NCBI GenBank assembly: GCA_965204495.1
Contig: OZ241989.1
Location: forward strand, 828,300-892,299
Length of the DNA stretch: 64,000 nucleotides
Source: Candidatus Hopanoidivoransaceae bacterium
Lineage (GTDB): Bacteria > Actinomycetota > Acidimicrobiia > Acidimicrobiales > Hopanoidiivorantaceae
Direction of reading: 5' to 3'
The position numbers and the translations under genes are program-made. Below, one piece after another: positions 1-64,000 of the stretch (within the stretch, counting starts at the first letter, position 1; each line of letters opens with the position of its first letter). Under the pieces are notes generated by a model, which was not told where the DNA came from, made no database searches, and saw only the letters and a list, made by a program, of their open reading frames with translations.

Positions 1-1931
1 CACTGAGCGAACCCGCCTTCTCTGAGTTCCAGAAGCGAAAGCTCCGCTTCAGCTTCCGCCAGTTTCGCCGCGCAAGTATTCTCAGCCACACGGCTGGCAT
101 ATCTATGCGCCATATTTTTAACTGCCCCCGAATAGTCAATGTCGCCGTCGGCGTCGTTAGGCGGAGCGGCCGTGTTCGTCCTGCCGCTAGCAGCGTAAGA
201 CGGCGCAGGCGACTGCTTGCGAGCCGCACCTGCCGGGCTGCTGGCATGGTCTGCTCTGCTCTCTGAGCCGTCAGCGCAGCCGTCAGGATCACCAGTGCCA
301 GCCGTGGTGTCTCTAGGCGGCGAAGCCGTTAGCGGATGCGGCGATGTCACATCCAGATCCCAAGCCGTTCTCCCAGAAGCCACAGCCAAGGTTCTGTCAG
401 TTGCCGCCACGCCAGGCTCCGCGTCGCTGCCGACTATCCTGTTCTCGTATATCTCCAGGTCGGCGGTAACGCAAGCATTTGCTGTGAAACTTGCCTGCGT
501 AGGCGGCGGGTTCGGCGGGTCGCACCTAGCAGTATCCGCCAGAGACACCCTCTGACCCAAAGCTATCGTTCCGCGATCCACTAGCGACTGTATTTCAGCA
601 GCAGTGTATTCCCTGTCCGCCCTGCCGTCACGGTTGCTGTCGCATCTCGGCATCGGAAACCTATAACCGCACTCGTACGCTCTGGCTGAATTCTTGATCA
701 GTTTCGGCGCTGTGGCAGTGTAATAGCAGCCCAGCCTGCCATAGGCAGTGAATGTCCCAGAAGCAGGCGCGCCAGAATAAGCGATGATCCCAGAAGGCAG
801 ATCGTGGACTTCCACAGCGAACCTGCGCTCATAGCGCAAATCCGAGCGGCACCAGAACCTGTCCGCAGTCCGCCCGACTATATGGCTGAGACCTGTGAGA
901 GACCTGCCCGTGCTGCGCCCTATCCTCTGATAAGAGTCCTCGCCTCTGGGATGAAACAAAGACGGACACAAAGCCACGGACTTGGCTTTCGTCAAATGGT
1001 AAGCGACATTGCCCAGCGCGACACGAACATCAGATGTCACAGTATAAGGAGGCACCCATGTCTGATAGACAGTCCAGACCCACCTCTGGGTTCCGCTGCA
1101 TCTCCTGCTGCCTGTCGATGTTGTGTACCATGAGCCGCCAAAGCATCCGTAATACCCTTCCCCGCCCGTCCAATACCCAGGGATAGTAGTTCGCACAGTA
1201 GTTCCATGCCACGAAGCCCCGAAGTTTCCAGTGCTGCTCGAATCCCGCGACGGCACAGTCCATGTCGCAGTGTCAGGTGAAATAGCACGCCGATACCTTC
1301 TATTTTCAGTATGCCCATCCGCACGAGCCAGATAGCTGCTGTCAGAAGTACCCCCATAAGACCCCACAAGCGTATAGCCCGAAGCCGCTTTAGCTGTCCA
1401 GCTGCCATATCTCAAATCCGAAGCAGATCTTCCAGTTGTGTAAGCTGCCCCGCTCGGAGCGACCACAAGATTGCCGTTCTCGTCCAAAACATGACCCGCA
1501 CCCGAAGCTATCTGCGCTGCGAGCCTGTTCTGCTGCGCTACAAAAGTATCGCAGCCCGCGTTGTTGCCCGCCGATCCCGCCGCCAGCCTCCATGTCGCGT
1601 TGCCGCCTCTGCCTGACGAAACGAGCACCGGGAAATCGTTCACCACGCTGTTATCGGTCTGAAAAAACCCGTCAGCCACACTGCTTTGACAAGCAGCCAC
1701 ACCGCTATAGCCGCCATATTTATGGAAAGGGATATTGAAACTCTTAGCGTTATAGCTCCCATAGCGCAAATTATCAGTATCCCAAGACTTCGGCGTAGGT
1801 CTATTCCCGCCGCCGTGGTTGTGTGCTGCGGCTGGCGTGGACAGTACAGCGACAGCTGCAATGGCTGTCGCTGCGCCGAGCAAAGCAAACGCGAAAAATT
1901 TTACGGCTTTAGAAAAACAAGGTTTCCCCAT
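1..1931 (-). CDS. Large secreted Cys-containing hypothetical protein (>640 aa), C-terminus truncated by the window edge
   Basis: Manual translation: ATG at 1931, MGKPCFSKAVKFFAFALLGAATAIAAVAVLSTPAAA|HNHGGG (Sec signal with AxA site). Frame stays open to the window edge (...KNMAHRYASRVAENTCAAKLAEAEAELSLLELREGGFAQ). Absent from the ORF track because there is no stop in the window. Confidence 0.85.
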   Translation of the reverse strand, partial: MGKPCFSKAVKFFAFALLGAATAIAAVAVLSTPAAAHNHGGGNRPTPKSWDTDNLRYGSYNAKSFNIPFHKYGGYSGVAACQSSVADGFFQTDNSVVNDFPVLVSSGRGGNATWRLAAGSAGNNAGCDTFVAQQNRLAAQIASGAGHVLDENGNLVVAPSGAAYTTGRSASDLRYGSWTAKAASGYTLVGSYGGTSDSSYLARADGHTENRRYRRAISPDTATWTVPSRDSSSTGNFGASWHGTTVRTTIPGYWTGGEGYYGCFGGSWYTTSTGSRRCSGTQRWVWTVYQTWVPPYTVTSDVRVALGNVAYHLTKAKSVALCPSLFHPRGEDSYQRIGRSTGRSLTGLSHIVGRTADRFWCRSDLRYERRFAVEVHDLPSGIIAYSGAPASGTFTAYGRLGCYYTATAPKLIKNSARAYECGYRFPMPRCDSNRDGRADREYTAAEIQSLVDRGTIALGQRVSLADTARCDPPNPPPTQASFTANACVTADLEIYENRIVGSDAEPGVAATDRTLAVASGRTAWDLDVTSPHPLTASPPRDTTAGTGDPDGCADGSESRADHASSPAGAARKQSPAPSYAASGRTNTAAPPNDADGDIDYSGAVKNMAHRYASRVAENTCAAKLAEAEAELSLLELREGGFAQ

Positions 1932-1996
1932 AACCGAGCTAGTTTAATGTCGCAAACCGCCCCAATTTACAAAACGGCTATTTTCCTTGCTGATTT

Positions 1997-3892
1997 TTAG
2001 CTTCTAGGAAAACCTAAGAGATCGCCAGAAGAGAAGACACGCTCACCAAAACCAAAAACAAATATGTCTTCCACGCCATAGGTATCCTCACGGTAAGTCT
2101 CAATTTCGAATGTAGCTTGGCATCCATTGTTCTGCAACTCGCCTGTTACTTCCGCCCGATATCCTCCTTCGCGCCACCACAGCCTAACATACCTTTCACC
2201 TATCGTCGGATGACAAACGATAAGAAACGCAAAGTTTCCATTCTTTGATATTTCTTTGACATGATATGTGCCTTGCGACAGCAGGCTTTCTTGCGGCTGT
2301 ATGCCCGGTGTCAAAAGCGCGTACCATGCGGCGTTAGCGAATTCTGGTATCTCACCTGAAGGCGAAATCCACGCTTCGCACAAAATAAGCTGAGGAGCTT
2401 CCGTCTCGTCTAACAATTCAACAGAGCGTAAAACATCGTGCGCTGTCTGCACAGCTTGGCGGATATAGAAATCTAGGTTGGCTTCCGGGTTTATCCGCTC
2501 ACCGCCATGCAACTCCAACAATCTATCCGTTGTGAAAATAGCATCGCCGCTGTATGTTTTCAAACTTTCGTCCCACTCTCGTGTCGGCTGCAGCAGATCA
2601 GTGAAGCTATAACCGGCTGGCGCTCCGCACACATTCTGCGGTGTGAAACCAAGATCGGAGAGGATACCTTCTATCGTTTCGTAGGCTTGAAGCACCTGTT
2701 CGCGTGTTCCGCGTTCTTCTGGAATCACACCGAAAATGTAGTTGTGAGCGTGGTTTCCTAAAAACCTCAGCCACCCTTGGAGAGTATGAGCTAAAGCAAA
2801 AGTGTACTCGTCGCTGTCTGTTTGCGGCGTATAAATATTCACAGCAGCCAAACCTGGCACATATCTATCACGCGGCACGCTATCTGGCAGAGGAAGCTGC
2901 ACATCGTTTCGCTGTCTCGGTCGCAAACCAGCTTGCTCCCTGGCAACAGCAGGAGCGGTATCTGTGCCAAGCAGAACTATAACGGCTGCGTCTTCTGAAG
3001 CAAACTGCTGCGGCATAGCTGTCGGAGCGTCTATCTCTTCTATTTCTGCTGCAGCCAGTATTTCTGCAGCTCTGTCCTGCCAACCTTCTTGATAATACAC
3101 AGCCGAAGAACTATATCTCTGCGGAGCGTTTGCTGGCGACAAAACCACATATCCCGCTTGCGAAAGCTTATCTGTCATCCTGCCAGCAGCACCAGCAACA
3201 CCGCTTCCGTTCAACACCTGAACCTGTAAAACCACAGGAGATTCAACAACAGTAGTCGTTGTCGTAGTTGTTGAAGATGAAGTTGTCGTTGTGGTTGAAG
3301 ATGTCGCCGCGCCAGGAGGTTCAGATGTTCCAGGAACAGAAGGAGTCGTAGATGTGGTCGTGCTTGATGTGCTAGTTGTGGTTGTCGTTTCTGCCACTGG
3401 TGCTGGCGGCAAAAGCTGCACTTCCACAACATAGCGAGTGCCAACACTATCAGTTATCACACCGCTAGCCGACACATAAATACTCGGCGGCACATCGCCG
3501 CTATCATCATCTTGGAAGAACCAGAAACTCACAAGCTCTTCCACCACAGAAACGGCATCGCCCACATCCGCGTCAACTAAATCCAGCGAAACCTCGCCAG
3601 GAAGACCGCTAAACCAAGCCACCACAGGCGAACCGCCGCCAGAAATTACTACTGTGCCAGTACCATTTCTAGATGTGAATGTCACAACTAAAGTGGTCTC
3701 TTCAAGCACTTCTGGTACTGTTGTAGCATTAGAAACAGTGATGGACGATGCTGTCACGGACTGAAAAATCAACGTGTTTCTTCTGCTGCTGTTGGTGTTT
3801 TCTTCGTCATTTGATGAACATGCTCCAGCAATGAGAACTGCTGTAAAACAGAATAGAGAAAGTATTTCTAGGATATTTTTTTCTGGTTTCAT
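1997..3892 (-). CDS. Lipoprotein with Ser/Thr-rich linker and LytR C-terminal (LytR_C)-like domain
   Basis: Likely start MKPEKN at 3892; lipobox-like LIAGAC; T/S-rich tracts; LytR_C-type motif VQVLNGSGVAGAAGRMTDKLSQAGY...VIVLLGTD; uncharacterised C-terminal domain. Confidence 0.75.
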   Translation of the reverse strand: MKPEKNILEILSLFCFTAVLIAGACSSNDEENTNSSRRNTLIFQSVTASSITVSNATTVPEVLEETTLVVTFTSRNGTGTVVISGGGSPVVAWFSGLPGEVSLDLVDADVGDAVSVVEELVSFWFFQDDDSGDVPPSIYVSASGVITDSVGTRYVVEVQLLPPAPVAETTTTTSTSSTTTSTTPSVPGTSEPPGAATSSTTTTTSSSTTTTTTTVVESPVVLQVQVLNGSGVAGAAGRMTDKLSQAGYVVLSPANAPQRYSSSAVYYQEGWQDRAAEILAAAEIEEIDAPTAMPQQFASEDAAVIVLLGTDTAPAVAREQAGLRPRQRNDVQLPLPDSVPRDRYVPGLAAVNIYTPQTDSDEYTFALAHTLQGWLRFLGNHAHNYIFGVIPEERGTREQVLQAYETIEGILSDLGFTPQNVCGAPAGYSFTDLLQPTREWDESLKTYSGDAIFTTDRLLELHGGERINPEANLDFYIRQAVQTAHDVLRSVELLDETEAPQLILCEAWISPSGEIPEFANAAWYALLTPGIQPQESLLSQGTYHVKEISKNGNFAFLIVCHPTIGERYVRLWWREGGYRAEVTGELQNNGCQATFEIETYREDTYGVEDIFVFGFGERVFSSGDLLGFPRS

Positions 3893-3893
3893 G

Positions 3894-5909
3894 TTATATT
3901 CTTCGGGAATAGCATATCTTAAAGTAATCAGATGTTTGAATTTCAAAATTCCTTTTATTATTGACTATTTTAAGGCTGGTGGCGGGTACGGAAAATGTTA
4001 TTTGTTCAATTTTGTATAGCTTCTTTTTTATACGCAACACGTTTTTTACATCAAAAAATTGATTCCCTTTACTGTAAAACACGCAACTATACCATTTATC
4101 TCTTTGGAATTTATTACTAACATTGACTTCCACAAGTTTGTTATCATCCTTTTCTGCTTCGCGAGTTTTTCTGGATTGAAAGTGCCTATTATTCTTGCGA
4201 TAAAATACGCGTTGATGCCAGATATTGCTTTGACATCTGTGACATTTTTCTAAATTGCATGCAAAACTATCTTTTTCTTCATTTCGCTTTTCTTGCATTT
4301 TGTACTGATCTTTCAAATTTCTTTTTTGCGGTTTACAAAGAAAATGTAATTTTCTGCTTTTGAGCTTTAGAGAGATAAAGAGAATTAAAGAAGAATACGA
4401 GAGTATTAATGCGATAACTGCAATTGCAAAAGCATTCAATAAACTATTATCACTTAGAAGTGCGGCAATTGAAATTGATAAAGAGCTTATAGAAATTATA
4501 ATTGGTAATAACCCCACTGAAAGCGTTGAATATTTTGTTGCAATAAATTTCATCTTATCGTATTGTTTTTCTATTTGATTCATTTTTTGGTCAGCTTTGT
4601 TGAAAAAGTCATAGATAGTAGTGCTCTTTGGGAAAGTGCTGTGTAATTTTGAGGCATATTCATCATAATTTGGAATAATCATATTTTTTGATGCTAAATC
4701 TTTTATTTGAAAATAAGTTGCTTGAACATCTAAAAATTTCTCAATTAGATTTTTGAATCCCCACAAATTTTTCCAAAATATATGATCACGGGACTCAACT
4801 ATTTCATATTGAATAGATGTATAATTATAGTGCGAATGGAAAAAATTATCAAAATATCTACCTAATGCGAACTGGACTCCCAAAACCTCAAAAACATTAT
4901 TAATTCTTTCTAACTCTTCATAGTTTTGAGTTTTTGAGACAGCTATAGTTGTGTTTTGCTCTTTGGTCGAGAACAGATTATATGACCCATTGAATGGTGG
5001 TTTTCTAAGTTTTTTAGAAAAATCTACAAATACTTTTTTCAACTCACTTATGAGATTTATAGAATTTGTCTCATTGCTATGCTTCATTGCTACAACAGTG
5101 TTGATTTCCTGAACGCTACCAATGCCGCACATACCTTCAGTCGCCTCTAAACCACCAAAATTGTTTATATCCCAAATATCACTATTTTTGATGCAACAAG
5201 GAACAGATTCACGATAGAAATTTGTAACTTTTTCTGCAATGCAATCCAAAATCTCTCTAATATTTCTCTCAACATAGACCCGAAAATTTTCGAAAGCTTT
5301 ATTCAAATCTATTTGATCTTTGGAAAGCTTCGAGCCCTCTGTTTTGATACTCACAGACCCAAAAGCAAACTCATAGAACTTTACCTCCAAAGACTTAACT
5401 TTCAAATCAGACAAATCAATCTCTTTAATTTCAGACAGACTTTCCTGAATTTTACTTGCCAGCTTATCCATATCAGACTCTAGAGTTACACTGCATCCAA
5501 TGAAATATGGTGGCGAAACCTTTCTTTCCCAAAAATGTGCGGCATTTGGTGGAAGCCGCCACCCCCACGGTAACTCTTCTTGCATACCTTCAATCACTAT
5601 TTCTTGATGACACTTAGATTCATTATTTTTGTGCAAGTCACTGCTCTCGTCTGAATTGTCTTTAGTAACTTCTTTTGAATTATATCTACCGGCTTGCTCT
5701 TTGTTTAGATCAGCACTGGCATCTGAGTCATCTTCAGTCGCTTCTTTGGGACTATATTTATAATCTCCTTGCAACTCCCGAGAGCTTAGGAAAACGCCCG
5801 TGTAAAATGGTGCCGAAAATGTGATCACCAAATCACTAGGATCCGCAACATTAGGTGGCCCACTACTCTCGGCAGGTGCGGTATCACTCAAAGAATCAGT
5901 GGAGCTCAC
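3894..5909 (-). CDS. Low-GC hypothetical membrane protein with two adjacent TM helices (CorA-like topology, tentative)
   Basis: 671-aa AT-rich ORF; hydrophobic pair LSVGLLPIIISISSLSISIAALL / AFAIAVIALILSYSSLILFISL after a long helical region. Confidence 0.6.
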   Translation of the reverse strand: MSSTDSLSDTAPAESSGPPNVADPSDLVITFSAPFYTGVFLSSRELQGDYKYSPKEATEDDSDASADLNKEQAGRYNSKEVTKDNSDESSDLHKNNESKCHQEIVIEGMQEELPWGWRLPPNAAHFWERKVSPPYFIGCSVTLESDMDKLASKIQESLSEIKEIDLSDLKVKSLEVKFYEFAFGSVSIKTEGSKLSKDQIDLNKAFENFRVYVERNIREILDCIAEKVTNFYRESVPCCIKNSDIWDINNFGGLEATEGMCGIGSVQEINTVVAMKHSNETNSINLISELKKVFVDFSKKLRKPPFNGSYNLFSTKEQNTTIAVSKTQNYEELERINNVFEVLGVQFALGRYFDNFFHSHYNYTSIQYEIVESRDHIFWKNLWGFKNLIEKFLDVQATYFQIKDLASKNMIIPNYDEYASKLHSTFPKSTTIYDFFNKADQKMNQIEKQYDKMKFIATKYSTLSVGLLPIIISISSLSISIAALLSDNSLLNAFAIAVIALILSYSSLILFISLKLKSRKLHFLCKPQKRNLKDQYKMQEKRNEEKDSFACNLEKCHRCQSNIWHQRVFYRKNNRHFQSRKTREAEKDDNKLVEVNVSNKFQRDKWYSCVFYSKGNQFFDVKNVLRIKKKLYKIEQITFSVPATSLKIVNNKRNFEIQTSDYFKICYSRRI

Positions 5910-6097
5910 AGCACCAACCCTCTATAGCGGACCCCCGCATAGCTAAAATTTAGCTGCCACTGAATTAAGTTACTCGATGACCACTTCGCAGATTTATCCA
6001 CTGGTGCAAGGGTTTGCTGAACCGGGGCGAGACGGGGCGGCATCAACCCGCTGCCTGACAGCACCGCTGAGCGTGTCGTGGTCTTCATGTCATTCAT
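5906..6097 (-). CDS. Possible small protein coupled to the 671-aa gene
   Basis: 63-aa ORF whose TGA overlaps the GTG of the next gene (GTGA 4-bp overlap); no recognisable motif. Confidence 0.3.
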   Translation of the reverse strand: MNDMKTTTRSAVLSGSGLMPPRLAPVQQTLAPVDKSAKWSSSNLIQWQLNFSYAGVRYRGLVL

Positions 6098-6230
6098 CCT
6101 AGCATGTCCTGATTACGGTTGCTGAGCTTTTTTGCTTCATGCCGAATAGCATAGCACACTCGGTTCGCGCTTAGCGATTTTGTCTCGGCAATTAGCTGTG
6201 TTTCAGCAATCAACTTCGGCAATCAGCTCT

Positions 6231-8735
6231 TTACCCTGCTTCACAGTTGGGCATCAGAGCATCGGGCAGGGGGTCAGTGTGGATTACTGTCAGGCGGCGC
6301 ATGGCTCTGGTTAGGGCGACATATAGAGATTGGGTGCCTTTGGCGGTTTGGTTGATGATTTCGGCGGGTTCTAGGACTATGGCTGCGTCTACTTCTAGGC
6401 CTTTGGCGTAGCGGACGGGGAGGACGGAGACTGTGGTGCTGAGGGCTCCGTCGTAGGCGGTGGCGCATTCTATGCCGGCTGACCTCAAAGCATCGGCTGT
6501 GGCTTCGGTTTTGTCGTCGGGCACTATTACTGCCACTGTTGCGGCATCGGCTGCTTCTTGCTTTACGGCGGCTGCGACTTGTGAGAACAGATTTTCTTTG
6601 TCGGCTCGGATGACACTCGGGGGTGTGCCTTCTCGTTGCACGGCTACGGGCATCGCCAAGTCGGGGTTGATGTCGTCCAAAAGCTTGGCGGCATAGCAGG
6701 CTATGGGTTCGGGGAGGCGGTAGCCCACTGAAAGCTCGGTTGTGCGGGAGCACCACTTGCTGGGCAACTGCTCCAATAACTCTTCCCAAGAGTCGCACGA
6801 GAGAGGGCCTGTGGCTTGGGCGATGTCGCCGACCAAAGTCATGGAGCCGTTGCGGGAGCGACGGGCCGACATTCGCAGCTGCATCGGCGTGACATCTTGG
6901 GCTTCGTCTATCACCACATGTCCGTAGGTTCGCTCGCATAGGGGCGGCAGACTGGAAGTCTCGCTGCTGGCTGCGTCATCGGAATCGCCGCCGATTTGGC
7001 CAGCCCTGCTGCTGCGTCCTCTTTTGCGGTCGGGAGGGCCGAGCCGCCATCTGGCTTCGTCCAAAAGCGGCACATCGTCCATCGTCCATGACTCTTTAGG
7101 CGGGCGGTTGGAATCTCTGGGCGGGCGGGGGATAGCCAGCAGAGCAAGCTCTTCTGGCGAAAAGTGCTTGCGCCCGGCGGAGCGCAAAAGCGATGGCACG
7201 CTGAAGAGGTCGTAAAGGAACTGAGCCGGGGTGAGTGAAGGCCACATCCATTCCAGTGCTTCTCGCACTTCGGGAGTGTCGCCTATGTCTTCTCGGACTG
7301 CTTGGCTGTCAAGGGCGAATTCGCTCTCGGGCGCTTCGCCTTTGTGTAGGTTGGCGGCCTCGGCCAGCGCGCTGAAAAAACCGCTCTCTATGAGTTTGCG
7401 ACCTGCGCTGTGGGAAATCCGCCTGTTGCGAATGCTTTCTACCAGCTGACGGCTCTGCTCCACGGTGAAGCTGAATTCGGGACGATAGACGATCGTGAAG
7501 TCTTGTCGCAGAGGCCGTTGGCGATCTCTGAGGGCGCGCCTGATGAGCTGCGCCATTCGCAGGTCGCCTTTGACACGGGCTGCGGCTTCGGCGTCAAACC
7601 CTTCCACTACCACATCGGGGAGACCTAGCATCTCGGCTGGAGTAGCCACCACCGCTCCAGCTTCGCCAAGCGACGGCAGCACTATTTCTATGTAGTTGGC
7701 GAAAAGCCGGTTGGGGGCGACGATGAGCACCCCTTGGCGTTCCAGAGGGAAGCGGTGCGTGTAAAGCAGATAGGCGGCCCTGTGGAGGGCGACCACGGTC
7801 TTGCCCGTGCCCGGCCCACCTTGAACCACGAGCACTCCCGGCAGGGGCGAGCGGACGACTTCGTCTTGTTCGGCTTGGATGGTGGCAACGATGTCGCTGA
7901 GCCTGCCAGAGCGAGCTTCGGCGAGGGCTTGACGCACGGCACCGATGCCTCTGATGACGCGACCTGCGCTGTCGCGGACGGCTGGGCTGCTTCGGACTTC
8001 TGGACTGCTTCGGATATCTGTGCTGCCCTGCGCTATCGTGGCGGAGTCGACATCGCTAACGGCATCGCTGCTAGCGGCATTGCTGCTGATGGCATTGCTG
8101 GCCCCATCTTGAGCGGGGAAAGCATATCCAGCCTCATCGCCGAAATATTCGTCTTCAATGCGGAGCAGTCGGCGGCCTAAAGACGAGAAATGACGGCGGC
8201 GGCGAACCCCCATAGGCTCTGGCCCGGTTGCGCGATAAAACGGCTCAGCTACTGGTGCGCGCCAATCCACAATGACCGGGTTGTGCTCCTCGTCCCACAC
8301 CCCGATGCGACCGATGTAGAAAGTGGCCGCACCATAGCTAGCCGCACCATGGCTATCCCCATCTGAGCTAGCACCGCCTGAACTAGCACCGCCTGAACTA
8401 GCCCCGCTTGCGCCAGCCCCGCCATAGCCAGCCTCACCAGAACCAGCCACGCCCGCATCGCAAGCCATGTCAATCCGCCCGAAACAGAGCGAGCGGTCGC
8501 CCAACTCCATCCGCCCCAGCCTGCGCTGCACACGCTCTTCAATCACATCTCGCTCATAGCGCGCCTGGTGCGTGCCGCCCTTACCCGACTCCACAGTAGA
8601 GCGAAGCTGCCGGGCCGCCCCCTTTGAAGCCTCCAAGCAGGCAAAGGCGTGATCTACATAAGCCTGTTCCTGCTCAAGGTCGTCCGACAGCCCAAGATGA
8701 GAACTATCTGTTCTCTTGGATGTATGCGTGTGCAT
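6231..8735 (-). CDS. helD: HelD/HelR-family SF1 helicase-like RNA polymerase recycling ATPase
   Basis: LCFGRID, YIGRIGV, VIVDWRAPVAEPFYRAT, DIVATIQAEQDEVVRS, Walker A GGPGTGKT-VVALHRAAYLLY, HVVIDEAQD, KGLEVD, LYVALTRA. Confidence 0.9.
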   Translation of the reverse strand: MHTHTSKRTDSSHLGLSDDLEQEQAYVDHAFACLEASKGAARQLRSTVESGKGGTHQARYERDVIEERVQRRLGRMELGDRSLCFGRIDMACDAGVAGSGEAGYGGAGASGASSGGASSGGASSDGDSHGAASYGAATFYIGRIGVWDEEHNPVIVDWRAPVAEPFYRATGPEPMGVRRRRHFSSLGRRLLRIEDEYFGDEAGYAFPAQDGASNAISSNAASSDAVSDVDSATIAQGSTDIRSSPEVRSSPAVRDSAGRVIRGIGAVRQALAEARSGRLSDIVATIQAEQDEVVRSPLPGVLVVQGGPGTGKTVVALHRAAYLLYTHRFPLERQGVLIVAPNRLFANYIEIVLPSLGEAGAVVATPAEMLGLPDVVVEGFDAEAAARVKGDLRMAQLIRRALRDRQRPLRQDFTIVYRPEFSFTVEQSRQLVESIRNRRISHSAGRKLIESGFFSALAEAANLHKGEAPESEFALDSQAVREDIGDTPEVREALEWMWPSLTPAQFLYDLFSVPSLLRSAGRKHFSPEELALLAIPRPPRDSNRPPKESWTMDDVPLLDEARWRLGPPDRKRGRSSRAGQIGGDSDDAASSETSSLPPLCERTYGHVVIDEAQDVTPMQLRMSARRSRNGSMTLVGDIAQATGPLSCDSWEELLEQLPSKWCSRTTELSVGYRLPEPIACYAAKLLDDINPDLAMPVAVQREGTPPSVIRADKENLFSQVAAAVKQEAADAATVAVIVPDDKTEATADALRSAGIECATAYDGALSTTVSVLPVRYAKGLEVDAAIVLEPAEIINQTAKGTQSLYVALTRAMRRLTVIHTDPLPDALMPNCEAG

Positions 8736-9051
8736 ATATGATCTCCGCCGTCTCAAGAACACGCTTGCGAAAGCTGGGTAGAGTTCGCCACCACTCCAGG
8801 CTCTGGCGCGTCAGCAGATCCGTTTTCCTCCCGAAAATCTCAGAAAGCTCGCTAGCGGCAGTCTCAAAATCTAGAGAGAGCCAAGAATTCTCGTTCTCCA
8901 TTGTGATCAGCACATCCACATCGCTGTCTGAGCAGAAATCGTCTCTCAGGACTGAGCCGAACAAAGCTAGCTCAGTGATATGCCACTTTTGGCAAAACTG
9001 CGACACAGCTTGCTGATCCACATCGATAGGCAAAGGGGGCGCCATGCCCAT
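8704..9051 (-). CDS. Minimal nucleotidyltransferase (MNT/MntA-type antitoxin), no HEPN partner
   Basis: FCQKWHITELALFGSVLRDDF.SDSDVDVL (GS-x10-DxD) and LSEIFGRKTDL. Confidence 0.85.
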   Translation of the reverse strand: MGMAPPLPIDVDQQAVSQFCQKWHITELALFGSVLRDDFCSDSDVDVLITMENENSWLSLDFETAASELSEIFGRKTDLLTRQSLEWWRTLPSFRKRVLETAEIIYAHAYIQENR

Positions 9052-9135
9052 ATTTTACTTGGCAGTGGGCTTTCTTCCTCAAAAGCGATGTTTGGATACT
9101 CTCATATCCAATATCGCCATTAATCTTAAAGAGCG

Positions 9136-10179
9136 ATGACTTTGAGCGACGAAAATCCGTTTTTGGCGGCTTGCTATGGGCGGGCGCATGAGAGGGTGCC
9201 TGTGTGGTTTATGCGACAGGCTGGGCGGTCGCTGCCTGAATATCGTGCGCTTCGGGGGAGCGACAGCATTCTGATCGCTATAGCGGATGCTGATCTGGCC
9301 ACCGAGATCACGCTGCAGCCTGTGCACCGCTATGGCGTGGACGCTGCCATTTTGTTCAGCGACATCATGGTTCCCGTTCACGCTGTGGGCTTCGGCGTAG
9401 ACATCCAAACGGGCGTGGGGCCTGTGATCGCCGAGCCGTTTTCGGATGCCTCCGATCTTGAACGACTGCGCCCGCTGGAGCCTGAAGAAGACATCTCCTA
9501 TGTGCTGCAGACGGTGCGCAACCTGCAAGCCGAGCTTGTGGTGCCGCTCATCGGATTTGCGGGCGCGCCATTCACCGTTGCCAGCTATCTCATAGAAGGC
9601 GGGCCGACCAAGACTTTTCAGAAAACCAAATCCCTCATGTTTGCCGAGCCGGATCTGTGGGCGGCACTCATGGATCGGCTTTGCGACATCACTGAAGCGT
9701 TTCTGAAGGCGCAGGTTGAAGCGGGGGCGAGCGCGCTCCAGCTTTTTGACAGCTGGGCCGGCACCCTCAGCCCCTCGGCTTACGAGCAGATGGTCTTCCC
9801 CTACACCAAGCGCATCATCGCTGCGACTGACGGCCTCGGCCTGCCCAGAATCTGCCATGGTGTCGGCACTGGCGAACTGCTCGGGCTTTTCGCCCAGACT
9901 GGCGCCGAAGTCGTGGGCGTGGACTGGCGGGTTCCGCTGAACGAGGCTAGACGGCGCACCGGCGGGCAAGTGGCACTCCAAGGCAACCTTGACCCTGCTG
10001 TTTGCTTGGCACCTTGGCCGGTAGCTGCCGAGGAGACACGCAAAGTCTTGGCTGAGAACGGTTCAAACCCTGACTACATTTTCAATCTCGGACACGGAGT
10101 CTTGCCTCAGACCGACCCTGCGATACTGGAACAAATCGTGGAGTTGGTGCACGCCGAAGGCAGCTGCGAGGCGGCATGA
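9136..10179 (+). CDS. hemE: Uroporphyrinogen decarboxylase
   Basis: PVWFMRQAGRSLPEY, DAAILFSDI, LIGFAGAPFTVASY, QLFDSW, QGNLDP, IFNLGHG. Confidence 0.97.
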   Translation: MTLSDENPFLAACYGRAHERVPVWFMRQAGRSLPEYRALRGSDSILIAIADADLATEITLQPVHRYGVDAAILFSDIMVPVHAVGFGVDIQTGVGPVIAEPFSDASDLERLRPLEPEEDISYVLQTVRNLQAELVVPLIGFAGAPFTVASYLIEGGPTKTFQKTKSLMFAEPDLWAALMDRLCDITEAFLKAQVEAGASALQLFDSWAGTLSPSAYEQMVFPYTKRIIAATDGLGLPRICHGVGTGELLGLFAQTGAEVVGVDWRVPLNEARRRTGGQVALQGNLDPAVCLAPWPVAAEETRKVLAENGSNPDYIFNLGHGVLPQTDPAILEQIVELVHAEGSCEAA

Positions 10180-10252
10180 AGACGATTGCCGCGACCTGCT
10201 TGAAGCTGTGACGGCGACTAGAAGCCAGCCCGCAAATATTGCCGGAGAAGAC

Positions 10253-11896
10253 ATGACTAAGCCCCGCATCGCAATAGTAGGCGGAGGAATTGCCGGGCTT
10301 GTCGCCGCCTATGAGATTGCGAAAGACGGGGGTGCGGAAGCGGTGCTCTATGAAGCCAGTGGGCAAGTGGGCGGAAAGCTGCTCACAACTCCGTTTGCCG
10401 GCCGCATGGTAGACGAAGGTGCCGATGCCTTCATCACCCGCGTGCCGCACGCCATTGAACTCTGCGAAGAACTGGGGCTGGGCGATGAGCTAGTGGCACC
10501 AAGCACATCAAAAGCATTCATCTGGAACGGCGGCGCGCTGAAGCCTCTGCCGAAGTCGCAAGTGCTGGGCGTGCCATTGGACATTGAAGAGTTGCGTAGA
10601 AGTGGCTTGGTAAGCGAAGCAGGAACTGCGGCAGCCGAAGCAGATTTGAAGCGTGCTGAGGTGGAGGCTGAAGCCACCCTCGCTAAAAAGACTCTCATCG
10701 CAGCAGCTGAAGAAAACTTGAAGCGTGCTGAGTTCGCTGCGAGAGACAGCAAGCCAACTATGGGCGCAGCAGACATCGCAAGCGCAACAGAAACAACAGG
10801 CGCACCAAACACAGTAGGCGCATTGGTGCGACAACGGCTCGGAGACGAAATCGCCGAAAAGCTTGTGTTTCCGCTCATCGGCTCAATCAACGCCGGCAAC
10901 TGCGATTTGTTGGATCTCCAAACCACCGCGCCTCTGCTCGCAGAAGCAGCAGCTTCCAACCCCAGCCTTATCGCGGGGCTTCGCAACCTGCGACAGCAAG
11001 CACAGAGCAAAGCTTCGGCCAGCAAAGCTTCGGCCGATGAAGCGTCAATGGGCACAGCATCAGTCTTCTTGGCACCAAAATCAGGCATGGGCAAAATCAT
11101 TCAGCAGTTGGAGTCTCGCTTGAGCGAGCGAATTCGCCTGTCTTGCCGAGCGGCATCAGTTGAAAAACTCGGCATTCGCTTTTCTGACGGGCGAGCCTCT
11201 GAAAATTTTGACGCAATCGTGCTTGCCACGCCTTCATGGGCGGCGGCAGACTTGCTCGCCAAATCGCACTCTGAAACAGCAGCAATGATAAGCGATATTG
11301 ACTATGCATCTGTGGTTCTCGTGACTCTGGCTTTCAACTCCGACCACCCCGCCGACATAGAGTTTTCCGGCAGCGGTTTCCTGGTACCAGCCAGCGAGGA
11401 TCTGACTATCACCGCCTGCTCGTGGGCATCGTCAAAATGGGAACATCTGCGGGGCGATCAAACGGGACGCAAAAACGCCAGCCGAGACACTATTAGCCAA
11501 ACCATTGCCAGCCAAGCCACTGCAACAGGCAAGAAGCCATCGCGATCTGAATCACAAAGCAACACCATCTTGCGAGTCTCGCTAGGACGGCACGGCGACG
11601 ATGCAATAGCCTCAGCAGATGACGAACGCATCATCGCCACAGTGCTCGCCGACCTAGAACAAACTATGGGTATCACAGCCCAGCCCTTGGAAACACGCAT
11701 ATCGCGCTGGCCTCGCTCGTTCCCGCAATATGCCCCCGGACACAGCAAACAAGTCGCAAAAGCCGAATCACTGCTCGCCCCTGATGGCATATTCCTGGCT
11801 GGAGCCGGCTATCACGGCATCGGCGTGCCCGCCTGCATCGCATCTGGCCGCAACGCCGCCCATGCCGCTCTTTGCCATGTGGGAGCAGCACAATGA
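10253..11896 (+). CDS. hemG: Coproporphyrinogen/protoporphyrinogen oxidase (HemY/HemG), with low-complexity insertions
   Basis: IAIVGGGIAGL FAD motif, VDEGADAF, ITACSWASSKW, RWPRSFPQYAPGH, GIGVPACIASG. Confidence 0.92.
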   Translation: MTKPRIAIVGGGIAGLVAAYEIAKDGGAEAVLYEASGQVGGKLLTTPFAGRMVDEGADAFITRVPHAIELCEELGLGDELVAPSTSKAFIWNGGALKPLPKSQVLGVPLDIEELRRSGLVSEAGTAAAEADLKRAEVEAEATLAKKTLIAAAEENLKRAEFAARDSKPTMGAADIASATETTGAPNTVGALVRQRLGDEIAEKLVFPLIGSINAGNCDLLDLQTTAPLLAEAAASNPSLIAGLRNLRQQAQSKASASKASADEASMGTASVFLAPKSGMGKIIQQLESRLSERIRLSCRAASVEKLGIRFSDGRASENFDAIVLATPSWAAADLLAKSHSETAAMISDIDYASVVLVTLAFNSDHPADIEFSGSGFLVPASEDLTITACSWASSKWEHLRGDQTGRKNASRDTISQTIASQATATGKKPSRSESQSNTILRVSLGRHGDDAIASADDERIIATVLADLEQTMGITAQPLETRISRWPRSFPQYAPGHSKQVAKAESLLAPDGIFLAGAGYHGIGVPACIASGRNAAHAALCHVGAAQ

Positions 11897-12017
11897 GCCT
11901 CAACCCCGGCAGCCCTTCCCCACAGTTCTCGCATTCCGCCCCTTTCATGCATCAGTGCCGCACAATGAGACTCAACCTCCGCAGCCCCTCCCCAACCCAA
12001 GCACCGAAGGCAACGCG

Positions 12018-13586
12018 ATGAGCAGCACTTTTGCCGGCCTCAGCGGGATATATCGCCCTAACGACAACGCGCCTCGGCAATCCACCTTCTGGCTCGGGCT
12101 GCTTGCCTCTGCTCTCTGCGGCCTGCTCGTCGCCTTGTCGGTGCCGCCTTGGGGTTTCTGGCCGCTCGCATTCCTCGGAGTGGCCGGCATGGACTTCCTC
12201 TTGGACAACCAGCGCGCCCGTGTCCGCCTAGCGAGAGGCAGCTTCATCGCAGCAGGCTGGCTTTTCCCTTCCATGATCTGGATGTGGGACTTTTCCCCAA
12301 TGGGCTACATAGCCGCAGGTGTAGGATTTTCGCTGTTCTACGGCGTGGCAGGAGTGCTGTGCCCGCCCGATAGAAAGCTCCGCGGGCTGGCCTTGCCTGC
12401 TCTGCTGGTGCTGGTCGGCTATCTTCGCTGGCGATGGCCTTTCGGCGGGGTGCCGCTCTCCACTTTGGCGATGAGCCAAGCAGGATCGCCGCTGCTTGAA
12501 ACGAGCAGAATTTTCGGCTCGCTTTTCATAGTCTGGTTGGTGGGCTTGGGAGGCGTGAGCATCGCTGCGATAATCCGCCGCGACTGGTGGATTGCCGCTG
12601 TCGGGCCGGTGGTGCTAGCTTTGGCAGCCAGCTTAGCCCCTCTAGCACCCACAGCGCGTGCCACCGACACGATTCGCATAGCCCTCGTTCAAGGCGGCGG
12701 GCCGCAGCGCACCAGAGCCGAAACCACAGATTTCGCTGTAGTCTTGGGGGCGCACCTGGATGCCACAAGCGAGCTGGTTCAGCCTCCAGTGGATCTTGTG
12801 GTTTGGCCCGAAAATGTGGTGGATGTGGAGGGGACTTTCGGGCCGACCACCCCTCAAGCCGCCCAGATCGCAGATGTGGCCGAAGCGGTCGGCGCGCCCA
12901 TAGTGGCAGGCGTGATTGAAGACGCCGACGAAGACTCGTTCAACAACTTCAGCATCGTCATCACGGAAAATCGCGAGTTCGGCGACCGCTACGACAAAGT
13001 GCACCGAGTGCCTTTCGGAGAATATGTGCCCCTGCGCTGGCTGGTTGAGCCGTTCGCCCCCGACTTCTTGCCCGACCGCGAAGCCGTGGCTGGCACCGGG
13101 CCTGCCATTCTGGAAATACCCGGCGCAGCCAACGGGGAAGACTTGACAGCGGGCATAGTCATATCTTGGGAAATATTCTTTGAGCACCGAGTGCGCGATG
13201 CCGTGAACAACGGCGGTCAGATCGTCTTGAATCCCACCAACGGCTCTTCCTACTGGCTCACCATCGTTCAGTCGCAGCAGGTCGCCAGCAGCCGACTGCG
13301 AGCCATGGAAACCGACCGCTATGTGCTGCAAGCAGCCCCCACAGGCTTCACAGCCGTAGTCGCCCCCAACGGCAATGTGCAAGAACGCACCGCAGTCAGC
13401 GAACAGCGCGTCATCCACGCCGATGTAGAACTCCGTGAAGGCAAAACCCTGCCCGTCCGCCTAGGCCCCTGGCCCGCCCTAGGCATAGCCTTGATCACCT
13501 TCGCCTACCCCGGCACCCGCCACCTCCAAAACCGCCGCACCAAAAACCGCACCCAACTAGGCTTCCAGTTTTCCAGTCGGCGATAA
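12018..13586 (+). CDS. lnt: Apolipoprotein N-acyltransferase
   Basis: TM N-terminus, WPFGGVP, LVVWPE, YDKVHRVPFGEYVP, ISWEIFF, PTNGSSY, LRAMETDR. Confidence 0.93.
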   Translation: MSSTFAGLSGIYRPNDNAPRQSTFWLGLLASALCGLLVALSVPPWGFWPLAFLGVAGMDFLLDNQRARVRLARGSFIAAGWLFPSMIWMWDFSPMGYIAAGVGFSLFYGVAGVLCPPDRKLRGLALPALLVLVGYLRWRWPFGGVPLSTLAMSQAGSPLLETSRIFGSLFIVWLVGLGGVSIAAIIRRDWWIAAVGPVVLALAASLAPLAPTARATDTIRIALVQGGGPQRTRAETTDFAVVLGAHLDATSELVQPPVDLVVWPENVVDVEGTFGPTTPQAAQIADVAEAVGAPIVAGVIEDADEDSFNNFSIVITENREFGDRYDKVHRVPFGEYVPLRWLVEPFAPDFLPDREAVAGTGPAILEIPGAANGEDLTAGIVISWEIFFEHRVRDAVNNGGQIVLNPTNGSSYWLTIVQSQQVASSRLRAMETDRYVLQAAPTGFTAVVAPNGNVQERTAVSEQRVIHADVELREGKTLPVRLGPWPALGIALITFAYPGTRHLQNRRTKNRTQLGFQFSSRR

Positions 13587-13625
13587 TTCGCACTCTTATA
13601 ACTATTTGGTGTAAACTCTGAATTT

Positions 13626-15299
13626 ATGGCAGACACAGACCTATACAGCAAGACACATCCGCATCTGCCTGGGATGAGTTCACTTTCCGTATCCGAGGCA
13701 AGTGAGCAAACAGCTTCAGAGGCTATGACTATTCCGCAAGCCAGTCTCTGGGCATCCCAAAAAACAGGCCAAACTGTCACCCCGTCAAACATATCGTACC
13801 TTATAAAATACGACAGAATTCCTCACCAAAAGGAAAACGGTGCCACAACTGTTTCAATCTATGATTTGGAAAAATACTACTCAAGCAGACTTGGATCAAG
13901 AGAACTGGCATATAAAAGAAGACTTGGCGATGACATTAATTGGCACCTTTCCTTTGACCAGTACAAGGAAGCAGAGACAACAAAACATGTTCATCGCATT
14001 CATCCGTACAAAGGCAAGTTCATTCCCCAATTGGTGGAATATTTTCTAGATTCTCACACTGATGAATACAAAGAAATAGCTTGTTTCTCTGAAGGGGACA
14101 TAGTGCTAGACCCATTTTGCGGTAGCGGAACAACTTTAGTGCAATCCAATGAATTGGGGCTACATGCTGTAGGTATTGACATATCAATGTTCAATTCAAT
14201 GATCAGCAATCTTAAACTCAAAGAATATGATATTTCTCAATTGTCCATGGCTGCAGCCAAGATTGAAAAGTCTATTGAAGCTAATTCAGCAGGAATAGTG
14301 GCGCGTCAATTTGAAATTTCACTTCTTGCGGAGTTGAAAAAATATAACTCAATTTATTTTCCTGCTCCTGGATTTAGAAAAAGAGTGAGACTAGGTGAAA
14401 TTGATGAAAAATCCTATGCTGAATCTTGTCAACAAGAATTTTTAGAGGAATTTTATTCTCTACTTGATCAATATTCTGTGAGCAACGAAATAAACAGCGA
14501 CACAGGAGGATTTATCAATAATTGGTATCTTGAACCTGTAAAATCAGAAATTGACTCTGCTCTGCGAGAGATAGATAGAATAGCTGATGCCGACTTGCGA
14601 GACATTCTGAGATTGATCTTAAGTCGAACGGCTAGATCAGCTCGGGCAACCACTCATTTTGATCTAGCCACATTGATTACTCCAGTCAATGAGACATATT
14701 ATTGTCCCAAACACAGTAAAATTTGTAAACCGCTCTTCTCTATGCTGGGATGGTGGAAACGCTATGCCAAAGATACGATACAAAGATTAAATGAATTCAG
14801 TGAAATTCGAACTAAAACCAAACAACTATGCTTGACTGGAGATTCCCGAACAATTGACATTTTTTCAGCCGTTCAGGAAGAAGGCAAAGAGTTTGGCGAG
14901 ACAGTAAAAAACAATAAGATAAGGGGAATCTTCACAAGCCCTCCGTATGTCGGAGTAATTGATTACCATGAGCAACATGCCTACGCCTATGAGATGTTCA
15001 ATTTCCCCAGAAGGGACAGTTTTGAGATAGGGCCAATGAGTGCTGGAAACAATAAAGCTGCACAGACCGCCTATGTAGAAGGCATTTCAGATGTGCTATT
15101 AAACTGTAAGCAGTATCTCGTCGAAGATTTTGATATATTTATTGTAGCTAATGACAAAAATGAACTTTATTCTGAAATTGCAAAAAAGTCTGGACTAATG
15201 ATATGCCAAGAATACAAACGCCCCGTGCTGAACAGAGCAGAAGGCAACAAGGGAAAGTATGGGGAATCAATTTTTCACATGAAAAGGAGTGACAAATGA
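13626..15299 (+). CDS. Type II DNA amino-methyltransferase (probably m4C) with N-terminal HTH
   Basis: HRIHPYKGKFIPQL, motif I DPFCGSGTT, motif IV TSPPY; low GC. Confidence 0.9.
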   Translation: MADTDLYSKTHPHLPGMSSLSVSEASEQTASEAMTIPQASLWASQKTGQTVTPSNISYLIKYDRIPHQKENGATTVSIYDLEKYYSSRLGSRELAYKRRLGDDINWHLSFDQYKEAETTKHVHRIHPYKGKFIPQLVEYFLDSHTDEYKEIACFSEGDIVLDPFCGSGTTLVQSNELGLHAVGIDISMFNSMISNLKLKEYDISQLSMAAAKIEKSIEANSAGIVARQFEISLLAELKKYNSIYFPAPGFRKRVRLGEIDEKSYAESCQQEFLEEFYSLLDQYSVSNEINSDTGGFINNWYLEPVKSEIDSALREIDRIADADLRDILRLILSRTARSARATTHFDLATLITPVNETYYCPKHSKICKPLFSMLGWWKRYAKDTIQRLNEFSEIRTKTKQLCLTGDSRTIDIFSAVQEEGKEFGETVKNNKIRGIFTSPPYVGVIDYHEQHAYAYEMFNFPRRDSFEIGPMSAGNNKAAQTAYVEGISDVLLNCKQYLVEDFDIFIVANDKNELYSEIAKKSGLMICQEYKRPVLNRAEGNKGKYGESIFHMKRSDK

Positions 15300-16162
15300 C
15301 AGTTGACATGAGCAAGGTAGAGGAACTGATTGAGCTTAAACTAATGAGTTGGCTCAATGTCAAAAGGGACTCACAAATCTTGCAGCCTGCAGACATGCTA
15401 TTTCAAAGACTTCTAGTAGGAAGTAAGAGAGTGGCACTGAGTTCAATCGTCCATTCGCTGTCAACAATGTTCGGCATGTCAATCTACGAACAAATCGCCA
15501 AGCAAATATCGCTTGACTCGGGCAAATACGAAACTGTTGAAAGTCAGTACAGCATTGGAAACGAGCTATACACAAACGCCCAAAATGAAATTACTGATAT
15601 TTGCAATCAAATATCCACAGAAGAGATTCAAGCAAACCACCACGAAGAGGTGAGAAGAATTATCAATGCGTCATCAACAGATTCAGGTATCAACAAAAAG
15701 GATGTTCTCAAAGTGGATTTACTTTTGATAAATTCTGATGATGGAATTGTTTACCTGTTTGACCTAAAAACTGCTAAGCCCAATAAACTGAATTTTAGCT
15801 CATATAAACAAATGCTGCTTGAATGGGTTGCAGCATACATTTGTGAAAATAGATCAACCACTGATTGGAATGCCAGTGACTGGGATATAAGGGCAAGCGT
15901 AGCAATACCCTATAACCCGAATTATCCAGATGACTACAATTGGTGGACGCTTAGAATGCTGGACAAGAACCAAATTATGGTGGGTGCTGACTTCTGGAAT
16001 TACATAGCTGGAGACGAGAGCGCATTTTCTGAATTGATAGATTGTTTTACAAGAGTCAGCGAAAGACTGAGTCCTATGCTTGAAAGCTATCTTGCTGAGG
16101 TAGAAGAGCAGTATGACGAATTTGATGACACTTACCCAGTGCAAGACATTTTTCTCGCCTAA
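15296..16162 (+). CDS. TdeIII/MjaII-family type II restriction endonuclease
   Basis: HSLSTMFGMSIYEQIA, KVDLL...YLFDLKTAKPN, AIPYNP, MVGADFWNYIAG; ATGA overlap with the MTase. Confidence 0.82.
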   Translation: MTVDMSKVEELIELKLMSWLNVKRDSQILQPADMLFQRLLVGSKRVALSSIVHSLSTMFGMSIYEQIAKQISLDSGKYETVESQYSIGNELYTNAQNEITDICNQISTEEIQANHHEEVRRIINASSTDSGINKKDVLKVDLLLINSDDGIVYLFDLKTAKPNKLNFSSYKQMLLEWVAAYICENRSTTDWNASDWDIRASVAIPYNPNYPDDYNWWTLRMLDKNQIMVGADFWNYIAGDESAFSELIDCFTRVSERLSPMLESYLAEVEEQYDEFDDTYPVQDIFLA

Positions 16163-16248
16163 GTCTTCATTACTCCTGCCACCCATGTCTATGTAAGTCT
16201 GTGCGCCACTGACAAAATATTTGTGCGTGGCGATAGCCTTAAGCACTT

Positions 16249-17532
16249 ATGCGCATAGCTCTTTTGACTTATCGGGGGAAGCCTCATGTGGGGGGGCAGG
16301 GGGTGTATGTGCGGGCTTTGAGCAAGGCTCTTTGCGACTTGGGGCATCATGTGGAGGTTTTTTCGGGGCAGCCTTATCCTGTGCTGGATTCTCGTGTGCG
16401 GCTTCACGAGCTGCCTAGCTTGGACATCTTCAACGACCTTTACCCAGCTCGGCTGCCGGGCTTTTGGGAGATCAAGACTTTGAGCGACGCGGCGGAGCTG
16501 GGCGGGTTTTTGACTGGGGCGTTTTCAGAACCTATGGCTTTCAGCTTGCGGGCATACTTCGCCCTCAAAGACCGCATCGGCGAATTCGACCTGGTGCACG
16601 ACAATCAATGTCTCGGCTACGGCCTGCTAGCCATTGAAAACGCCGGGCTGCCTGTGCTGGGCACTATTCACCATCCCATCACTGTGGATCGCCGATTGGA
16701 AGTCACCCATGCTCGGCGCCCTCTGGAGCGGTTCGCCAAGAGCCGCTGGTATTCTTTCACTGCCATGCAGACCAGAGTGGCGCAGCGGCTGCAACGGATA
16801 CTCACCGTCTCGCAGTCTTCGCACGAAGACATCTGCCGAGACCACAAGATTTCGCCAGAGAAGCTCGTGGTGGTGCCTGTGGGCGTGGATCCCGATGTCT
16901 TTCGCCCGCTCGCGGGAGTAGCCCGTGAGCCGGGGCGGATCATCACCACGACCTCTTCAGATGTAGCCATGAAAGGGCTGCGCTATCTTCTGGAAGCTGT
17001 CGCCGAGCTGCGCCGTGAGCGAGACATCAAGCTCTGGGTGATCGGCAAGCCCAAGGAAGGCGGCACGGTTGCTCGCACGATAGACAAGCTAGCCATTGGC
17101 GACATCGTGGAATTCGTATCGGGCGTGCCGGAAGAGCGGATTGTGGAGATGTACGCCCAAAGCGAAGTCGTGGCGGTGCCTTCGCTCTATGAGGGCTTTT
17201 CGCTGCCAGCTATTGAGGCGATGTCTTGTGCTGCGCCGCTCGTCACTACCACTGGCGGGGCACTGCCAGAAGTGGTTGGACGACATAACGAGACGGCGTT
17301 TCTCGTGGAGCCGGGCGATGCTGCTGCGCTCGTCAAGATGATCCGCCATGTCATGGACTCGCCTGAGCTAGCCGCCGAGGTCGGCTTGGCAGGGCGCGAA
17401 CGGGTGGCGACACGCTGGAGTTGGCAGCACACCGCCCAACGCACTGAGGCGCAGTATCAACAGCTGCTTGAGAACTGGCAGCAGCCTCGCCATTCCATAG
17501 CAGACAGCATCCTGCGTTCTGTCGGCCTCTGA
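16249..17532 (+). CDS. GT4 glycosyltransferase, ManT-like (MMP mannosyltransferase)
   Basis: MRIALLTYRGKPHVGGQGVYV, DLVHDNQCLGYG, PSLYEGFSLPAIEAMSC; cluster context. Confidence 0.8.
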   Translation: MRIALLTYRGKPHVGGQGVYVRALSKALCDLGHHVEVFSGQPYPVLDSRVRLHELPSLDIFNDLYPARLPGFWEIKTLSDAAELGGFLTGAFSEPMAFSLRAYFALKDRIGEFDLVHDNQCLGYGLLAIENAGLPVLGTIHHPITVDRRLEVTHARRPLERFAKSRWYSFTAMQTRVAQRLQRILTVSQSSHEDICRDHKISPEKLVVVPVGVDPDVFRPLAGVAREPGRIITTTSSDVAMKGLRYLLEAVAELRRERDIKLWVIGKPKEGGTVARTIDKLAIGDIVEFVSGVPEERIVEMYAQSEVVAVPSLYEGFSLPAIEAMSCAAPLVTTTGGALPEVVGRHNETAFLVEPGDAAALVKMIRHVMDSPELAAEVGLAGRERVATRWSWQHTAQRTEAQYQQLLENWQQPRHSIADSILRSVGL

Positions 17533-17642
17533 ACACCTAGCAGCCAAACACTCAACCGCCAACACTTATTCCCCGAACACCCTGCAACCAAAGCACTCCG
17601 CCACCAACACTTATTCCCCGAACACCCTGCAGCCAAAGCACT
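17532..17642. repeat. About 46-bp tandem repeat, roughly 2.5 copies
   Basis: ccaacacttattccccgaacaccctgca(a/g)ccaaagcact repeated. Confidence 0.85.
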
Positions 17643-17646
17643 AACA

Positions 17647-18357
17647 ATGCTCACAGTTGACTACGACCGACTCGGCCTGAACGAAGACGACATTCTGCTC
17701 GACCTCGGTTGCGGTTTCGGGCGACACGCCTACGGCGCGCTAGCACGAGGGGCAAGGGTGATAGCCTGCGATCTTTCTCTGCCAGAGCTAACAGACATCC
17801 GCCACACCGTTGCTGCCATGCATCTAGCCGGAGAGCTGCCTGAGCACCGCACAGTCGGGCTGGCCGAAGGCGATGCCACTCGGCTTCCCTTTCCCGACGG
17901 CACATTCACAAAGATCGTTGCCTCAGAGGTGCTGGAGCACATCCATGATGACGCTGATGCCTTAGCGGAACTCGTCCGCGTGCTGAAGCCGGGCGGCACT
18001 TTGGCAGCGACCGTGCCAGCCCAGTTTGCCGAACGCATCTGCTGGGCACTGGACGACGGCTATCACGCTCCCAAAGCCGAAGGCGGTCATGTGCGCATCT
18101 ATTCGCAAGACGAACTGGAGCGCAAGATGATTGCCGCCGGGCTGGCACCCATTGACAGCCACAAAGCCCACGCTCTGCATTCGCCGTATTGGTGGCTGCG
18201 CTGTGGCATCGGCGAAGACAGAGCCATCTGCAAGGCTTACCACCGCTTCCTCTGCTGGGACATTGAGCACAACTCGGCATTAGTGCGCTTTGCGGAGAAC
18301 GCTCTCAACCCTCTAATCGGCAAAAGCCTCGTGGTCTACGCCCGCAAACTCGGCTAG
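17647..18357 (+). CDS. Class I SAM methyltransferase, putative MMP 3-O-methyltransferase (MeT3-like)
   Basis: MLTVDYDRLGL, LDLGCGFGRHA, SEVLEHI, GGHVRIY, HALHSPYWWLRC, IGKSLVVY. Confidence 0.75.
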   Translation: MLTVDYDRLGLNEDDILLDLGCGFGRHAYGALARGARVIACDLSLPELTDIRHTVAAMHLAGELPEHRTVGLAEGDATRLPFPDGTFTKIVASEVLEHIHDDADALAELVRVLKPGGTLAATVPAQFAERICWALDDGYHAPKAEGGHVRIYSQDELERKMIAAGLAPIDSHKAHALHSPYWWLRCGIGEDRAICKAYHRFLCWDIEHNSALVRFAENALNPLIGKSLVVYARKLG

Positions 18358-18558
18358 CCAATCTGCTTCGGGGCAATCGACCAAGATAAATAACCTGCTC
18401 TTCGCAAGACAAGCTCACTTGTGGCAGTCATCTTGCTGCAGCCAGATTCCGAGACCGGCAAATCTTCTGGCACACTGGCCCCAGCTAACTTGCTGCAGTC
18501 AAAAAGGAATCACAAGGCGCGATTGTTGCTGCAACAAGATAGCTTAAAAAGCTGGACT

Positions 18559-19824
18559 ATGAACAGACCAGCCACAGCTTCCTACACCTCCGCGCCGCAG
18601 CAGATCGATACCCAGGCTGCTGCCCTGTCGCCGGCAGAGGTAGTCGCCACCGCTACGACAATCGCTGAAACCCAGCTTTCCAGCGGGCTGATCCCTTGGT
18701 TTGACGGCGGCCACGCCGACCCTTGGAACCACACCGAGGCTGCTATGGCACTGACTGTCGGAGGGTTTTTCGCCGAAGCACAAAAAGCCTACGACTGGCT
18801 CGCTGCCGAACAGCTGCCGAGTGGTGCATGGCACCAGTACTACTGGGCCGACCCCGCCAGAAGCACAGCAGGGAGTGCCAAAGGCACGGCTAAAGATACA
18901 AGAGGCAAAACAGCAGAAGCCAAACCCGCCCCCAGAAGCCCTTTTGCAAGGGGCACCGCCAGAGGCGCAAAAATTGGCGCAAAAACTGCTGTCAAAGACG
19001 ACAAGCTAGACACCAACTGTGTGGCCTATATTGCCACAGGCGTTTGGCACTACTTCCTCTCCACTGGCGACCGAGGCTTTTTGGAAGAACTTTGGCCAGT
19101 CGTGCACAATGCCATTGAATTCGTCTGCGATGCTCAAACTCCCAGAGGCGAAATCCACTGGGCACGCCACGCCGACGGCAAATACTGGCCCTTCGCATTG
19201 CTCACGGGCTCTTCCAGCATCAGCCACAGCCTTGAATGCGCTCTCAAGCTGGCATCGGCAATCGGCGAGGAACGCCCTCGCTGGCAAGAAGCCCAAGATC
19301 GTCTCCGCCCCGTTATCGCCAAAGTGCCGGAAGCTTTTGCTCCGAAAAAACGCTGGGCGATGGACTGGTATTACCCCGTTCTCTCAGGCGCGCTCACCGG
19401 GCAAGAGGCTCGCAAGAGGCTGCGAGAAGGCTGGGAGAAGTTCGTAATGGAAGGCAAAGGCGTGCGTTGCGTGGCCGACAAAGAATGGGTCACGGCAGCC
19501 GAGACAGCAGAATGCGCCATTGCCCACTTCATAGCAGGCGAGGCAGAAACCGCTAAAGAACTGCTCGGATGGACGAACCACCTCCGAGCCAGCGACAACC
19601 GCTATTGGACCGGCATGGCATATCCCGACCGAGTGCACTTCCCCGCTGAAGAAAAAACGACCTACACTGCCGCAGCGGTAATCCTGGCAGCAGATGTGAT
19701 AGGGGCAGATGGCGATGTGGCAGAAGCAGACGACTTAGACAGCACCAGCAGCGACACCAGCAGCGGCAAAAAGAGCACTGCTTGGCAGGCCGGCACAACT
19801 CGTCAAATCTGGCTGCCGCTCTGA
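18559..19824 (+). CDS. (alpha/alpha)-barrel hydrolase, MmpH-like (family often annotated prenyltransferase/squalene-oxidase repeat)
   Basis: IPWFDGGHADPWNHTEAAMAL, AYIATGVWH, ALLTGSSS, MDWYYPVL, WVTAAETAEC, YWTG. Confidence 0.75.
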   Translation: MNRPATASYTSAPQQIDTQAAALSPAEVVATATTIAETQLSSGLIPWFDGGHADPWNHTEAAMALTVGGFFAEAQKAYDWLAAEQLPSGAWHQYYWADPARSTAGSAKGTAKDTRGKTAEAKPAPRSPFARGTARGAKIGAKTAVKDDKLDTNCVAYIATGVWHYFLSTGDRGFLEELWPVVHNAIEFVCDAQTPRGEIHWARHADGKYWPFALLTGSSSISHSLECALKLASAIGEERPRWQEAQDRLRPVIAKVPEAFAPKKRWAMDWYYPVLSGALTGQEARKRLREGWEKFVMEGKGVRCVADKEWVTAAETAECAIAHFIAGEAETAKELLGWTNHLRASDNRYWTGMAYPDRVHFPAEEKTTYTAAAVILAADVIGADGDVAEADDLDSTSSDTSSGKKSTAWQAGTTRQIWLPL

Positions 19825-20020
19825 GCACTGCCCTGCCTTTGCTTGCTACGATAAGCCTTGCGACTGGCTCTCTCCAGGAAACATCTGCCGCTTTGTGAGC
19901 ACTGCCCTGCCTTGCTTGCCACCCTGCTAGAAACTGCTTCTCCTCTCTGCCAAACCGTGTCTACAGAGCAATAAGTGCTTTTGCAAAAAACTAGCCAGCC
20001 GGGTGCCTAGCCTAAAACTT

Positions 20021-20644
20021 CTAGCCTGCCATCTTACGAAGCACTCTCAGGGAGCCTGTGGCTGAAACTTCCTCAAACTCTCCTGATTCCATAGCTCGGC
20101 ACCAAATTTCATAAGGAGGGCGACCGCCGTCTGCGGAGTCGGGGAAGACATCGTGGATGGCTAGGATGCCGCCGCCGGCCACATGGGGTGACCAGCCTTC
20201 GTAGTCGGCGTGGGCTGGGGCTTCGCCGTGGCCGCCGTCTATGAATAAGAACGCCAGCGGTGTCTGCCAAGCTGCTGCCACTTTGGGAGAGTCGCCCACC
20301 ACTGCCACCACATGGTCTTCCAGACCGGCATCGTGGATGGCGCGGCGGAAGTGCGGCAGCGTGTCTAGCTTGCCGATTTCGGGATCCACTAGGTCGGGTT
20401 CGTGGTGTTCCCAGCCTGCTTGGTTTTCTTCTGAACCCCTGTGATGGTCTACTGCAAACAGCAAAACGCCCCGCTTGGCGGCGGCAGAGCCGATGTAGAT
20501 CGCCGACTTGCCGCAATAGCTGCCTACCTCTAAGAACGGGCCGACTGAAGGCGCGCTCAACGCGGCTTCATACAAGGCCAAGCCCTCGTCAGGCGGCATG
20601 AAACCCCGGGCGCTTTCGGCTGCTGCTAGGTGATGCGGATTCAT
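20021..20644 (-). CDS. Methyltransf_24 SAM methyltransferase, MeT1-like (MMP 1-O-methyltransferase)
   Basis: GFMPPDEG, EVGSYCGKS, VDHHRGSEENQAGWEHH, FLFIDGGH, IHDVFPD..DGGRPP, GSLRVL, matching recalled mycobacterial MeT1 motifs. Confidence 0.85.
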   Translation of the reverse strand: MNPHHLAAAESARGFMPPDEGLALYEAALSAPSVGPFLEVGSYCGKSAIYIGSAAAKRGVLLFAVDHHRGSEENQAGWEHHEPDLVDPEIGKLDTLPHFRRAIHDAGLEDHVVAVVGDSPKVAAAWQTPLAFLFIDGGHGEAPAHADYEGWSPHVAGGGILAIHDVFPDSADGGRPPYEIWCRAMESGEFEEVSATGSLRVLRKMAG

Positions 20645-20764
20645 AGCAGGTTCTGAGCGGATGGGGCGACGAGGCAGAGGACAAACGAGTGGTGCGGGTT
20701 TAAAACAGATCTCTCACTGCCTCATGTGTCGCATCAGCAGACGGTGTCATCCCAGGTTTTGCTG

Positions 20765-21304
20765 CTAAGCCGTGTCGTCTTTCTCAACAATTTCGGCTTC
20801 AACGAACACAGCCCCCGAAACCTCAGACGCCGAACCAGAGATGGCATCGCTGTCTTCAGAGCCGTCCTCTGGCACGGCGAAGAGCCATATCTCGCAAAGC
20901 ATGAACTTCGCCAGCCACAAAATTCCGAACGCAAAAATATTAGCGGCCACAAGCAAAACCGCGCTGTCTGAAATAAGCCCCACGAGCCACACGAAAAGCG
21001 TGGAGAGCAGCAGCCCAACTAGGTTCATCATCCAAAACGGGAGGACTTCCCTTGAGACGCTGTGGGAGGCGACCTTGCCCCAGACCCAGCGTCTGCTCAG
21101 AAAATACGCTGGTATTGCGGCGATAGCCACCGCCAAAGCGTTCGCTGCCATTGCGGGCAGGTCTGCCCCTCTGTAGAAGAACACGAGAAGAACCTGCGTC
21201 AGAGGCACCACGATCAGGCTGACGCCCGCGTATCTCACCAGCCGCTTGCTGATGAAACGGAAAAACTGCCACGAAAGCAGCCGCGTGACTTCTCTTGCCT
21301 CCAT
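20765..21304 (-). CDS. GtrA-family 4-TM protein
   Basis: RLVRYAGVS, ANALA..AAIPAYFLSRRWVW, four hydrophobic segments. Confidence 0.8.
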   Translation of the reverse strand: MEAREVTRLLSWQFFRFISKRLVRYAGVSLIVVPLTQVLLVFFYRGADLPAMAANALAVAIAAIPAYFLSRRWVWGKVASHSVSREVLPFWMMNLVGLLLSTLFVWLVGLISDSAVLLVAANIFAFGILWLAKFMLCEIWLFAVPEDGSEDSDAISGSASEVSGAVFVEAEIVEKDDTA

Positions 21305-21327
21305 GGCGCACTAGCCTACAAGTAATC

Positions 21328-23010
21328 ATGCCACTCTCAGACCAAGCCCGCCCAAAAATCACCAAATTCGCAATCGCCGCTCTCGCTGTCGCCGCTTTTT
21401 TATCGGCTTGCTCCAATAGCGATTCCTCATCGCAACCGCCCGCGACCTCTTCACCTGAGAATACGACACTCGCGGCAACGACAATCACATTCCCAGAAAT
21501 CAGCACTCCTCTGCCAGCGGAAACCCCTGAAGTGCCCCCGGCTACGCAGGCACCTGCGACCCAGCCACCCGCGACCGCCCAATCGCCCGCAACCCAGCCT
21601 CCGCCAGAAGCCCCCGCAACCCAGCCATCCGCCGAAGCCCCCGTCACCGCCGCTCCAACTAGCCCGCCCCCTCCAGCCAGCTCACCGCCCGCCGACCCTG
21701 AACCGCCCAATCCCACGCCTACCAGTCCGACGCCCTCCGGTTCCGAGCCTGTCGCTCCCGAACCTCCTGATAATACACCAGCCAGCAATGCCCCCGTTAC
21801 CACTGCTCCTCCAACCACCGCTCCTTCAGCCCCTGAGTTCCCAAATGCGCCAAGTCTCGCCCTTCAGCCCCTCTACAAGTTCGACTCCGGGCCGCTTTCC
21901 ATGGCTGTCCACCCTTCAGACGCCGACTCTGAAGTGCTGTATTTTACGCTCAGAGACGGCAGGGTCATGTGGCTGAAAGACGGTGAAGCCCGAATTCTCA
22001 TTGACTTGCGCCAAGAGGTCGTAATTCAAAACATCTTCAACGAACTCGGTCTCACCGACATCGTCTTTTCGCCAGACGGCAACTTCCTCTACACCTACTC
22101 GGCCACCACCGATGCCGATGACTTGCACCGATTCGGATGGACTGGATTCGTATACGAATGGCCGATTGCCGTCGGCGCCAACGGCATAGTGGAAATCTCT
22201 GGCGCGAGGCGGCTCGTCTTGATGATTCCGCAGCCCCAGCCCACTCACAACGGCGGAGACCTCGCCTTCGGCCCCGACGGGATGCTGTATGTCTCAGTCG
22301 GCGACGGCGGCGGGGCAGGCGACCCGAGCGAATCCGGACAGAATCCGCAAACCCTGCTGGGCACAATCTTGCGCATCAATCCCGACACCGCAGGCGAAGG
22401 CCAGCTCGGGCAAGGAGGCACTTATCGCATCCCGCCCGACAATCCTTTCGCAGACGGCTTCCACGAGGGCATTGCCGGTGCCCCAGAAGTCTGGAACTAT
22501 GGGCTGCGCAATCCTTGGCGCATCTCGTTCGACAGCCAAACAGGCGATCTCTGGATAGCCGATGTGGGGCAAAATATCTGGGAAGAGATCAACTTGCTGC
22601 CAGCAGCAGGCGGCACAGGCAAGGGCGCAAATCTAGGCTGGAACATTTTTGAAGGCACTAACCGCTTCGCCAAAGAAGGACGAGACGACAACATTCAGCT
22701 GAGCAACCATACCATGCCTGTGTGGGAATACGAACACGGCCCAGGCTTGTGCTCGGTCACTGGCGGGTATGTGTATAGGGGAACGGAGTTGGCTGGATAC
22801 GACGGGGTTTACTTCTATGCCGACTATTGCGGACGAGAGATCTACGGCTTCAAGCCTTCTGTGGCCCATCAGCGAATCGCCCAACTGCCCGCCGCGTCAA
22901 ACCCCGCTTCATTCGGCGAAGACAACTCTGGCGAACTCTATGTGCTGCTTCACGACAGAAACCAGGAAGAGCTAGAAGGCTGGGTCTACAAGCTAGTAGA
23001 GGCAAGCTAG
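21328..23010 (+). CDS. PQQ-dependent glucose/sorbosone dehydrogenase-family lipoprotein with long Pro/Thr linker
   Basis: Lipobox FLSAC; HNGGDLAFGPDGMLYVSVGDGG, IPPDNPF, YGLRNPWRISFD, CSVTGGYVYRG. Confidence 0.9.
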   Translation: MPLSDQARPKITKFAIAALAVAAFLSACSNSDSSSQPPATSSPENTTLAATTITFPEISTPLPAETPEVPPATQAPATQPPATAQSPATQPPPEAPATQPSAEAPVTAAPTSPPPPASSPPADPEPPNPTPTSPTPSGSEPVAPEPPDNTPASNAPVTTAPPTTAPSAPEFPNAPSLALQPLYKFDSGPLSMAVHPSDADSEVLYFTLRDGRVMWLKDGEARILIDLRQEVVIQNIFNELGLTDIVFSPDGNFLYTYSATTDADDLHRFGWTGFVYEWPIAVGANGIVEISGARRLVLMIPQPQPTHNGGDLAFGPDGMLYVSVGDGGGAGDPSESGQNPQTLLGTILRINPDTAGEGQLGQGGTYRIPPDNPFADGFHEGIAGAPEVWNYGLRNPWRISFDSQTGDLWIADVGQNIWEEINLLPAAGGTGKGANLGWNIFEGTNRFAKEGRDDNIQLSNHTMPVWEYEHGPGLCSVTGGYVYRGTELAGYDGVYFYADYCGREIYGFKPSVAHQRIAQLPAASNPASFGEDNSGELYVLLHDRNQEELEGWVYKLVEAS

Positions 23011-23056
23011 CAGAGGCGGGGTCGGATGCCAACTAGCCGAGCCATCAGGCCTTCGG

Positions 23057-23500
23057 CTAAAGCTCAGCGCGATACACATTCGTGTCGCGCTGTTTGAAAC
23101 CTAGCGACAGATACAGCTCGTTAGCAGCTTCCCTAGCAGGGCTGGATGTGAGGTCTATCGACCTGGCTCCCTCCGATGCAGCCCGTTCCATCGCAGCCAA
23201 GTTCAAAGCTTTTCCCACTCCTGCGCCCCGTGCGCTTTCATCCACCACTACATCTTCAATGCGGACGCGCAGACCCGTGGGAATGCGAAACAGCACAAGC
23301 GTGAGGCTACCGATTATGTCGCCGGCTTCCGCATATGCCACCAACAGCACAGTCGCAGGCGAACGCACTATCTCAGCAAGCTCTTCCACAGCAGGCATCT
23401 CGGCACTCTTGGAAAGCTGAGGCACGAGCCGCCCGAATGCTGCCGCAAACTCCTCGGTCACTTCTGACGGGTCGGCAACCTCACGGATTATCGGCTTCAT
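23057..23500 (-). CDS. GNAT N-acetyltransferase
   Basis: IEDVVVDESARGAGVG, LTSSPAREAANELY..LGF. Confidence 0.9.
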   Translation of the reverse strand: MKPIIREVADPSEVTEEFAAAFGRLVPQLSKSAEMPAVEELAEIVRSPATVLLVAYAEAGDIIGSLTLVLFRIPTGLRVRIEDVVVDESARGAGVGKALNLAAMERAASEGARSIDLTSSPAREAANELYLSLGFKQRDTNVYRAEL

Positions 23501-23510
23501 GCTGACTCGT

Positions 23511-24284
23511 TCAAGCTGGCTCGGATGCTTTCGCCTCAGATGCTTTCGCCTGAGATGCTTTTGCCTCAGATGCCACCGGCAGCGGCTCGTCTACTACTAA
23601 GTCTTTCTCCCAAGGAACTTGGCGCGGAGGCTCGAAGAACACATCGGCCTGCTCGCCCCTGATGGCTCCGAAAGCCAGGTCAGCCCACCAAGGCGAACAG
23701 CCTTCGGGCAAGTTGCTTTCAGCGAAGAATCCTGCATCCAAGCACTCCAGCGGGTGAGGCGTAGGGTCGCCGCCCAGAGACTTGCACAAGAACACCATGG
23801 AGTAGAAAGGCTTGCGAGTGATCCTCTGGCGAATGGCGTCAAACACCGCTATCAAGCGCACTGGCTCGCAGCGGATTTTCGTCTCTTCCCACACTTCTTT
23901 CACGGCCACTTCAGCAGGCGAATAGCCCACATCGGCCCAGCCGGTCGGGAACATCCACGCTTGGGAGTCGGCTCGCTGGATGAGCAGTATCTCGCCTTTC
24001 TCGTTGCCTACCACTGCTCCCACAGACAGCTTCGGAGTCACATACCCTGCCACGCCCGGCTCCACCGAGTTCAGCCATTCCTCAACTTGCGGGCCGGGCT
24101 CAGGATGGTCGGCAGCGGCAGATCGCATCTCGGCCGCCAGAGCCAGCACTTCCTCGTAGCGTTCTTTTTCGTAGAGGCTCTCGGTGAAGCCGAGCCCCGT
24201 TCGGGCTATTGCCGCTAAAGCCTCCCCCCAGCGTATGAGATCGTGCTCGTCAGCCTTATAGTCAGACATCAACCTTGCGCTCAA
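23511..24284 (-). CDS. NUDIX hydrolase with N-terminal Nudix_N domain
   Basis: LAAIARTGLGF...ERYEE, GYVTPK, Nudix box GWADVGYSPAEVAVKEVWEETK. Confidence 0.88.
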   Translation of the reverse strand: MSARLMSDYKADEHDLIRWGEALAAIARTGLGFTESLYEKERYEEVLALAAEMRSAAADHPEPGPQVEEWLNSVEPGVAGYVTPKLSVGAVVGNEKGEILLIQRADSQAWMFPTGWADVGYSPAEVAVKEVWEETKIRCEPVRLIAVFDAIRQRITRKPFYSMVFLCKSLGGDPTPHPLECLDAGFFAESNLPEGCSPWWADLAFGAIRGEQADVFFEPPRQVPWEKDLVVDEPLPVASEAKASQAKASEAKASEPA

Positions 24285-26794
24285 GGCTTGCCGCTTGCAG
24301 AAGAAACGGCATGGTTGATGGCCCGTTCTATCTCCGTCATCTGCTCTTGGTCTACGATCTTCTGCTCCGCGCTGTTTTGCACATAGAACGAATCCACCAC
24401 AGAGCCGCCCAAGCTTTGCGCTTTGACGCTGCTTATCTCCAAGCGCATCTGCGACATCGCCACAGCCAGCCGCCTCAGCAAGCCGAAGCTGTCGGGCGCG
24501 CCTATTTCTATAACCGTATGCGTGTCGGAACTGTCGTTGTCAAAGCGAATATAAGGGTCTGAAATCATCGGCTCGCCGGTCGTGGGCATCGTGGGCATCG
24601 TGCGCTGAGCCAGCCGCGCTTCCAGAGCCAGGCGTCCTTCCAAAGCTGCATCTACCTGCTCTTCTATGCGTTCCCAGTTGATGTCGCCTTTGAAGGTGGG
24701 CTCCACGAGGAAGTGGCACAGCCCCATCTCGTGAAGCACCAGCCCTGTGCCTTCCCGAATCAACAAGCCGTTCAAAGTGAGCACCCCAGCCACTTCGCTG
24801 AACTGGCCGCGATGATCCTTGGAGATGACGGTGAGCTTCTCGCCGCCGCTCTGGATCAAAGGAATGCCCGCAGCCATGAGCGAGCGATGCTGCGCTGTGG
24901 GGACTTCCTCTTCTATCGTTTCGGCCTTGCCCTCGGTGAGGTAGGTCTCGGTGCGCTTCACCAGATTGTCCAGCAGGTTTTTCTTCCATGGGCTCCACGC
25001 GTGAGTGCTGGTGGCTATGCTGTCGGCCTCGGTGAGAGCGGCCAGGCATTGCAGCATCTCCACTGTCTCCACTTTCTCTGCCACGCTCTTGATGACATTC
25101 TCGTCGTTGAGATCGCGGCGGGTGGCCACATCGGGCAGCAGCAGGTGATGCTCCACGAGGCTTTGCAGCACCGTGATGTCGTCTCGCTCAAAGCCCATGC
25201 GGTTGGCTATCTGCCCCACGAGCGGGATGCCTACCACAGTATGGTCGCCGGGATATCCCTTGCCGATGTCGTGCAGGAACGATCCCACCAGAAGCAAGTC
25301 GGGACGCTCCACTTGATCCACCAGGGGCGCGGCTTCGGCGGCAGCCTCGCAGAGGTGGCGATCAACGGTGAATCGGTGATAGACATTCTGCTGGCGCAGG
25401 CAGCGGCAAGGCTCCCACTCGGGCAGCAGCTTCGTGAACAGCCCCGTCATGTCGAGCTCTTCTATGACATGCACTGCAGGCCGCCCCGTAGCCAGCAGCT
25501 TCACGAAGAGATCGCGAGCCTCCGCTGGCCAAGGCTCTGAGAGCGCGGGGGCATCTTGCGCCAAGCGCATCATGGTGTCTCTGTCTATGGAGGCGTTCAA
25601 CTCGGCCGCTGCGACTGCCAAGCGAAGGATGGAGAGCGGTCCGAATTTCGCATCAGGGTTGAAGCGCGCATACTTTTGGACGGAGCCTTCTTCGCTGGTT
25701 ATCTCGGCAACTTCAAGTCCTTCTTCGCCAGAGGAGATAGCAGAGGGCAGAGGCTCCCAGTTGCGCTCCAAAGCCACACGCGGCGAACCCTTTTTTGAGC
25801 GCAGCCGTGAGATTCCGCCTGATCTTCCGCTCAGCAGTCGCGACTGGATCGACATTTCCTTGAGACGCCATCCGATCAGCCGGGCAGACAGCGACACATG
25901 CGACATGAGCTCGCGAGCATCCTTGTAGCCGCTGGCTTCGGCTATTTGATCTTGATAGTCGAACAGCAGGCGATCTTCCGGACGCCGAGCCACCCGATGC
26001 AGCTCTATCCGATTGGACAGCAGCACATCGTATGCCTCTAGTATCTCCGCGTCGTCTGAGAAAACGCCCGAACCCAAAGAATGGTCAAAATTCTCTTCGT
26101 CGTCTTCTTCGTCATCGTCCTTGCCAAAAGCTGGTTTGCCCATGATGGCCGAAAGCGCCCAGCACATCAGCTGAGCATCACGCAGTCCGCCCTCGCCTTG
26201 CTTCACATTCGGCTCAAGCATGTATGCCACCGAGCCGAACTGCTCGTGTCGCTTGTGGGCGTCCGCCAGCAGCTCTCCGATCCACTGCCCCGCTTGGCTG
26301 TACCAGATCTTGTGAGCCTTGGCTCGCAGCTTCTTGGTGACTCTGGGGTCGCCTGCCACATGGCGAACCGACAGCAAGGTAGTGGCAGTGTTGAGCTCGT
26401 GACGAGCCAGCAGGGCGATGTCGTTGAGGCTTCCTACCGAGTTGCCCAGCTTCAGGTTTTCGTCCCAGAGGGGATACCACAGATCTCTCGCCAAGTCGCT
26501 GATGTCTCTGCGGTAGTCATCGCTGTAGAGCAGCTGAATGTCCAAGTCGCTCTCGGGGCTCATCTCGCCTCGGCCGTAGCCCCCGAGGGCTATGAGGGAG
26601 ATGTCTTTGGAGGAAGTCTCCTTGTTGATTGCCGACCACTTCTCAATGGCTGCGTCAAACAGGCCTTTCAGGTGGTTGTCGACGGCGGCTGTGTAAGCTC
26701 GGCAGAAGTCCTTGCCTCGGCAGTCGGCATCTTCAACGAGGAGATCCCTGGCTGCCCGAAGCGATTTGGGCGGGGCTTGGACTTCTGCCGTCAT
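24281..26794 (-). CDS. glnD: PII adenylyl/uridylyltransferase
   Basis: ALGGYGRGE.SP.SDLD, EPNVKQGEGGLRD, YHRFTVDRH, LHDIGKG, ACT domains. Confidence 0.95.
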   Translation of the reverse strand: MTAEVQAPPKSLRAARDLLVEDADCRGKDFCRAYTAAVDNHLKGLFDAAIEKWSAINKETSSKDISLIALGGYGRGEMSPESDLDIQLLYSDDYRRDISDLARDLWYPLWDENLKLGNSVGSLNDIALLARHELNTATTLLSVRHVAGDPRVTKKLRAKAHKIWYSQAGQWIGELLADAHKRHEQFGSVAYMLEPNVKQGEGGLRDAQLMCWALSAIMGKPAFGKDDDEEDDEENFDHSLGSGVFSDDAEILEAYDVLLSNRIELHRVARRPEDRLLFDYQDQIAEASGYKDARELMSHVSLSARLIGWRLKEMSIQSRLLSGRSGGISRLRSKKGSPRVALERNWEPLPSAISSGEEGLEVAEITSEEGSVQKYARFNPDAKFGPLSILRLAVAAAELNASIDRDTMMRLAQDAPALSEPWPAEARDLFVKLLATGRPAVHVIEELDMTGLFTKLLPEWEPCRCLRQQNVYHRFTVDRHLCEAAAEAAPLVDQVERPDLLLVGSFLHDIGKGYPGDHTVVGIPLVGQIANRMGFERDDITVLQSLVEHHLLLPDVATRRDLNDENVIKSVAEKVETVEMLQCLAALTEADSIATSTHAWSPWKKNLLDNLVKRTETYLTEGKAETIEEEVPTAQHRSLMAAGIPLIQSGGEKLTVISKDHRGQFSEVAGVLTLNGLLIREGTGLVLHEMGLCHFLVEPTFKGDINWERIEEQVDAALEGRLALEARLAQRTMPTMPTTGEPMISDPYIRFDNDSSDTHTVIEIGAPDSFGLLRRLAVAMSQMRLEISSVKAQSLGGSVVDSFYVQNSAEQKIVDQEQMTEIERAINHAVSSASGKP

Positions 26795-26803
26795 AACGCC
26801 TCC

Positions 26804-28030
26804 CTAGAGCAGGTAAGAGCTTGAAGAGTGCTCGGAGTGGTCTAGCCCGGCAATCTGTGCTTCATCGCTGGCTCGCAGCCCGACGGTCTTCTTCAACACC
26901 CAGGCGATGACGAATGTGCCGAGCGCGGAATAAGCGATTGTGGATATGACTGCTATGAATTGGTTGAGCAGAAGCTCTCCGCTGGCGCTGAAGAACAGCC
27001 CTTCCAAATCGCCTATCGCCAGGGACGCAACAGAATCGTCAGCGAAGAAGCCGATCATCAGCGCGCCGATGATGCCGCCCACGCCGTGGATGCCCACCAC
27101 ATCCAAGCTGTCGTCGTAGTTGAACTTCTTCTTCATGCCAAGTGCCAAGAAGCACAGCATGGACGCGATGAAGCCGATGAGTATGGCAGCCCATGGGCGA
27201 ACCACAGCACAGCCCGGCGTGATTGCCACGAGAGCGGCCACAACGCCAGAACAGATGCCGACGATGTTGGTGCGAACTCCGCTGAGGTGCTCAACGGCAA
27301 CCCAGCCGAGCATTCCTGCTGCAGCAGCCAGGAGCGTGTTGGTGAAAGCTTCTATGGCAACTTCGTTGGCTTCTAGAGCCGAGCCAGCGTTGAAACCGAA
27401 CCATCCCAACCAGAGTATGCCAGTGCCGAGGGCCACCAGCGGAAGATTGTGAGGCGGTTTCTGGGCGGACGGCCAGCCTCGGCGTGGGCCAAGCATCTTG
27501 GAGAGCACCAAGGCTGCCACCCCCGCGTTGATGTGGATGGAAGTGCCGCCGGCGAAGTCGTATGAAGGCAGATCAAAAATCCAGCCGTTGCTTTCGTCGC
27601 CAGTCGCAAACACCCAGTGAGTAATCGGGGCATACACGAAGATGAGCCAGAGCGGAACGAACCAAGCCCACGCGCTGAACTTCATGCGCCCTGCTACCGC
27701 ACCAGAGATGAGAGCTGGCGTGATGATGGCAAATGTGGCCAGGAACATGATGGAAAGCAGGCTCTCAGGATTGGTGACATTGTTGAGCCCGGCAAACTCC
27801 AGATCGCCGATAAAGGCGTTGTCTGCTCCGCCAAAAGTTCCGAATGAGAGCGCGTATGCGCATATCACCCACAAGATGGGCACGACCCCCATGCAGTAGA
27901 GGTTCATGCTCATCATGTTTGAGACGTTTTTTGACTCGTCTAATCCTCCGTAAAACAGTGCTAATCCAGGAGTCATAAATAGTACTAGTGCTGTAGAGGT
28001 CAAAACCCAGGCAATGGTGGAGCCATCCAT
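26804..28030 (-). CDS. amtB: Ammonium transporter
   Basis: ALVLFMTPGLALFYGG, DFAGGTSIHINAG, LWLGWFGFNAGS, DDSLDVVGIHGVGG. Confidence 0.97.
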   Translation of the reverse strand: MDGSTIAWVLTSTALVLFMTPGLALFYGGLDESKNVSNMMSMNLYCMGVVPILWVICAYALSFGTFGGADNAFIGDLEFAGLNNVTNPESLLSIMFLATFAIITPALISGAVAGRMKFSAWAWFVPLWLIFVYAPITHWVFATGDESNGWIFDLPSYDFAGGTSIHINAGVAALVLSKMLGPRRGWPSAQKPPHNLPLVALGTGILWLGWFGFNAGSALEANEVAIEAFTNTLLAAAAGMLGWVAVEHLSGVRTNIVGICSGVVAALVAITPGCAVVRPWAAILIGFIASMLCFLALGMKKKFNYDDSLDVVGIHGVGGIIGALMIGFFADDSVASLAIGDLEGLFFSASGELLLNQFIAVISTIAYSALGTFVIAWVLKKTVGLRASDEAQIAGLDHSEHSSSSYLL

Positions 28031-28145
28031 AATCTTTTCCTTTCTGTTGGTGCTAGCGATAGCTTAGCATCTATTTAGTGCTGTCTGCACGAATTGATGA
28101 TATTCCTCTGTTGGCGACTTTGCACGCAAATGCGCAGAGCTTGTC

Positions 28146-28940
28146 TTAGCCGTCTGACATTCCCGTGTTCAAATTGCCCGACTTGAGCCCTTCCAAGTCT
28201 ACGGTCACATAACGATAGCCCGCCGCCTTCACTGCTCGCACCACTTCGCTGCGACTGGATAGCAGATCGCCGAGCCGTTCTTGCGGCACCTCCACTCTGG
28301 CAATCTCTCCGTAGTGACGCACCCTGCGATCCTCAAACCCCAGCTTGCCCAGCGCGGCCTCGGCGCGCTCCACCCTTGACAGCACTTCCACGCTCACAGG
28401 AGTGCCGTAGGGTATGCGCGACGCCAGGCAAGGAGCGGCTGGCTTGTTCCAAGTGGGCAGACCTAGAGAGCGCGAGAGGCTTCGCACATCGTCTTTTGTG
28501 AAGCCTGCCTCCAGCAGCGGGAAGCTGGCTCCGCGCCGGCGGGAAGCCTCTATGCCAGGGCGGTGGTCGCCGAGGTCTGATGCAGTGATGCCGAGCACTA
28601 CGGCTGCTTCGTCTTGGCGAGCCAGAGGCGCGAGAGCGTCCATGAGGGCATCGCGGCAGTGGGCGCACCGCTGCGTGTCGTTGCGACGATAAGACTCGTT
28701 CTGCTGTTCGCTGGTGAAGACTTCCGACCAGCGCAGGTTCCAGTCTTTGGCCAAGCTCTTGCACAACTCGCGCTCTTCGGCTGGCAACGAGGCCGACACG
28801 GCAGTCACGGCGTGCGCGTCTTTTCCCAGCGAGCTGTTGGCGACCCATGCCAAGAGAGCAGAATCCACTCCGCCGCTGAACGCCACCACCACGCGCTCGT
28901 GCTGTTTCAGGTTGTTCTGAAGATTGCTGAGCTTTTCCAC
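28146..28940 (-). CDS. larE: ATP-dependent sulfur transferase LarE (NPN cofactor)
   Basis: VAFSGGVDS PP-loop, RCAHC, DHRPG, KPAAPCLASRIPYG, RVRHYG. Confidence 0.93.
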   Translation of the reverse strand: MEKLSNLQNNLKQHERVVVAFSGGVDSALLAWVANSSLGKDAHAVTAVSASLPAEERELCKSLAKDWNLRWSEVFTSEQQNESYRRNDTQRCAHCRDALMDALAPLARQDEAAVVLGITASDLGDHRPGIEASRRRGASFPLLEAGFTKDDVRSLSRSLGLPTWNKPAAPCLASRIPYGTPVSVEVLSRVERAEAALGKLGFEDRRVRHYGEIARVEVPQERLGDLLSSRSEVVRAVKAAGYRYVTVDLEGLKSGNLNTGMSDG

Positions 28941-29038
28941 AATTCCTTTATGCTATCTGCGATCCCGCAGGCTGAGAGATCTGCTAGCAGTGGATTCAGG
29001 CTCTGGCCGGGCCGCAGAACCGGCCGCAGAAGTTGCTC

Positions 29039-29067
29039 TTGACAGGGTTTGGGAAGGCAAGTATAAT
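29039..29067 (+). promoter_or_regulatory. Consensus sigma70-type promoter, probably leaderless
   Basis: TTGACA (29039-44), 17-bp spacer, TATAAT (29062-67); GTG start at 29076. Confidence 0.8.
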
Positions 29068-29075
29068 AGCAGTCT

Positions 29076-30524
29076 GTGCGCCTATCAAGCCACATATTAA
29101 ACAGAACGAAGCTGGTTGCCGGGATAGCAGGAGCGGTGCTTTTGCTCGCCTCGGCTTCGGCTGCTTGCAGCGATTCTTCTGACAACTCCGTTCCCACCTT
29201 GGCCACCGCAGTGGCTCCGGCGTTCAGCGGGACATCCGAACCAGACACCACTGCCACCACCGCTCCAAGGGCCACAACCAGCACTACCCTGCCTCAGCGA
29301 AACAACCCCGGGGAGGCAAACGGCGACCTTACGCTCGGCTATTTGCTCGCCTCAACCGGCGAATTGGCCTCCTTCTCAGCCCCGCTCATAATTGCGGTTC
29401 AGATGGCTGTGGCGGATGCTCAGGCTGCAGGCTTTCAAGATGTGGTCTTGGTCGGCGCCGACACAGCTTCTTCTGCCGAAGCCATCAGCAGCGAGTTTGA
29501 CGGTCTCTTGGTGCAGGGTGCGGACGGGATTGTCGGAGCGTCCTCGTCTGCCCTGACGACCATAATCGTCCCCAAGGCCAAAGAATCGCAAACCGTGCTC
29601 ATATCGCCGTCTGCCACCTCGGTCACGCTTACCGAAGCCGATGACGACGGCTATTTCTTCCGCACTGCGCCCTCAGATGTTTATTGGGGCAAAGTGTTGG
29701 CCGACCGTGTCGCCACTTACGGAGGCCAAAGGACAGCCATCGTTTATCGCAACGACATCTTCGGCAGCAGCTTGGCTACCGCAGCGACTGACGATCTGGC
29801 AGCCGACGGCGTGACAGTGGTCGACTGGATCAGGTTGGATCCCGATCCTTCCATCACCAGCTTTGCAGACGAAGTGGAGCAGCTCCTGGAAGCAGACGCG
29901 GACTCGTTCATCCTGATCTCTTTTGAAAGAGAGGGAGCTTTGTTTTTCAGAGAATACCTAGAGGCAGCAGAAGCTGCGGAAGCTCCGAAAATGAATGCTT
30001 ACATTTCTGAAGACTTTGTGGATCCGCCTTGGGAACCTCTGCCAGAAGACGGTGTCGGCGCACTTCCGGGCATCAGCAACATCAGGGGGTCGGGGCCATC
30101 GGTAGAGAGCGAAAAGCGTTCGGATTTTGAAGAGAGATACAGGGAATATGTCAGCAGCCCCGAATTCTCTTGCCCTGAGAGCATGTCCGAAGAAGCCTGC
30201 CTAGCCACCCGTGAGCATGTCGCCAGCGCGCCTGCGGCCTACGATGCAGCGGTTGTCATCATGCTCGCGAGCTTGCATGCCGGCAGCACTGATTCGGCAG
30301 TGTTCGCCCCTTATGTAAACGAAGTCACACGCGACGGCAGGCCGTGCTCGTCTTACGAGGAATGCGCCCAGCTCGTCTTGGACGGCATCAACATCAATTA
30401 TGAAGGCTTCTCGGGCCCGCTCGACTTCACAGATGCTGGCGAACCCGACCGGGGAACCTATCAGCTCTGGATGCTGAACGACATCGGGCAAATGCAATCC
30501 GAAGGGCAGCTAACCTTGGGTTGA
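29076..30524 (+). CDS. ABC substrate-binding lipoprotein (Peripla_BP_6/LivJ-like)
   Basis: SAAC lipobox, ISPSATS, YFFRTAPSD, INYEGFSGPLDF. Confidence 0.88.
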   Translation: MRLSSHILNRTKLVAGIAGAVLLLASASAACSDSSDNSVPTLATAVAPAFSGTSEPDTTATTAPRATTSTTLPQRNNPGEANGDLTLGYLLASTGELASFSAPLIIAVQMAVADAQAAGFQDVVLVGADTASSAEAISSEFDGLLVQGADGIVGASSSALTTIIVPKAKESQTVLISPSATSVTLTEADDDGYFFRTAPSDVYWGKVLADRVATYGGQRTAIVYRNDIFGSSLATAATDDLAADGVTVVDWIRLDPDPSITSFADEVEQLLEADADSFILISFEREGALFFREYLEAAEAAEAPKMNAYISEDFVDPPWEPLPEDGVGALPGISNIRGSGPSVESEKRSDFEERYREYVSSPEFSCPESMSEEACLATREHVASAPAAYDAAVVIMLASLHAGSTDSAVFAPYVNEVTRDGRPCSSYEECAQLVLDGININYEGFSGPLDFTDAGEPDRGTYQLWMLNDIGQMQSEGQLTLG

Positions 30525-30615
30525 GCTAACCTTGGCTGAAAGCGCATTAAAGCGATGCCCAAGTGTAGAATAAGCGCATAGCTTCTATTCCCCCTATCCC
30601 AGAAAAGGAACAATA

Positions 30616-31833
30616 ATGAAGTCCAAACTAATTTTCACCTCAATTGCCGTAGTTGCCGCCCTCTCTCTTGTGGTAGTAGCCTGCGGCAGCGATGACGACG
30701 GAGACGACACTCTGAAGCTCGGCTACATTCTTCCCTCCACCGGTGATCTGGCATTTATCAACGAGCCGATGATCGGGGCAGTCGAGTTGGCTGTACAAGA
30801 AATCAACGATGCAGGCATTCAAAGCATTGAGATGATTTCAGGCGATTCAGGCACAAATGCTGATGTGGCCAACACCACAGCTGACAGCCTTTTGGCTGAC
30901 GGCGTCCAGGGCATAATCGGAGCGGCCAGCTCGGGTATCTCCCTCTCAATCATTGACAAAATAACAGGATCGGGCATTCCAATGATTTCCCCATCCAACA
31001 CCGCTCCAGACTTTACGACCTACAACGACGATGACCTCTATTTCCGCACTGTCACCTCCGACACACTGCAAGGCAGAGTTATAGCCGATCTTGTTCTAGA
31101 AGACGGTGCTCGCAACGCGATGATACTATACCGCAACGATGCGTACGGAGTGGCTCTAGCTGAAACAACAGAGCGTCAACTCATAGACATTGGCGTTGAG
31201 TCTGCTGGCCGGTTAGCTCTGGATCCACAAGGCTCCACTTTCACTTCTGAGGTTCAAGAAGTTGTGGCTGCAGGAGTGGACGCTGTGGTCTTGATTGCTT
31301 TTGACGAGGGAGGCCGTGTCATTGCGCAGATGATTGAAGCGGGCATAACCCCTGAAAATACTGCCATGTACACTCCAGACGGGTTGGCTTCCGACGACAC
31401 ATGGGAACTAGTCGATCCAGATGATCCATCTGTGGTGCAGGGTATGAGAGGCACAAGGCCTGCTCCCGCTGAAGGCGCAGAAAGCACTTTCAGCGATCGC
31501 TTCGCAGAGTTCAAGCCAGGCGTAGATGAGCTTTTCTCTTCTAATTCATACGATGCGGTCATAATCTATGCACTCGCTTCTCTAGCAGCAGACAGTACCG
31601 ACGCAGCTGACTTTGCTCCCATGATCAACGATGTGACGCGTGGTGGCACCAAGTGTTCGCTGTATGCGGATTGCGCACAGATGATTATGGATGGCACCGA
31701 CATTGATTACGACGGCGCTTCTGGCCCGCTTGATTTCGTGGACGCTGGAGAGCCTGGCATCGGAACTTACGAACTCTGGGAGTTTGACGCCGAAGGCAAA
31801 GTCCAGCCGTTCGCAACACGCACATTGTCCTGA
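30616..31833 (+). CDS. ABC substrate-binding lipoprotein (LivJ-like), paralog of the upstream gene
   Basis: VVAC lipobox, ISPSNT, LYFRTVTSD, IDYDGASGPLDF; SD AAAGGAA. Confidence 0.9.
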   Translation: MKSKLIFTSIAVVAALSLVVVACGSDDDGDDTLKLGYILPSTGDLAFINEPMIGAVELAVQEINDAGIQSIEMISGDSGTNADVANTTADSLLADGVQGIIGAASSGISLSIIDKITGSGIPMISPSNTAPDFTTYNDDDLYFRTVTSDTLQGRVIADLVLEDGARNAMILYRNDAYGVALAETTERQLIDIGVESAGRLALDPQGSTFTSEVQEVVAAGVDAVVLIAFDEGGRVIAQMIEAGITPENTAMYTPDGLASDDTWELVDPDDPSVVQGMRGTRPAPAEGAESTFSDRFAEFKPGVDELFSSNSYDAVIIYALASLAADSTDAADFAPMINDVTRGGTKCSLYADCAQMIMDGTDIDYDGASGPLDFVDAGEPGIGTYELWEFDAEGKVQPFATRTLS

Positions 31834-31934
31834 CCGACTGCTCGGCGCAGCAACCGCTTTCGGCATCTGCCAGGCACTGCTAGTACGCACTGCCTAGCAC
31901 GCACTGTCACCAAGCAGCCCAGAAAGCAAGCCGC

Positions 31935-33623
31935 ATGACCGCCGCCGACTATGTTCTACGCGGCGGTCTTGTGGCGGACGGCACAGGCTCGCAGCCACGC
32001 CGAGCCGATGTCGCCATAGCGGGCGATCGCATCTCGGCGATAAGCCCTGATCGCTCTGAGCTCGGCATCGGGGCTGGCACCCGTGAGATAGACGCTTCGG
32101 GGCATATTGTCGCCCCCGGCTTCATAGACATCCACACCCACTACGACGCGCAGGTCTTCTGGGATCCTGCGCTCACTCCTTCTAGCTACCACGGCGTCAC
32201 CAGCGTGATAGCAGGCAACTGCGGATTTTCCATCGCCCCTGTGCGCCCAGAGCATCACGATGTGATCACCCGCACCCTAGAAGGCGTGGAAGACATGAGC
32301 GCGGCCACCCTGCGAGCCGGAGTGCCCTGGGATTTTGAGACATTCGGCGACTACTTGGAGTCGGTTGAGCGACACGGCACAGCGTTGAACTTCGGGGCTT
32401 ATGTCGGCCACACTGCCTTGCGGCTTTATGCGATGGGCGACGACGCCTATGAGCGAGAAGCCACGGAAGACGAAGTTGCGAAAATGTGCGAGGTGCTGCT
32501 GGAATCTCTGCATGCCGGGGCTTGCGGCTTCGCCACCAGTTTCGCAGGCACTCACCGAGGCATAGACGGCAAGCCCATCCCCAGCCGTCTCGCCGCACGC
32601 GAAGAAATTGAAAGTCTCTTCCAAGCAGCAGCTTCCACGAAACAGGGGGTGATAGCTGTCGCCCCGGGCGAGCAAGTGAGCATCAAAGACTTGTACAGCC
32701 TGCAGCCCGAAGCTGGCATTCCTTTTACTTACACGGCGCTTTTGACTTCCCCGTCGGGAGGATGGCGCGACTTGATGGCGAGAAATCGGGACGGCTGGGA
32801 AGAAGGCGTGGAAGTCTGGCCGCAAGTTTCTCCCAGGCCGGGCACTTTTCAGATGACTATGGCGGAGCCTTTTGCTCTGAATCCCAACCCAGAGTTCGGC
32901 GCGCTCATCGGGCTTTCGGCAGACGAACGACTAGCGGCTTATGCCAGCTCAGACTGGCGAGACATAGCCCAAGAGGGCTTCAAGGAGCAGAAAATTCTGA
33001 AGCCTCGCTGGGAAGTCGTCACCATTGACGAAAGCGACACGCACCCTGAGCTCATCGGCCGCCCCGTCAAAGATGTAGCCGAGGAGCGAGGCTGTCGCCC
33101 GATTGATGTGATCTTGGACACCGCCATTGACGACAAGCTGGCCACCAGAGTTCGCACCGTCTTCGCCAACGACGACAAAAAAGGTGTTGCGGAATTGCTG
33201 TCGGAACCCAACTGCACTCTCGGTCTATCCGATGCCGGGGCGCATGTCGGGCAGCTTTGCGATGCTCCTCAAGCCACTGATTTCCTGGGTCGCTGGGTGA
33301 GAGACCAAGAGCTCATGCCGATTGAAACAGCCATACGAAAGCTCACCGGCACCCAAGCCGACATCTTCAACTTGGAAGGACGCGGCTATCTCAAGGAGGG
33401 CAACTTCGCCGATGTCGTGGTGTTCGACTTTGACACCATAGACCCAGGCCCCACAAGGCGAGTGCGCGATTTCCCCGCCGACGAGGAACGCCTGACAGCC
33501 GATGCCCCCACTGGCATCAGCCATGTTTTCGTTAATGGTGTTGAGATTTCAGGCGGCGGGGTTTCGGGGGGACAAAACGGCCATCGTCCGCCCGGGAAAC
33601 TGCTGAAGGCTTTGCCGAGATAA
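31935..33623 (+). CDS. N-acyl-D-amino-acid deacylase-family amidohydrolase
   Basis: APGFIDIHTHYDAQ, GVTSVIAGNCG, SDAGAH, ADVVVFD. Confidence 0.9.
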   Translation: MTAADYVLRGGLVADGTGSQPRRADVAIAGDRISAISPDRSELGIGAGTREIDASGHIVAPGFIDIHTHYDAQVFWDPALTPSSYHGVTSVIAGNCGFSIAPVRPEHHDVITRTLEGVEDMSAATLRAGVPWDFETFGDYLESVERHGTALNFGAYVGHTALRLYAMGDDAYEREATEDEVAKMCEVLLESLHAGACGFATSFAGTHRGIDGKPIPSRLAAREEIESLFQAAASTKQGVIAVAPGEQVSIKDLYSLQPEAGIPFTYTALLTSPSGGWRDLMARNRDGWEEGVEVWPQVSPRPGTFQMTMAEPFALNPNPEFGALIGLSADERLAAYASSDWRDIAQEGFKEQKILKPRWEVVTIDESDTHPELIGRPVKDVAEERGCRPIDVILDTAIDDKLATRVRTVFANDDKKGVAELLSEPNCTLGLSDAGAHVGQLCDAPQATDFLGRWVRDQELMPIETAIRKLTGTQADIFNLEGRGYLKEGNFADVVVFDFDTIDPGPTRRVRDFPADEERLTADAPTGISHVFVNGVEISGGGVSGGQNGHRPPGKLLKALPR

Positions 33624-33686
33624 AGCTCTCTGCTTGGCCTTTTGCGGTAACTCAGAGGCAGGTTTTTGAGAACTGGTGGCGGGTTT

Positions 33687-33714
33687 TTGCCAAAGCAAGG
33701 TATTCTTGTATAAT
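33687..33714 (+). promoter_or_regulatory. Promoter of the tRNA-Ser/Arg pair
   Basis: TTGCCA-16 bp-TATAAT immediately upstream of the tRNA. Confidence 0.6.
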
Positions 33715-33718
33715 CACT

Positions 33719-33810
33719 GGAGAGGTGGCCGAGTCCGGTTGAAGGCGCTCCCCTGCTAAGGGAGTAAGGGTCTAAAAAGCTCTTCGTGGGTTCAAATCCC
33801 ACCCTCTCCG
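33719..33810 (+). tRNA. tRNA-Ser(GCT)
   Basis: GGAGAGG/CCTCTCC acceptor stem, anticodon arm CTCCC-CTGCTAA-GGGAG, long variable arm, GGTTCAAATCC. Confidence 0.95.
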
Positions 33811-33830
33811 CAGATAAACTCAAAATACCT

Positions 33831-33907
<77 letters not shown>

Positions 33908-33908
33908 A

Positions 33909-34048
33909 CCCTGCCCCGACCACCCCCATCCCTGCCCCCACCCGCCACCCCTCTGCTGCAGGATTGGGGTGACTTTTAGTTTGAACTAAGAAAGAGAACC
34001 CCTGCCCCGACCGCCGCCCCCCTGCTGCAGGATTGGGGTGGCTTTTAG
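33909..34048. repeat. Imperfect direct repeat downstream of tRNA-Arg
   Basis: ccctgccccgacc...ctgctgcaggattggggtg(a/g)cttttag present twice. Confidence 0.75.
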
Positions 34049-34051
34049 CGA

Positions 34052-34987
34052 TTACTGTGAAAGAGCATCACTGCCCCGACTGTCGTTTACCAGCACAACT
34101 ACTTCTTGACGCTCCTCTGGGGAGAGCACCCAGCCTGTGGCTGCTGCGTTCATGGCCACTTGTTCGGGTTTGGTCGCTCCTGCTATGACGGTTGCCACTT
34201 GCGGATGCGATGTTAGCCACGACATCGCCAACTCCAATAGGGTGCGCCCGTGGCTTTGGGCGTAATCGCTGAGGCGTTGGGCCGATGCTAGGTTTGCCTC
34301 GTTCAGAAACATGTCGCGCATCTCCCCTCCCCACATCGCCAAGCGAGTGCCTTCGGGGGCTTCGGTGGAGGTGTATTTACCTGTGAGCAGTCCCGACTCC
34401 AGCGGAAAATAAGGCACGAAAGCCACGCCTTCGCTCTCGCACACGGGCAGCACATCGGTTTCAGGATCGCGGGTGAGAATGCTGTAGTGGTTTTGCACCG
34501 ATTTGAACTTGCCGCCCGCCGAAGCTAGCTGTTCGCCTGTGAAGTTGGAGCAGCCGATCTCTCGCACCTTGCCTTCCGCTTGGAGATCTTCAAGAGTTGC
34601 CAAAGTGTCTTCCAACGGGGTTTGCTCATCGGGCAGATGCATCTGAAAATGGTCTACGCAGTCGGTGCCCAGTCGCTGCAGGCTGGCCTCCAGCGACGAG
34701 CGCACCCACTCTGGCGCACCGCCTCGGCCGCCATCAGGCTTGGATGCCGAGTGTCCGAATTTCGTGGCGAGGATCACATCGTCTCGGTTGCTGCCCAAAG
34801 CATTGCCTAGGTATTCTTCAGAGCTGAAATTCCCGTAGAAGTCTGCTGTGTCGAAATAGTTGATGCCAGCGTCTAGGGCTGCGTCTACGACTAGCTGCGT
34901 TTGGCTTGGATCAATGCTCATGCCGAAGTTGTTGCAGCCGAGCCCCACCACTGATACGGATAGCTCGCCTATCTGTCTGTGCTCCAT
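34052..34987 (-). CDS. Aldo/keto reductase
   Basis: VGLGCNNFG, FDTADFYG, LATKFG, GKVREIGCSN, PYFPLESGLLTGKY. Confidence 0.93.
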   Translation of the reverse strand: MEHRQIGELSVSVVGLGCNNFGMSIDPSQTQLVVDAALDAGINYFDTADFYGNFSSEEYLGNALGSNRDDVILATKFGHSASKPDGGRGGAPEWVRSSLEASLQRLGTDCVDHFQMHLPDEQTPLEDTLATLEDLQAEGKVREIGCSNFTGEQLASAGGKFKSVQNHYSILTRDPETDVLPVCESEGVAFVPYFPLESGLLTGKYTSTEAPEGTRLAMWGGEMRDMFLNEANLASAQRLSDYAQSHGRTLLELAMSWLTSHPQVATVIAGATKPEQVAMNAAATGWVLSPEERQEVVVLVNDSRGSDALSQ

Positions 34988-35100
34988 GGATTTGCCTTTC
35001 TTTTAGTGTTGAATTGCAATGCTGAATTTGGGATTTTGGAAGATCCGCTTGGTTTCTCTGTTTAGCTGTCGGCTTGGCTTCTGTTCAGCTTCCCTTCTGT

Positions 35101-35910
35101 TCAGCTTCTCGGCGCGATGCCTTGTTTCTCTGAGCCGCTTAGCAGCTCCAAAAGCTCGTCGTGGACTGCTCCGTTGGTAGCCAAGACGGAAGGGCAGTTG
35201 GCCACATCTATTTCGCTGCCAGCCCACGAAGTTATGCGACCTCCAGCTTCTGGGATTATTACAGCCAGCGGGGCCACATCCCAAGGGCACATGGTGTCGT
35301 CCAGCATGGCAGGGATTTTGCCGGTTGCCACCAGAAAGTATCCGTAGGCATCGCCCCAAGTTCTGAGCACATAAGGGCTTTGCGCCAAGCGAAGCCTTGC
35401 TTCTTGCGACAGATACTCCATGCCGCTCATGCACACCGCTTTGGATTCCGTGCCGCCCATGACCGTGCATTTCCCGCCGTTGTGAAAGCAGCCTCTGCCT
35501 CTGGCCGCTGCCACTGTCTCGCCTAGAGCAGGAAGGGCGATGACTCCGATGGCGGGGCCTTGCTCATCGCACAATGCCAAAAGCGTGGCATACAGCGGCA
35601 CGCCGTGAGCAAAAGACTTGGTGCCGTCAATCGGGTCTATATACCAAGTGCGCCCGCTTGTGCCAGAGTGATCATCGCGCTCTTCGCCTACGATGGCGTC
35701 TTCTGGCCAGCGAGAGGATATTTGGCTGCGGAGAAAATCTTCCACGGCTCGGTCGGCCTCGGTTACTGGCGATCCGTCAGGCTTTTCTTCCACTTCCAAG
35801 CCGGAGCTTTGGAACCACCTCAAGGTGATTTCGGAAGCTTGCTCGGCGAGCTGCACAGCTTCGGCAAAAAGCTCTTCGGAGACTGCCTCTGTCATCGCCG
35901 CTTCAGCCAA
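35101..35910 (-). CDS. Inositol-monophosphatase family, histidinol-phosphatase HisN-like
   Basis: KPDGSPVTEAD, IVGEE, WYIDPIDGTKSF, WDVAPL..IIPEAGG. Confidence 0.85.
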   Translation of the reverse strand: MAEAAMTEAVSEELFAEAVQLAEQASEITLRWFQSSGLEVEEKPDGSPVTEADRAVEDFLRSQISSRWPEDAIVGEERDDHSGTSGRTWYIDPIDGTKSFAHGVPLYATLLALCDEQGPAIGVIALPALGETVAAARGRGCFHNGGKCTVMGGTESKAVCMSGMEYLSQEARLRLAQSPYVLRTWGDAYGYFLVATGKIPAMLDDTMCPWDVAPLAVIIPEAGGRITSWAGSEIDVANCPSVLATNGAVHDELLELLSGSEKQGIAPRS

Positions 35911-37135
35911 ACACCCCTGCCGAGCGCAGCTCGTCCATCTTGGATTCGTCGTAGTTCAGCACGCTGGTCAGAACCTCGTCTGTATCGCGCCCCACAGTCG
36001 GCGCTCTCTTGGGGGTAGGCATCTCTTCGCCCACGAGTTTCAGCGGCAGAGGCAGCTGGTCGGCACCCAGTTCGCTCTCGGGCAGCCAGGGCATCCGAGC
36101 TTGGAACTGCGGATCGTCCACCACATTGTGAGGGTTGTTGACGGGGGCGATCGGAGTGTTCACCCTGTCGCCGAATTCCAGCCATTCCACGGAGCTGCGC
36201 TTGCGGAATTCGTCTCGCAGAATCTCTTGCAGCTCTGTGTTGTTGCGGGCGTGGTCGGCGTAGGTGCTGCCGGGCCAGCGTTCGAACAAGTCCATCCGCC
36301 CGATGCCTTCGCAGAAGTTGCGCCAGAAAGCCTGCTCGGAAGCCATGAACAGCACATGCCCGTCAGACGACTCGTAAATCTGATAGCGCACCCCGCCCCA
36401 CATGCCAGCCAGCCCGGGCGGGCGGCGTTCATAGTTGTCGGAAGGGTTGCCTGTTACTTCATCTTCTGGGCGTTTGTATGCCTGATAGGTTTCAATGCGA
36501 TACCAGTCGTTGTAGGCGGCGGCGTCCGACTGGGCGATTTCCATGCGGGCCGGCTCGCCTGTGGCGCGGGCGCGAACTATGCCGGCCAGCAGCCCGAGCG
36601 CACCGATCATCGGCCCCACATTTATGCCCACATTCAGCCCGTCAGGGGGGATACGGCAGAAGTCTTCTTCGTCTGTTACGGGGTTGAGCAGGCCTGCCCA
36701 GGTGTCGTAGGCTATGCCGTGCGAGGGCATGTCTTTATAGGGGCCGGTCATGCCGTAGCCCGAGATCGTGCAGAAGACGATGCGGGGATTCACTTCGCAG
36801 AGCTTTTCAAATCCCAAACCCAGCCGCTCCAACGCCCCTGGGCGCATGGCTTCCACCACGGCATCGGCATTGCGCACCAGACCCAGATACACATCGGTGC
36901 CGCCCGGCTTCTTGAGGTCGAGCACGATGCTCTTCTTGCCCCGATGGGTGTGAAGATGCAGCAGCGACTCGTCTCCGATGATGGGCCAAGTCATCTGCCG
37001 GATATAGTCGCCCGCCGGCGTCTCCACCTTGATGACATCAGCCCCCATATCCGACAAAAATGTGCTGAGCAACCCCGGCCCCAGCAGCGAGCTCTCAATA
37101 ACCCGAACAGACGACAACAACGGCGATGACGACAT
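35903..37135 (-). CDS. Family III CoA-transferase (CaiB/BaiF)
   Basis: DMGADVIKVETPAGD, RGKKSIVLDLK, RPGALERLGLG, ISGYGMTGPY. Confidence 0.92.
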   Translation of the reverse strand: MSSSPLLSSVRVIESSLLGPGLLSTFLSDMGADVIKVETPAGDYIRQMTWPIIGDESLLHLHTHRGKKSIVLDLKKPGGTDVYLGLVRNADAVVEAMRPGALERLGLGFEKLCEVNPRIVFCTISGYGMTGPYKDMPSHGIAYDTWAGLLNPVTDEEDFCRIPPDGLNVGINVGPMIGALGLLAGIVRARATGEPARMEIAQSDAAAYNDWYRIETYQAYKRPEDEVTGNPSDNYERRPPGLAGMWGGVRYQIYESSDGHVLFMASEQAFWRNFCEGIGRMDLFERWPGSTYADHARNNTELQEILRDEFRKRSSVEWLEFGDRVNTPIAPVNNPHNVVDDPQFQARMPWLPESELGADQLPLPLKLVGEEMPTPKRAPTVGRDTDEVLTSVLNYDESKMDELRSAGVFG

Positions 37136-37268
37136 AATCTTTCCCTTCAGACGGCGATGGCTTTCTCAAAAGATACTACTCTTTTGAGCGAAGTCTCGTT
37201 TAGACGAAGTTTCGTATTTGCCGCCAAGAGGCACTCCGCTTGCCTCTGAGAAAGCGTAAATTGAAATC

Positions 37269-38792
37269 ATGGAAACTGCTGAGAGGCTTGTCGGGGCTGA
37301 AGGGCTGGTGGGGGTTGAAGAGCTTGTGGGGGTTGAAGAGTTGGTGGGTGAGTTGCGGGGGGTGGTGGGGGATGAGCGGGTGCGGGTGGATTTGTTGGAG
37401 AGGGATCTTTACTTGAAGGACGCTTCTATTTATGGGGGCGAGCGGCCTGCTGCTGTTTGTTTTCCTCGGACTACTGAAGAAGTGGCGGGGGTTGTGGGGG
37501 TGTGTGCGGCGCATGGGTGGCCGTTTGTGGCTCGGGGGTCGGGGACGGGTTTGGCGGGAGGGGCTACGCCGATTGGGAATCCTGTGGTCATTGCCACTTC
37601 CAAGATGGACGAGATCATCTCGGTGGATGCGGAGTCTCGGATTGCTTGGGTGCAGCCGGGGGTCTTGAATCTTGATCTCACTAATCGTGCCGCCCCGTTA
37701 GGGCTTCACTATGCGCCTGATCCGTCTAGCCAGCAAGTCTGCTCCATCGGGGGGAATGTGGCAAACAACTCTGGCGGGCCGCACTGCTTGGCCTATGGGG
37801 TGACCTCTGCGCATGTGGTGGCGATGAAGGTGGTTCTGCCAGACGGCAGCGTGGCAACCTTGGGCGATGAAAGCCCCGAGCCTGAGGGCTACGACCTGCG
37901 GGGAGTATTCGTGGGCAGCGAAGGGACACTCGGCATCGCCACAGAAATAGCAGTGCGCCTCACTCCCAACCCGCCTTCTGTGCGGACGATGCTGCTGGTG
38001 TTTGACGCGGTTTCAGACGGAGCGGCGACCGTCTCTGGCATCATTGCCGCCGGGCTGGTGCCTTCGGCTATGGAGATGATGGATCGGGCAGCGGTGCAAG
38101 TGGTGGAGGCATTCACACACGCAGGCTTGCCCACCGATGCAGCAGCTGTGCTGCTAGTGGAGATTGACGGACTGGGCGGGGCGTCGGCCAGCGGGCTAGC
38201 CGCCAGCGAAGAGACCATCCGAGAGGTGGCCTCTGCCAACAACGCCCGTGAGGTCAAGGTTGCCGCTACGCCTGAAGAGCGGGAGCTGTTTTGGAAAGCA
38301 CGAAAGTCGGCATTCGGGGCCACCTCACGACTTGCGCCCGACTATTACCTTCACGACACCGTTGTTCCCCGAACCAAGCTCGTGGAAGTGCTGGAGAAGG
38401 TCTATGAGATCGTAGAACGCTATGACCTGCAGGTCATAAATGTGCTGCACGCCGGCGACGGCAATCTGCACCCTCTGCTGTCGTTCGACAGCCGAGAAGA
38501 AGGCGTGCTAGAGCGAGTGGCGAAAGCAGCAGAGGAAATAATGCAAGCCTCATTGGACGCAGGCGGAGTGCTCACCGGCGAGCACGGCATCGGCATAGAG
38601 AAGCGAGATTTCATGCCGAGGATGTTCTCCGAGGCCGACTTAGCAGCGCAAGACACTCTGCGGGCATGTTTCGACCCTGCATCGCTAGCAAACCCCAGCA
38701 AGATCATCCCTGCAGGGTCGCGCTGCGGAGATTTCGCTCTGGCATACATGGCGAAAGCGGGGAAGCCGCTACCAGAGGAGGTTTGGGTGTGA
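37269..38792 (+). CDS. glcD: Glycolate oxidase FAD subunit GlcD-like
   Basis: RGSGTGLAGG, APDPSS, GGNVANNSGGPHCL.YG, GSEGTLG, HAGDGNLHP, TGEHGIG. Confidence 0.9.
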   Translation: METAERLVGAEGLVGVEELVGVEELVGELRGVVGDERVRVDLLERDLYLKDASIYGGERPAAVCFPRTTEEVAGVVGVCAAHGWPFVARGSGTGLAGGATPIGNPVVIATSKMDEIISVDAESRIAWVQPGVLNLDLTNRAAPLGLHYAPDPSSQQVCSIGGNVANNSGGPHCLAYGVTSAHVVAMKVVLPDGSVATLGDESPEPEGYDLRGVFVGSEGTLGIATEIAVRLTPNPPSVRTMLLVFDAVSDGAATVSGIIAAGLVPSAMEMMDRAAVQVVEAFTHAGLPTDAAAVLLVEIDGLGGASASGLAASEETIREVASANNAREVKVAATPEERELFWKARKSAFGATSRLAPDYYLHDTVVPRTKLVEVLEKVYEIVERYDLQVINVLHAGDGNLHPLLSFDSREEGVLERVAKAAEEIMQASLDAGGVLTGEHGIGIEKRDFMPRMFSEADLAAQDTLRACFDPASLANPSKIIPAGSRCGDFALAYMAKAGKPLPEEVWV

Positions 38793-39874
38793 GTGCTGCA
38801 GGGTTGAGAAGCACAGATTTGAGCAGCACAAGACTTGGCAGTGCTGGGCTGGGAAGTACTGATCTTGGCGGCACTGTAGTTGACGGCATTGAGATTAGCG
38901 TCTCTGGTCTTTTGGAAAACTTTTCTGCCGAGGTAGGCAGCGAAGACCCCGTAACAGTGAGAGGCGGTGGCACGAAATGGGAAGTCGGAGGGTTGCCGAG
39001 TGGGGATGCCCGCGAGGTCAAAGCGCCTTCGGGGGTATGGTCGTTTGCACCTGCCGATATGGTGGTGCGCTGCGGTGCAGGCACGACTGTGACGGAACTA
39101 AATGAGGAAATCGGGCGTGCAGGGCAGATGCTGCCGCTTGACCCGCTTTGTCCGAAAGAAGCCACGGTCGGAGGGGTGCTTGCTGTAGGACGAAGCGGAC
39201 ATCGCAGACTGCGCTACGGGCCTATCCGTGATCTGCTGCTTCAAGTGGTGTTTGTGAACAGCCTCGGACAGCTCATCCGAAGCGGTGGACCCACAGTCAA
39301 AAATGTGAGCGGTTTTGACCTCTGCAAGCTGATGGTGGGATCGCTCGGAACTCTGGGCTTCATCTCAGAGGTGATTTTGCGCTGCCAGCCAGTGCCAGAG
39401 ACGAGCCAGTGGTTCGCAGGCGAAGCAAGCACTCCTGACATCCCCGCCAAGCTGCTGGCAGAGTTGTGGCAGCCGTCTTCAATTCTCTGGAACGGCGAAC
39501 GAGTTTGGGTACTGCTGGAAGGCCACCCCAGCGATGTAGCAAACCAAGCTGCCTCGCCTGCTGCCAAAGCTGCGGGTTTGAGAGAATGCGATGAGCCGCC
39601 TTTGCCGACCGAAACTTTACTTAGGGGCGACAAAAACAACCAGCGCATATCATTGCCGCCTTCCACTCTGAAGCACTTGCCAAAGCATTTTCCATCAGAC
39701 TCGTTTCTCGCTGAGATAGGTGTCGGCATCGTTCATCTCCATCCCGACCAGCAAGTTCCCGCCGACTTGCTCCCCCAACCCGACCAACGCTCTCTCGCTC
39801 TGCAGCGTGAAATCAAAGCTCGCTTTGACCCCACAGGCAGAATGAATCCCGGTCGCAGCACTTGGGCAGACTAG
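38789..39874 (+). CDS. glcE: Glycolate oxidase subunit GlcE-like
   Basis: ATVGGVLA, GG.TVKNVSGFDLCKL.VGSLGTLG, FDPTGRMNPGR; GTGA overlap with glcD. Confidence 0.87.
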   Translation: MSAAGLRSTDLSSTRLGSAGLGSTDLGGTVVDGIEISVSGLLENFSAEVGSEDPVTVRGGGTKWEVGGLPSGDAREVKAPSGVWSFAPADMVVRCGAGTTVTELNEEIGRAGQMLPLDPLCPKEATVGGVLAVGRSGHRRLRYGPIRDLLLQVVFVNSLGQLIRSGGPTVKNVSGFDLCKLMVGSLGTLGFISEVILRCQPVPETSQWFAGEASTPDIPAKLLAELWQPSSILWNGERVWVLLEGHPSDVANQAASPAAKAAGLRECDEPPLPTETLLRGDKNNQRISLPPSTLKHLPKHFPSDSFLAEIGVGIVHLHPDQQVPADLLPQPDQRSLALQREIKARFDPTGRMNPGRSTWAD

Positions 39875-39910
39875 GCCCCTACCGCTTTAACTTTTTAAGA
39901 AGACACCGAC

Positions 39911-41437
39911 ATGAACACCAGCAGCACTTCCTCCCCCCTCAACACCAATACAGCGTTGGGGAAATCCGCCCCCCTGAAGCTCAGCCTGGATCCTGAGCAG
40001 CTTGCCAGCTGCACAGCGTGCGGAATGTGCCTGCCCCACTGCCCCACCTACAGGGTCACAGGCGAAGAGGCGGCATCCCCGAGAGGCAGGCTCGCCTTGA
40101 TGTCGGCAGTTCAGAAATCGGGAGTAGCCGAGCCGTCTTTCGCTTCCCATATGGAGCTTTGCGTTCTGTGCCGAGGATGCGAAACAGCTTGCCCTGCTGG
40201 AGTCCCCTTCGGGCATCTCATGGAGCAGACAAGAGAAGCTTTAACAGAGCAATCGGTGAACACTAAACCCTTTAGACAACCGCGCAAATTCTTCCAGAGA
40301 AAGACCGAGAACGAACGCACTAAGCATCAACAAAAGCAAACCCACTCTTCTTCACCTATATGGCTGCGCTTCGGCTACAAGCTGCTACCCCATCGCAGGC
40401 TGCTGCGCAGTGCTGTGGCGATGGGGGCAGTCGCTCAACGCCTGCGACTTGTTCCGAAAAAGCTCAACCTGCCAGCAATTCCGCTCCGCCAAGGCAAACT
40501 TCGTCCGTCTGGCAACCCCAGCCGCAAAAGCAGCAGACCTAACAGCACAATTGGCAGCGGCAACAACAACATAGGCAAAAGCGACCCCAGCCGCAGCAGC
40601 CCAAGCAGTGACAAAGGCACCGTCTGGCTTTTCACAGGCTGCATTATGGATGCTGCCATGCGAGATGTGCATCACGCTTCACAAAAGGTGTTGGAAGCCA
40701 CTGGCACAAAAGTCAGCTTCCCCAACAGCAAAGCAAACTGCTGCGGCTCGCTCCACCGCCACGCTGGTCTGGCAAAGGATGCCGCTAAGCTAGCCCGTCG
40801 CACAATCACAGCTTTCCCGGGCGATGCTCCCATACTTGTTAACTCGGCAGGCTGCGGTGCAGTGCTCAAGGATTACGGCAATACCCTCCAAACAGAAGAA
40901 GCTCGCAAGTTCAGCAGCCGCGTCAAAGACATTCACGAGTGGCTGTCTGGGCATGAGTTGCCACAAGTCATGACCGAAACCTCCACTGCTTCCACAGTCA
41001 CTTCAGATGTCGCAACCGCTTCAGAAACCGTAGCCTCCCAGCCAGCCGCATCCCCTGCCAACACTACTGCATTACACTCAAGCACTGCAGCCTCAAAGCC
41101 CTATGTCACCAAACCTAAAGTCGCTGTTCTTGACCCATGCCACCTGCGCCATGCCCAAGGCGTGCATAATTCAGTCCGCGAAACCCTCCAGCCCTATGCT
41201 GAAATCGCCGAGTTAGACGATCAGGGCATGTGCTGCGGTGCAGGCGGGGCTTACTCCTTCACCCATCCAGATGTAGCCACCGCTATCCGCAACCGCAAAA
41301 TAGAAGCCATCCAACGCAGCGGCGCAACCCAAGTGGCAGCCGCCAACCCCGGATGCATACTCCACCTCCAAAAACCCCTCCAAGCCCTAGGCATCTCCAT
41401 CATCCATCCCGTTGAAATAATCGGCGACCATATCTAG
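39911..41437 (+). CDS. glcF: Glycolate oxidase Fe-S subunit GlcF-like
   Basis: CTACGMCLPHCPTY, CVLCRGCETACP, CCG motifs, ANPGC. Confidence 0.88.
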   Translation: MNTSSTSSPLNTNTALGKSAPLKLSLDPEQLASCTACGMCLPHCPTYRVTGEEAASPRGRLALMSAVQKSGVAEPSFASHMELCVLCRGCETACPAGVPFGHLMEQTREALTEQSVNTKPFRQPRKFFQRKTENERTKHQQKQTHSSSPIWLRFGYKLLPHRRLLRSAVAMGAVAQRLRLVPKKLNLPAIPLRQGKLRPSGNPSRKSSRPNSTIGSGNNNIGKSDPSRSSPSSDKGTVWLFTGCIMDAAMRDVHHASQKVLEATGTKVSFPNSKANCCGSLHRHAGLAKDAAKLARRTITAFPGDAPILVNSAGCGAVLKDYGNTLQTEEARKFSSRVKDIHEWLSGHELPQVMTETSTASTVTSDVATASETVASQPAASPANTTALHSSTAASKPYVTKPKVAVLDPCHLRHAQGVHNSVRETLQPYAEIAELDDQGMCCGAGGAYSFTHPDVATAIRNRKIEAIQRSGATQVAAANPGCILHLQKPLQALGISIIHPVEIIGDHI

Positions 41438-41450
41438 AGATAAAAGCATC

Positions 41451-41542
41451 TGGCGGAGGGAGTGGGATTTGAACCCACGAGACCCCGCAAAGGGCCTAAC
41501 GGTTTTCAAGACCGTCGCATTCGTCCGCTCTGCCATCCCTCC
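41451..41542 (-). tRNA. tRNA-Ser(TGA)
   Basis: Reverse complement GGAGGGATGGCAGAGCGG...ACGGT-CTTGAAA-ACCGT...GGTTCAAATCC...CCTCCGCCA. Confidence 0.96.
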
Positions 41543-41711
41543 TTGCGGCTTCAGGCTACCAAGAGAGTTCAAGAACTCCCACTTCGCCGAGTGCTCTATC
41601 CTCCCTCACACTTATCACCCCCCCCCTGCTCAGCTCAAACCTCTGGCACAGACTTGCTAGCAAAGGCGAGCCAGCATAGTGAAGACGCGAGCCAGCACAG
41701 CCAGACCAACA

Positions 41712-42590
41712 TCACACAGGCTCGGCTACTGGGTATGAACCTAGGAATTTGATGTCGGCGTGGTGGGTGCGGATGGCTTCTAGGCAGTGGGCCACATGCG
41801 ACTCTTCGGCGTGACCCAAAAAATCAACTATGAAGCAGTATTCGCCTAGGGCTTTCTTGGTGGGGCGCGATTGCAGCTTGGTGAGGTCAATTGACTGGTC
41901 TGCGAACTCTTGGAGTATGCCCAACAGCGAACCCGGCTTGTTCTCACGCTGGAAGACCACCAGCGAGGTCTTGTCGCTGCCGGTCGGGGCGGGCACGCTG
42001 CCTTTGGCAACGGCCACGAAGCGAGTCTGGTTGCCGTGGTGGTCTTGCACTCCTTCTCGCAGAACCGAGAGGCTGTGAATCTCGCCTGCGAGCCTCGTGC
42101 CGATGGCAGCACGAGCGGCATCGCCCGATGCCACGACCAATTCGGCGGCTTCGGCTGTGGAGTTGGCTGTGGTCTGTTTCACCATCGGCAAGTGCTGGTG
42201 CAGAAACTCTCGGCACTGCCCGAACGCATGAGGATACGACAGCACTTCTCTGACGCCGCCCATCTCCGCGCCCGCCAGCCCCAGCAGGTGAAGCTCAATC
42301 GGCATGACCACTTCACGCTGGATGAGCAAGTCGGCTTCAAATGCCAGCACATCCAATGTGGCATTCACCGAGCCCTCTATGGAGTTCTCAATCGCAGCAA
42401 ACGCCAGCGGCACTTCTCCCCGCTCGGCGCACATCAAAGCATCGGTTATAGACGGCATTCTGCGGTGCTCGGCAGCGGCCAAGTCGCTCTGCGTGAGCAA
42501 GGCTTGCTCAGTGAAAGTGCCAGACGGCCCGAGGTATGCCACCTCGCTGATGTCTGCGTTCATTTGCGAATTTTCCGCCGATTTTGCCAT
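41712..42590 (-). CDS. pheA: Prephenate dehydratase
   Basis: AYLGPSGTFTEQA, IENSIEGSV, NQTRF, NKPGSL, LTKLQSRP, KFLGSYP. Confidence 0.95.
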   Translation of the reverse strand: MAKSAENSQMNADISEVAYLGPSGTFTEQALLTQSDLAAAEHRRMPSITDALMCAERGEVPLAFAAIENSIEGSVNATLDVLAFEADLLIQREVVMPIELHLLGLAGAEMGGVREVLSYPHAFGQCREFLHQHLPMVKQTTANSTAEAAELVVASGDAARAAIGTRLAGEIHSLSVLREGVQDHHGNQTRFVAVAKGSVPAPTGSDKTSLVVFQRENKPGSLLGILQEFADQSIDLTKLQSRPTKKALGEYCFIVDFLGHAEESHVAHCLEAIRTHHADIKFLGSYPVAEPV

Positions 42591-42641
42591 TCTGCGAATT
42601 CTATCTTTGGGAATGCAGCACTCAGCAGGCATTATTAAAGA

Positions 42642-43589
42642 GTGGGAAATGACATGCAAGCTACTCAGATTGCGCAGACTGCTGAGATGAATGGCCGAAC
42701 TGCACAAACGAACGGCCGTGCGATGGGCGACCCAAGGGCAAGCCACAGCGACATGAGGCCAAGCAAATCATCTCATCTCAGCGAGTTCGCCCAGCTTGAT
42801 GTGAGGCGCAAGGAGCGCATAGGCATCGCCGAAGCTGTTTATGCGCCCGGCAAGACGCCGCAGCAGTGCGCCGACATCGTGTCTGCGCTTTTGGCAGAGT
42901 TAGACGGCGCGCCCGGCCCTGTTCTGCTGAGCCGACCAGACGAACACCAGGCAGCAGCGGCTCTGGAAGCGTGCCCCGGCGGAGAAGTTCGCGAGCGTCT
43001 GATCTTCTGGAATCCGTTGCCGCAATTTGCTGCTGGGCGAACCACCGAAGAAATCGTCATCGCCACTGCTGGCACGGGCGATTTGCCTCCTGCAAAAGAA
43101 TGCCAAGCTGTGCTGGAGGCTTACGGCATCGCCGCCGAGCTCATCTGCGATGTGGGCGTGGCTGGCATTCATCGCACCCTCGGCGCAGCCGACCAGTTCC
43201 AAGATGCTGCGGCTGTGGTCGTGGTGGCAGGCATGGAAGGCGCATTGGCCAGCGTGGTTGGCGGGCTGACGCCAGCCCCGATAATAGCTGTGCCCTCCAG
43301 CGTGGGCTACGGATCGTCACTGGAGGGAGTTACGGCCCTTCTTGCCATGCTCTCTTCATGCGCTCCAGGGGTGACAGTGGTCGGCATAGACAACGGCTTC
43401 GGCGCAGCCTGCGCTGTGCTTCGCTTGCTGCGGACAGACCGCTCTGCTTCCGTCAGCCATTCTGTTTCTGCCAACCATTCCGCCCCCGCCAACCATTCCG
43501 CCCCTGCCAACCATTCCGCTCCAGCCAGCCACTCTGCCCCCGCCGATCACCCAGCCAACCACTCCGCTTTTTCTGGGAGCCGACCATGA
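42642..43589 (+). CDS. larB: NPN cofactor carboxylase LarB (start uncertain, possibly ~42753); SAPANH-repeat tail
   Basis: LD..R.ERIGIAEAVYAPGKT, AGTGD, DVGVAGIHR, AGMEGAL, VPSSVGYG, VVGIDNGFGAA. Confidence 0.92.
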   Translation: MGNDMQATQIAQTAEMNGRTAQTNGRAMGDPRASHSDMRPSKSSHLSEFAQLDVRRKERIGIAEAVYAPGKTPQQCADIVSALLAELDGAPGPVLLSRPDEHQAAAALEACPGGEVRERLIFWNPLPQFAAGRTTEEIVIATAGTGDLPPAKECQAVLEAYGIAAELICDVGVAGIHRTLGAADQFQDAAAVVVVAGMEGALASVVGGLTPAPIIAVPSSVGYGSSLEGVTALLAMLSSCAPGVTVVGIDNGFGAACAVLRLLRTDRSASVSHSVSANHSAPANHSAPANHSAPASHSAPADHPANHSAFSGSRP

Positions 43590-44866
43590 CAAACGACCAA
43601 TCCGCCCACATCGTCTGGTTCCACTGCTTCTCCGGCATCGCTGGCGATATGGCCCTCGGCGCGCTCATAGACGCCGGCGCCGACATAGACGAAGTCCGCT
43701 CAATGTGCGAGCGAATCCCCATAGACGGCTGGAGCTTGGAAGCCCATTCAACCATGAGAGGCGGCATAGCGGCCACCAAAGTTTCGGTCTTGGCGGAAGA
43801 GACTACGGTCGTCCGCACTGTCCGCCACATCACCGGCTTGCTGGAAGAAGCCCGTCTGCCCGAAAGGGTGCGCCAGCGTTCCCTCTCGGCCTTCAACATG
43901 ATCGCCCAAGCCGAAGGCAGGCTTCACAACAAGCCCCCTTCGCAAGTCCATCTTCACGAAGTCGGCAGCCTTGACGCCATCGTTGACATCGTCGGCACCA
44001 GCAGCGCGCTTGAAGTGCTCGGCATCGGAGATGTGTTTTCCAGCCCTGTGGCGCAAGGCATGGGCATGATACGCAGCACGCACGGACTGATTCCCAACCC
44101 TCCGCCCGCCGTTACCGAGATACTTCAAGGCGTGCCGACTTTCGGCTTGGACATCGCCGCCGAAATGACCACCCCCACAGGCGCAGCCCTCATCGCCAGC
44201 GTCGCTACCAGCTTCGGCCCCATGCCGCCCATGAAAGTAGAAGCCAGCGGTTTCGGCGCGGGCACCCGCGAGCTGGAAGATCGCCCGAACCTCACGCAAG
44301 TCGTGCTCGGTCAGGCGGCTTCGCTGGCCGATCCGGGCCAGCCCGTGATGCTGCTGGAAACCAACATTGACGATGCCACCGGCGAAACGCTCGCTCACGC
44401 CATAGGTGCCCTCTTGGAAGCCGGCGCCCACGATGCCTGGCTCACTCCCATCCAGATGAAGAAGGGGCGACCAGCCCACAAAGTGAGCGCGCTTGCCGAT
44501 GTCGCACTGGCCAAGCAAGTGATGCGCACGATGATTGACGAGACAGGCACTCTGGGCGTGAGAGCCCAGCAGGTAGAACGCTGGCCGCAAGCTCGCGTGG
44601 AAGAGTTCGTGGAGATAGCCGGGCAGCCCGTGCGGGTGAAAGTGTCGGCGGGGCGCACGAAGGTAGAGATGGAAGACGCTGCGAATGTGGCTCGCACCAC
44701 AGGCCGCCCCGTGCGAGAAGTGATTTCTTTGGCAGAGGCAGCCTGGCGGAGAAAGTCGTTCGGCGGCGATCTGGCCGGCGGCGGCTTGCCCAGCCAAGAC
44801 GGCCCGTCAGGCAGTCCCCCCGGCGATTCCCCCGCGTGGCAGCCCGAACCAGACGAAACCGCCTGA
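43586..44866 (+). CDS. larC: Nickel insertase LarC
   Basis: CFSGIAGDMALGAL, VHLHEVGSLDAIVD, PPPAV, TPTGAA, LETNIDD, MKKGRP; ATGA overlap with larB. Confidence 0.93.
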   Translation: MTNDQSAHIVWFHCFSGIAGDMALGALIDAGADIDEVRSMCERIPIDGWSLEAHSTMRGGIAATKVSVLAEETTVVRTVRHITGLLEEARLPERVRQRSLSAFNMIAQAEGRLHNKPPSQVHLHEVGSLDAIVDIVGTSSALEVLGIGDVFSSPVAQGMGMIRSTHGLIPNPPPAVTEILQGVPTFGLDIAAEMTTPTGAALIASVATSFGPMPPMKVEASGFGAGTRELEDRPNLTQVVLGQAASLADPGQPVMLLETNIDDATGETLAHAIGALLEAGAHDAWLTPIQMKKGRPAHKVSALADVALAKQVMRTMIDETGTLGVRAQQVERWPQARVEEFVEIAGQPVRVKVSAGRTKVEMEDAANVARTTGRPVREVISLAEAAWRRKSFGGDLAGGGLPSQDGPSGSPPGDSPAWQPEPDETA

Positions 44867-44902
44867 GCCGATAAACCGCCTGAGCCCGCAGAGCCTAAAC
44901 CC

Positions 44903-45616
44903 ATGCACGACCGCCTCTATTTCCGCCAGCTGCTCTCAGGCAGAGACTTCGCCCAAGGCGATCCGATGGCCCGTCAGATGGTCAACTTCGTCTATCTGGT
45001 GGGCGACCGCGAAACAGGCGAAGCCATGGTCATAGACCCCGCCTACGACCCGCAAGGCATCTTAGACATCGTGGAAGCCGACGGCATGAAGCTCACCGGC
45101 GCGCTAGCCACCCATTACCATCCCGATCATGTGGGCGGCAACATGATGGGCTGGTCGATCGTGGGCATCAAAGAGCTGCTGGATATCGTCCAAGTGCCGA
45201 TAATCGTGCAGAAAGACGAAGCCGACCTAGTAGCCAAGACCACCGATGTCTCCCGCTCGCACATGCAAGAATGCTCCAGCGGCGACACCGTATCGGTAGG
45301 CAGCATCCCCATAGAGCTGATCCACACCCCCGGCCACACCCCCGGCAGCCAATGCTTCCTGGTAGACAACTGCCTGTTGGCCGGCGACACCCTCTTCCTA
45401 GAAGGCTGCGGCCGCACCGACCTCCCCGGTAGCGACCCAGCAGCAATGTACGAAAGCCTGACCAGCCGCCTAGCCCATGTTCCCGACCAGACCGTCTTGT
45501 ACCCCGGCCATTTCTATTCCGCCGACTCCTCCGCCTCCCTAGGCCACACCCGCCAGCACAACTTCGTCTTCGCCCCCCGCACCCCCCAACAATGGCTAGC
45601 AATGTTCGGCGGATAA
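44903..45616 (+). CDS. MBL-fold metallo-hydrolase (glyoxalase II-like)
   Basis: THYHPDHVGG, HTPGHTPGS, GDTLF..GCGRTD, YPGH. Confidence 0.9.
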   Translation: MHDRLYFRQLLSGRDFAQGDPMARQMVNFVYLVGDRETGEAMVIDPAYDPQGILDIVEADGMKLTGALATHYHPDHVGGNMMGWSIVGIKELLDIVQVPIIVQKDEADLVAKTTDVSRSHMQECSSGDTVSVGSIPIELIHTPGHTPGSQCFLVDNCLLAGDTLFLEGCGRTDLPGSDPAAMYESLTSRLAHVPDQTVLYPGHFYSADSSASLGHTRQHNFVFAPRTPQQWLAMFGG

Positions 45617-45715
45617 CCAGTTTGATCCAAAGAATGTGCTAAATTTCAAGTATGCAGATGAACAGACCAGCCTCAAAGCCAATCAGCATCGCAGTCGCAC
45701 CCCAAGGAGAATATC

Positions 45716-48502
45716 ATGGATGATCGCGAGTTATTGCTGGCAGAACTTTCACTCAGGATTGCTAAAGCATCTTCCAGCATAGTAACCCTAGAGAAAGAGT
45801 CACCGGTATATCATTCTGATCTTGTGGCTGGCAGATCACCTTCTGCGAATCAAACAGAAGAGCTGGTCCGCGCCTTATACATACACTATCTGGTGCACGA
45901 TCTTGGCTATGCTCCAGAACTCATATCAATGGAACACCCAGTTCCGGCTAAAACAGGGCGAGGACAAGGGGATAAATATGTTGATATTGTTATATGGAAA
46001 GAAAAATCTGGACAAGCATCCAATTGTTTCTGCCTATTGGAAATAAAAACGCCGGATGCATATTATCAAGAACACAAAGATGCTTGGGAGGGACAGCTCT
46101 TTGGGATATCAGAATTTATTGATCCTAGACCCTCATGTTTAGCTTACGGGACCTGGCAGTCAGAGCCAAGTGGGTTAGGCGTGCCTATACTGGAAGTTGT
46201 TGATTCTTCAATGTGGCATTCATACAAAGAATGGAATAGTAATAACCAACCAATTAAGTCTGATGTCATTCCAAAAAACTACGATAAACCAATTAAATCT
46301 TCATATATTTATGGCAGTCCAGTAAAAGATCTAAAGCGAGATATGGATGAGAGGGAGGCTACCTTTTTGCAAAGACACCTTCATAATGTTTTATGGGGAG
46401 GCGGGGGTTCCACTGATTCTGACATATTCAACCTACTGACTAGACTGATTTTTGCGAAAGCATTCGATGAGATGACTGCATCGCCGGGCGAAGAATATCA
46501 ATTTCAGACAAAAGAAGGAGAAACTTTAGAATCCACTCTTATGAGAATAACTGATTTATACCAAGAGGCTTTAATAAAGCGACTTTCTTATCCTGAAGAA
46601 GTAGCAACTAATAGACCTATAAGGGAAGCTGGAAAGGGAACTGAAGCACAAATACGCTTTGCTATTGAACAATTAGAAAAATATCACCTAACAGACCTTG
46701 CTAATTCGTCTGCAACGCCTGATCTATTGGGTGGTCTTTTTGAATACATAATGCGAACAGGCTTTAAGCAGTCAAAAGGCCAGTTTTTTACACATCCGAA
46801 CATTGCTAAGTTTTTAGTTGACATTCTTCAGATTGGAGAGCAATCTGTAAAATATATTGATTCTGGCAAGGAACTACCAAAAATAATGGATCCATCAGCA
46901 GGAGCAGGTACTTTTTTAATTGCTGCAATGAATTCTATATCTGAGAAAGTAAGAGAGTATGAAAGAGATAATAGAGGGAACATGAGTCAGTTAAGTAAAC
47001 AAGTATTGTCTTCCTTAATTGATCAGCCAAGGCGCAATGAATGGGCAAAAAATACTTGCTATGGTATTGAACTTAATTCTGATTTAGGGTTAGCCGCACA
47101 GGTGAATATGTTTGTTCACGGAGACGGTTCGTCCTCTATTTTCACTGGGCAAGAAGAAGGAGATGGTCTTGCGTCCTTCTCTTCTTACACCCGAAAAGAT
47201 ATTTTATTATCCAGCGAACTTCAAGATTATCAATTCCCGGTGTCAGAAACATTTGATTTCGTCGTTACTAATCCTCCTTTTTCAGTGAAATTCACGGATA
47301 GTCAGATGGAAAAATACAGGAAATCTTTTGGCCTTGCATCAGAAACACAGAACAGCGAAGAATTGTTTATTGAACGCTGGTTTCAGCTACTTAAACCAGG
47401 CGGAAGATTAGGAGCAGTTGTGCCGAACAGTCTATTAGATTCTAGAAGTGAAACACCTGCACGCAATTTTCTATTGAGACATTTTTGGATCAAAGCCATC
47501 ATATCATTACCTTCTGATGCGTTTTATCCTCATACTATGACAAAAACTTCTTTGCTTATTGCCGAGAAAAAAGATAACAATACTTTTAAGTCTCGTAGCT
47601 CCATGCCACTTGAAAAACTCTTGAAAGGAAATGGCGAGATAGTTTTTGGTCAAGTCTCATATCTTGGTTATCAGCGCACAGCAAAAGGTGAAAAAGAAGA
47701 TCAAAAAAATGACTTAAACGCTATTTTAACTGAAACTGAAACATTGAACTTGTGGAATTCAAAATTATCTGAAATAGATAGTAAAATTCTAAAGGTAGTT
47801 CCTTCTGATGCAATACCAACAAAACCAACTGTCAGACTGGATGCAGAATATGCTTTACAACAATCATTGATATCTAGTCCTATGACAATAAATGAAATAT
47901 TTGTTCTATCTGAATTCCCTGAGATTGACTCAGAACCAAATGATATCTATAATTATTGCGAAATTGGCGATATAGATCGCATGGGTTTAGCCTCTCCAAG
48001 AATAATTGACCCATCAACACAAGATGATAATCCAGAAATGCGAAAGCAGATTGATCGTATCCGAAAGAAAGTTCAACAAGGGAAAGCGATGAAACCAGAT
48101 AGCTGGTGTATCCTAGTACCTAAAACTCGGCCATATCTCAAAAAGTTCGCTATTGTCAATGGTAAAGAAAACTCATATTTTACTACTGATTTTTTTGTTC
48201 TGAAACCAGGAAACCAGCTTATTGAACATTGCAATAAAAATGAAGAAGATGCTACATGCTTGTTGTTGCTTCTGTTAAAAGGAGAGTTGAATTCACTATT
48301 GACTTCTCTTTCAAGATGGGGAAAATCATATCCAACTCTTCACAAGGACGATCTGTCTAGTGCTTATATAGATCAACAAGTTTTTGAAAAGATGCTTACA
48401 TCAGAGGTTATCTATGATGCTAAACTAGTCAGAGAAAAGGTAGAGGCAAGTATAGAAGCGAGAAATAATTTATTGCGCATAATTCAGCGTGTCGAAGGAT
48501 AA
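45716..48502 (+). CDS. Fused restriction-modification protein (HsdR_N-like nuclease + N6-adenine MTase + putative TRD; type IIG-like)
   Basis: EELVRA...GY...VDIVI...LEIK nuclease motif; KGQFFTH, MDPSAGAGTF, NPPF; low GC; SD AAGGAG. Confidence 0.82.
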   Translation: MDDRELLLAELSLRIAKASSSIVTLEKESPVYHSDLVAGRSPSANQTEELVRALYIHYLVHDLGYAPELISMEHPVPAKTGRGQGDKYVDIVIWKEKSGQASNCFCLLEIKTPDAYYQEHKDAWEGQLFGISEFIDPRPSCLAYGTWQSEPSGLGVPILEVVDSSMWHSYKEWNSNNQPIKSDVIPKNYDKPIKSSYIYGSPVKDLKRDMDEREATFLQRHLHNVLWGGGGSTDSDIFNLLTRLIFAKAFDEMTASPGEEYQFQTKEGETLESTLMRITDLYQEALIKRLSYPEEVATNRPIREAGKGTEAQIRFAIEQLEKYHLTDLANSSATPDLLGGLFEYIMRTGFKQSKGQFFTHPNIAKFLVDILQIGEQSVKYIDSGKELPKIMDPSAGAGTFLIAAMNSISEKVREYERDNRGNMSQLSKQVLSSLIDQPRRNEWAKNTCYGIELNSDLGLAAQVNMFVHGDGSSSIFTGQEEGDGLASFSSYTRKDILLSSELQDYQFPVSETFDFVVTNPPFSVKFTDSQMEKYRKSFGLASETQNSEELFIERWFQLLKPGGRLGAVVPNSLLDSRSETPARNFLLRHFWIKAIISLPSDAFYPHTMTKTSLLIAEKKDNNTFKSRSSMPLEKLLKGNGEIVFGQVSYLGYQRTAKGEKEDQKNDLNAILTETETLNLWNSKLSEIDSKILKVVPSDAIPTKPTVRLDAEYALQQSLISSPMTINEIFVLSEFPEIDSEPNDIYNYCEIGDIDRMGLASPRIIDPSTQDDNPEMRKQIDRIRKKVQQGKAMKPDSWCILVPKTRPYLKKFAIVNGKENSYFTTDFFVLKPGNQLIEHCNKNEEDATCLLLLLLKGELNSLLTSLSRWGKSYPTLHKDDLSSAYIDQQVFEKMLTSEVIYDAKLVREKVEASIEARNNLLRIIQRVEG

Positions 48503-48543
48503 AAGATACTTATAATTGCAATTGATTTGCAGAAAATTGATAT

Positions 48544-49544
48544 TTAAGCAAAAAAGTTGTAGTCCCAATTCATTGATATGGGTGGCAGTTTTACTGAGTA
48601 GGCTCCAGGATACATATTGCCTCGAAAAAAATTAAGCAGGGGTATTGTTTTAGATTCTGGTAGTGAACTCCAATATGACGGGCGAAAAAGCAGACCGTCT
48701 CCATTGGTCAACAAAAACTTTGAAATTAATTGCTGTTTTTCTTCCAGAGTTCCATGAATTAATTTGCTGAAATCCTGTTTAAAAAGGTTATATTCACTTT
48801 CAAGCATTGACAGCACTACTAGAAGCTTCTCTTTTTCTATCAGAGGATAAATATTAATTTTCAAATTTATAGCATTATCAAGTAAGTTATGTGGATTTTC
48901 CATCATTGTCATACCAGTACTTAAGATAATGCCTTGCTGTTTTAGTGGAAATACCAGTATCATATGTCTCAATTTCCCCCAAGAACGGCTTTTTCTTATA
49001 TTTTTATAGTTCACCAATTGACTATCACCTGCATATTGCCTCATATCCAAATAATCCATATTTCCACGCATGGGCTTAAGCATGTCGGGAGGCAACTCTT
49101 TCTTGAATTTTTCAATGCTATGGTATTTATTCTCTTCTGACCAAACATTTCTTAACACCTGTCTAAAAGCCATGTAAAATAGCTCCTTGTTGTCACGCTT
49201 TTGTGGAATTTTATTGTCTACACATTGAAATATCTGATCATGCTCCCAACACAGGCCGGAGAATTGAGCTGCTGCAGAGATGTCTACTTCAGTTGGCTCA
49301 ATTGAAGGCATCGGTGTCCCTATATCATTTTTCCCAATTATTTTTGATTTAAACACGATAACTTTGCCGGACTCAGCTATAGTTTTAGACATCAGATTTC
49401 TTGACACAAAGTGGGCATTAATCGCCGGATTGCCACAGGGCTCAGGTTGTGGGAATACGCACTTTTCAAAGCTCCAGGTCCACTAAAGCGGACAGCCTTC
49501 AAAACTGTATTAAGGTGAGATTTGACTTCTTCGTCATTTGCCAT
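48544..49544 (-). pseudogene. Cys/His putative zinc-binding protein, frameshifted near 49485
   Basis: ATG 49544 gives MANDEEVKSHLNTVLKAVRF; a different frame continues WTWSFEKCVFPQPEPCGNPAINAHFVSRN...FSGLCWEHDQIF... to the stop at 48544. Confidence 0.6.
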
Positions 49545-49706
49545 GATAACATTCTATAAGCTGCGACAACTATTGAGAGTCAATTGTATCAGACGACAGT
49601 AAACAGAATGTCCCAATGTTTTCTTCAGAAAGCATAGGCGTTATATTAACCTGAGTTCCACTGCTTGCGACATAGATGCAGACAAGGCACCTGATGTTCA
49701 GACTGA

Positions 49707-49856
49707 CAGAGAAGAATCCTAAAGCGGCAATCAACCGTGTCGGCACTCCTAAATGACGCTGTGAAGGAAGGTCTCATTGTTGTGGCCAACCCGTCTGATG
49801 GCAAACGAAGTCGCCATTATCGGCCCTTTTGGGATCCACCTGAAACAGGATTTTAA
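49707..49856 (+). pseudogene. C-terminal remnant of an AlbA/Schlafen-HATPase_c_4 (RecG-C-like) ATP-binding protein
   Basis: KRQSTVSALLNDAVKEGLIVVANPSDGKRSRHYRPFWDPPETGF*; the YxPFW tail is typical of this family; upstream in-frame stop and no credible start. Confidence 0.5.
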
Positions 49857-49867
49857 TAGGCAGTTTG

Positions 49868-50010
49868 TTTAAGCCCATTTAAGAATTAGCCCCAAAAACC
49901 GCTTCACGAACCCCAAAAACCCTGAAAAATCAAGGATCGACACACCAGACTTTATTTAAGCCCATTTAAGAATCAGCCCCAAAAGCCCACTCGCGGAACC
50001 CGAAAACCCT
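49868..50010. repeat. About 56-bp imperfect direct repeat, period 87 bp, at the islet edge
   Basis: tttaagcccatttaagaat(t/c)agccccaaaa...aaaaccct at 49868 and 49955. Confidence 0.85.
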
Positions 50011-50235
50011 TCACTCCTTCCCCGTATCCCGTTCAAGCGGTGGGGGCAGAGCTCGCACCTTGTCGGCGTGACGCGGCACTAGACTGGAGGTAGCTAAAAT
50101 GTGCTTATGCTGATAACTACTGAGACATGCGACTGGCGCATGGCGTGTGCGAGGCGCAGGGCGTGCGCCCGGCGTGCCGCGTGCGAGAGATGCGCTTCGG
50201 GCGGCAGGTGCTGGGAGACATGCGGAAGGTGAGCG

Positions 50236-50323
<88 letters not shown>

Positions 50324-50363
50324 TAGGGTCGTTTTAGCTTAACTTGGGTCGCTTTAGTTTAAC

Positions 50364-51353
50364 ATGACTGCTTCATCAATCGCACTTCGGTGGGGGGCTG
50401 CCACTAGCACTGGGTGGCGGTCGGACGGCAACGAAGACTCGTTCGTGGTGGACGAAACCCTCTTCGCGGTGGCCGACGGGCTGGGCGGCTACAAGGGGGG
50501 CGAGATAGCTTCCAAGCTGGCTGTCCGCATCCTTCATCTGGCGGCCCGGCAGAAGACGCTGCCTATGTCGGGCTGGCTGGACGACCTTCTCCTGCCCGAC
50601 CACATCCGCTCGTTCAAACCCGGCACCCGATCTCTCTATCAGACTTTCCGTGAAATAGACCACGCCATCTTGGAGCGCGCCACTCAAGACCTGCACCTCA
50701 CGGGCATGGCCACCACCCTTTGCGCCATGCAAATTCACCGGGGCGAAGAGTTTGGCGAACCCGAAGAGAAGCCGTCTCCGCAGCCCTTTGACGACATCCA
50801 GCCCTATGACGACTTGGCAGAGAACCCCACATCAGCCAGTCACAATCGCTCAAGTAAAAACCATCCCAGCCAAAACCCCGCAAACCCAAACCACCCCAGC
50901 TCAAACCCCGGCGCCCCGTATTTCTCCATCGCCAATGTGGGCGACTCTCGCCTCTACCGCTTCTCAGGCAACAGGCTTCAGCAGATCACAGAAGACCACA
51001 CCGTAGCCCAAGAGCTCATCCACGAAGGCAGGATGACCGAGCACCAGGCCGTCCAGCACGAGTCTCGTCACAAGCTCACCCAAGCTCTGGGAGGCTTCCT
51101 CAGCGAGCGAGGAGTAGACATGTGGGAGATGCCAGTCGTGGCGGGCGACCGATTCATGCTCTGCAGCGACGGACTGGTGGAAGGCATAGACAACCGAGGC
51201 ATCACCCGCATCTTGGCTAAGAGCAAAAGCGCCCAAGCCACCGCCGAAACGCTGGTGAAAGAGTCGTGCAAAAAAGACGGCCGAGACGACACCACCACAG
51301 TCATAGTGGATGTAGTGTCGGCAAAACGCCCCTCTGGGAGACAGCATGGCTGA
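50364..51353 (+). CDS. pstP: PP2C Ser/Thr phosphatase (catalytic domain only)
   Basis: NEDS, AVADGLGG, MATTL, NVGDSRLY, LCSDGL, GRDDTT. Confidence 0.88.
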   Translation: MTASSIALRWGAATSTGWRSDGNEDSFVVDETLFAVADGLGGYKGGEIASKLAVRILHLAARQKTLPMSGWLDDLLLPDHIRSFKPGTRSLYQTFREIDHAILERATQDLHLTGMATTLCAMQIHRGEEFGEPEEKPSPQPFDDIQPYDDLAENPTSASHNRSSKNHPSQNPANPNHPSSNPGAPYFSIANVGDSRLYRFSGNRLQQITEDHTVAQELIHEGRMTEHQAVQHESRHKLTQALGGFLSERGVDMWEMPVVAGDRFMLCSDGLVEGIDNRGITRILAKSKSAQATAETLVKESCKKDGRDDTTTVIVDVVSAKRPSGRQHG

Positions 51354-53499
51354 AGATCCGCAACTCCTCGCAGGCCGCTACGAATTCGTCCGCTTCGTGG
51401 CCCGGGGCGGCATGTCTTCTGTCTATCTGGCACGCGATGTCCGCTTGGATCGTCCCGTTGCCGTGAAGGTGCTCTTCGCCGGCCTCGCCGATAACCCCTC
51501 GTTCGTGGAACGCTTCCGCCGCGAAGCTCTGGCAGCGGCAAGACTGAACCACCCCCGCATCGTGCGAGTGTACGACTCCGGTCAAGACAGCGGCACTTAT
51601 TTCATCGTCATGGAATACATAGAAGGCCAGACGCTCTCCAAAGTGCTCAAGCAAGAAGGCGCCCTCACGATGCCGACCGCCCTGCGCATAGGCGAAGATG
51701 TAGCCGAAGCCCTAGCCGATGCCCACAAGCAGAATGTGATCCACCGAGATGTGAAGCCGGGGAACATCATGTTCACGCCTTCCTCGGGTCTGAAGGTCAC
51801 GGATTTCGGCATCGCCAGAGCGGTCACGGGCAGCATCAGCGACCTCACCCAGACAGGCACAGTCATGGGCACCGCCACCTACTTCTCGCCAGAGCAGGCC
51901 AAAGGCGACCCGGCTGACTATCGCACCGACATCTACTCCCTGGGCGTGGTGCTGTTTGAGATGCTGGCCGGCAAGCCCCCTTTCTACGGCGACTCGCCCA
52001 TAGCAGTGGCCTATCAGCATGTGAACGAGCTGCCGCCGACTCTGCATGATGTCACAGACGGGGCCATTCCGCCAGAACTTTCAAATGTGGTGGCAAGGCT
52101 GCTGGCGAAGCGGCCGGAAGACCGCTATCAAGACGCCGAACTGCTGCGGCAAGACTTGGCGAGCATCCGCACAGGCCGACCCAGCCGCGCAGGTGCCCTG
52201 CCAGCCGGAGCCGCAGCAGCCGGCGCAGCCACAGGATTAGCCACAGAGTATTCAGGCAAGAGTTCGAAAAAACCGCAGAGGCGAAGAGAAAGCCGCCAGC
52301 GAGCTGCGCAAGATGCACCCCCTGTGCCTCCTGCGCCTCGCTCCTCCGTGCCCGCTGCGTCTCACCCCGCCGCGCCTCCTGCGCCCGGCGCATCTCCCCC
52401 TGCCCCGCCCGCCGAACCGCCGCGATATCCGCCACCTCCACATCCGCCCAGCCGCCCGCCCCCGCCTAGGCGCAGAATAACCGACACCGAGATCATCGCC
52501 GCCCGCCACCGTCGGCGCACTGCGCTGTTCTGGGCATCGTTCGCCCTCATCTTGGCATTGCTGGCAGGCATCATCACCTTCATCTCCCTCTCAACAGACG
52601 ACAATTCAGACGACAGCGCAGAAGCACCCCGCATAGACCTGCCCTCAATGGTGCGAAACGAAGAACCAGTAGCTGTGAATCGCCTTGACGAGCTCGGCTT
52701 CAAATGGAAGCTTGAATACGAGGAAAATGCCCAAGTTCCCCGAGGTCAAGTCATCAGGCAAAACCCGCGAGCCGGCGCAAGATTACCAGAAGACACAGAG
52801 ATAACCCTCACCATCAGCTTGGGCGCAGAGGCTCTGTCTGTGCCAAATGTGGTGGCATGGGATGTAGACGATGCCCGCAGGCTCCTGGAAAGCGGGGATT
52901 ACCGATTTGATGTGCTGGTGCAGCAGGTAGACAGCAACCTGCCTGTGGGGCAAGTCGTTTCTCAGTCGCTGGAACCGGGCGAGCAAAGGCAGCCCGGCAC
53001 GCAGATCATTCTGAATATTTCCAATGGGCAGCAAACCTTGCTAGTGCCCGATGTGGTGGGGCAGCCACGCGCCGTGGCCCAAGCAAGCATCACTCAAGCC
53101 GGGCTCAGATATGAAGAAAGACGGGTGCCGAGCGAAACCGTTCCTGTCGACCAAGTGATTCAAACCGACCCTGTCGCCGGCACAGAAATCAGGACGGACG
53201 CAGACACCGTTGTCGTGGTATTCATCTCCATCGGCAGCGACCCGACTCGCACCGTGCCTTACATAATTGACCTCACCGAAGCCGAAGCACGAGACGAACT
53301 GGAAGAGAGCGGCTTCATCGTGGCTGTGATCTACCAGCAAGTGCTCCTCCCCGAAAATGTCGGCAGAGTAATAGCGCAAGAACCCGCCCCGGCCACCAGC
53401 TTGAGTCTGGATCTCTTCCCCACCGTTACTATTACTGTGGGCTCCGACCAAGAAAACTTGGAGCCGACAGTGTCGTTGCGGCCCGCTTTGGAATCTTAG
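51346..53499 (+). CDS. pknB: PASTA-domain Ser/Thr kinase
   Basis: ARGGMSSVY, VAVK, HRDVKPGN, DFGIAR, YFSPEQ, TM helix, four PASTA repeats. Confidence 0.95.
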   Translation: MAEDPQLLAGRYEFVRFVARGGMSSVYLARDVRLDRPVAVKVLFAGLADNPSFVERFRREALAAARLNHPRIVRVYDSGQDSGTYFIVMEYIEGQTLSKVLKQEGALTMPTALRIGEDVAEALADAHKQNVIHRDVKPGNIMFTPSSGLKVTDFGIARAVTGSISDLTQTGTVMGTATYFSPEQAKGDPADYRTDIYSLGVVLFEMLAGKPPFYGDSPIAVAYQHVNELPPTLHDVTDGAIPPELSNVVARLLAKRPEDRYQDAELLRQDLASIRTGRPSRAGALPAGAAAAGAATGLATEYSGKSSKKPQRRRESRQRAAQDAPPVPPAPRSSVPAASHPAAPPAPGASPPAPPAEPPRYPPPPHPPSRPPPPRRRITDTEIIAARHRRRTALFWASFALILALLAGIITFISLSTDDNSDDSAEAPRIDLPSMVRNEEPVAVNRLDELGFKWKLEYEENAQVPRGQVIRQNPRAGARLPEDTEITLTISLGAEALSVPNVVAWDVDDARRLLESGDYRFDVLVQQVDSNLPVGQVVSQSLEPGEQRQPGTQIILNISNGQQTLLVPDVVGQPRAVAQASITQAGLRYEERRVPSETVPVDQVIQTDPVAGTEIRTDADTVVVVFISIGSDPTRTVPYIIDLTEAEARDELEESGFIVAVIYQQVLLPENVGRVIAQEPAPATSLSLDLFPTVTITVGSDQENLEPTVSLRPALES

Positions 53500-54077
53500 A
53501 CGGCTAGGAAATTTTCTAGGAGGGCGTAGCCGGATTCTGTTAGGACTGATTCGGGGTGGAACTGTAATCCTTCTGTGGGGTATTCACGATGGCGGATGCC
53601 CATGATGATTCCTTCATCTGTTGTGGCTGTCACGGCTAGCTCTTCTGGCAAGGTCGCAGGGTCGGCTATTAGCGAGTGATAGCGGGTGGCTTCCAGGGGG
53701 GTTTCCAGCCCTGCGAAAATGCCGGCGCCGTCGTGGTTGATCTTGGAAGTCTTGCCGTGGCAGACTTGGTCGGCGCGCACTATCTCGCCACCGAATGTCT
53801 GAGCGATGCTCTGATGGCCTAGGCACACTCCGAGCACGGGGCAGCGAGGCGCAAAATACTTCACCACTTCATTGGCAGCCCCGGCGTCTTCAGGGCGGCC
53901 GGGGCCAGGGCTGATGAGCACGGCATCGGGGCGCAGCCAGTCGAAGTCGTCATGGCTGATCTGGTTGTTGCGATAGACGATCGGCTCTGCACCCAAGGTG
54001 CCCAGATAGTGCACCAGCACATACACGAACGAATCAAAATTGTCAATCACGAGCACTCTTCGCTGCATGAGTTTCAT
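53496..54077 (-). CDS. pabA: Aminodeoxychorismate/anthranilate synthase glutamine amidotransferase
   Basis: VIDNFDSF, ISPGPG, LGVCLGHQ, HGKTS, TRYHSL, QFHPES. Confidence 0.93.
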   Translation of the reverse strand: MKLMQRRVLVIDNFDSFVYVLVHYLGTLGAEPIVYRNNQISHDDFDWLRPDAVLISPGPGRPEDAGAANEVVKYFAPRCPVLGVCLGHQSIAQTFGGEIVRADQVCHGKTSKINHDGAGIFAGLETPLEATRYHSLIADPATLPEELAVTATTDEGIIMGIRHREYPTEGLQFHPESVLTESGYALLENFLAV

Positions 54078-54107
54078 CGTACAGCCCAAATGCGCTATCC
54101 TGAGAGC

Positions 54108-54386
54108 ATGAGCACACCTCCTAAGCGAAAGCCCAAAGGCGGCCGAGTAACAGCCAAGGGCACCCAGCCCGAAAGCAGCCGCTACACCGCGCCCATCCCC
54201 GAAAGCCAAAAGCAGAGCCCCATCTGGGTGCCGATCCTGCTCTTCAGCTTCCTAGGCGTGGGCGCCATTGTGATCATCATCAACTACCTGGGCTTGGTGC
54301 CGGGCGGCGAAGCCAACAACTGGTATCTCCTAGGCGGCCTAGGCTTCATCCTCGCCGGCATCATCACGGCAACCCGTCTGCATTGA
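54108..54386 (+). CDS. crgA: Cell division protein CrgA
   Basis: SRYTAPIP...SPIWVP, two TM helices, NWYLLGGLG...ATRLH; position next to pabA/pknB. Confidence 0.88.
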   Translation: MSTPPKRKPKGGRVTAKGTQPESSRYTAPIPESQKQSPIWVPILLFSFLGVGAIVIIINYLGLVPGGEANNWYLLGGLGFILAGIITATRLH

Positions 54387-54421
54387 AGCCAAACCTCCCA
54401 GACTGCTCCCAGCTTTTGCCG

Positions 54422-54676
54422 CTACTCAATAGGAGCCATCAGCGACATTTCGTCTTGACAATGAATCGGAGGCGGAGGGTCTTCTGTGGGCGAGACTGTC
54501 ATTCGCATCTCTGTTCCGCAGATGTCGCAGCGGTACATTAGCTTCACTTTTCGCAGCTCGCCGGCAGGCGGCGGTTCGGGGGGAGTCTGCGACAGCAGCC
54601 GCAATGCCCAGATGCCGCCGACCACAATCAGCAGTCCCACCCCCACTGCCACCAGAATGTTCAGAAATGTTCCCAC
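54422..54676 (-). CDS. Small single-TM protein with zinc-ribbon-like motif
   Basis: N-terminal TM helix, YRCDICGTEMR...PPIHCQDEM. Confidence 0.7.
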   Translation of the reverse strand: MGTFLNILVAVGVGLLIVVGGIWALRLLSQTPPEPPPAGELRKVKLMYRCDICGTEMRMTVSPTEDPPPPIHCQDEMSLMAPIE

Positions 54677-54880
54677 TTGCCTGCTCCTATTATCACCGCT
54701 CGCCTTTCTCAGAATCACCGCTTGCCTGCCCCTGCAATCACTGCTCCCTGCTCCTGCAATCACCGCTCGCCTGCCTCAAAAATCTCAAATTTCCCTGCTC
54801 CTGCAATCTCAGCTTGCTTGCTCATATAGTCTGATGCTAACTAAACTTTAAGCTCAACCCAAAAAAGAAAGGCAAGACTC

Positions 54881-55417
54881 ATGGACGATTTCAGCACAGC
54901 AGTGGATGTCGCTCTTCTCATCGCCAGAGTATCGCTCGGGCTTACCGTCTTCGCACACGGCTACAACAAGTTCTTCAAAGGGGGCAAGATTGAGGGCACG
55001 GCCGGCTGGTTCTCCAGCATCGGCATGAGGCCCGGCAAGATGCACGCCTACTTCGCAGCCTTGGGCGAGATGGGCTCGGGGCTGTTCTTGGCATTCGGCT
55101 TGGTCACGAGCATCGCAGCCTTGGGGATGGTCGGGCTGATGGCTGTGGCTTCGTGGGTGGTTCATCGTCACAACGGCTTCTTCATCATCAAGGAAGGCTG
55201 GGAATACACCTTCATCATCGCCGTGTTCGCCGTTATCATCGCCATGATCGGCCCCGGCGACATATCGCTGGATTACGCCATCGGTCTAGACGAGAAGCTA
55301 GACGGCTGGACAGGTCTCATAGTGTCCGGCGGCGGAGGCATATCGGCTGCCGCCCTGCTGCTGAGCGTCTTCTATCACCCGGATAAACCCGAAATGGAAG
55401 AATCCCAACAGAGCTGA
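54881..55417 (+). CDS. DoxX-family membrane protein
   Basis: ARVSLG....HG.NKF, GTAGWFSSIG, NGFF..KEGWEY, GPG.ISLD. Confidence 0.9.
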   Translation: MDDFSTAVDVALLIARVSLGLTVFAHGYNKFFKGGKIEGTAGWFSSIGMRPGKMHAYFAALGEMGSGLFLAFGLVTSIAALGMVGLMAVASWVVHRHNGFFIIKEGWEYTFIIAVFAVIIAMIGPGDISLDYAIGLDEKLDGWTGLIVSGGGGISAAALLLSVFYHPDKPEMEESQQS

Positions 55418-55481
55418 CTTCCAGACTTTTGGCTGGCAACCCGCGTAAAATTTTCTGAAAAATATATCTATAGTGGCAATT

Positions 55482-58400
55482 ATGAAGCCGTTTTTCAGCC
55501 CCTTGCCTCTGAAAAAATCCAAGCTCGTCAAAGTTTTCGTGGCGACCGCGTTGTTCGCTTCGGTGCTGATCGCCTCGTCTGCTGCCGTGTCTCAGCCAGC
55601 TGCGAGCCAGACTACCTCCGACATCGTCTTCACCGCGCCGACTGGTTTGATAGTCGGTCGCAACCGCACCCTTGAAATCAATGCCTCTAATTCTGTAGCT
55701 GACGGCAGCAATACCATCACCTGCGCGGACGCCACGGGCGTGGACGCCACCAAGATGACGGTCACACGCGGCACAGGCGCCAATGCCTGCACTTTCACCG
55801 TTGATCCGGTAGACAGCCTCGCTTCGGCCTCGCAAGGCGACGCTACTTTCTCTGTGCTCTTCACTTCTTCTGGCGGCGATACTGAAACAGGCACCTTCAC
55901 TGTGAACATCGGCCCTGATTCCAATATTCGGACTGTGAGTGTTCCCGGTACGCTGTCCTTAACTGTCAGAAATATAAGGATGAACTTCTCCCGTTTCGCC
56001 ACCGACGGCGACTACGAAATTTTCTGCACTTCTCTGACTGCCAATACTGGCACTATCAGCAACCGCGCTGCCGACAGCTGCGTTTTCGACTTTAGGCAGT
56101 CTTTTGGCATTGGCCAATTCAATGTGAGTTTCAGGTCTGCTGGGGGTTCAACGACCACAACCACCATCAGGGTGGCGCCTTCTTTCGGCACTTCCCTGCG
56201 GTCTTTCAGCTTCCCTGCCCAGAATGTAGTCGTCGGCAGCACCACAGAGCTTCAAGCCAGCAACCATATCAGTCTCCAACGCGGCGGCACCCATTTCTGT
56301 TTTGATCCCACCAATATAGACAGCAAGATCACTGTCATTCTCAGGGGCTGTCGCTATATCATCACTGGCGTCACTGCCGGCACGGCTTCTTTCAATGTGA
56401 ACTTCAGGGTCACCGACGGCGCAGTTCGCTCTGCTGCTGTTACCGTAAATGTGAGGCTGCCCTCCAACATCGTTTTCAACGCGCCGACCGGTTTGGAAGT
56501 GGGGCGGAACCGAACTCTTGCCATAGACGCCTCTGAGCACGCCACAGACAGCAGCTATACCATAACCTGCGGCGACGCCACCGGAGTGGACAACACCAAG
56601 CTCACCTCCGTTACCCAAGTGACTCCCCCCGGTGGCTGCGTCTTCACCGTCGACCCTATTGACTCCCTCGCTGCCGGCTCGCAAGGCGACACGACCTTCT
56701 CCGTGCCATTCACTTCCTCCGGCGGAGACACCGAAACTGGCACTTTCACTGTGAACATCGGCCCCGACAGCAATGTCGTCTTCACGGCTCCGTCTGGTTT
56801 GTCTGTCGCTGCCGGCCGGGTGCTGGTGATTGACGCGTCCGACTATGCCTCTGACGGCAACTACACCATAACAGGCTGTGCTGCTGCTACGGGAGTGGAC
56901 TCTAAGATCACGGTTTCGAATGCGGGCTGCAGCTACGGCATCACTGCCGGCTCGACTGCGGGCACGGCCAGCTTCACCGTGCCTTACACCTCTTCGGGCG
57001 GCGACACGGAGAACGGTGCCATATCTGTGACGATAACGAGAACTTCTACGGAGTCGCCTGTGGTGGCTTTGGACGCTGCGGGCTGCACCGACGGCACTTT
57101 CGTCGACACCACGGCTAATCCCAGAGTCATGGGAACGAACAACGATCTGGTGGAAGACTGCCAGGCTCTGGTGGCTGTGCAGAATCACTGGGCCGCAGTG
57201 GCCGCCAACAGGAAATGGCCGTCTTCTCACAATCTCAGGCAGTGGGGAGTAGGCGCCAATCAGAAGATCACCGCCCCCTGGCCCGGTGTGACCATCACCA
57301 GCAAACGCGTTACCGAACTGGCTCTGCAGCATTCTCATTCTTCGGGCGATCCCATCAACAGCAGCTCGAGCATTCACGGGACTCTGCCCGCAGAGCTAGG
57401 CGACCTCACTGCCTTAACCTCTCTGCTGCTGAATGACAATATCCTCATCGGCGACATCCCCACAGAGCTGGGCAACCTCATCAACCTGACCGATCTGTAT
57501 CTGAGTACTAACCAGCTCACCGGCACAATCCCCACGCAGCTGGGCAGTCTCACGGATATGATCGATCTGGAACTCAATGACAACCAGCTCACCGGCGCCG
57601 TCCCAACGCAGCTAGGGAGTCTGACTGATCTTGAATACCTCCACTTGGACGACAACCGCCTCTCGGGCAGCATCCCTTCGCAGCTAGGAAGCCTCACCGA
57701 GTTATATGACCTGCATCTCAACAACAACCTCCTGTCGGGCACTATCCCTCAGCAGCTTTCAGGCCTCACGACCGTACGATCCCTGAGAATAGACAACAAC
57801 CGCCTCACTGGCAGCATCCCCTCGCAGCTAGGGTCTCTCAGCAACACCCTCAATAGTACCGGACTAGACATCTGCGAAAACTACCTCACCGGGGCAATCC
57901 CCACCGCTTTGAGAACGAAACTGAGGGACTATCCCACAGCCTCGGGCTACGACCCTATAGCCTGCCAGAACACAGGCTCTCCCCCGACCGCCACTTCAGA
58001 CATAACATACACTCCCCCAGCCCTAGTGCCCATAGAGGCCGGCACATCCGAAATCATAGATGCTCTCGCTTATGTGAATGACGACCCCTACACCATAACC
58101 TGCGCTGATGCCACAGGCAAGACCGCCAGCCTCACATCGGTAACACGCGACGGCTGCCTATACACGATCACAGCCGGCAGCACCGCAGGCGACGGCTCAT
58201 TCACCATCCCCTACACCTCCAGCGGCACCGACACCCACAGCGGCCTGCTGAATGTCAAAATACTCCCAGCATCAGTTATCACTTACACTCCAGTTTCCGT
58301 GCAGGCGGCTACGGGTGGGATGACTTTGATTGATGTTTCTTCGCTTGCTTCGGACGGCTCTTACGCTGTGTCTTGCGGGGATGCCAAGAGCATTGACTCG

Positions 58401-59636
58401 AAGCTGTCTTCGGTGACTAGAACGGCCAATACTTGCATTTATTCGATAACAGTCGGCAGCACTGCGGGCGCGGCTAGTTTCGTGGTGCCTTTTGCCTCCA
58501 CAGGCGGTGCTGCTTTGGATGCGACTGTGTCTATTACTATTGTCCGGCCTCTCTCGGTTATCGTTTTCAAAGAGCCGTTTTATTTGGATCTGGCCACGAA
58601 TCAGACTTTGACTATAGACGCTTCCGATTACGCGTCTGACGCTTATGGCTTTACTATTTCTTGCGGGGCCGCAACGGGCGTGGATTCCAAGATCACCATC
58701 CAGCGCACGGGTTGTAGTTTCGTGGTGACGCCTACAGGCGCAACCGGAACCGCCGTCTTCACTGTGCCTTACACCTCATCGGGCGGCGACACCTACAACG
58801 CAGTTTTCGCTATAGACATAGGCTCGGCTTCTGCTATTGCTTTCAGTGCTCCTTCGGGGCTTACGCTGGGGACTAATCGTTCCATGACTCTTGACGCAGC
58901 CAGCTACGCCATAGACGGCAGCTACTTGATCACTTGCGGCGATGCCACTGGCGTGGACTCCAAGATAGCGGTCACACGCCCGAACGCGAACGCCAGATCT
59001 TGCGAATACTCCATCACGCCCACAGGCGCGACCGGAACCGCCACCTTCACCGTGCCTTACACCTCCTCTGGCGGGCACACCGCGAACGGCACCATCAGCA
59101 TTGGGATAACCGCAGCTTCCACGATCGTCTACTCGGCACCCACAGGGCTGACTATGACAACCGGCAGCAGCATGACCATAAACGCCGCAAGCTACGCCAC
59201 AGACGGCAGCTACACCATAACCTGCGGAGACGCGGCAGCCCGTGATGCCAAGATCACCCGCATCACCAACACAGGCTGCAGCTATGAAATCACCTCAGGC
59301 GAAACCACAGGCACAGCCACCTTCACCGTGCCTTACACCTCGTCTGGCGGACACGCTCTCGCCGGGCAGATTTCTGTGGCGATCACCGCTCGTGCACGAA
59401 ATGTGGCGCCGGTATTTGACAGACAGTCAATGATGTGCGGAATGCTAGGCTTCCAGCCCGTCCGCCACAGCACCGCCGACCGCATCACCGAAGCAGACAG
59501 CTCAGCGACATTCTGCCGCACACCCGCAGGCATCATATGCCTCAAAGGAAGCTACCAAGCCGAAATGCCGAACAGGCTCGTCAACACCATCGGACTGGAA
59601 ACCAGCCTCGACAGCTGCTACAACAGCATCAGCTGA
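55482..59636 (+). CDS. Secreted adhesin-like protein: ten ~90-aa beta-sandwich repeats with paired Cys around a plant-type LRR block
   Basis: Signal peptide; repeat consensus S.I.F.AP.GL...IDA..YA.DG.YTITC.DATG.DSKIT....C.Y.IT....GTA.FTVPYTSSGG; about seven 24-aa LRRs L.G.IP.QLG.LT.L..L.L..N (57372-57902). Confidence 0.88.
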   Translation: MKPFFSPLPLKKSKLVKVFVATALFASVLIASSAAVSQPAASQTTSDIVFTAPTGLIVGRNRTLEINASNSVADGSNTITCADATGVDATKMTVTRGTGANACTFTVDPVDSLASASQGDATFSVLFTSSGGDTETGTFTVNIGPDSNIRTVSVPGTLSLTVRNIRMNFSRFATDGDYEIFCTSLTANTGTISNRAADSCVFDFRQSFGIGQFNVSFRSAGGSTTTTTIRVAPSFGTSLRSFSFPAQNVVVGSTTELQASNHISLQRGGTHFCFDPTNIDSKITVILRGCRYIITGVTAGTASFNVNFRVTDGAVRSAAVTVNVRLPSNIVFNAPTGLEVGRNRTLAIDASEHATDSSYTITCGDATGVDNTKLTSVTQVTPPGGCVFTVDPIDSLAAGSQGDTTFSVPFTSSGGDTETGTFTVNIGPDSNVVFTAPSGLSVAAGRVLVIDASDYASDGNYTITGCAAATGVDSKITVSNAGCSYGITAGSTAGTASFTVPYTSSGGDTENGAISVTITRTSTESPVVALDAAGCTDGTFVDTTANPRVMGTNNDLVEDCQALVAVQNHWAAVAANRKWPSSHNLRQWGVGANQKITAPWPGVTITSKRVTELALQHSHSSGDPINSSSSIHGTLPAELGDLTALTSLLLNDNILIGDIPTELGNLINLTDLYLSTNQLTGTIPTQLGSLTDMIDLELNDNQLTGAVPTQLGSLTDLEYLHLDDNRLSGSIPSQLGSLTELYDLHLNNNLLSGTIPQQLSGLTTVRSLRIDNNRLTGSIPSQLGSLSNTLNSTGLDICENYLTGAIPTALRTKLRDYPTASGYDPIACQNTGSPPTATSDITYTPPALVPIEAGTSEIIDALAYVNDDPYTITCADATGKTASLTSVTRDGCLYTITAGSTAGDGSFTIPYTSSGTDTHSGLLNVKILPASVITYTPVSVQAATGGMTLIDVSSLASDGSYAVSCGDAKSIDSKLSSVTRTANTCIYSITVGSTAGAASFVVPFASTGGAALDATVSITIVRPLSVIVFKEPFYLDLATNQTLTIDASDYASDAYGFTISCGAATGVDSKITIQRTGCSFVVTPTGATGTAVFTVPYTSSGGDTYNAVFAIDIGSASAIAFSAPSGLTLGTNRSMTLDAASYAIDGSYLITCGDATGVDSKIAVTRPNANARSCEYSITPTGATGTATFTVPYTSSGGHTANGTISIGITAASTIVYSAPTGLTMTTGSSMTINAASYATDGSYTITCGDAAARDAKITRITNTGCSYEITSGETTGTATFTVPYTSSGGHALAGQISVAITARARNVAPVFDRQSMMCGMLGFQPVRHSTADRITEADSSATFCRTPAGIICLKGSYQAEMPNRLVNTIGLETSLDSCYNSIS

Positions 59637-59641
59637 ATAGC

Positions 59642-60484
59642 TCAGGGGTTCCGCACTCTGCCTCTGAGCGCCATGAAGGCGAAAATCTGAGCTACTACTC
59701 CTACGCCCAAGATGGCGGCCAGCCCTTTGCCTAGGGCTACGCCGTCCCAATCCACGAAGAGCGAACGCATGCCTTCAAGCATGTAGGTAACAGGGTTCCA
59801 AGTGGCGATGGCCGACAGCCAGCCCGACAGGTTCTCTTGCGGCAGCCAAGCCGTAGTCAAGAACACGAACGGGAAAAACAGCAAGAAAGAGTTGTTCACT
59901 GCTGTGGGGTTGCCAGAGCGCAAGGCTATGGCATAGGGGAATCCCGTGTACATAAGCCCCCAGAGCGTGCCGATGAAGATGAACAGCAAGACGCCGAGCG
60001 GCCCGGTGGGAAAGTCCACTCCCACGATCAAGCCGAGCGACACCACAGGCACGCAGAGGGCTATGAACACCACGAAGTCGGCCACCATCAGCCCCAGCAG
60101 CAGCGACACCCGATTGACAGGAGTGAGCAAGAGGCGGTCGAAGTAGCCGTCTTTTATGTCGGTCACCAAAGCTGCCGCCCTTGAAAGACCTGTGACGGTG
60201 GTGATGATAGCCACCGGCAGCTGAAAGGCTTTGTAATCTATCTCAATTGCCGAGAAGTCGGCGATGCCGCTGAGGGCACCGATGGTCACGGCGTAAAAGA
60301 ACAGCGGCACGAACAGAGCGGGGATGATTGAAGCCATGTCGCGAGGCAGCTGGCGCAGCGAGCGATTGGCTACGGCTGTCAAGTCGCCCCAGAAGCCCCT
60401 GTCTCTGGCGGCGACACCTCTGGCGTGGGCAGCTTCGGTCTGTGCTGCCGGCGTTTCTGCTTCTGGCACCTCTGTCTCCGACAT
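59642..60484 (-). CDS. ABC-2 transporter permease
   Basis: DIKDGYFDRLLLTPV, WNPVTYMLEGMRSL, six TM helices. Confidence 0.9.
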   Translation of the reverse strand: MSETEVPEAETPAAQTEAAHARGVAARDRGFWGDLTAVANRSLRQLPRDMASIIPALFVPLFFYAVTIGALSGIADFSAIEIDYKAFQLPVAIITTVTGLSRAAALVTDIKDGYFDRLLLTPVNRVSLLLGLMVADFVVFIALCVPVVSLGLIVGVDFPTGPLGVLLFIFIGTLWGLMYTGFPYAIALRSGNPTAVNNSFLLFFPFVFLTTAWLPQENLSGWLSAIATWNPVTYMLEGMRSLFVDWDGVALGKGLAAILGVGVVAQIFAFMALRGRVRNP

Positions 60485-60487
60485 CGC

Positions 60488-61480
60488 CTACCTCCCCTCT
60501 TCGGCTTCTTCTGCGTCGCGGCGGTATTCTTCTTCAATCCGTTCGCCGGTGTGATGGAAGAACACATCGTCCAAAGTGGGCGTGCTGAGCGACACCTTCA
60601 CCACAGGCATCCCGGCAGCAGACAGAGCCAGAGCCACAGGGCTGATGGTGGCCGCGCCCTGAGACGAAGAAATCACTAGCTCCGAGCCTTTGGCCTCCAC
60701 ATGCTCCACGCCTTGCACTCCCCCCAGCACTGACCCAGCATCGGCGTCACCCTCAAAGCACTCGTCTGCGGGGCAGTCCAAATTCACCACGATCACATCT
60801 TTGCCCACCTGGTGCTTCAACTCTTCTGGCGTGTCTTCCGCCACGAGGTTGCCCGAGTTGAAGATGGCGACTCGCCCGGCAAGTTCGTCGGCCTCTTCCA
60901 GATACTGCGTGGTCAAGAAAATCGTCACGCCCATGTTCTGGTTGAGATGGCGTATCTCTTCCCAAACGGTGGCTCGGCTGGTCGGGTCTAGCCCGGTGGT
61001 GGGTTCGTCCAAGAACATCACCAAAGGGCTGTGGATGAGAGCGATGGCCACATCAAGCCTGCGTTTCATCCCGCCTGAATATGTGTGAACCCGCCGGTCT
61101 ATGGCGTCCATCTCCAGAATCGGCGCAAGCTCGTCAATCCGCTTGGTGATCTCAAGCGAGCTGAGTCCGTAATACCTGCCCTGTATGCGCAAGAGCTCTC
61201 GCCCCGTCATCTTCTCGTCCAATGCCGTGCTCTGCAGAGCAGCCCCGACCCTCTTGCGCACCTCGTGCGGGGCCTTAGTCACATCAAAGCCCGCCACCTC
61301 AGCCCGCCCCGAAGTGGGAGCCAAAAGCGTGCAGAGCATCTTCACCGCCGTGGTCTTGCCCGCCCCGTTCGGCCCCAGAAACCCGTAAATCTCCCCCTCC
61401 GCCACCTCCAAAGAAAGCTCGTCAACCGCCCGAAGCTCCCCAAAATGCCGAGACAAACTCTCAGCCGTTATCGCAGACAT
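60488..61480 (-). CDS. ABC transporter ATP-binding protein (DrrA-like)
   Basis: GPNGAGKTT, YSGGMKRRLD, FLDEPTTGLDP, LTTQYLEEAD, PTLDDVF. Confidence 0.93.
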   Translation of the reverse strand: MSAITAESLSRHFGELRAVDELSLEVAEGEIYGFLGPNGAGKTTAVKMLCTLLAPTSGRAEVAGFDVTKAPHEVRKRVGAALQSTALDEKMTGRELLRIQGRYYGLSSLEITKRIDELAPILEMDAIDRRVHTYSGGMKRRLDVAIALIHSPLVMFLDEPTTGLDPTSRATVWEEIRHLNQNMGVTIFLTTQYLEEADELAGRVAIFNSGNLVAEDTPEELKHQVGKDVIVVNLDCPADECFEGDADAGSVLGGVQGVEHVEAKGSELVISSSQGAATISPVALALSAAGMPVVKVSLSTPTLDDVFFHHTGERIEEEYRRDAEEAEEGR

Positions 61481-61652
61481 TCAACATAGTGTAGCGATGC
61501 AGACGGCGATAGCCGTCTTACCCGCTTTCGCTGTCTCGCCGCAACAGCCTCGCCTGTTGCCTCGCCTCCGCTGCTTCGCTGCGCTAAGCTTTGCAGCAGG
61601 TCTCTGCTGAAATGGAAAGGTGAGCTTCAGCGATGAAGAAACCAGTGCGCCG

Positions 61653-63380
61653 ATGCTGACACGCCTTGTCGTCCGCAACTTCAAGCTTTTTGAAGAAATT
61701 GACATAGAACTCGGCCAGCAGGTCGTGTTCATCGGCCCCAACAACTCTGGCAAGACTTCAGCATTGCAGGCTCTTGCCCTGTGGGACGAGGGGAGGATGA
61801 AATGGCTGAGCGCACGAGGGCACGGCGAAGTGCCCAGCAGAACCCGAGGCGTCACGATCAATCGTCAGGGCGTTCCTGCCTTGCCTGTGTCCAATTCCAA
61901 GATGCTCTGGCGCAATCTGCTGCTCCGGCAAGCAAGGGAGGGCAATCACAAGAACGGGCACATATTGATTGATGTGGAGGTGGAAGGGATAAATGTTTCC
62001 GCCGATGAGAACCGCTGGGCTTGCGGGTGGGAATTCGACTATACGAACCCCGAGTTCTTCTACTGCCGACCGCTTCGCCGAGAAGACGGCACTCGCATGG
62101 CTGTGCCAGAAGCCGTCAGCAATGTGCAGATGGCATATCTCCCCCCTATGTCGGGATTGACCGCGAACGAAGTCCGCTTGGATCAAGGGGCCGTCAATGT
62201 TCGCATCGGCGAGGGGCGAACGGCTGAAGTGCTGCGAAATCTCTGCTACAAGATAACCGAATCGCCCAACGGCGAAGACAGCTGGGAATTGCTGTGCGAG
62301 CGAGTGGAGAAGCTTTTCGGAAACAAGCTGGACCGCCCTCACTACATAGCCGACAGAGGCGAGTTGGAGATGACCTATCGCACGCCCGACGGCATCCAGC
62401 TGGATCTCACAGCCAGCGGGCGGGGCGAATTGCAGACGATTCTTCTGCTAGCCCACATGACCCTGAATCACGGTTCCGTGCTGCTGCTTGACGAGCCGGA
62501 CGCCCATTTGGAAGTCCTCCGACAGCGGCAGATCTATCAAGTGCTGAACGATGTGGCCGAAGAGACCAGCAGCCAGATCATCGCGGCCAGCCATTCCGAG
62601 GTGCTGCTGAACGAAGCAGTGGACAGAGATGTGCTGATCGCTTTCGTCGGCAAGCCTCACAGAATTGAAGAACGAGGCAGCCAAGTCGCCAAGTCGCTAA
62701 AGTCCATAGGCTTTGAGCACTACATTCAGGCGGTGCAAAAAGGCTGGGTGCTGTATCTTGAAGGCTCCACCGACCTCGCCACTCTTCTGTCTCTGGCCAG
62801 AAAGCTAGACCACCCTGCAGCAGAGCTGCTGGAAGCTCCGTTCGTGCATTATGTGGCAGACCAGCCGAATTTGGCGCTGGCGCACTTCTACGGCGTTCGT
62901 GAAGCAAAACCGGATTTGACAGGGATAGCCATTCTTGACAGACCTCCCCCCGGCAAGGAACTGCCCTCCGACCCGAATTTGAACCTGACGGCTTGGCGAA
63001 GACGCGAAATAGAAAACTACATCTGCCACCGTGAACTGCTGCTGAAATTCGCCGCCGCTGAATCAACCCGCGTCTATGGCGAAGGCAACCTGTTTTCCGA
63101 CCCGTGGCGAGAAGCCATGGAAGAGCGGATTTCAGAGTTGGAAAAGGCACGAGAAGTTTCTCGTCTTGAACCGCCTTGGGATGCCGATGTCAAAGTCAGC
63201 GACGAATTTCTGGATGCGGTCTTCGCTAACTTCTACGAAAGAATCGGTCTGCCCAACAGAATGCTGAAGACCAACTACCACCGCCTAGCCGAATTCCTGG
63301 AGCCGTCAGAAATAGACCCCGAAATCTCCGAAAAGCTGGAAGCCATCGTCCGAACTGCAAACAAAGCGACACCGGGCTAG
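61653..63380 (+). CDS. ABC-type ATPase + TOPRIM-like domain (OLD-family-like ATP-dependent nuclease)
   Basis: VRNFK, GPNNSGKT, ASGRG, LLLDEPDAHL, ASHS; YLEGSTD, ILD, RREIENY. Confidence 0.8.
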   Translation: MLTRLVVRNFKLFEEIDIELGQQVVFIGPNNSGKTSALQALALWDEGRMKWLSARGHGEVPSRTRGVTINRQGVPALPVSNSKMLWRNLLLRQAREGNHKNGHILIDVEVEGINVSADENRWACGWEFDYTNPEFFYCRPLRREDGTRMAVPEAVSNVQMAYLPPMSGLTANEVRLDQGAVNVRIGEGRTAEVLRNLCYKITESPNGEDSWELLCERVEKLFGNKLDRPHYIADRGELEMTYRTPDGIQLDLTASGRGELQTILLLAHMTLNHGSVLLLDEPDAHLEVLRQRQIYQVLNDVAEETSSQIIAASHSEVLLNEAVDRDVLIAFVGKPHRIEERGSQVAKSLKSIGFEHYIQAVQKGWVLYLEGSTDLATLLSLARKLDHPAAELLEAPFVHYVADQPNLALAHFYGVREAKPDLTGIAILDRPPPGKELPSDPNLNLTAWRRREIENYICHRELLLKFAAAESTRVYGEGNLFSDPWREAMEERISELEKAREVSRLEPPWDADVKVSDEFLDAVFANFYERIGLPNRMLKTNYHRLAEFLEPSEIDPEISEKLEAIVRTANKATPG

Positions 63381-63432
63381 CTACTCTGGGCTAGGGGCAC
63401 CGGGCTAGGGGCAACAGACTTTTCGTTAAGAG

Positions 63433-63506
63433 TGGAGCTGATGGGACTCGAACCCACGACCCCCTGCTTGCAAAGCAGGTGCTCTAGCCAGCTGAGCTAC
63501 AGCCCC
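63433..63506 (-). tRNA. tRNA-Ala(TGC), CCA not encoded
   Basis: Reverse complement GGGGCTGTAGCTCAGCTGG...CCTGC-TTTGCAA-GCAGG...GGTTCGAGTCC..CAGCTCCA. Confidence 0.96.
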
Positions 63507-63599
63507 GTGTGTGCTTATGCTAGCGGCAAATGCTGTTTATGCCTTGATCTGCGGAGAAAGTGCTTTAATCTGCGTTGAAACAGGCAAGCTAGATAGAAC

Positions 63600-64000
63600 A
63601 TGCTTGACATTCATTTGATTCGCAGAGACCCTGAAGGGGTGCGGGCTGGGATAGCGCGGCGGGGCGAAGGCTCGGTGGCGCTGGCCGACTTGGAGAAGGC
63701 GCTGGAGCTTGACAGGGAGCGGCTGCAGCGCATTCACGATCGGGACGCTATTCGCCATGAGATCAACGAGCTTTCGGGGCAGGTGCGGGATTTGCGGCAG
63801 GCGGGCAAGGTTGAGGAGGCCCAAGAACTGCAAGCCAAGAGCCGTCAGCTCGGGCACGAAGAAAGCCTGCACTCCGACCGTGTGGTGGTGCTGGACGAGG
63901 AGATACGCTCGCTGCTGCTCGCCATCCCCAACATTCCTGCCGCCGACTGCCCCGACGGGAGAAGCGAGGCTGACAACCCCGTGCTGAACTTGCATGATGA
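63600..64000 (+). CDS. serS: Seryl-tRNA synthetase, N-terminal part (truncated by the window edge)
   Basis: Manual translation MLDIHLIRRDPEGVRAGIARRG...LLLAIPNIPAADCPDGRSEADN; not in the ORF track. Confidence 0.93.
   Translation, partial: MLDIHLIRRDPEGVRAGIARRGEGSVALADLEKALELDRERLQRIHDRDAIRHEINELSGQVRDLRQAGKVEEAQELQAKSRQLGHEESLHSDRVVVLDEEIRSLLLAIPNIPAADCPDGRSEADNPVLNLHD

Follow-up and report, generated by a model that had tools for sequence, protein, structure and literature searches.

In most bacteria the leading strand carries more G than C and more T than A. At a replication origin the + strand accordingly passes from C/A-rich to G/T-rich, along a keto/amino axis. Other described systems, for which the papers are drawn on here in excerpt, tie strand composition or gene exchange to particular sites. 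In one, accessory genes are turned over between conserved genes whose ends are the presumed recombination arms, and a given site has both an empty and an occupied allele (2017, PMC5635113). Genomic islands are found near GC-skew switch sites, and the composition of the islands themselves is given as the cause of part of the switch (Du et al. 2011, PMC3148964). Strand-asymmetric mutation, at a raised rate and measured in de novo mutations, occurs beside human meiotic break hot spots (Hinch et al. 2023, PMC7615360). CpG-island promoters show bidirectional strand asymmetries, and human gene ends show GC skew with R-loops (PMC2817419, PMC3787257). Finally, RecA binds preferentially to TGG and to G/T-rich DNA, as known from E. 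coli rather than from the organism studied here (PMC3763553).

Here, we describe conserved genes with strongly strand-skewed ends in the genome of a sponge-associated actinobacterium, both genome-wide and in a window of 64,000 nucleotides, by which we mean the whole stretch of DNA that was analyzed. As in the accessory-gene system, conserved ends are presumed arms, and both alleles of a site coexist; unlike in that system, for which no strand-composition skew of flanks is reported in the excerpts of the paper, silent sites in the arms here are biased between keto and amino bases in a polar manner, and this is so in a single lineage. The association of islands with sign changes of skew is shared with Du et al., but our islands are neutral, the conserved flanks are skewed, and the scale is about 300 nt; the 100-kb windows described in that paper capture switches on the scale of origins, termini and rearrangements. 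The human hot spots share a sign change between C/A and G/T at a recombination site, over a few hundred to a few thousand bases. However, on our reading a central break predicts the opposite polarity to that seen here, the mutation rate is raised there whereas silent divergence is not raised here, and de novo mutations are seen there but standing composition here. The origin switch has the same polarity and axis, but the pattern described here spans hundreds of bases instead of a replichore, recurs at hundreds of sites and stops at coding boundaries. (The genome's own large-scale cumulative skew has its minimum near 1.35-1.40 Mb.) Skew likewise runs outward both ways from a fixed site at CpG-island promoters and human gene ends, where it is tied to transcription starts, whereas promoters at conserved junctions here are almost unshifted. 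We found no account in the literature of strand-skewed conserved-gene ends marking gene-exchange hot spots.

Bias was measured as K3, the keto-minus-amino score at codon position 3, where keto is G+T and amino is A+C. Genes and start codons were called with a simple purpose-written caller, not standard annotation, that takes no account of G/T versus A/C at position 3. Junctions were classed by comparing the studied genome (G000) with a sister genome (G002), a comparison that took in 52% of one sister genome, as carrying an insert in G000, carrying an insert in G002 (site empty in G000), rearrangement breakpoints, or conserved. An alternative classification used spacer length and is independent of small ORF calls. 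A raw-sequence profile used all positions and took from the gene calls only the boundaries, being anchored on start and stop codons.

The skew exceeds chance. A sequence-only reading of the window had listed hand counts for eleven 60-nt blocks of the + strand, and all 11 were reproduced to the base: 13501-13560 (31C/8G) and 16261-16320 (27G/9C) beside a restriction-modification (R-M) pair; 8401-8460 (31C/13G) and 9181-9240 (26G/13C) beside the MNT gene; 45541-45600 (30C/10G) before a tRNA-Leu islet; 61381-61440 (29C/8G) and 63661-63720 (29G/13C) flanking an ATPase-TOPRIM gene and tRNA-Ala; 37021-37080 (23C/10G) and 37321-37380 (36G/3C) at a divergent junction; 41341-41400 (28C/7G) before tRNA-Ser/pheA; and 6301-6360 (22G/7C). 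Across 60-nt bins of the window, G-C has a standard deviation of 7.07 (range -29 to +33), compared with a binomial value of ~5.8 at the same G+C. Genome-wide, in 27,530 windows of 50 codons, the standard deviation of K3 is 0.278 versus a binomial 0.141, and K3 lies below -0.78 in 244 windows where 0.0 are expected. The skewed gene ends and islets of the window are collected in Table 1.

Table 1. Skewed gene ends and variable islets in the window. Base counts are for codon position 3.
Feature	Coordinates	Strand	Remarks
UvrD-like helicase gene, 3' end	6231..6410	-	Coding strand C/A-rich (+ strand G/T-rich); A20 C28 G6 T6; Pfam UvrD-helicase/AAA_19
UvrD-like helicase gene, 5' end	8343..8735	-	Coding strand G/T-rich; left MNT flank; + strand K3 -0.40
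MNT (small nucleotidyltransferase) gene	8704..9051	-	Strain-variable islet; Pfam NTP_transf_2
hemE (uroporphyrinogen decarboxylase), 5' end	9136..9315	+	G/T-rich; right MNT flank; A4 C10 G28 T18
CN-hydrolase gene, 3' end	13200..13586	+	C/A-rich; left R-M flank; A13 C38 G5 T4; + strand K3 -0.76
R-M pair: DNA methylase and TdeIII-type endonuclease	13626..16162	+	Pfam N6_N4_Mtase, RE_TdeIII; insert relative to G002
GT4 glycosyltransferase gene, 5' end	16249..16500	+	G/T-rich; right R-M flank; A1 C8 G29 T22; + strand K3 +0.72
CoA-transferase gene, 5' end	36956..37135	-	Coding strand A3 C12 G34 T11; left side of divergent junction
FAD-linked oxidase gene, 5' end	37269..37448	+	Most G-rich stretch of window; position 1 37/60 G; position 3 G35 T17
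Fe-S/CCG-domain gene, 3' end	41258..41437	+	C/A-rich; A17 C35 G2 T6; convergent junction with tRNA-Ser and pheA
Metallo-beta-lactamase-fold gene, 3' end	45300..45616	+	C/A-rich; left flank of 4.7-kb islet; A12 C37 G7 T4; + strand K3 -0.64
Islet: type IIG-like R-M fusion gene, unassigned gene, tRNA-Leu	45716..50323	.	Pfam N6_Mtase, Eco57I, HSDR_N_2; insert relative to G002
tRNA-Leu	50236-50323		In the 45716..50323 islet
ABC ATPase gene, 5' end	61301..61480	-	Coding strand G/T-rich; A1 C8 G35 T16; + strand K3 -0.68
serS, 5' end	63600..63779	+	G/T-rich; A4 C14 G29 T13; + strand K3 +0.44

The bias acts at the DNA level, along the keto versus amino axis. The proposal that it is largely synonymous is borne out by the position-3 counts on the two sides of the R-M pair (Table 1) and by the genome-wide shifts at variable flanks, which are -0.237 and +0.192 at position 3, -0.061 and +0.048 at position 1, and -0.037 and +0.002 at position 2. 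Because position 3 dominates, amino-acid composition is not the explanation. Position 1 shifts in the same direction as position 3 (p=3e-4 and 0.019), and in G/T-rich windows Val is increased and Thr, Ile and Asn are decreased. At disjoint sites, TA skew rises and falls with GC skew (disattenuated r=0.59).

Codons are G/T-ending on one side of a junction and C/A-ending on the other. The polarity does not vary: going outward from the border to either side, the strand that runs 5' to 3' is G/T-rich. An equivalent and correct description, also given in the sequence-only reading, is that 5' ends are keto-rich and 3' ends amino-rich; given that the pattern is symmetric under reverse complement, orientation alone cannot distinguish a junction-centered effect from a gene-oriented one. 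As that reading further noted, the skew fades out, over ~200-450 nt, occurs at divergent, convergent and tandem junctions alike, and is weak at amtB/glnD (delta +0.12). It is confined to coding sequence, ending at the start or stop codon. The skew of intergenic DNA follows that of the adjoining gene ends with r of about 0.35 (922 spacers).

Islets flanked by such ends vary in nature. The R-M pair occupies a spacer of 2662 nt in G000 versus 138 nt in G002, and in contigs from other public sequencing runs (X1 and X15) position 13585 or 13565 is joined to 16250 and the pair is absent. The pair itself is unskewed, with a 150-nt profile near zero through the islet, and delta across it is +1.48. The MNT gene has no reciprocal best hit in G002 and is absent from a contig of run X15, in which 8687 is joined to 9150. 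Joints in the contigs of other runs go from stop codon to start codon. The spacer holding the 4.7-kb islet is 4747 nt in G000 and 164 nt in G002.

Genome-wide, ends of conserved genes that face junctions differing from G002 are far more skewed than ends that face conserved junctions, so gene ends differ in their skew. For 3' ends, K3 is -0.402 at inserts in G000 (n=61), -0.423 at inserts in G002, empty in G000 (n=24), and -0.351 at breakpoints (n=57), versus -0.153 at conserved junctions (n=459). For 5' ends, the corresponding values are +0.197 (n=37), +0.046 (n=14) and +0.130 (n=46), versus -0.077 (n=478). In Mann-Whitney comparisons with conserved junctions, p ranges from 1.5e-9 to 3.4e-5 in five of six classes and is 0.13 for empty-site 5' ends (n=14), with the two flanks of a junction, and likewise the two genomes, being statistically non-independent. 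The suggestion that the switches are tied to strain- or species-variable loci held with gene end, neighbor orientation and intergenic distance controlled (stratified Z of 5.32 for 5' ends and -6.65 for 3' ends), and the outcome was the same with the spacer-length classification and the raw-sequence profile. The predicted sign is found in 108/134 (3') and 65/87 (5') variable flanks, compared with 256/418 and 226/447 conserved flanks. Within a gene, only the junction-facing end is shifted (groups of 453, 80, 115 and 67 genes). In the raw profile, the 110 flanks beside G000 inserts go from 0 to -0.13 across ~450 nt. The 1052 conserved flanks have a flat profile, and the inserts themselves are neutral (0.00). 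G002 carries the skew at the same ends whichever genome has the insert (-0.246 vs -0.071; +0.058 vs -0.046).

The link between skew and junctions is statistical, not one-to-one. Some examples of the sequence-only reading are conserved in G002, namely the junctions at 37021-37380 and 41341-41400 and the flanks of the ATPase-TOPRIM gene. Delta is at least +0.64 at 6/25 window junctions classed as conserved, including the CoA-transferase/FAD-linked oxidase junction (37135/37269, +1.20) and the 41437/41712 junction (+1.28; + strand K3 of -0.84 to its left and +0.44 to its right). The ATPase-TOPRIM gene, between the ABC ATPase gene and serS, has an ortholog in G002 (70.7% identical). Conversely, delta is -0.40 at the empty site 54077/54881. 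Many skewed patches are intragenic and far from any junction in the two-genome comparison, and junction class therefore accounts for only part of the genome-wide patchiness.

The bias extends throughout the genome and is lineage-specific, being strong in G000 and its sister genome and weaker in a third member of the genus; in two genomes of other families within the Acidimicrobiales, skew is near binomial noise. K3 over hemE codons 8-67 is +0.53 in G000 and +0.27 in G002. The 84 more distant orthologs, which lack the 5' skew, have a mean of -0.09. We looked for gene gain or loss that would account for the restriction to one lineage and found none.

Several explanations can be weighed against these observations. 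The main alternative raised by the sequence-only reading was a transcription-unit effect, as might arise from C-rich, G-poor Rho loading zones at the ends of units, from R-loops near promoters that leave the non-template strand damaged, or from unstructured A/C-rich RNA. Such a minor component exists: K3 drops from about 0 to -0.25 along genes (genome-wide, 647 genes), the 3' shift is -0.133 at convergent, -0.087/-0.093 at spaced tandem and -0.040 at operon-internal junctions (p=4.3e-5, 1445 genes), conserved convergent ends still have -0.12 to -0.31, and the genome encodes Rho. However, gene position and unit ends explain only a small part of the main effect. At equal orientation and spacing, variable junctions are much more skewed; promoter-bearing 5' ends at conserved junctions shift by merely about +0.03 to +0.04, and untranslated DNA past the start or stop codon is unskewed at variable junctions. 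Also, C-rich patches lose T as strongly as G, with TA and GC skew co-varying, which a simple requirement for C over G does not predict, and the coding strands of the genes for ribosomal proteins, rpoB/C and EF-G are not rich in G/T (most K3 about -0.05 to -0.35). We therefore regard transcription as an unlikely main cause. A quite unlikely one, in our assessment, is site-focused mutagenesis as originally proposed, by breaks followed by error-prone fill-in or by local bidirectional replication starts. Its claim that the sites are linked to variable loci stands, its polarity is that of an origin or of a nascent strand heading outward (on geometric reasoning), a decay over 200-450 nt is plausible for resection tracts, and break repair is mutagenic and strand-asymmetric at the human hot spots (PMC7615360). 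The mutational origin fares worse, in that variable flanks have no lower four-fold identity between G000 and G002, and the insert and intergenic DNA nearest the junction are unskewed. On our reading of the excerpted PMC7615360, a junction break with damaged 3' tails would produce a polarity the reverse of that observed. Ku was found in 0/5 genomes of the family (two of them single-contig), which makes end-joining fill-in unlikely. Local re-initiation, which would be expected to reach many kilobases, is unsupported because the effect is gone within ~450 nt and halts at the coding boundary.

Causality could also run the other way, if stretches rich in G or C runs arise otherwise, are fragile or slippery, and attract breaks, indels and insertions. 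Consistent with this, the outward strand has more G runs of at least 4 in variable flanks (6.92 vs 4.27 per kb), and small strain-variable indels in other runs lie in more skewed DNA (mean absolute K-M 0.180 vs 0.109 for random positions, P=0.0012, 10 loci). Fragility, however, gives no reason for a fixed polarity on both sides or for a stop at the coding boundary, and the small indels have mixed S signs and so lack polarity, which is clear only at two islet-scale joints (S=+0.36; +0.67 to +0.71). We consider this decidedly improbable. An artefact of home-made gene calls, ortholog classification or spurious composition-driven ORFs appears most improbable of all. Our first caller, based on full codon usage, did skip skewed 5' ends and lose genes, and stop codons are scarce on both strands of skewed DNA. 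Nevertheless, the effect stays with the caller blind to G/T versus A/C, with spacer-length classes ignoring small ORFs, in the raw all-position profile, and for the Pfam-confirmed genes of the window, and the contigs of other runs agree.

The explanation we prefer, at about an even chance of being right, is that the skewed ends arise as a side effect of homologous exchange taking place repeatedly through the conserved genes on either side. The segment between two conserved genes would be exchanged again and again, with the gene ends as recombination arms. We infer an "ends-out" geometry, in which linear double-stranded DNA carrying an islet would be resected 5' to 3' from its ends; the 3'-ended strand surviving in each arm would then be the strand that is G/T-rich here. 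Either integration success may depend on the arm, for example if RecA filaments prefer G/T-rich single strands, or A and C may be damaged or edited on the exposed strand. By either route, many rounds could produce the observed polarity.

No extra silent-site divergence was found in skewed flanks at four-fold sites between G000 and G002. Composition-corrected four-fold identity is 0.339 and 0.340 in variable flanks. Conserved ends have values of 0.300 and 0.336, and gene bodies range over 0.324-0.339. Because silent-site divergence is thus not raised, the comparison favors what may be a bias in the changes that are fixed over added mutagenic input. Machinery that exchange of this kind would need is encoded in the genome, in the form of adjacent reading frames of 1247 and 1168 residues with PD-(D/E)XK nuclease domains, a pair that is probably AdnAB-like, judging by size and adjacency. 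A discrete oriented Chi-like motif was not established, in contrast to the RecA/Chi system: of the 1232 occurrences of GTGGTGG, 730 are Val-Val codons read in frame. What does match that system, so far as the excerpts of PMC3763553 describe it, is that the favored G+T composition and the favored strand (3'-ended after resection of the incoming fragment) are those of the skewed strand. In this best reading, exchange through conserved arms, the skewed ends would mark hot spots of gene exchange.

The strand-skew switches in the window are confirmed, and all 11 of the 60-nt base counts on which the sequence-only reading had based them were reproduced exactly. When the flagged stretches are translated, G or T closes nearly every codon at 5' gene ends, and C or A does so at 3' gene ends. 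We express this bias as K3, defined as (G+T-A-C)/N at codon position 3, which sets keto (G, T) against amino (A, C) nucleotides. A G/T-rich 5' end combined with a C/A-rich 3' end is its own reverse complement, so C/A followed by G/T is read on the + strand at every junction type, as had been claimed from the sequence. A junction-centered cause and a gene-oriented cause are inseparable by orientation alone.

The genome that contains the window (G000) is a single contig of 2,624,990 bases with 56.7% G+C, as computed from base counts, and has a mean K3 of -0.107. Across 27,530 half-overlapping 50-codon windows, the standard deviation of K3 is 0.278, versus a binomial expectation of 0.141, and values from even and odd codons of 40-codon windows are correlated (r=0.66). 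A three-state hidden Markov model yields mean patch lengths of 25 to 37 codons, with a C/A-rich state (p(G/T)=0.22, mean dwell 37 codons) and a G/T-rich state (p(G/T)=0.71, mean dwell 25 codons). The broad spread of K3, the agreement of interleaved codons and the modeled patches together indicate that the window is a sample of a genome-wide patchwork. Much of this patchiness sits away from the junctions that are visible in a comparison with the sister genome (G002). C/A-rich patches make frequent use of the codons CTA (Leu), GTA (Val) and ATA (Ile), and CTA makes up 31% of Leu codons there, versus 9% overall; words containing CTAG therefore recur in example 3' ends.

Two codon "dialects" within one genome lead gene finders trained on codon usage astray. 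One caller that relied on full codon usage pushed starts beyond G/T-rich 5' ends and lost genes, and its metagene profile masked the effect, so it was set aside. We used a simple caller of our own that at position 3 distinguishes strong from weak bases and is blind to G/T versus A/C; its start codons are uncertain, and its gene calls within the window agree with Pfam.

The sequence-only reading had linked the skew to variable loci, and this link is supported genome-wide by the comparison of junctions between G000 and G002. We call a junction variable if it differs between the two genomes, by an insert in either one or by a breakpoint. G002 was compared over 1.2 Mb (52%), which gave 806 reciprocal best hits (median identity 84.5%). 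At intergenic distances over 30 nt, 3' ends whose neighbor differs from that of the G002 ortholog have K3 -0.367 versus -0.154 (p=5e-11), and the corresponding 5' ends have +0.086 versus -0.073 (p=1.2e-6), although these p-values are optimistic because neither the flanks, nor the junctions, nor the two genomes are independent. The difference persists within strata of orientation and distance (Z=-6.65 for 3' ends and 5.32 for 5' ends). A second classification, based on the spacer length between consecutive conserved genes in both genomes and therefore independent of small ORF calls, gives the values tabulated here.

K3 of gene ends by class of junction between G000 and G002 (number of ends in parentheses)
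Junction class	3' ends	5' ends
Conserved	-0.153 (459)	-0.077 (478)
Insert in G000	-0.402 (61)	+0.197 (37)
Insert in G002 (site empty in G000)	-0.423 (24)	+0.046 (14; p=0.13)
Breakpoint	-0.351 (57)	+0.130 (46)

Only the gene end that faces a variable junction is shifted. Where the 5' side is variable and the 3' side conserved (80 genes), K3 is +0.13 at the start and matches controls at the end; in the opposite arrangement (115 genes), it matches controls at the start and falls to -0.43 close to the 3' end. Among variable flanks, 108 of 134 at 3' ends and 65 of 87 at 5' ends have the predicted sign; among conserved flanks, the counts are 256 of 418 and 226 of 447, respectively. Codon position 1 shifts in the same direction by about one quarter of the amount at position 3. 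Orthologous ends in G002 share the skew (-0.246 versus -0.071, and +0.058 versus -0.046), regardless of which genome carries the insert. Within 357 kb of a third genus member (G003), only 8 and 5 variable flanks have orthologs.

In raw profiles, which use all positions and read the strand from the conserved gene toward the junction, the 110 flanks of G000 inserts fall from 0 to -0.13 across roughly 450 nt, and the first bin of inserted DNA is back at 0.00; the profile of 1052 conserved flanks never departs from zero by more than 0.02. At 30-nt resolution, the skew peaks 30 to 90 nt inside the gene, is weak over the final 30 nt, and at variable junctions is absent directly past the start or stop codon. 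Taken together, these profiles place the signal in the conserved coding flanks, rather than in junction DNA or in the islets (the inserted accessory segments). The local switches decay within about 200 to 450 nt, and in each flank the G/T-rich strand is the one whose 3' end points away from the junction.

Within the window, the accessory content enclosed by conserved genes differs between the two genomes, and two spacers measure 2662 and 4747 nt in G000 versus 138 and 164 nt in G002. Switches across individual junctions are expressed as delta, the + strand K3 of the right flank minus that of the left, and are collected with other positions of interest in the table that follows. They include large values at junctions that are conserved in G002, and a negative value at the single site that is empty in the window and occupied in G002.

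Positions of features in the window (window coordinates) and elsewhere in the contig of G000 (marked G000:C1)
Feature	Position	Delta	Observation
Gene at 16249, 5' end	16249		Codon position 3: A1 C8 G29 T22
Gene ending at 61480, 5' end	61480		Codon position 3: A1 C8 G35 T16
3' gene end	before 13586		Codon position 3: A13 C38 G5 T4
3' gene end	before 41437		Codon position 3: A17 C35 G2 T6
R-M pair	13626..16162 (+)	+1.48	Window maximum; missing in contigs of other runs, joined from 13585 (run X1) or 13565 (run X15) to 16250, stop codon to start codon
MNT gene	8704..9051 (-)	+0.96	Missing in another contig, joint 8687 to 9150
4.7-kb islet (R-M fusion gene, tRNA-Leu)	45716..50323	+0.68
Junction conserved in G002	37135/37269	+1.20
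Junction conserved in G002	41437/41712	+1.28
ATPase-TOPRIM gene flanks, conserved in G002		+0.64 and +0.84
Site empty in window, occupied in G002 (54077/54881)		-0.40
Spacer between glycosyltransferase and methyltransferase genes	17533-17646		Strongly C/A-rich (GC skew -0.48 in 150-nt bin at 17551); other short sequences instead in contigs of three runs (joints 17498 to 17575/17582, 17535 to 17639)
First ~190 codons of glucose/sorbosone-dehydrogenase-like gene, upstream of its Pfam domain	21328-21900		600-nt C/A-rich patch (K-M down to -0.44), contrary to the usual 5' trend; strain-variable indels within it (joints 21387 to 21500, 21551 to 21613)
Glutamine amidotransferase-DoxX interval	54077-54881		~9.6 kb in G002 versus 0.8 kb in G000
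Leucine-rich-repeat protein, 1387 residues	55473-59636		Without a reciprocal best hit in the searched regions of G002
Bin of 50 kb	G000:C1 ~1,950,000-2,000,000		GC skew +0.252 and T-A skew +0.174, far above other bins; minus-strand genes of 1.9-2.0 Mb at K3 -0.42
Gene of 492 codons just downstream of a ribosomal-protein region	G000:C1 1,106,394-1,107,872		K3 -0.53 for the whole gene (position 3 A 0.29, C 0.48), far from neighbors' values

Other public sequencing runs contain related DNA, with 1492 places that differ from the window; counts over the whole stretch look symmetric. None of the public runs listed as containing window DNA is on record as RNA. Contig joints in these runs include two of islet scale, with short sides of 29 to 30 letters, at which flank polarity lies at the 96th and at least the 99.9th percentiles of random placements. 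Ten joint loci taken together lie in more strongly skewed DNA (0.180 versus 0.109; P=0.0012). Joints of small indels in the other runs are also in skewed DNA, yet they lack polarity.

The patchwork is strong in G000 and G002, weaker in G003, and weak in two control genomes from other families of the order, of which 200 kb each was used.

Spread and local consistency of K3 in related genomes
Genome	Relationship	Sequence used	SD of K3	Interleaved r
G000	holds the window	complete sequence; r from 220 aligned gene pairs	0.278	0.66
G002	same genus, HemE 89% identical	400 kb	0.290	0.64
G003	same genus, HemE 71% identical	357 kb	0.226	0.46
G010	same order, other family	200 kb	0.164	0.18
G017	same order, other family	200 kb	0.165	0.15

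For codons 8 to 67 of hemE, K3 is +0.53 in G000 and +0.27 in G002, and -0.36 and -0.15 in two other genus members; in 84 further orthologs from Acidimicrobiales and other actinobacteria, it averages -0.09 (sd 0.15, maximum +0.25). The nearest named relative among the records examined is a sponge-associated metagenome-assembled genome. An inventory of repair genes, suggested in the sequence-only reading, yielded distributions that do not track the skew among 31 genomes. UDG was found in all 31, endonuclease V in one (none of four in the genus), NucS in 19 (including all four of the genus), and Ku in 18 (none of five in the family, and neither of the two unskewed control genomes). Among these four genes, none accounts for the lineage restriction.

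Outward transcription from the junction would produce the observed polarity, and gene position and transcription units do have effects. In 647 genes of at least 1200 nt, K3 starts near 0 (first 20 codons) and declines to between -0.22 and -0.25 at codons -50 to -20, and this trend is flat at codon positions 1 and 2. Relative to the gene body, the shift at 3' ends is -0.133 for convergent genes, about -0.09 for spaced tandem genes and -0.040 for genes within 30 nt of the next (p=4.3e-5, 1445 genes); the 5' shift, +0.05 to +0.08, is independent of neighbor context. These effects are small beside the window standard deviation of 0.25 to 0.33. Transcription-associated asymmetry would make coding strands G/T-rich, and more so when highly transcribed, and the coding strands of ribosomal-protein, rpoB/C and EF-G genes are not G/T-rich (most have K3 of about -0.05 to -0.35), which is evidence against strong deamination of the non-template strand. 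A general promoter-proximal effect fails as well, as 5' ends at conserved junctions exceed the gene body by +0.040, versus +0.20 to +0.25 at variable junctions. Unit ends that are C-rich and G-poor are a Rho-type signature, and it fits that the 3' shift is greater at unit ends and that Rho is encoded; against rut regions, the added effect of junction variability within strata is far larger, T is depleted alongside G, and at variable junctions the DNA directly past the stop codon shows no skew. Outward transcription is thus weakened, since transcription-unit effects are small, the skew ends at the coding boundary, and the bias resides in the DNA. On this last point, Val rises to 10.5% in G/T-rich windows versus 5.0% in C/A-rich ones, Thr falls to 4.5% versus 10.0%, with Ile and Asn following Thr, and across 922 intergenic spacers, skew correlates with the + strand K3 of the gene ends on either side (r=0.37 and 0.34). 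On disjoint sites, the GC and TA skews also co-vary (disattenuated r=0.59). All codon boxes have a C-starting anticodon among the 47 tRNAs of G000, which also include a tRNA-Sec (anticodon tca). With anticodons complete, and with amino-acid usage and intergenic DNA shifting too, we rejected translation speed or wobble decoding as the main cause; the bias is a DNA-level effect, not a decoding effect.

The observed polarity would also arise if DNA were synthesized outward from the junction, whether at an origin or during fill-in repair, and the sequence-only reading had proposed a mutational process or local re-initiation of replication. The local switches fade in 200 to 450 nt, rather than extending over a replichore as an oriC-type switch does, and the sheer number of switch sites likewise speaks against origins. 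Replication strand contributes regional effects of about +/-0.1 to 0.2 with many changes of sign, far weaker than the patches, and leaves junction polarity unexplained. Cumulative GC skew has its minimum at about 1.35-1.40 Mb and its maximum at about 2.25-2.30 Mb, and the window lies at 0.83-0.89 Mb. The arcs of cumulative skew are very unequal, and the sign of the regional strand effect flips many times along the genome; this irregular large-scale skew suggests rearrangements or an unusual replication layout. Re-initiation gains no support, as the skew is confined to coding flanks and absent past the start or stop codon. A mutational input that moved K3 by 0.2 to 0.3 should lower identity at four-fold sites. 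After an approximate correction for composition, identity between G000 and G002 at four-fold sites of identical residues is 0.339 and 0.340 at variable 3' and 5' ends, versus 0.300 and 0.336 at conserved ends and 0.324-0.339 in gene bodies. Silent sites in variable flanks thus show no excess similarity between the two genomes, and identity there is not lowered, which leaves a mutational origin unsupported and favors a bias in what becomes fixed, rather than added mutation. The pattern shares with break-associated single-strand mutational asymmetry a sign change at the site and the A+C versus G+T axis, but differs in that the substitution rate is not locally raised in G000 flanks. As we interpret Hinch et al. 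(PMC7615360), a break at the site with damaged 3' tails would produce the reverse sign. Outward synthesis is therefore weakened by this sign, by the four-fold identities, and by the limitation of the signal to conserved coding flanks, with junction DNA and islets unskewed.

A third geometry is that of an incoming linear fragment, composed of arm, islet and arm, which would be resected 5' to 3' from its ends; the invading strands that survive resection would be exactly the G/T-rich ones. This geometry fits a skew that is confined to homologous coding flanks and present at empty sites, and it fits neutral islets and population contigs that join stop codon to start codon. It also matches a published model in which hot spots turn over through double recombination in the core genes on either side (PMC5635113). 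The bias itself would be supplied by a preference of RecA for G/T-rich strands, a preference described in PMC3763553; alternatively, A and C on the exposed strand might be edited or damaged. Arms richer in G/T on the 3'-ended strand would then be transmitted more often, along with their cassettes, and many rounds of such drive could yield "landing pads" of fixed polarity. That a recombinational drive of this kind, by better-invading G/T-rich 3'-ended arms and a RecA-type preference, or enzymatic editing of A and C on incoming single strands, recoded the silent sites of conserved gene ends around islets is a possibility we hold as rather doubtful.

G000 encodes Rho, a ComEC-type channel and what is likely a two-subunit helicase-nuclease; no RecC was found in this genome, and none of these points discriminates between the geometries. 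NucS acts on G-T, G-G and T-T mismatches. As an anti-recombination filter, it was set aside, as by reasoning from this specificity it would give the opposite sign in the arms. The list of oriented oligomers is headed by GTGGTGG (40 versus 8.3 expected) and TGTGGTGG (20 versus 2.1 expected). Both are mostly in-frame Val-Val, and their orientation tracks the general skew; a discrete Chi-like oriented motif beyond composition and codon structure was not established.

Replication origins and promoters are known to carry local skews in strand composition, and meiotic break sites show them as mutation patterns. The present feature belongs with such site-anchored strand asymmetries, which are a known kind. 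We found no description of polar skew in conserved flanks of bacterial exchange hot spots in the full-text literature searched, which takes in only a minority of subscription journals, and such a skew may already have been published. If the link to variable junctions holds, a single genome would suffice to predict exchange hot spots, even those at which the strain carries no insert, and the flanks would preserve a rare sequence-level trace of recombination geometry in an uncultured organism. The link would also open a test of whether recombination biases fixation by strand, beyond the direction of G+C; the drive, if true, would resemble biased gene conversion, but with strand polarity.
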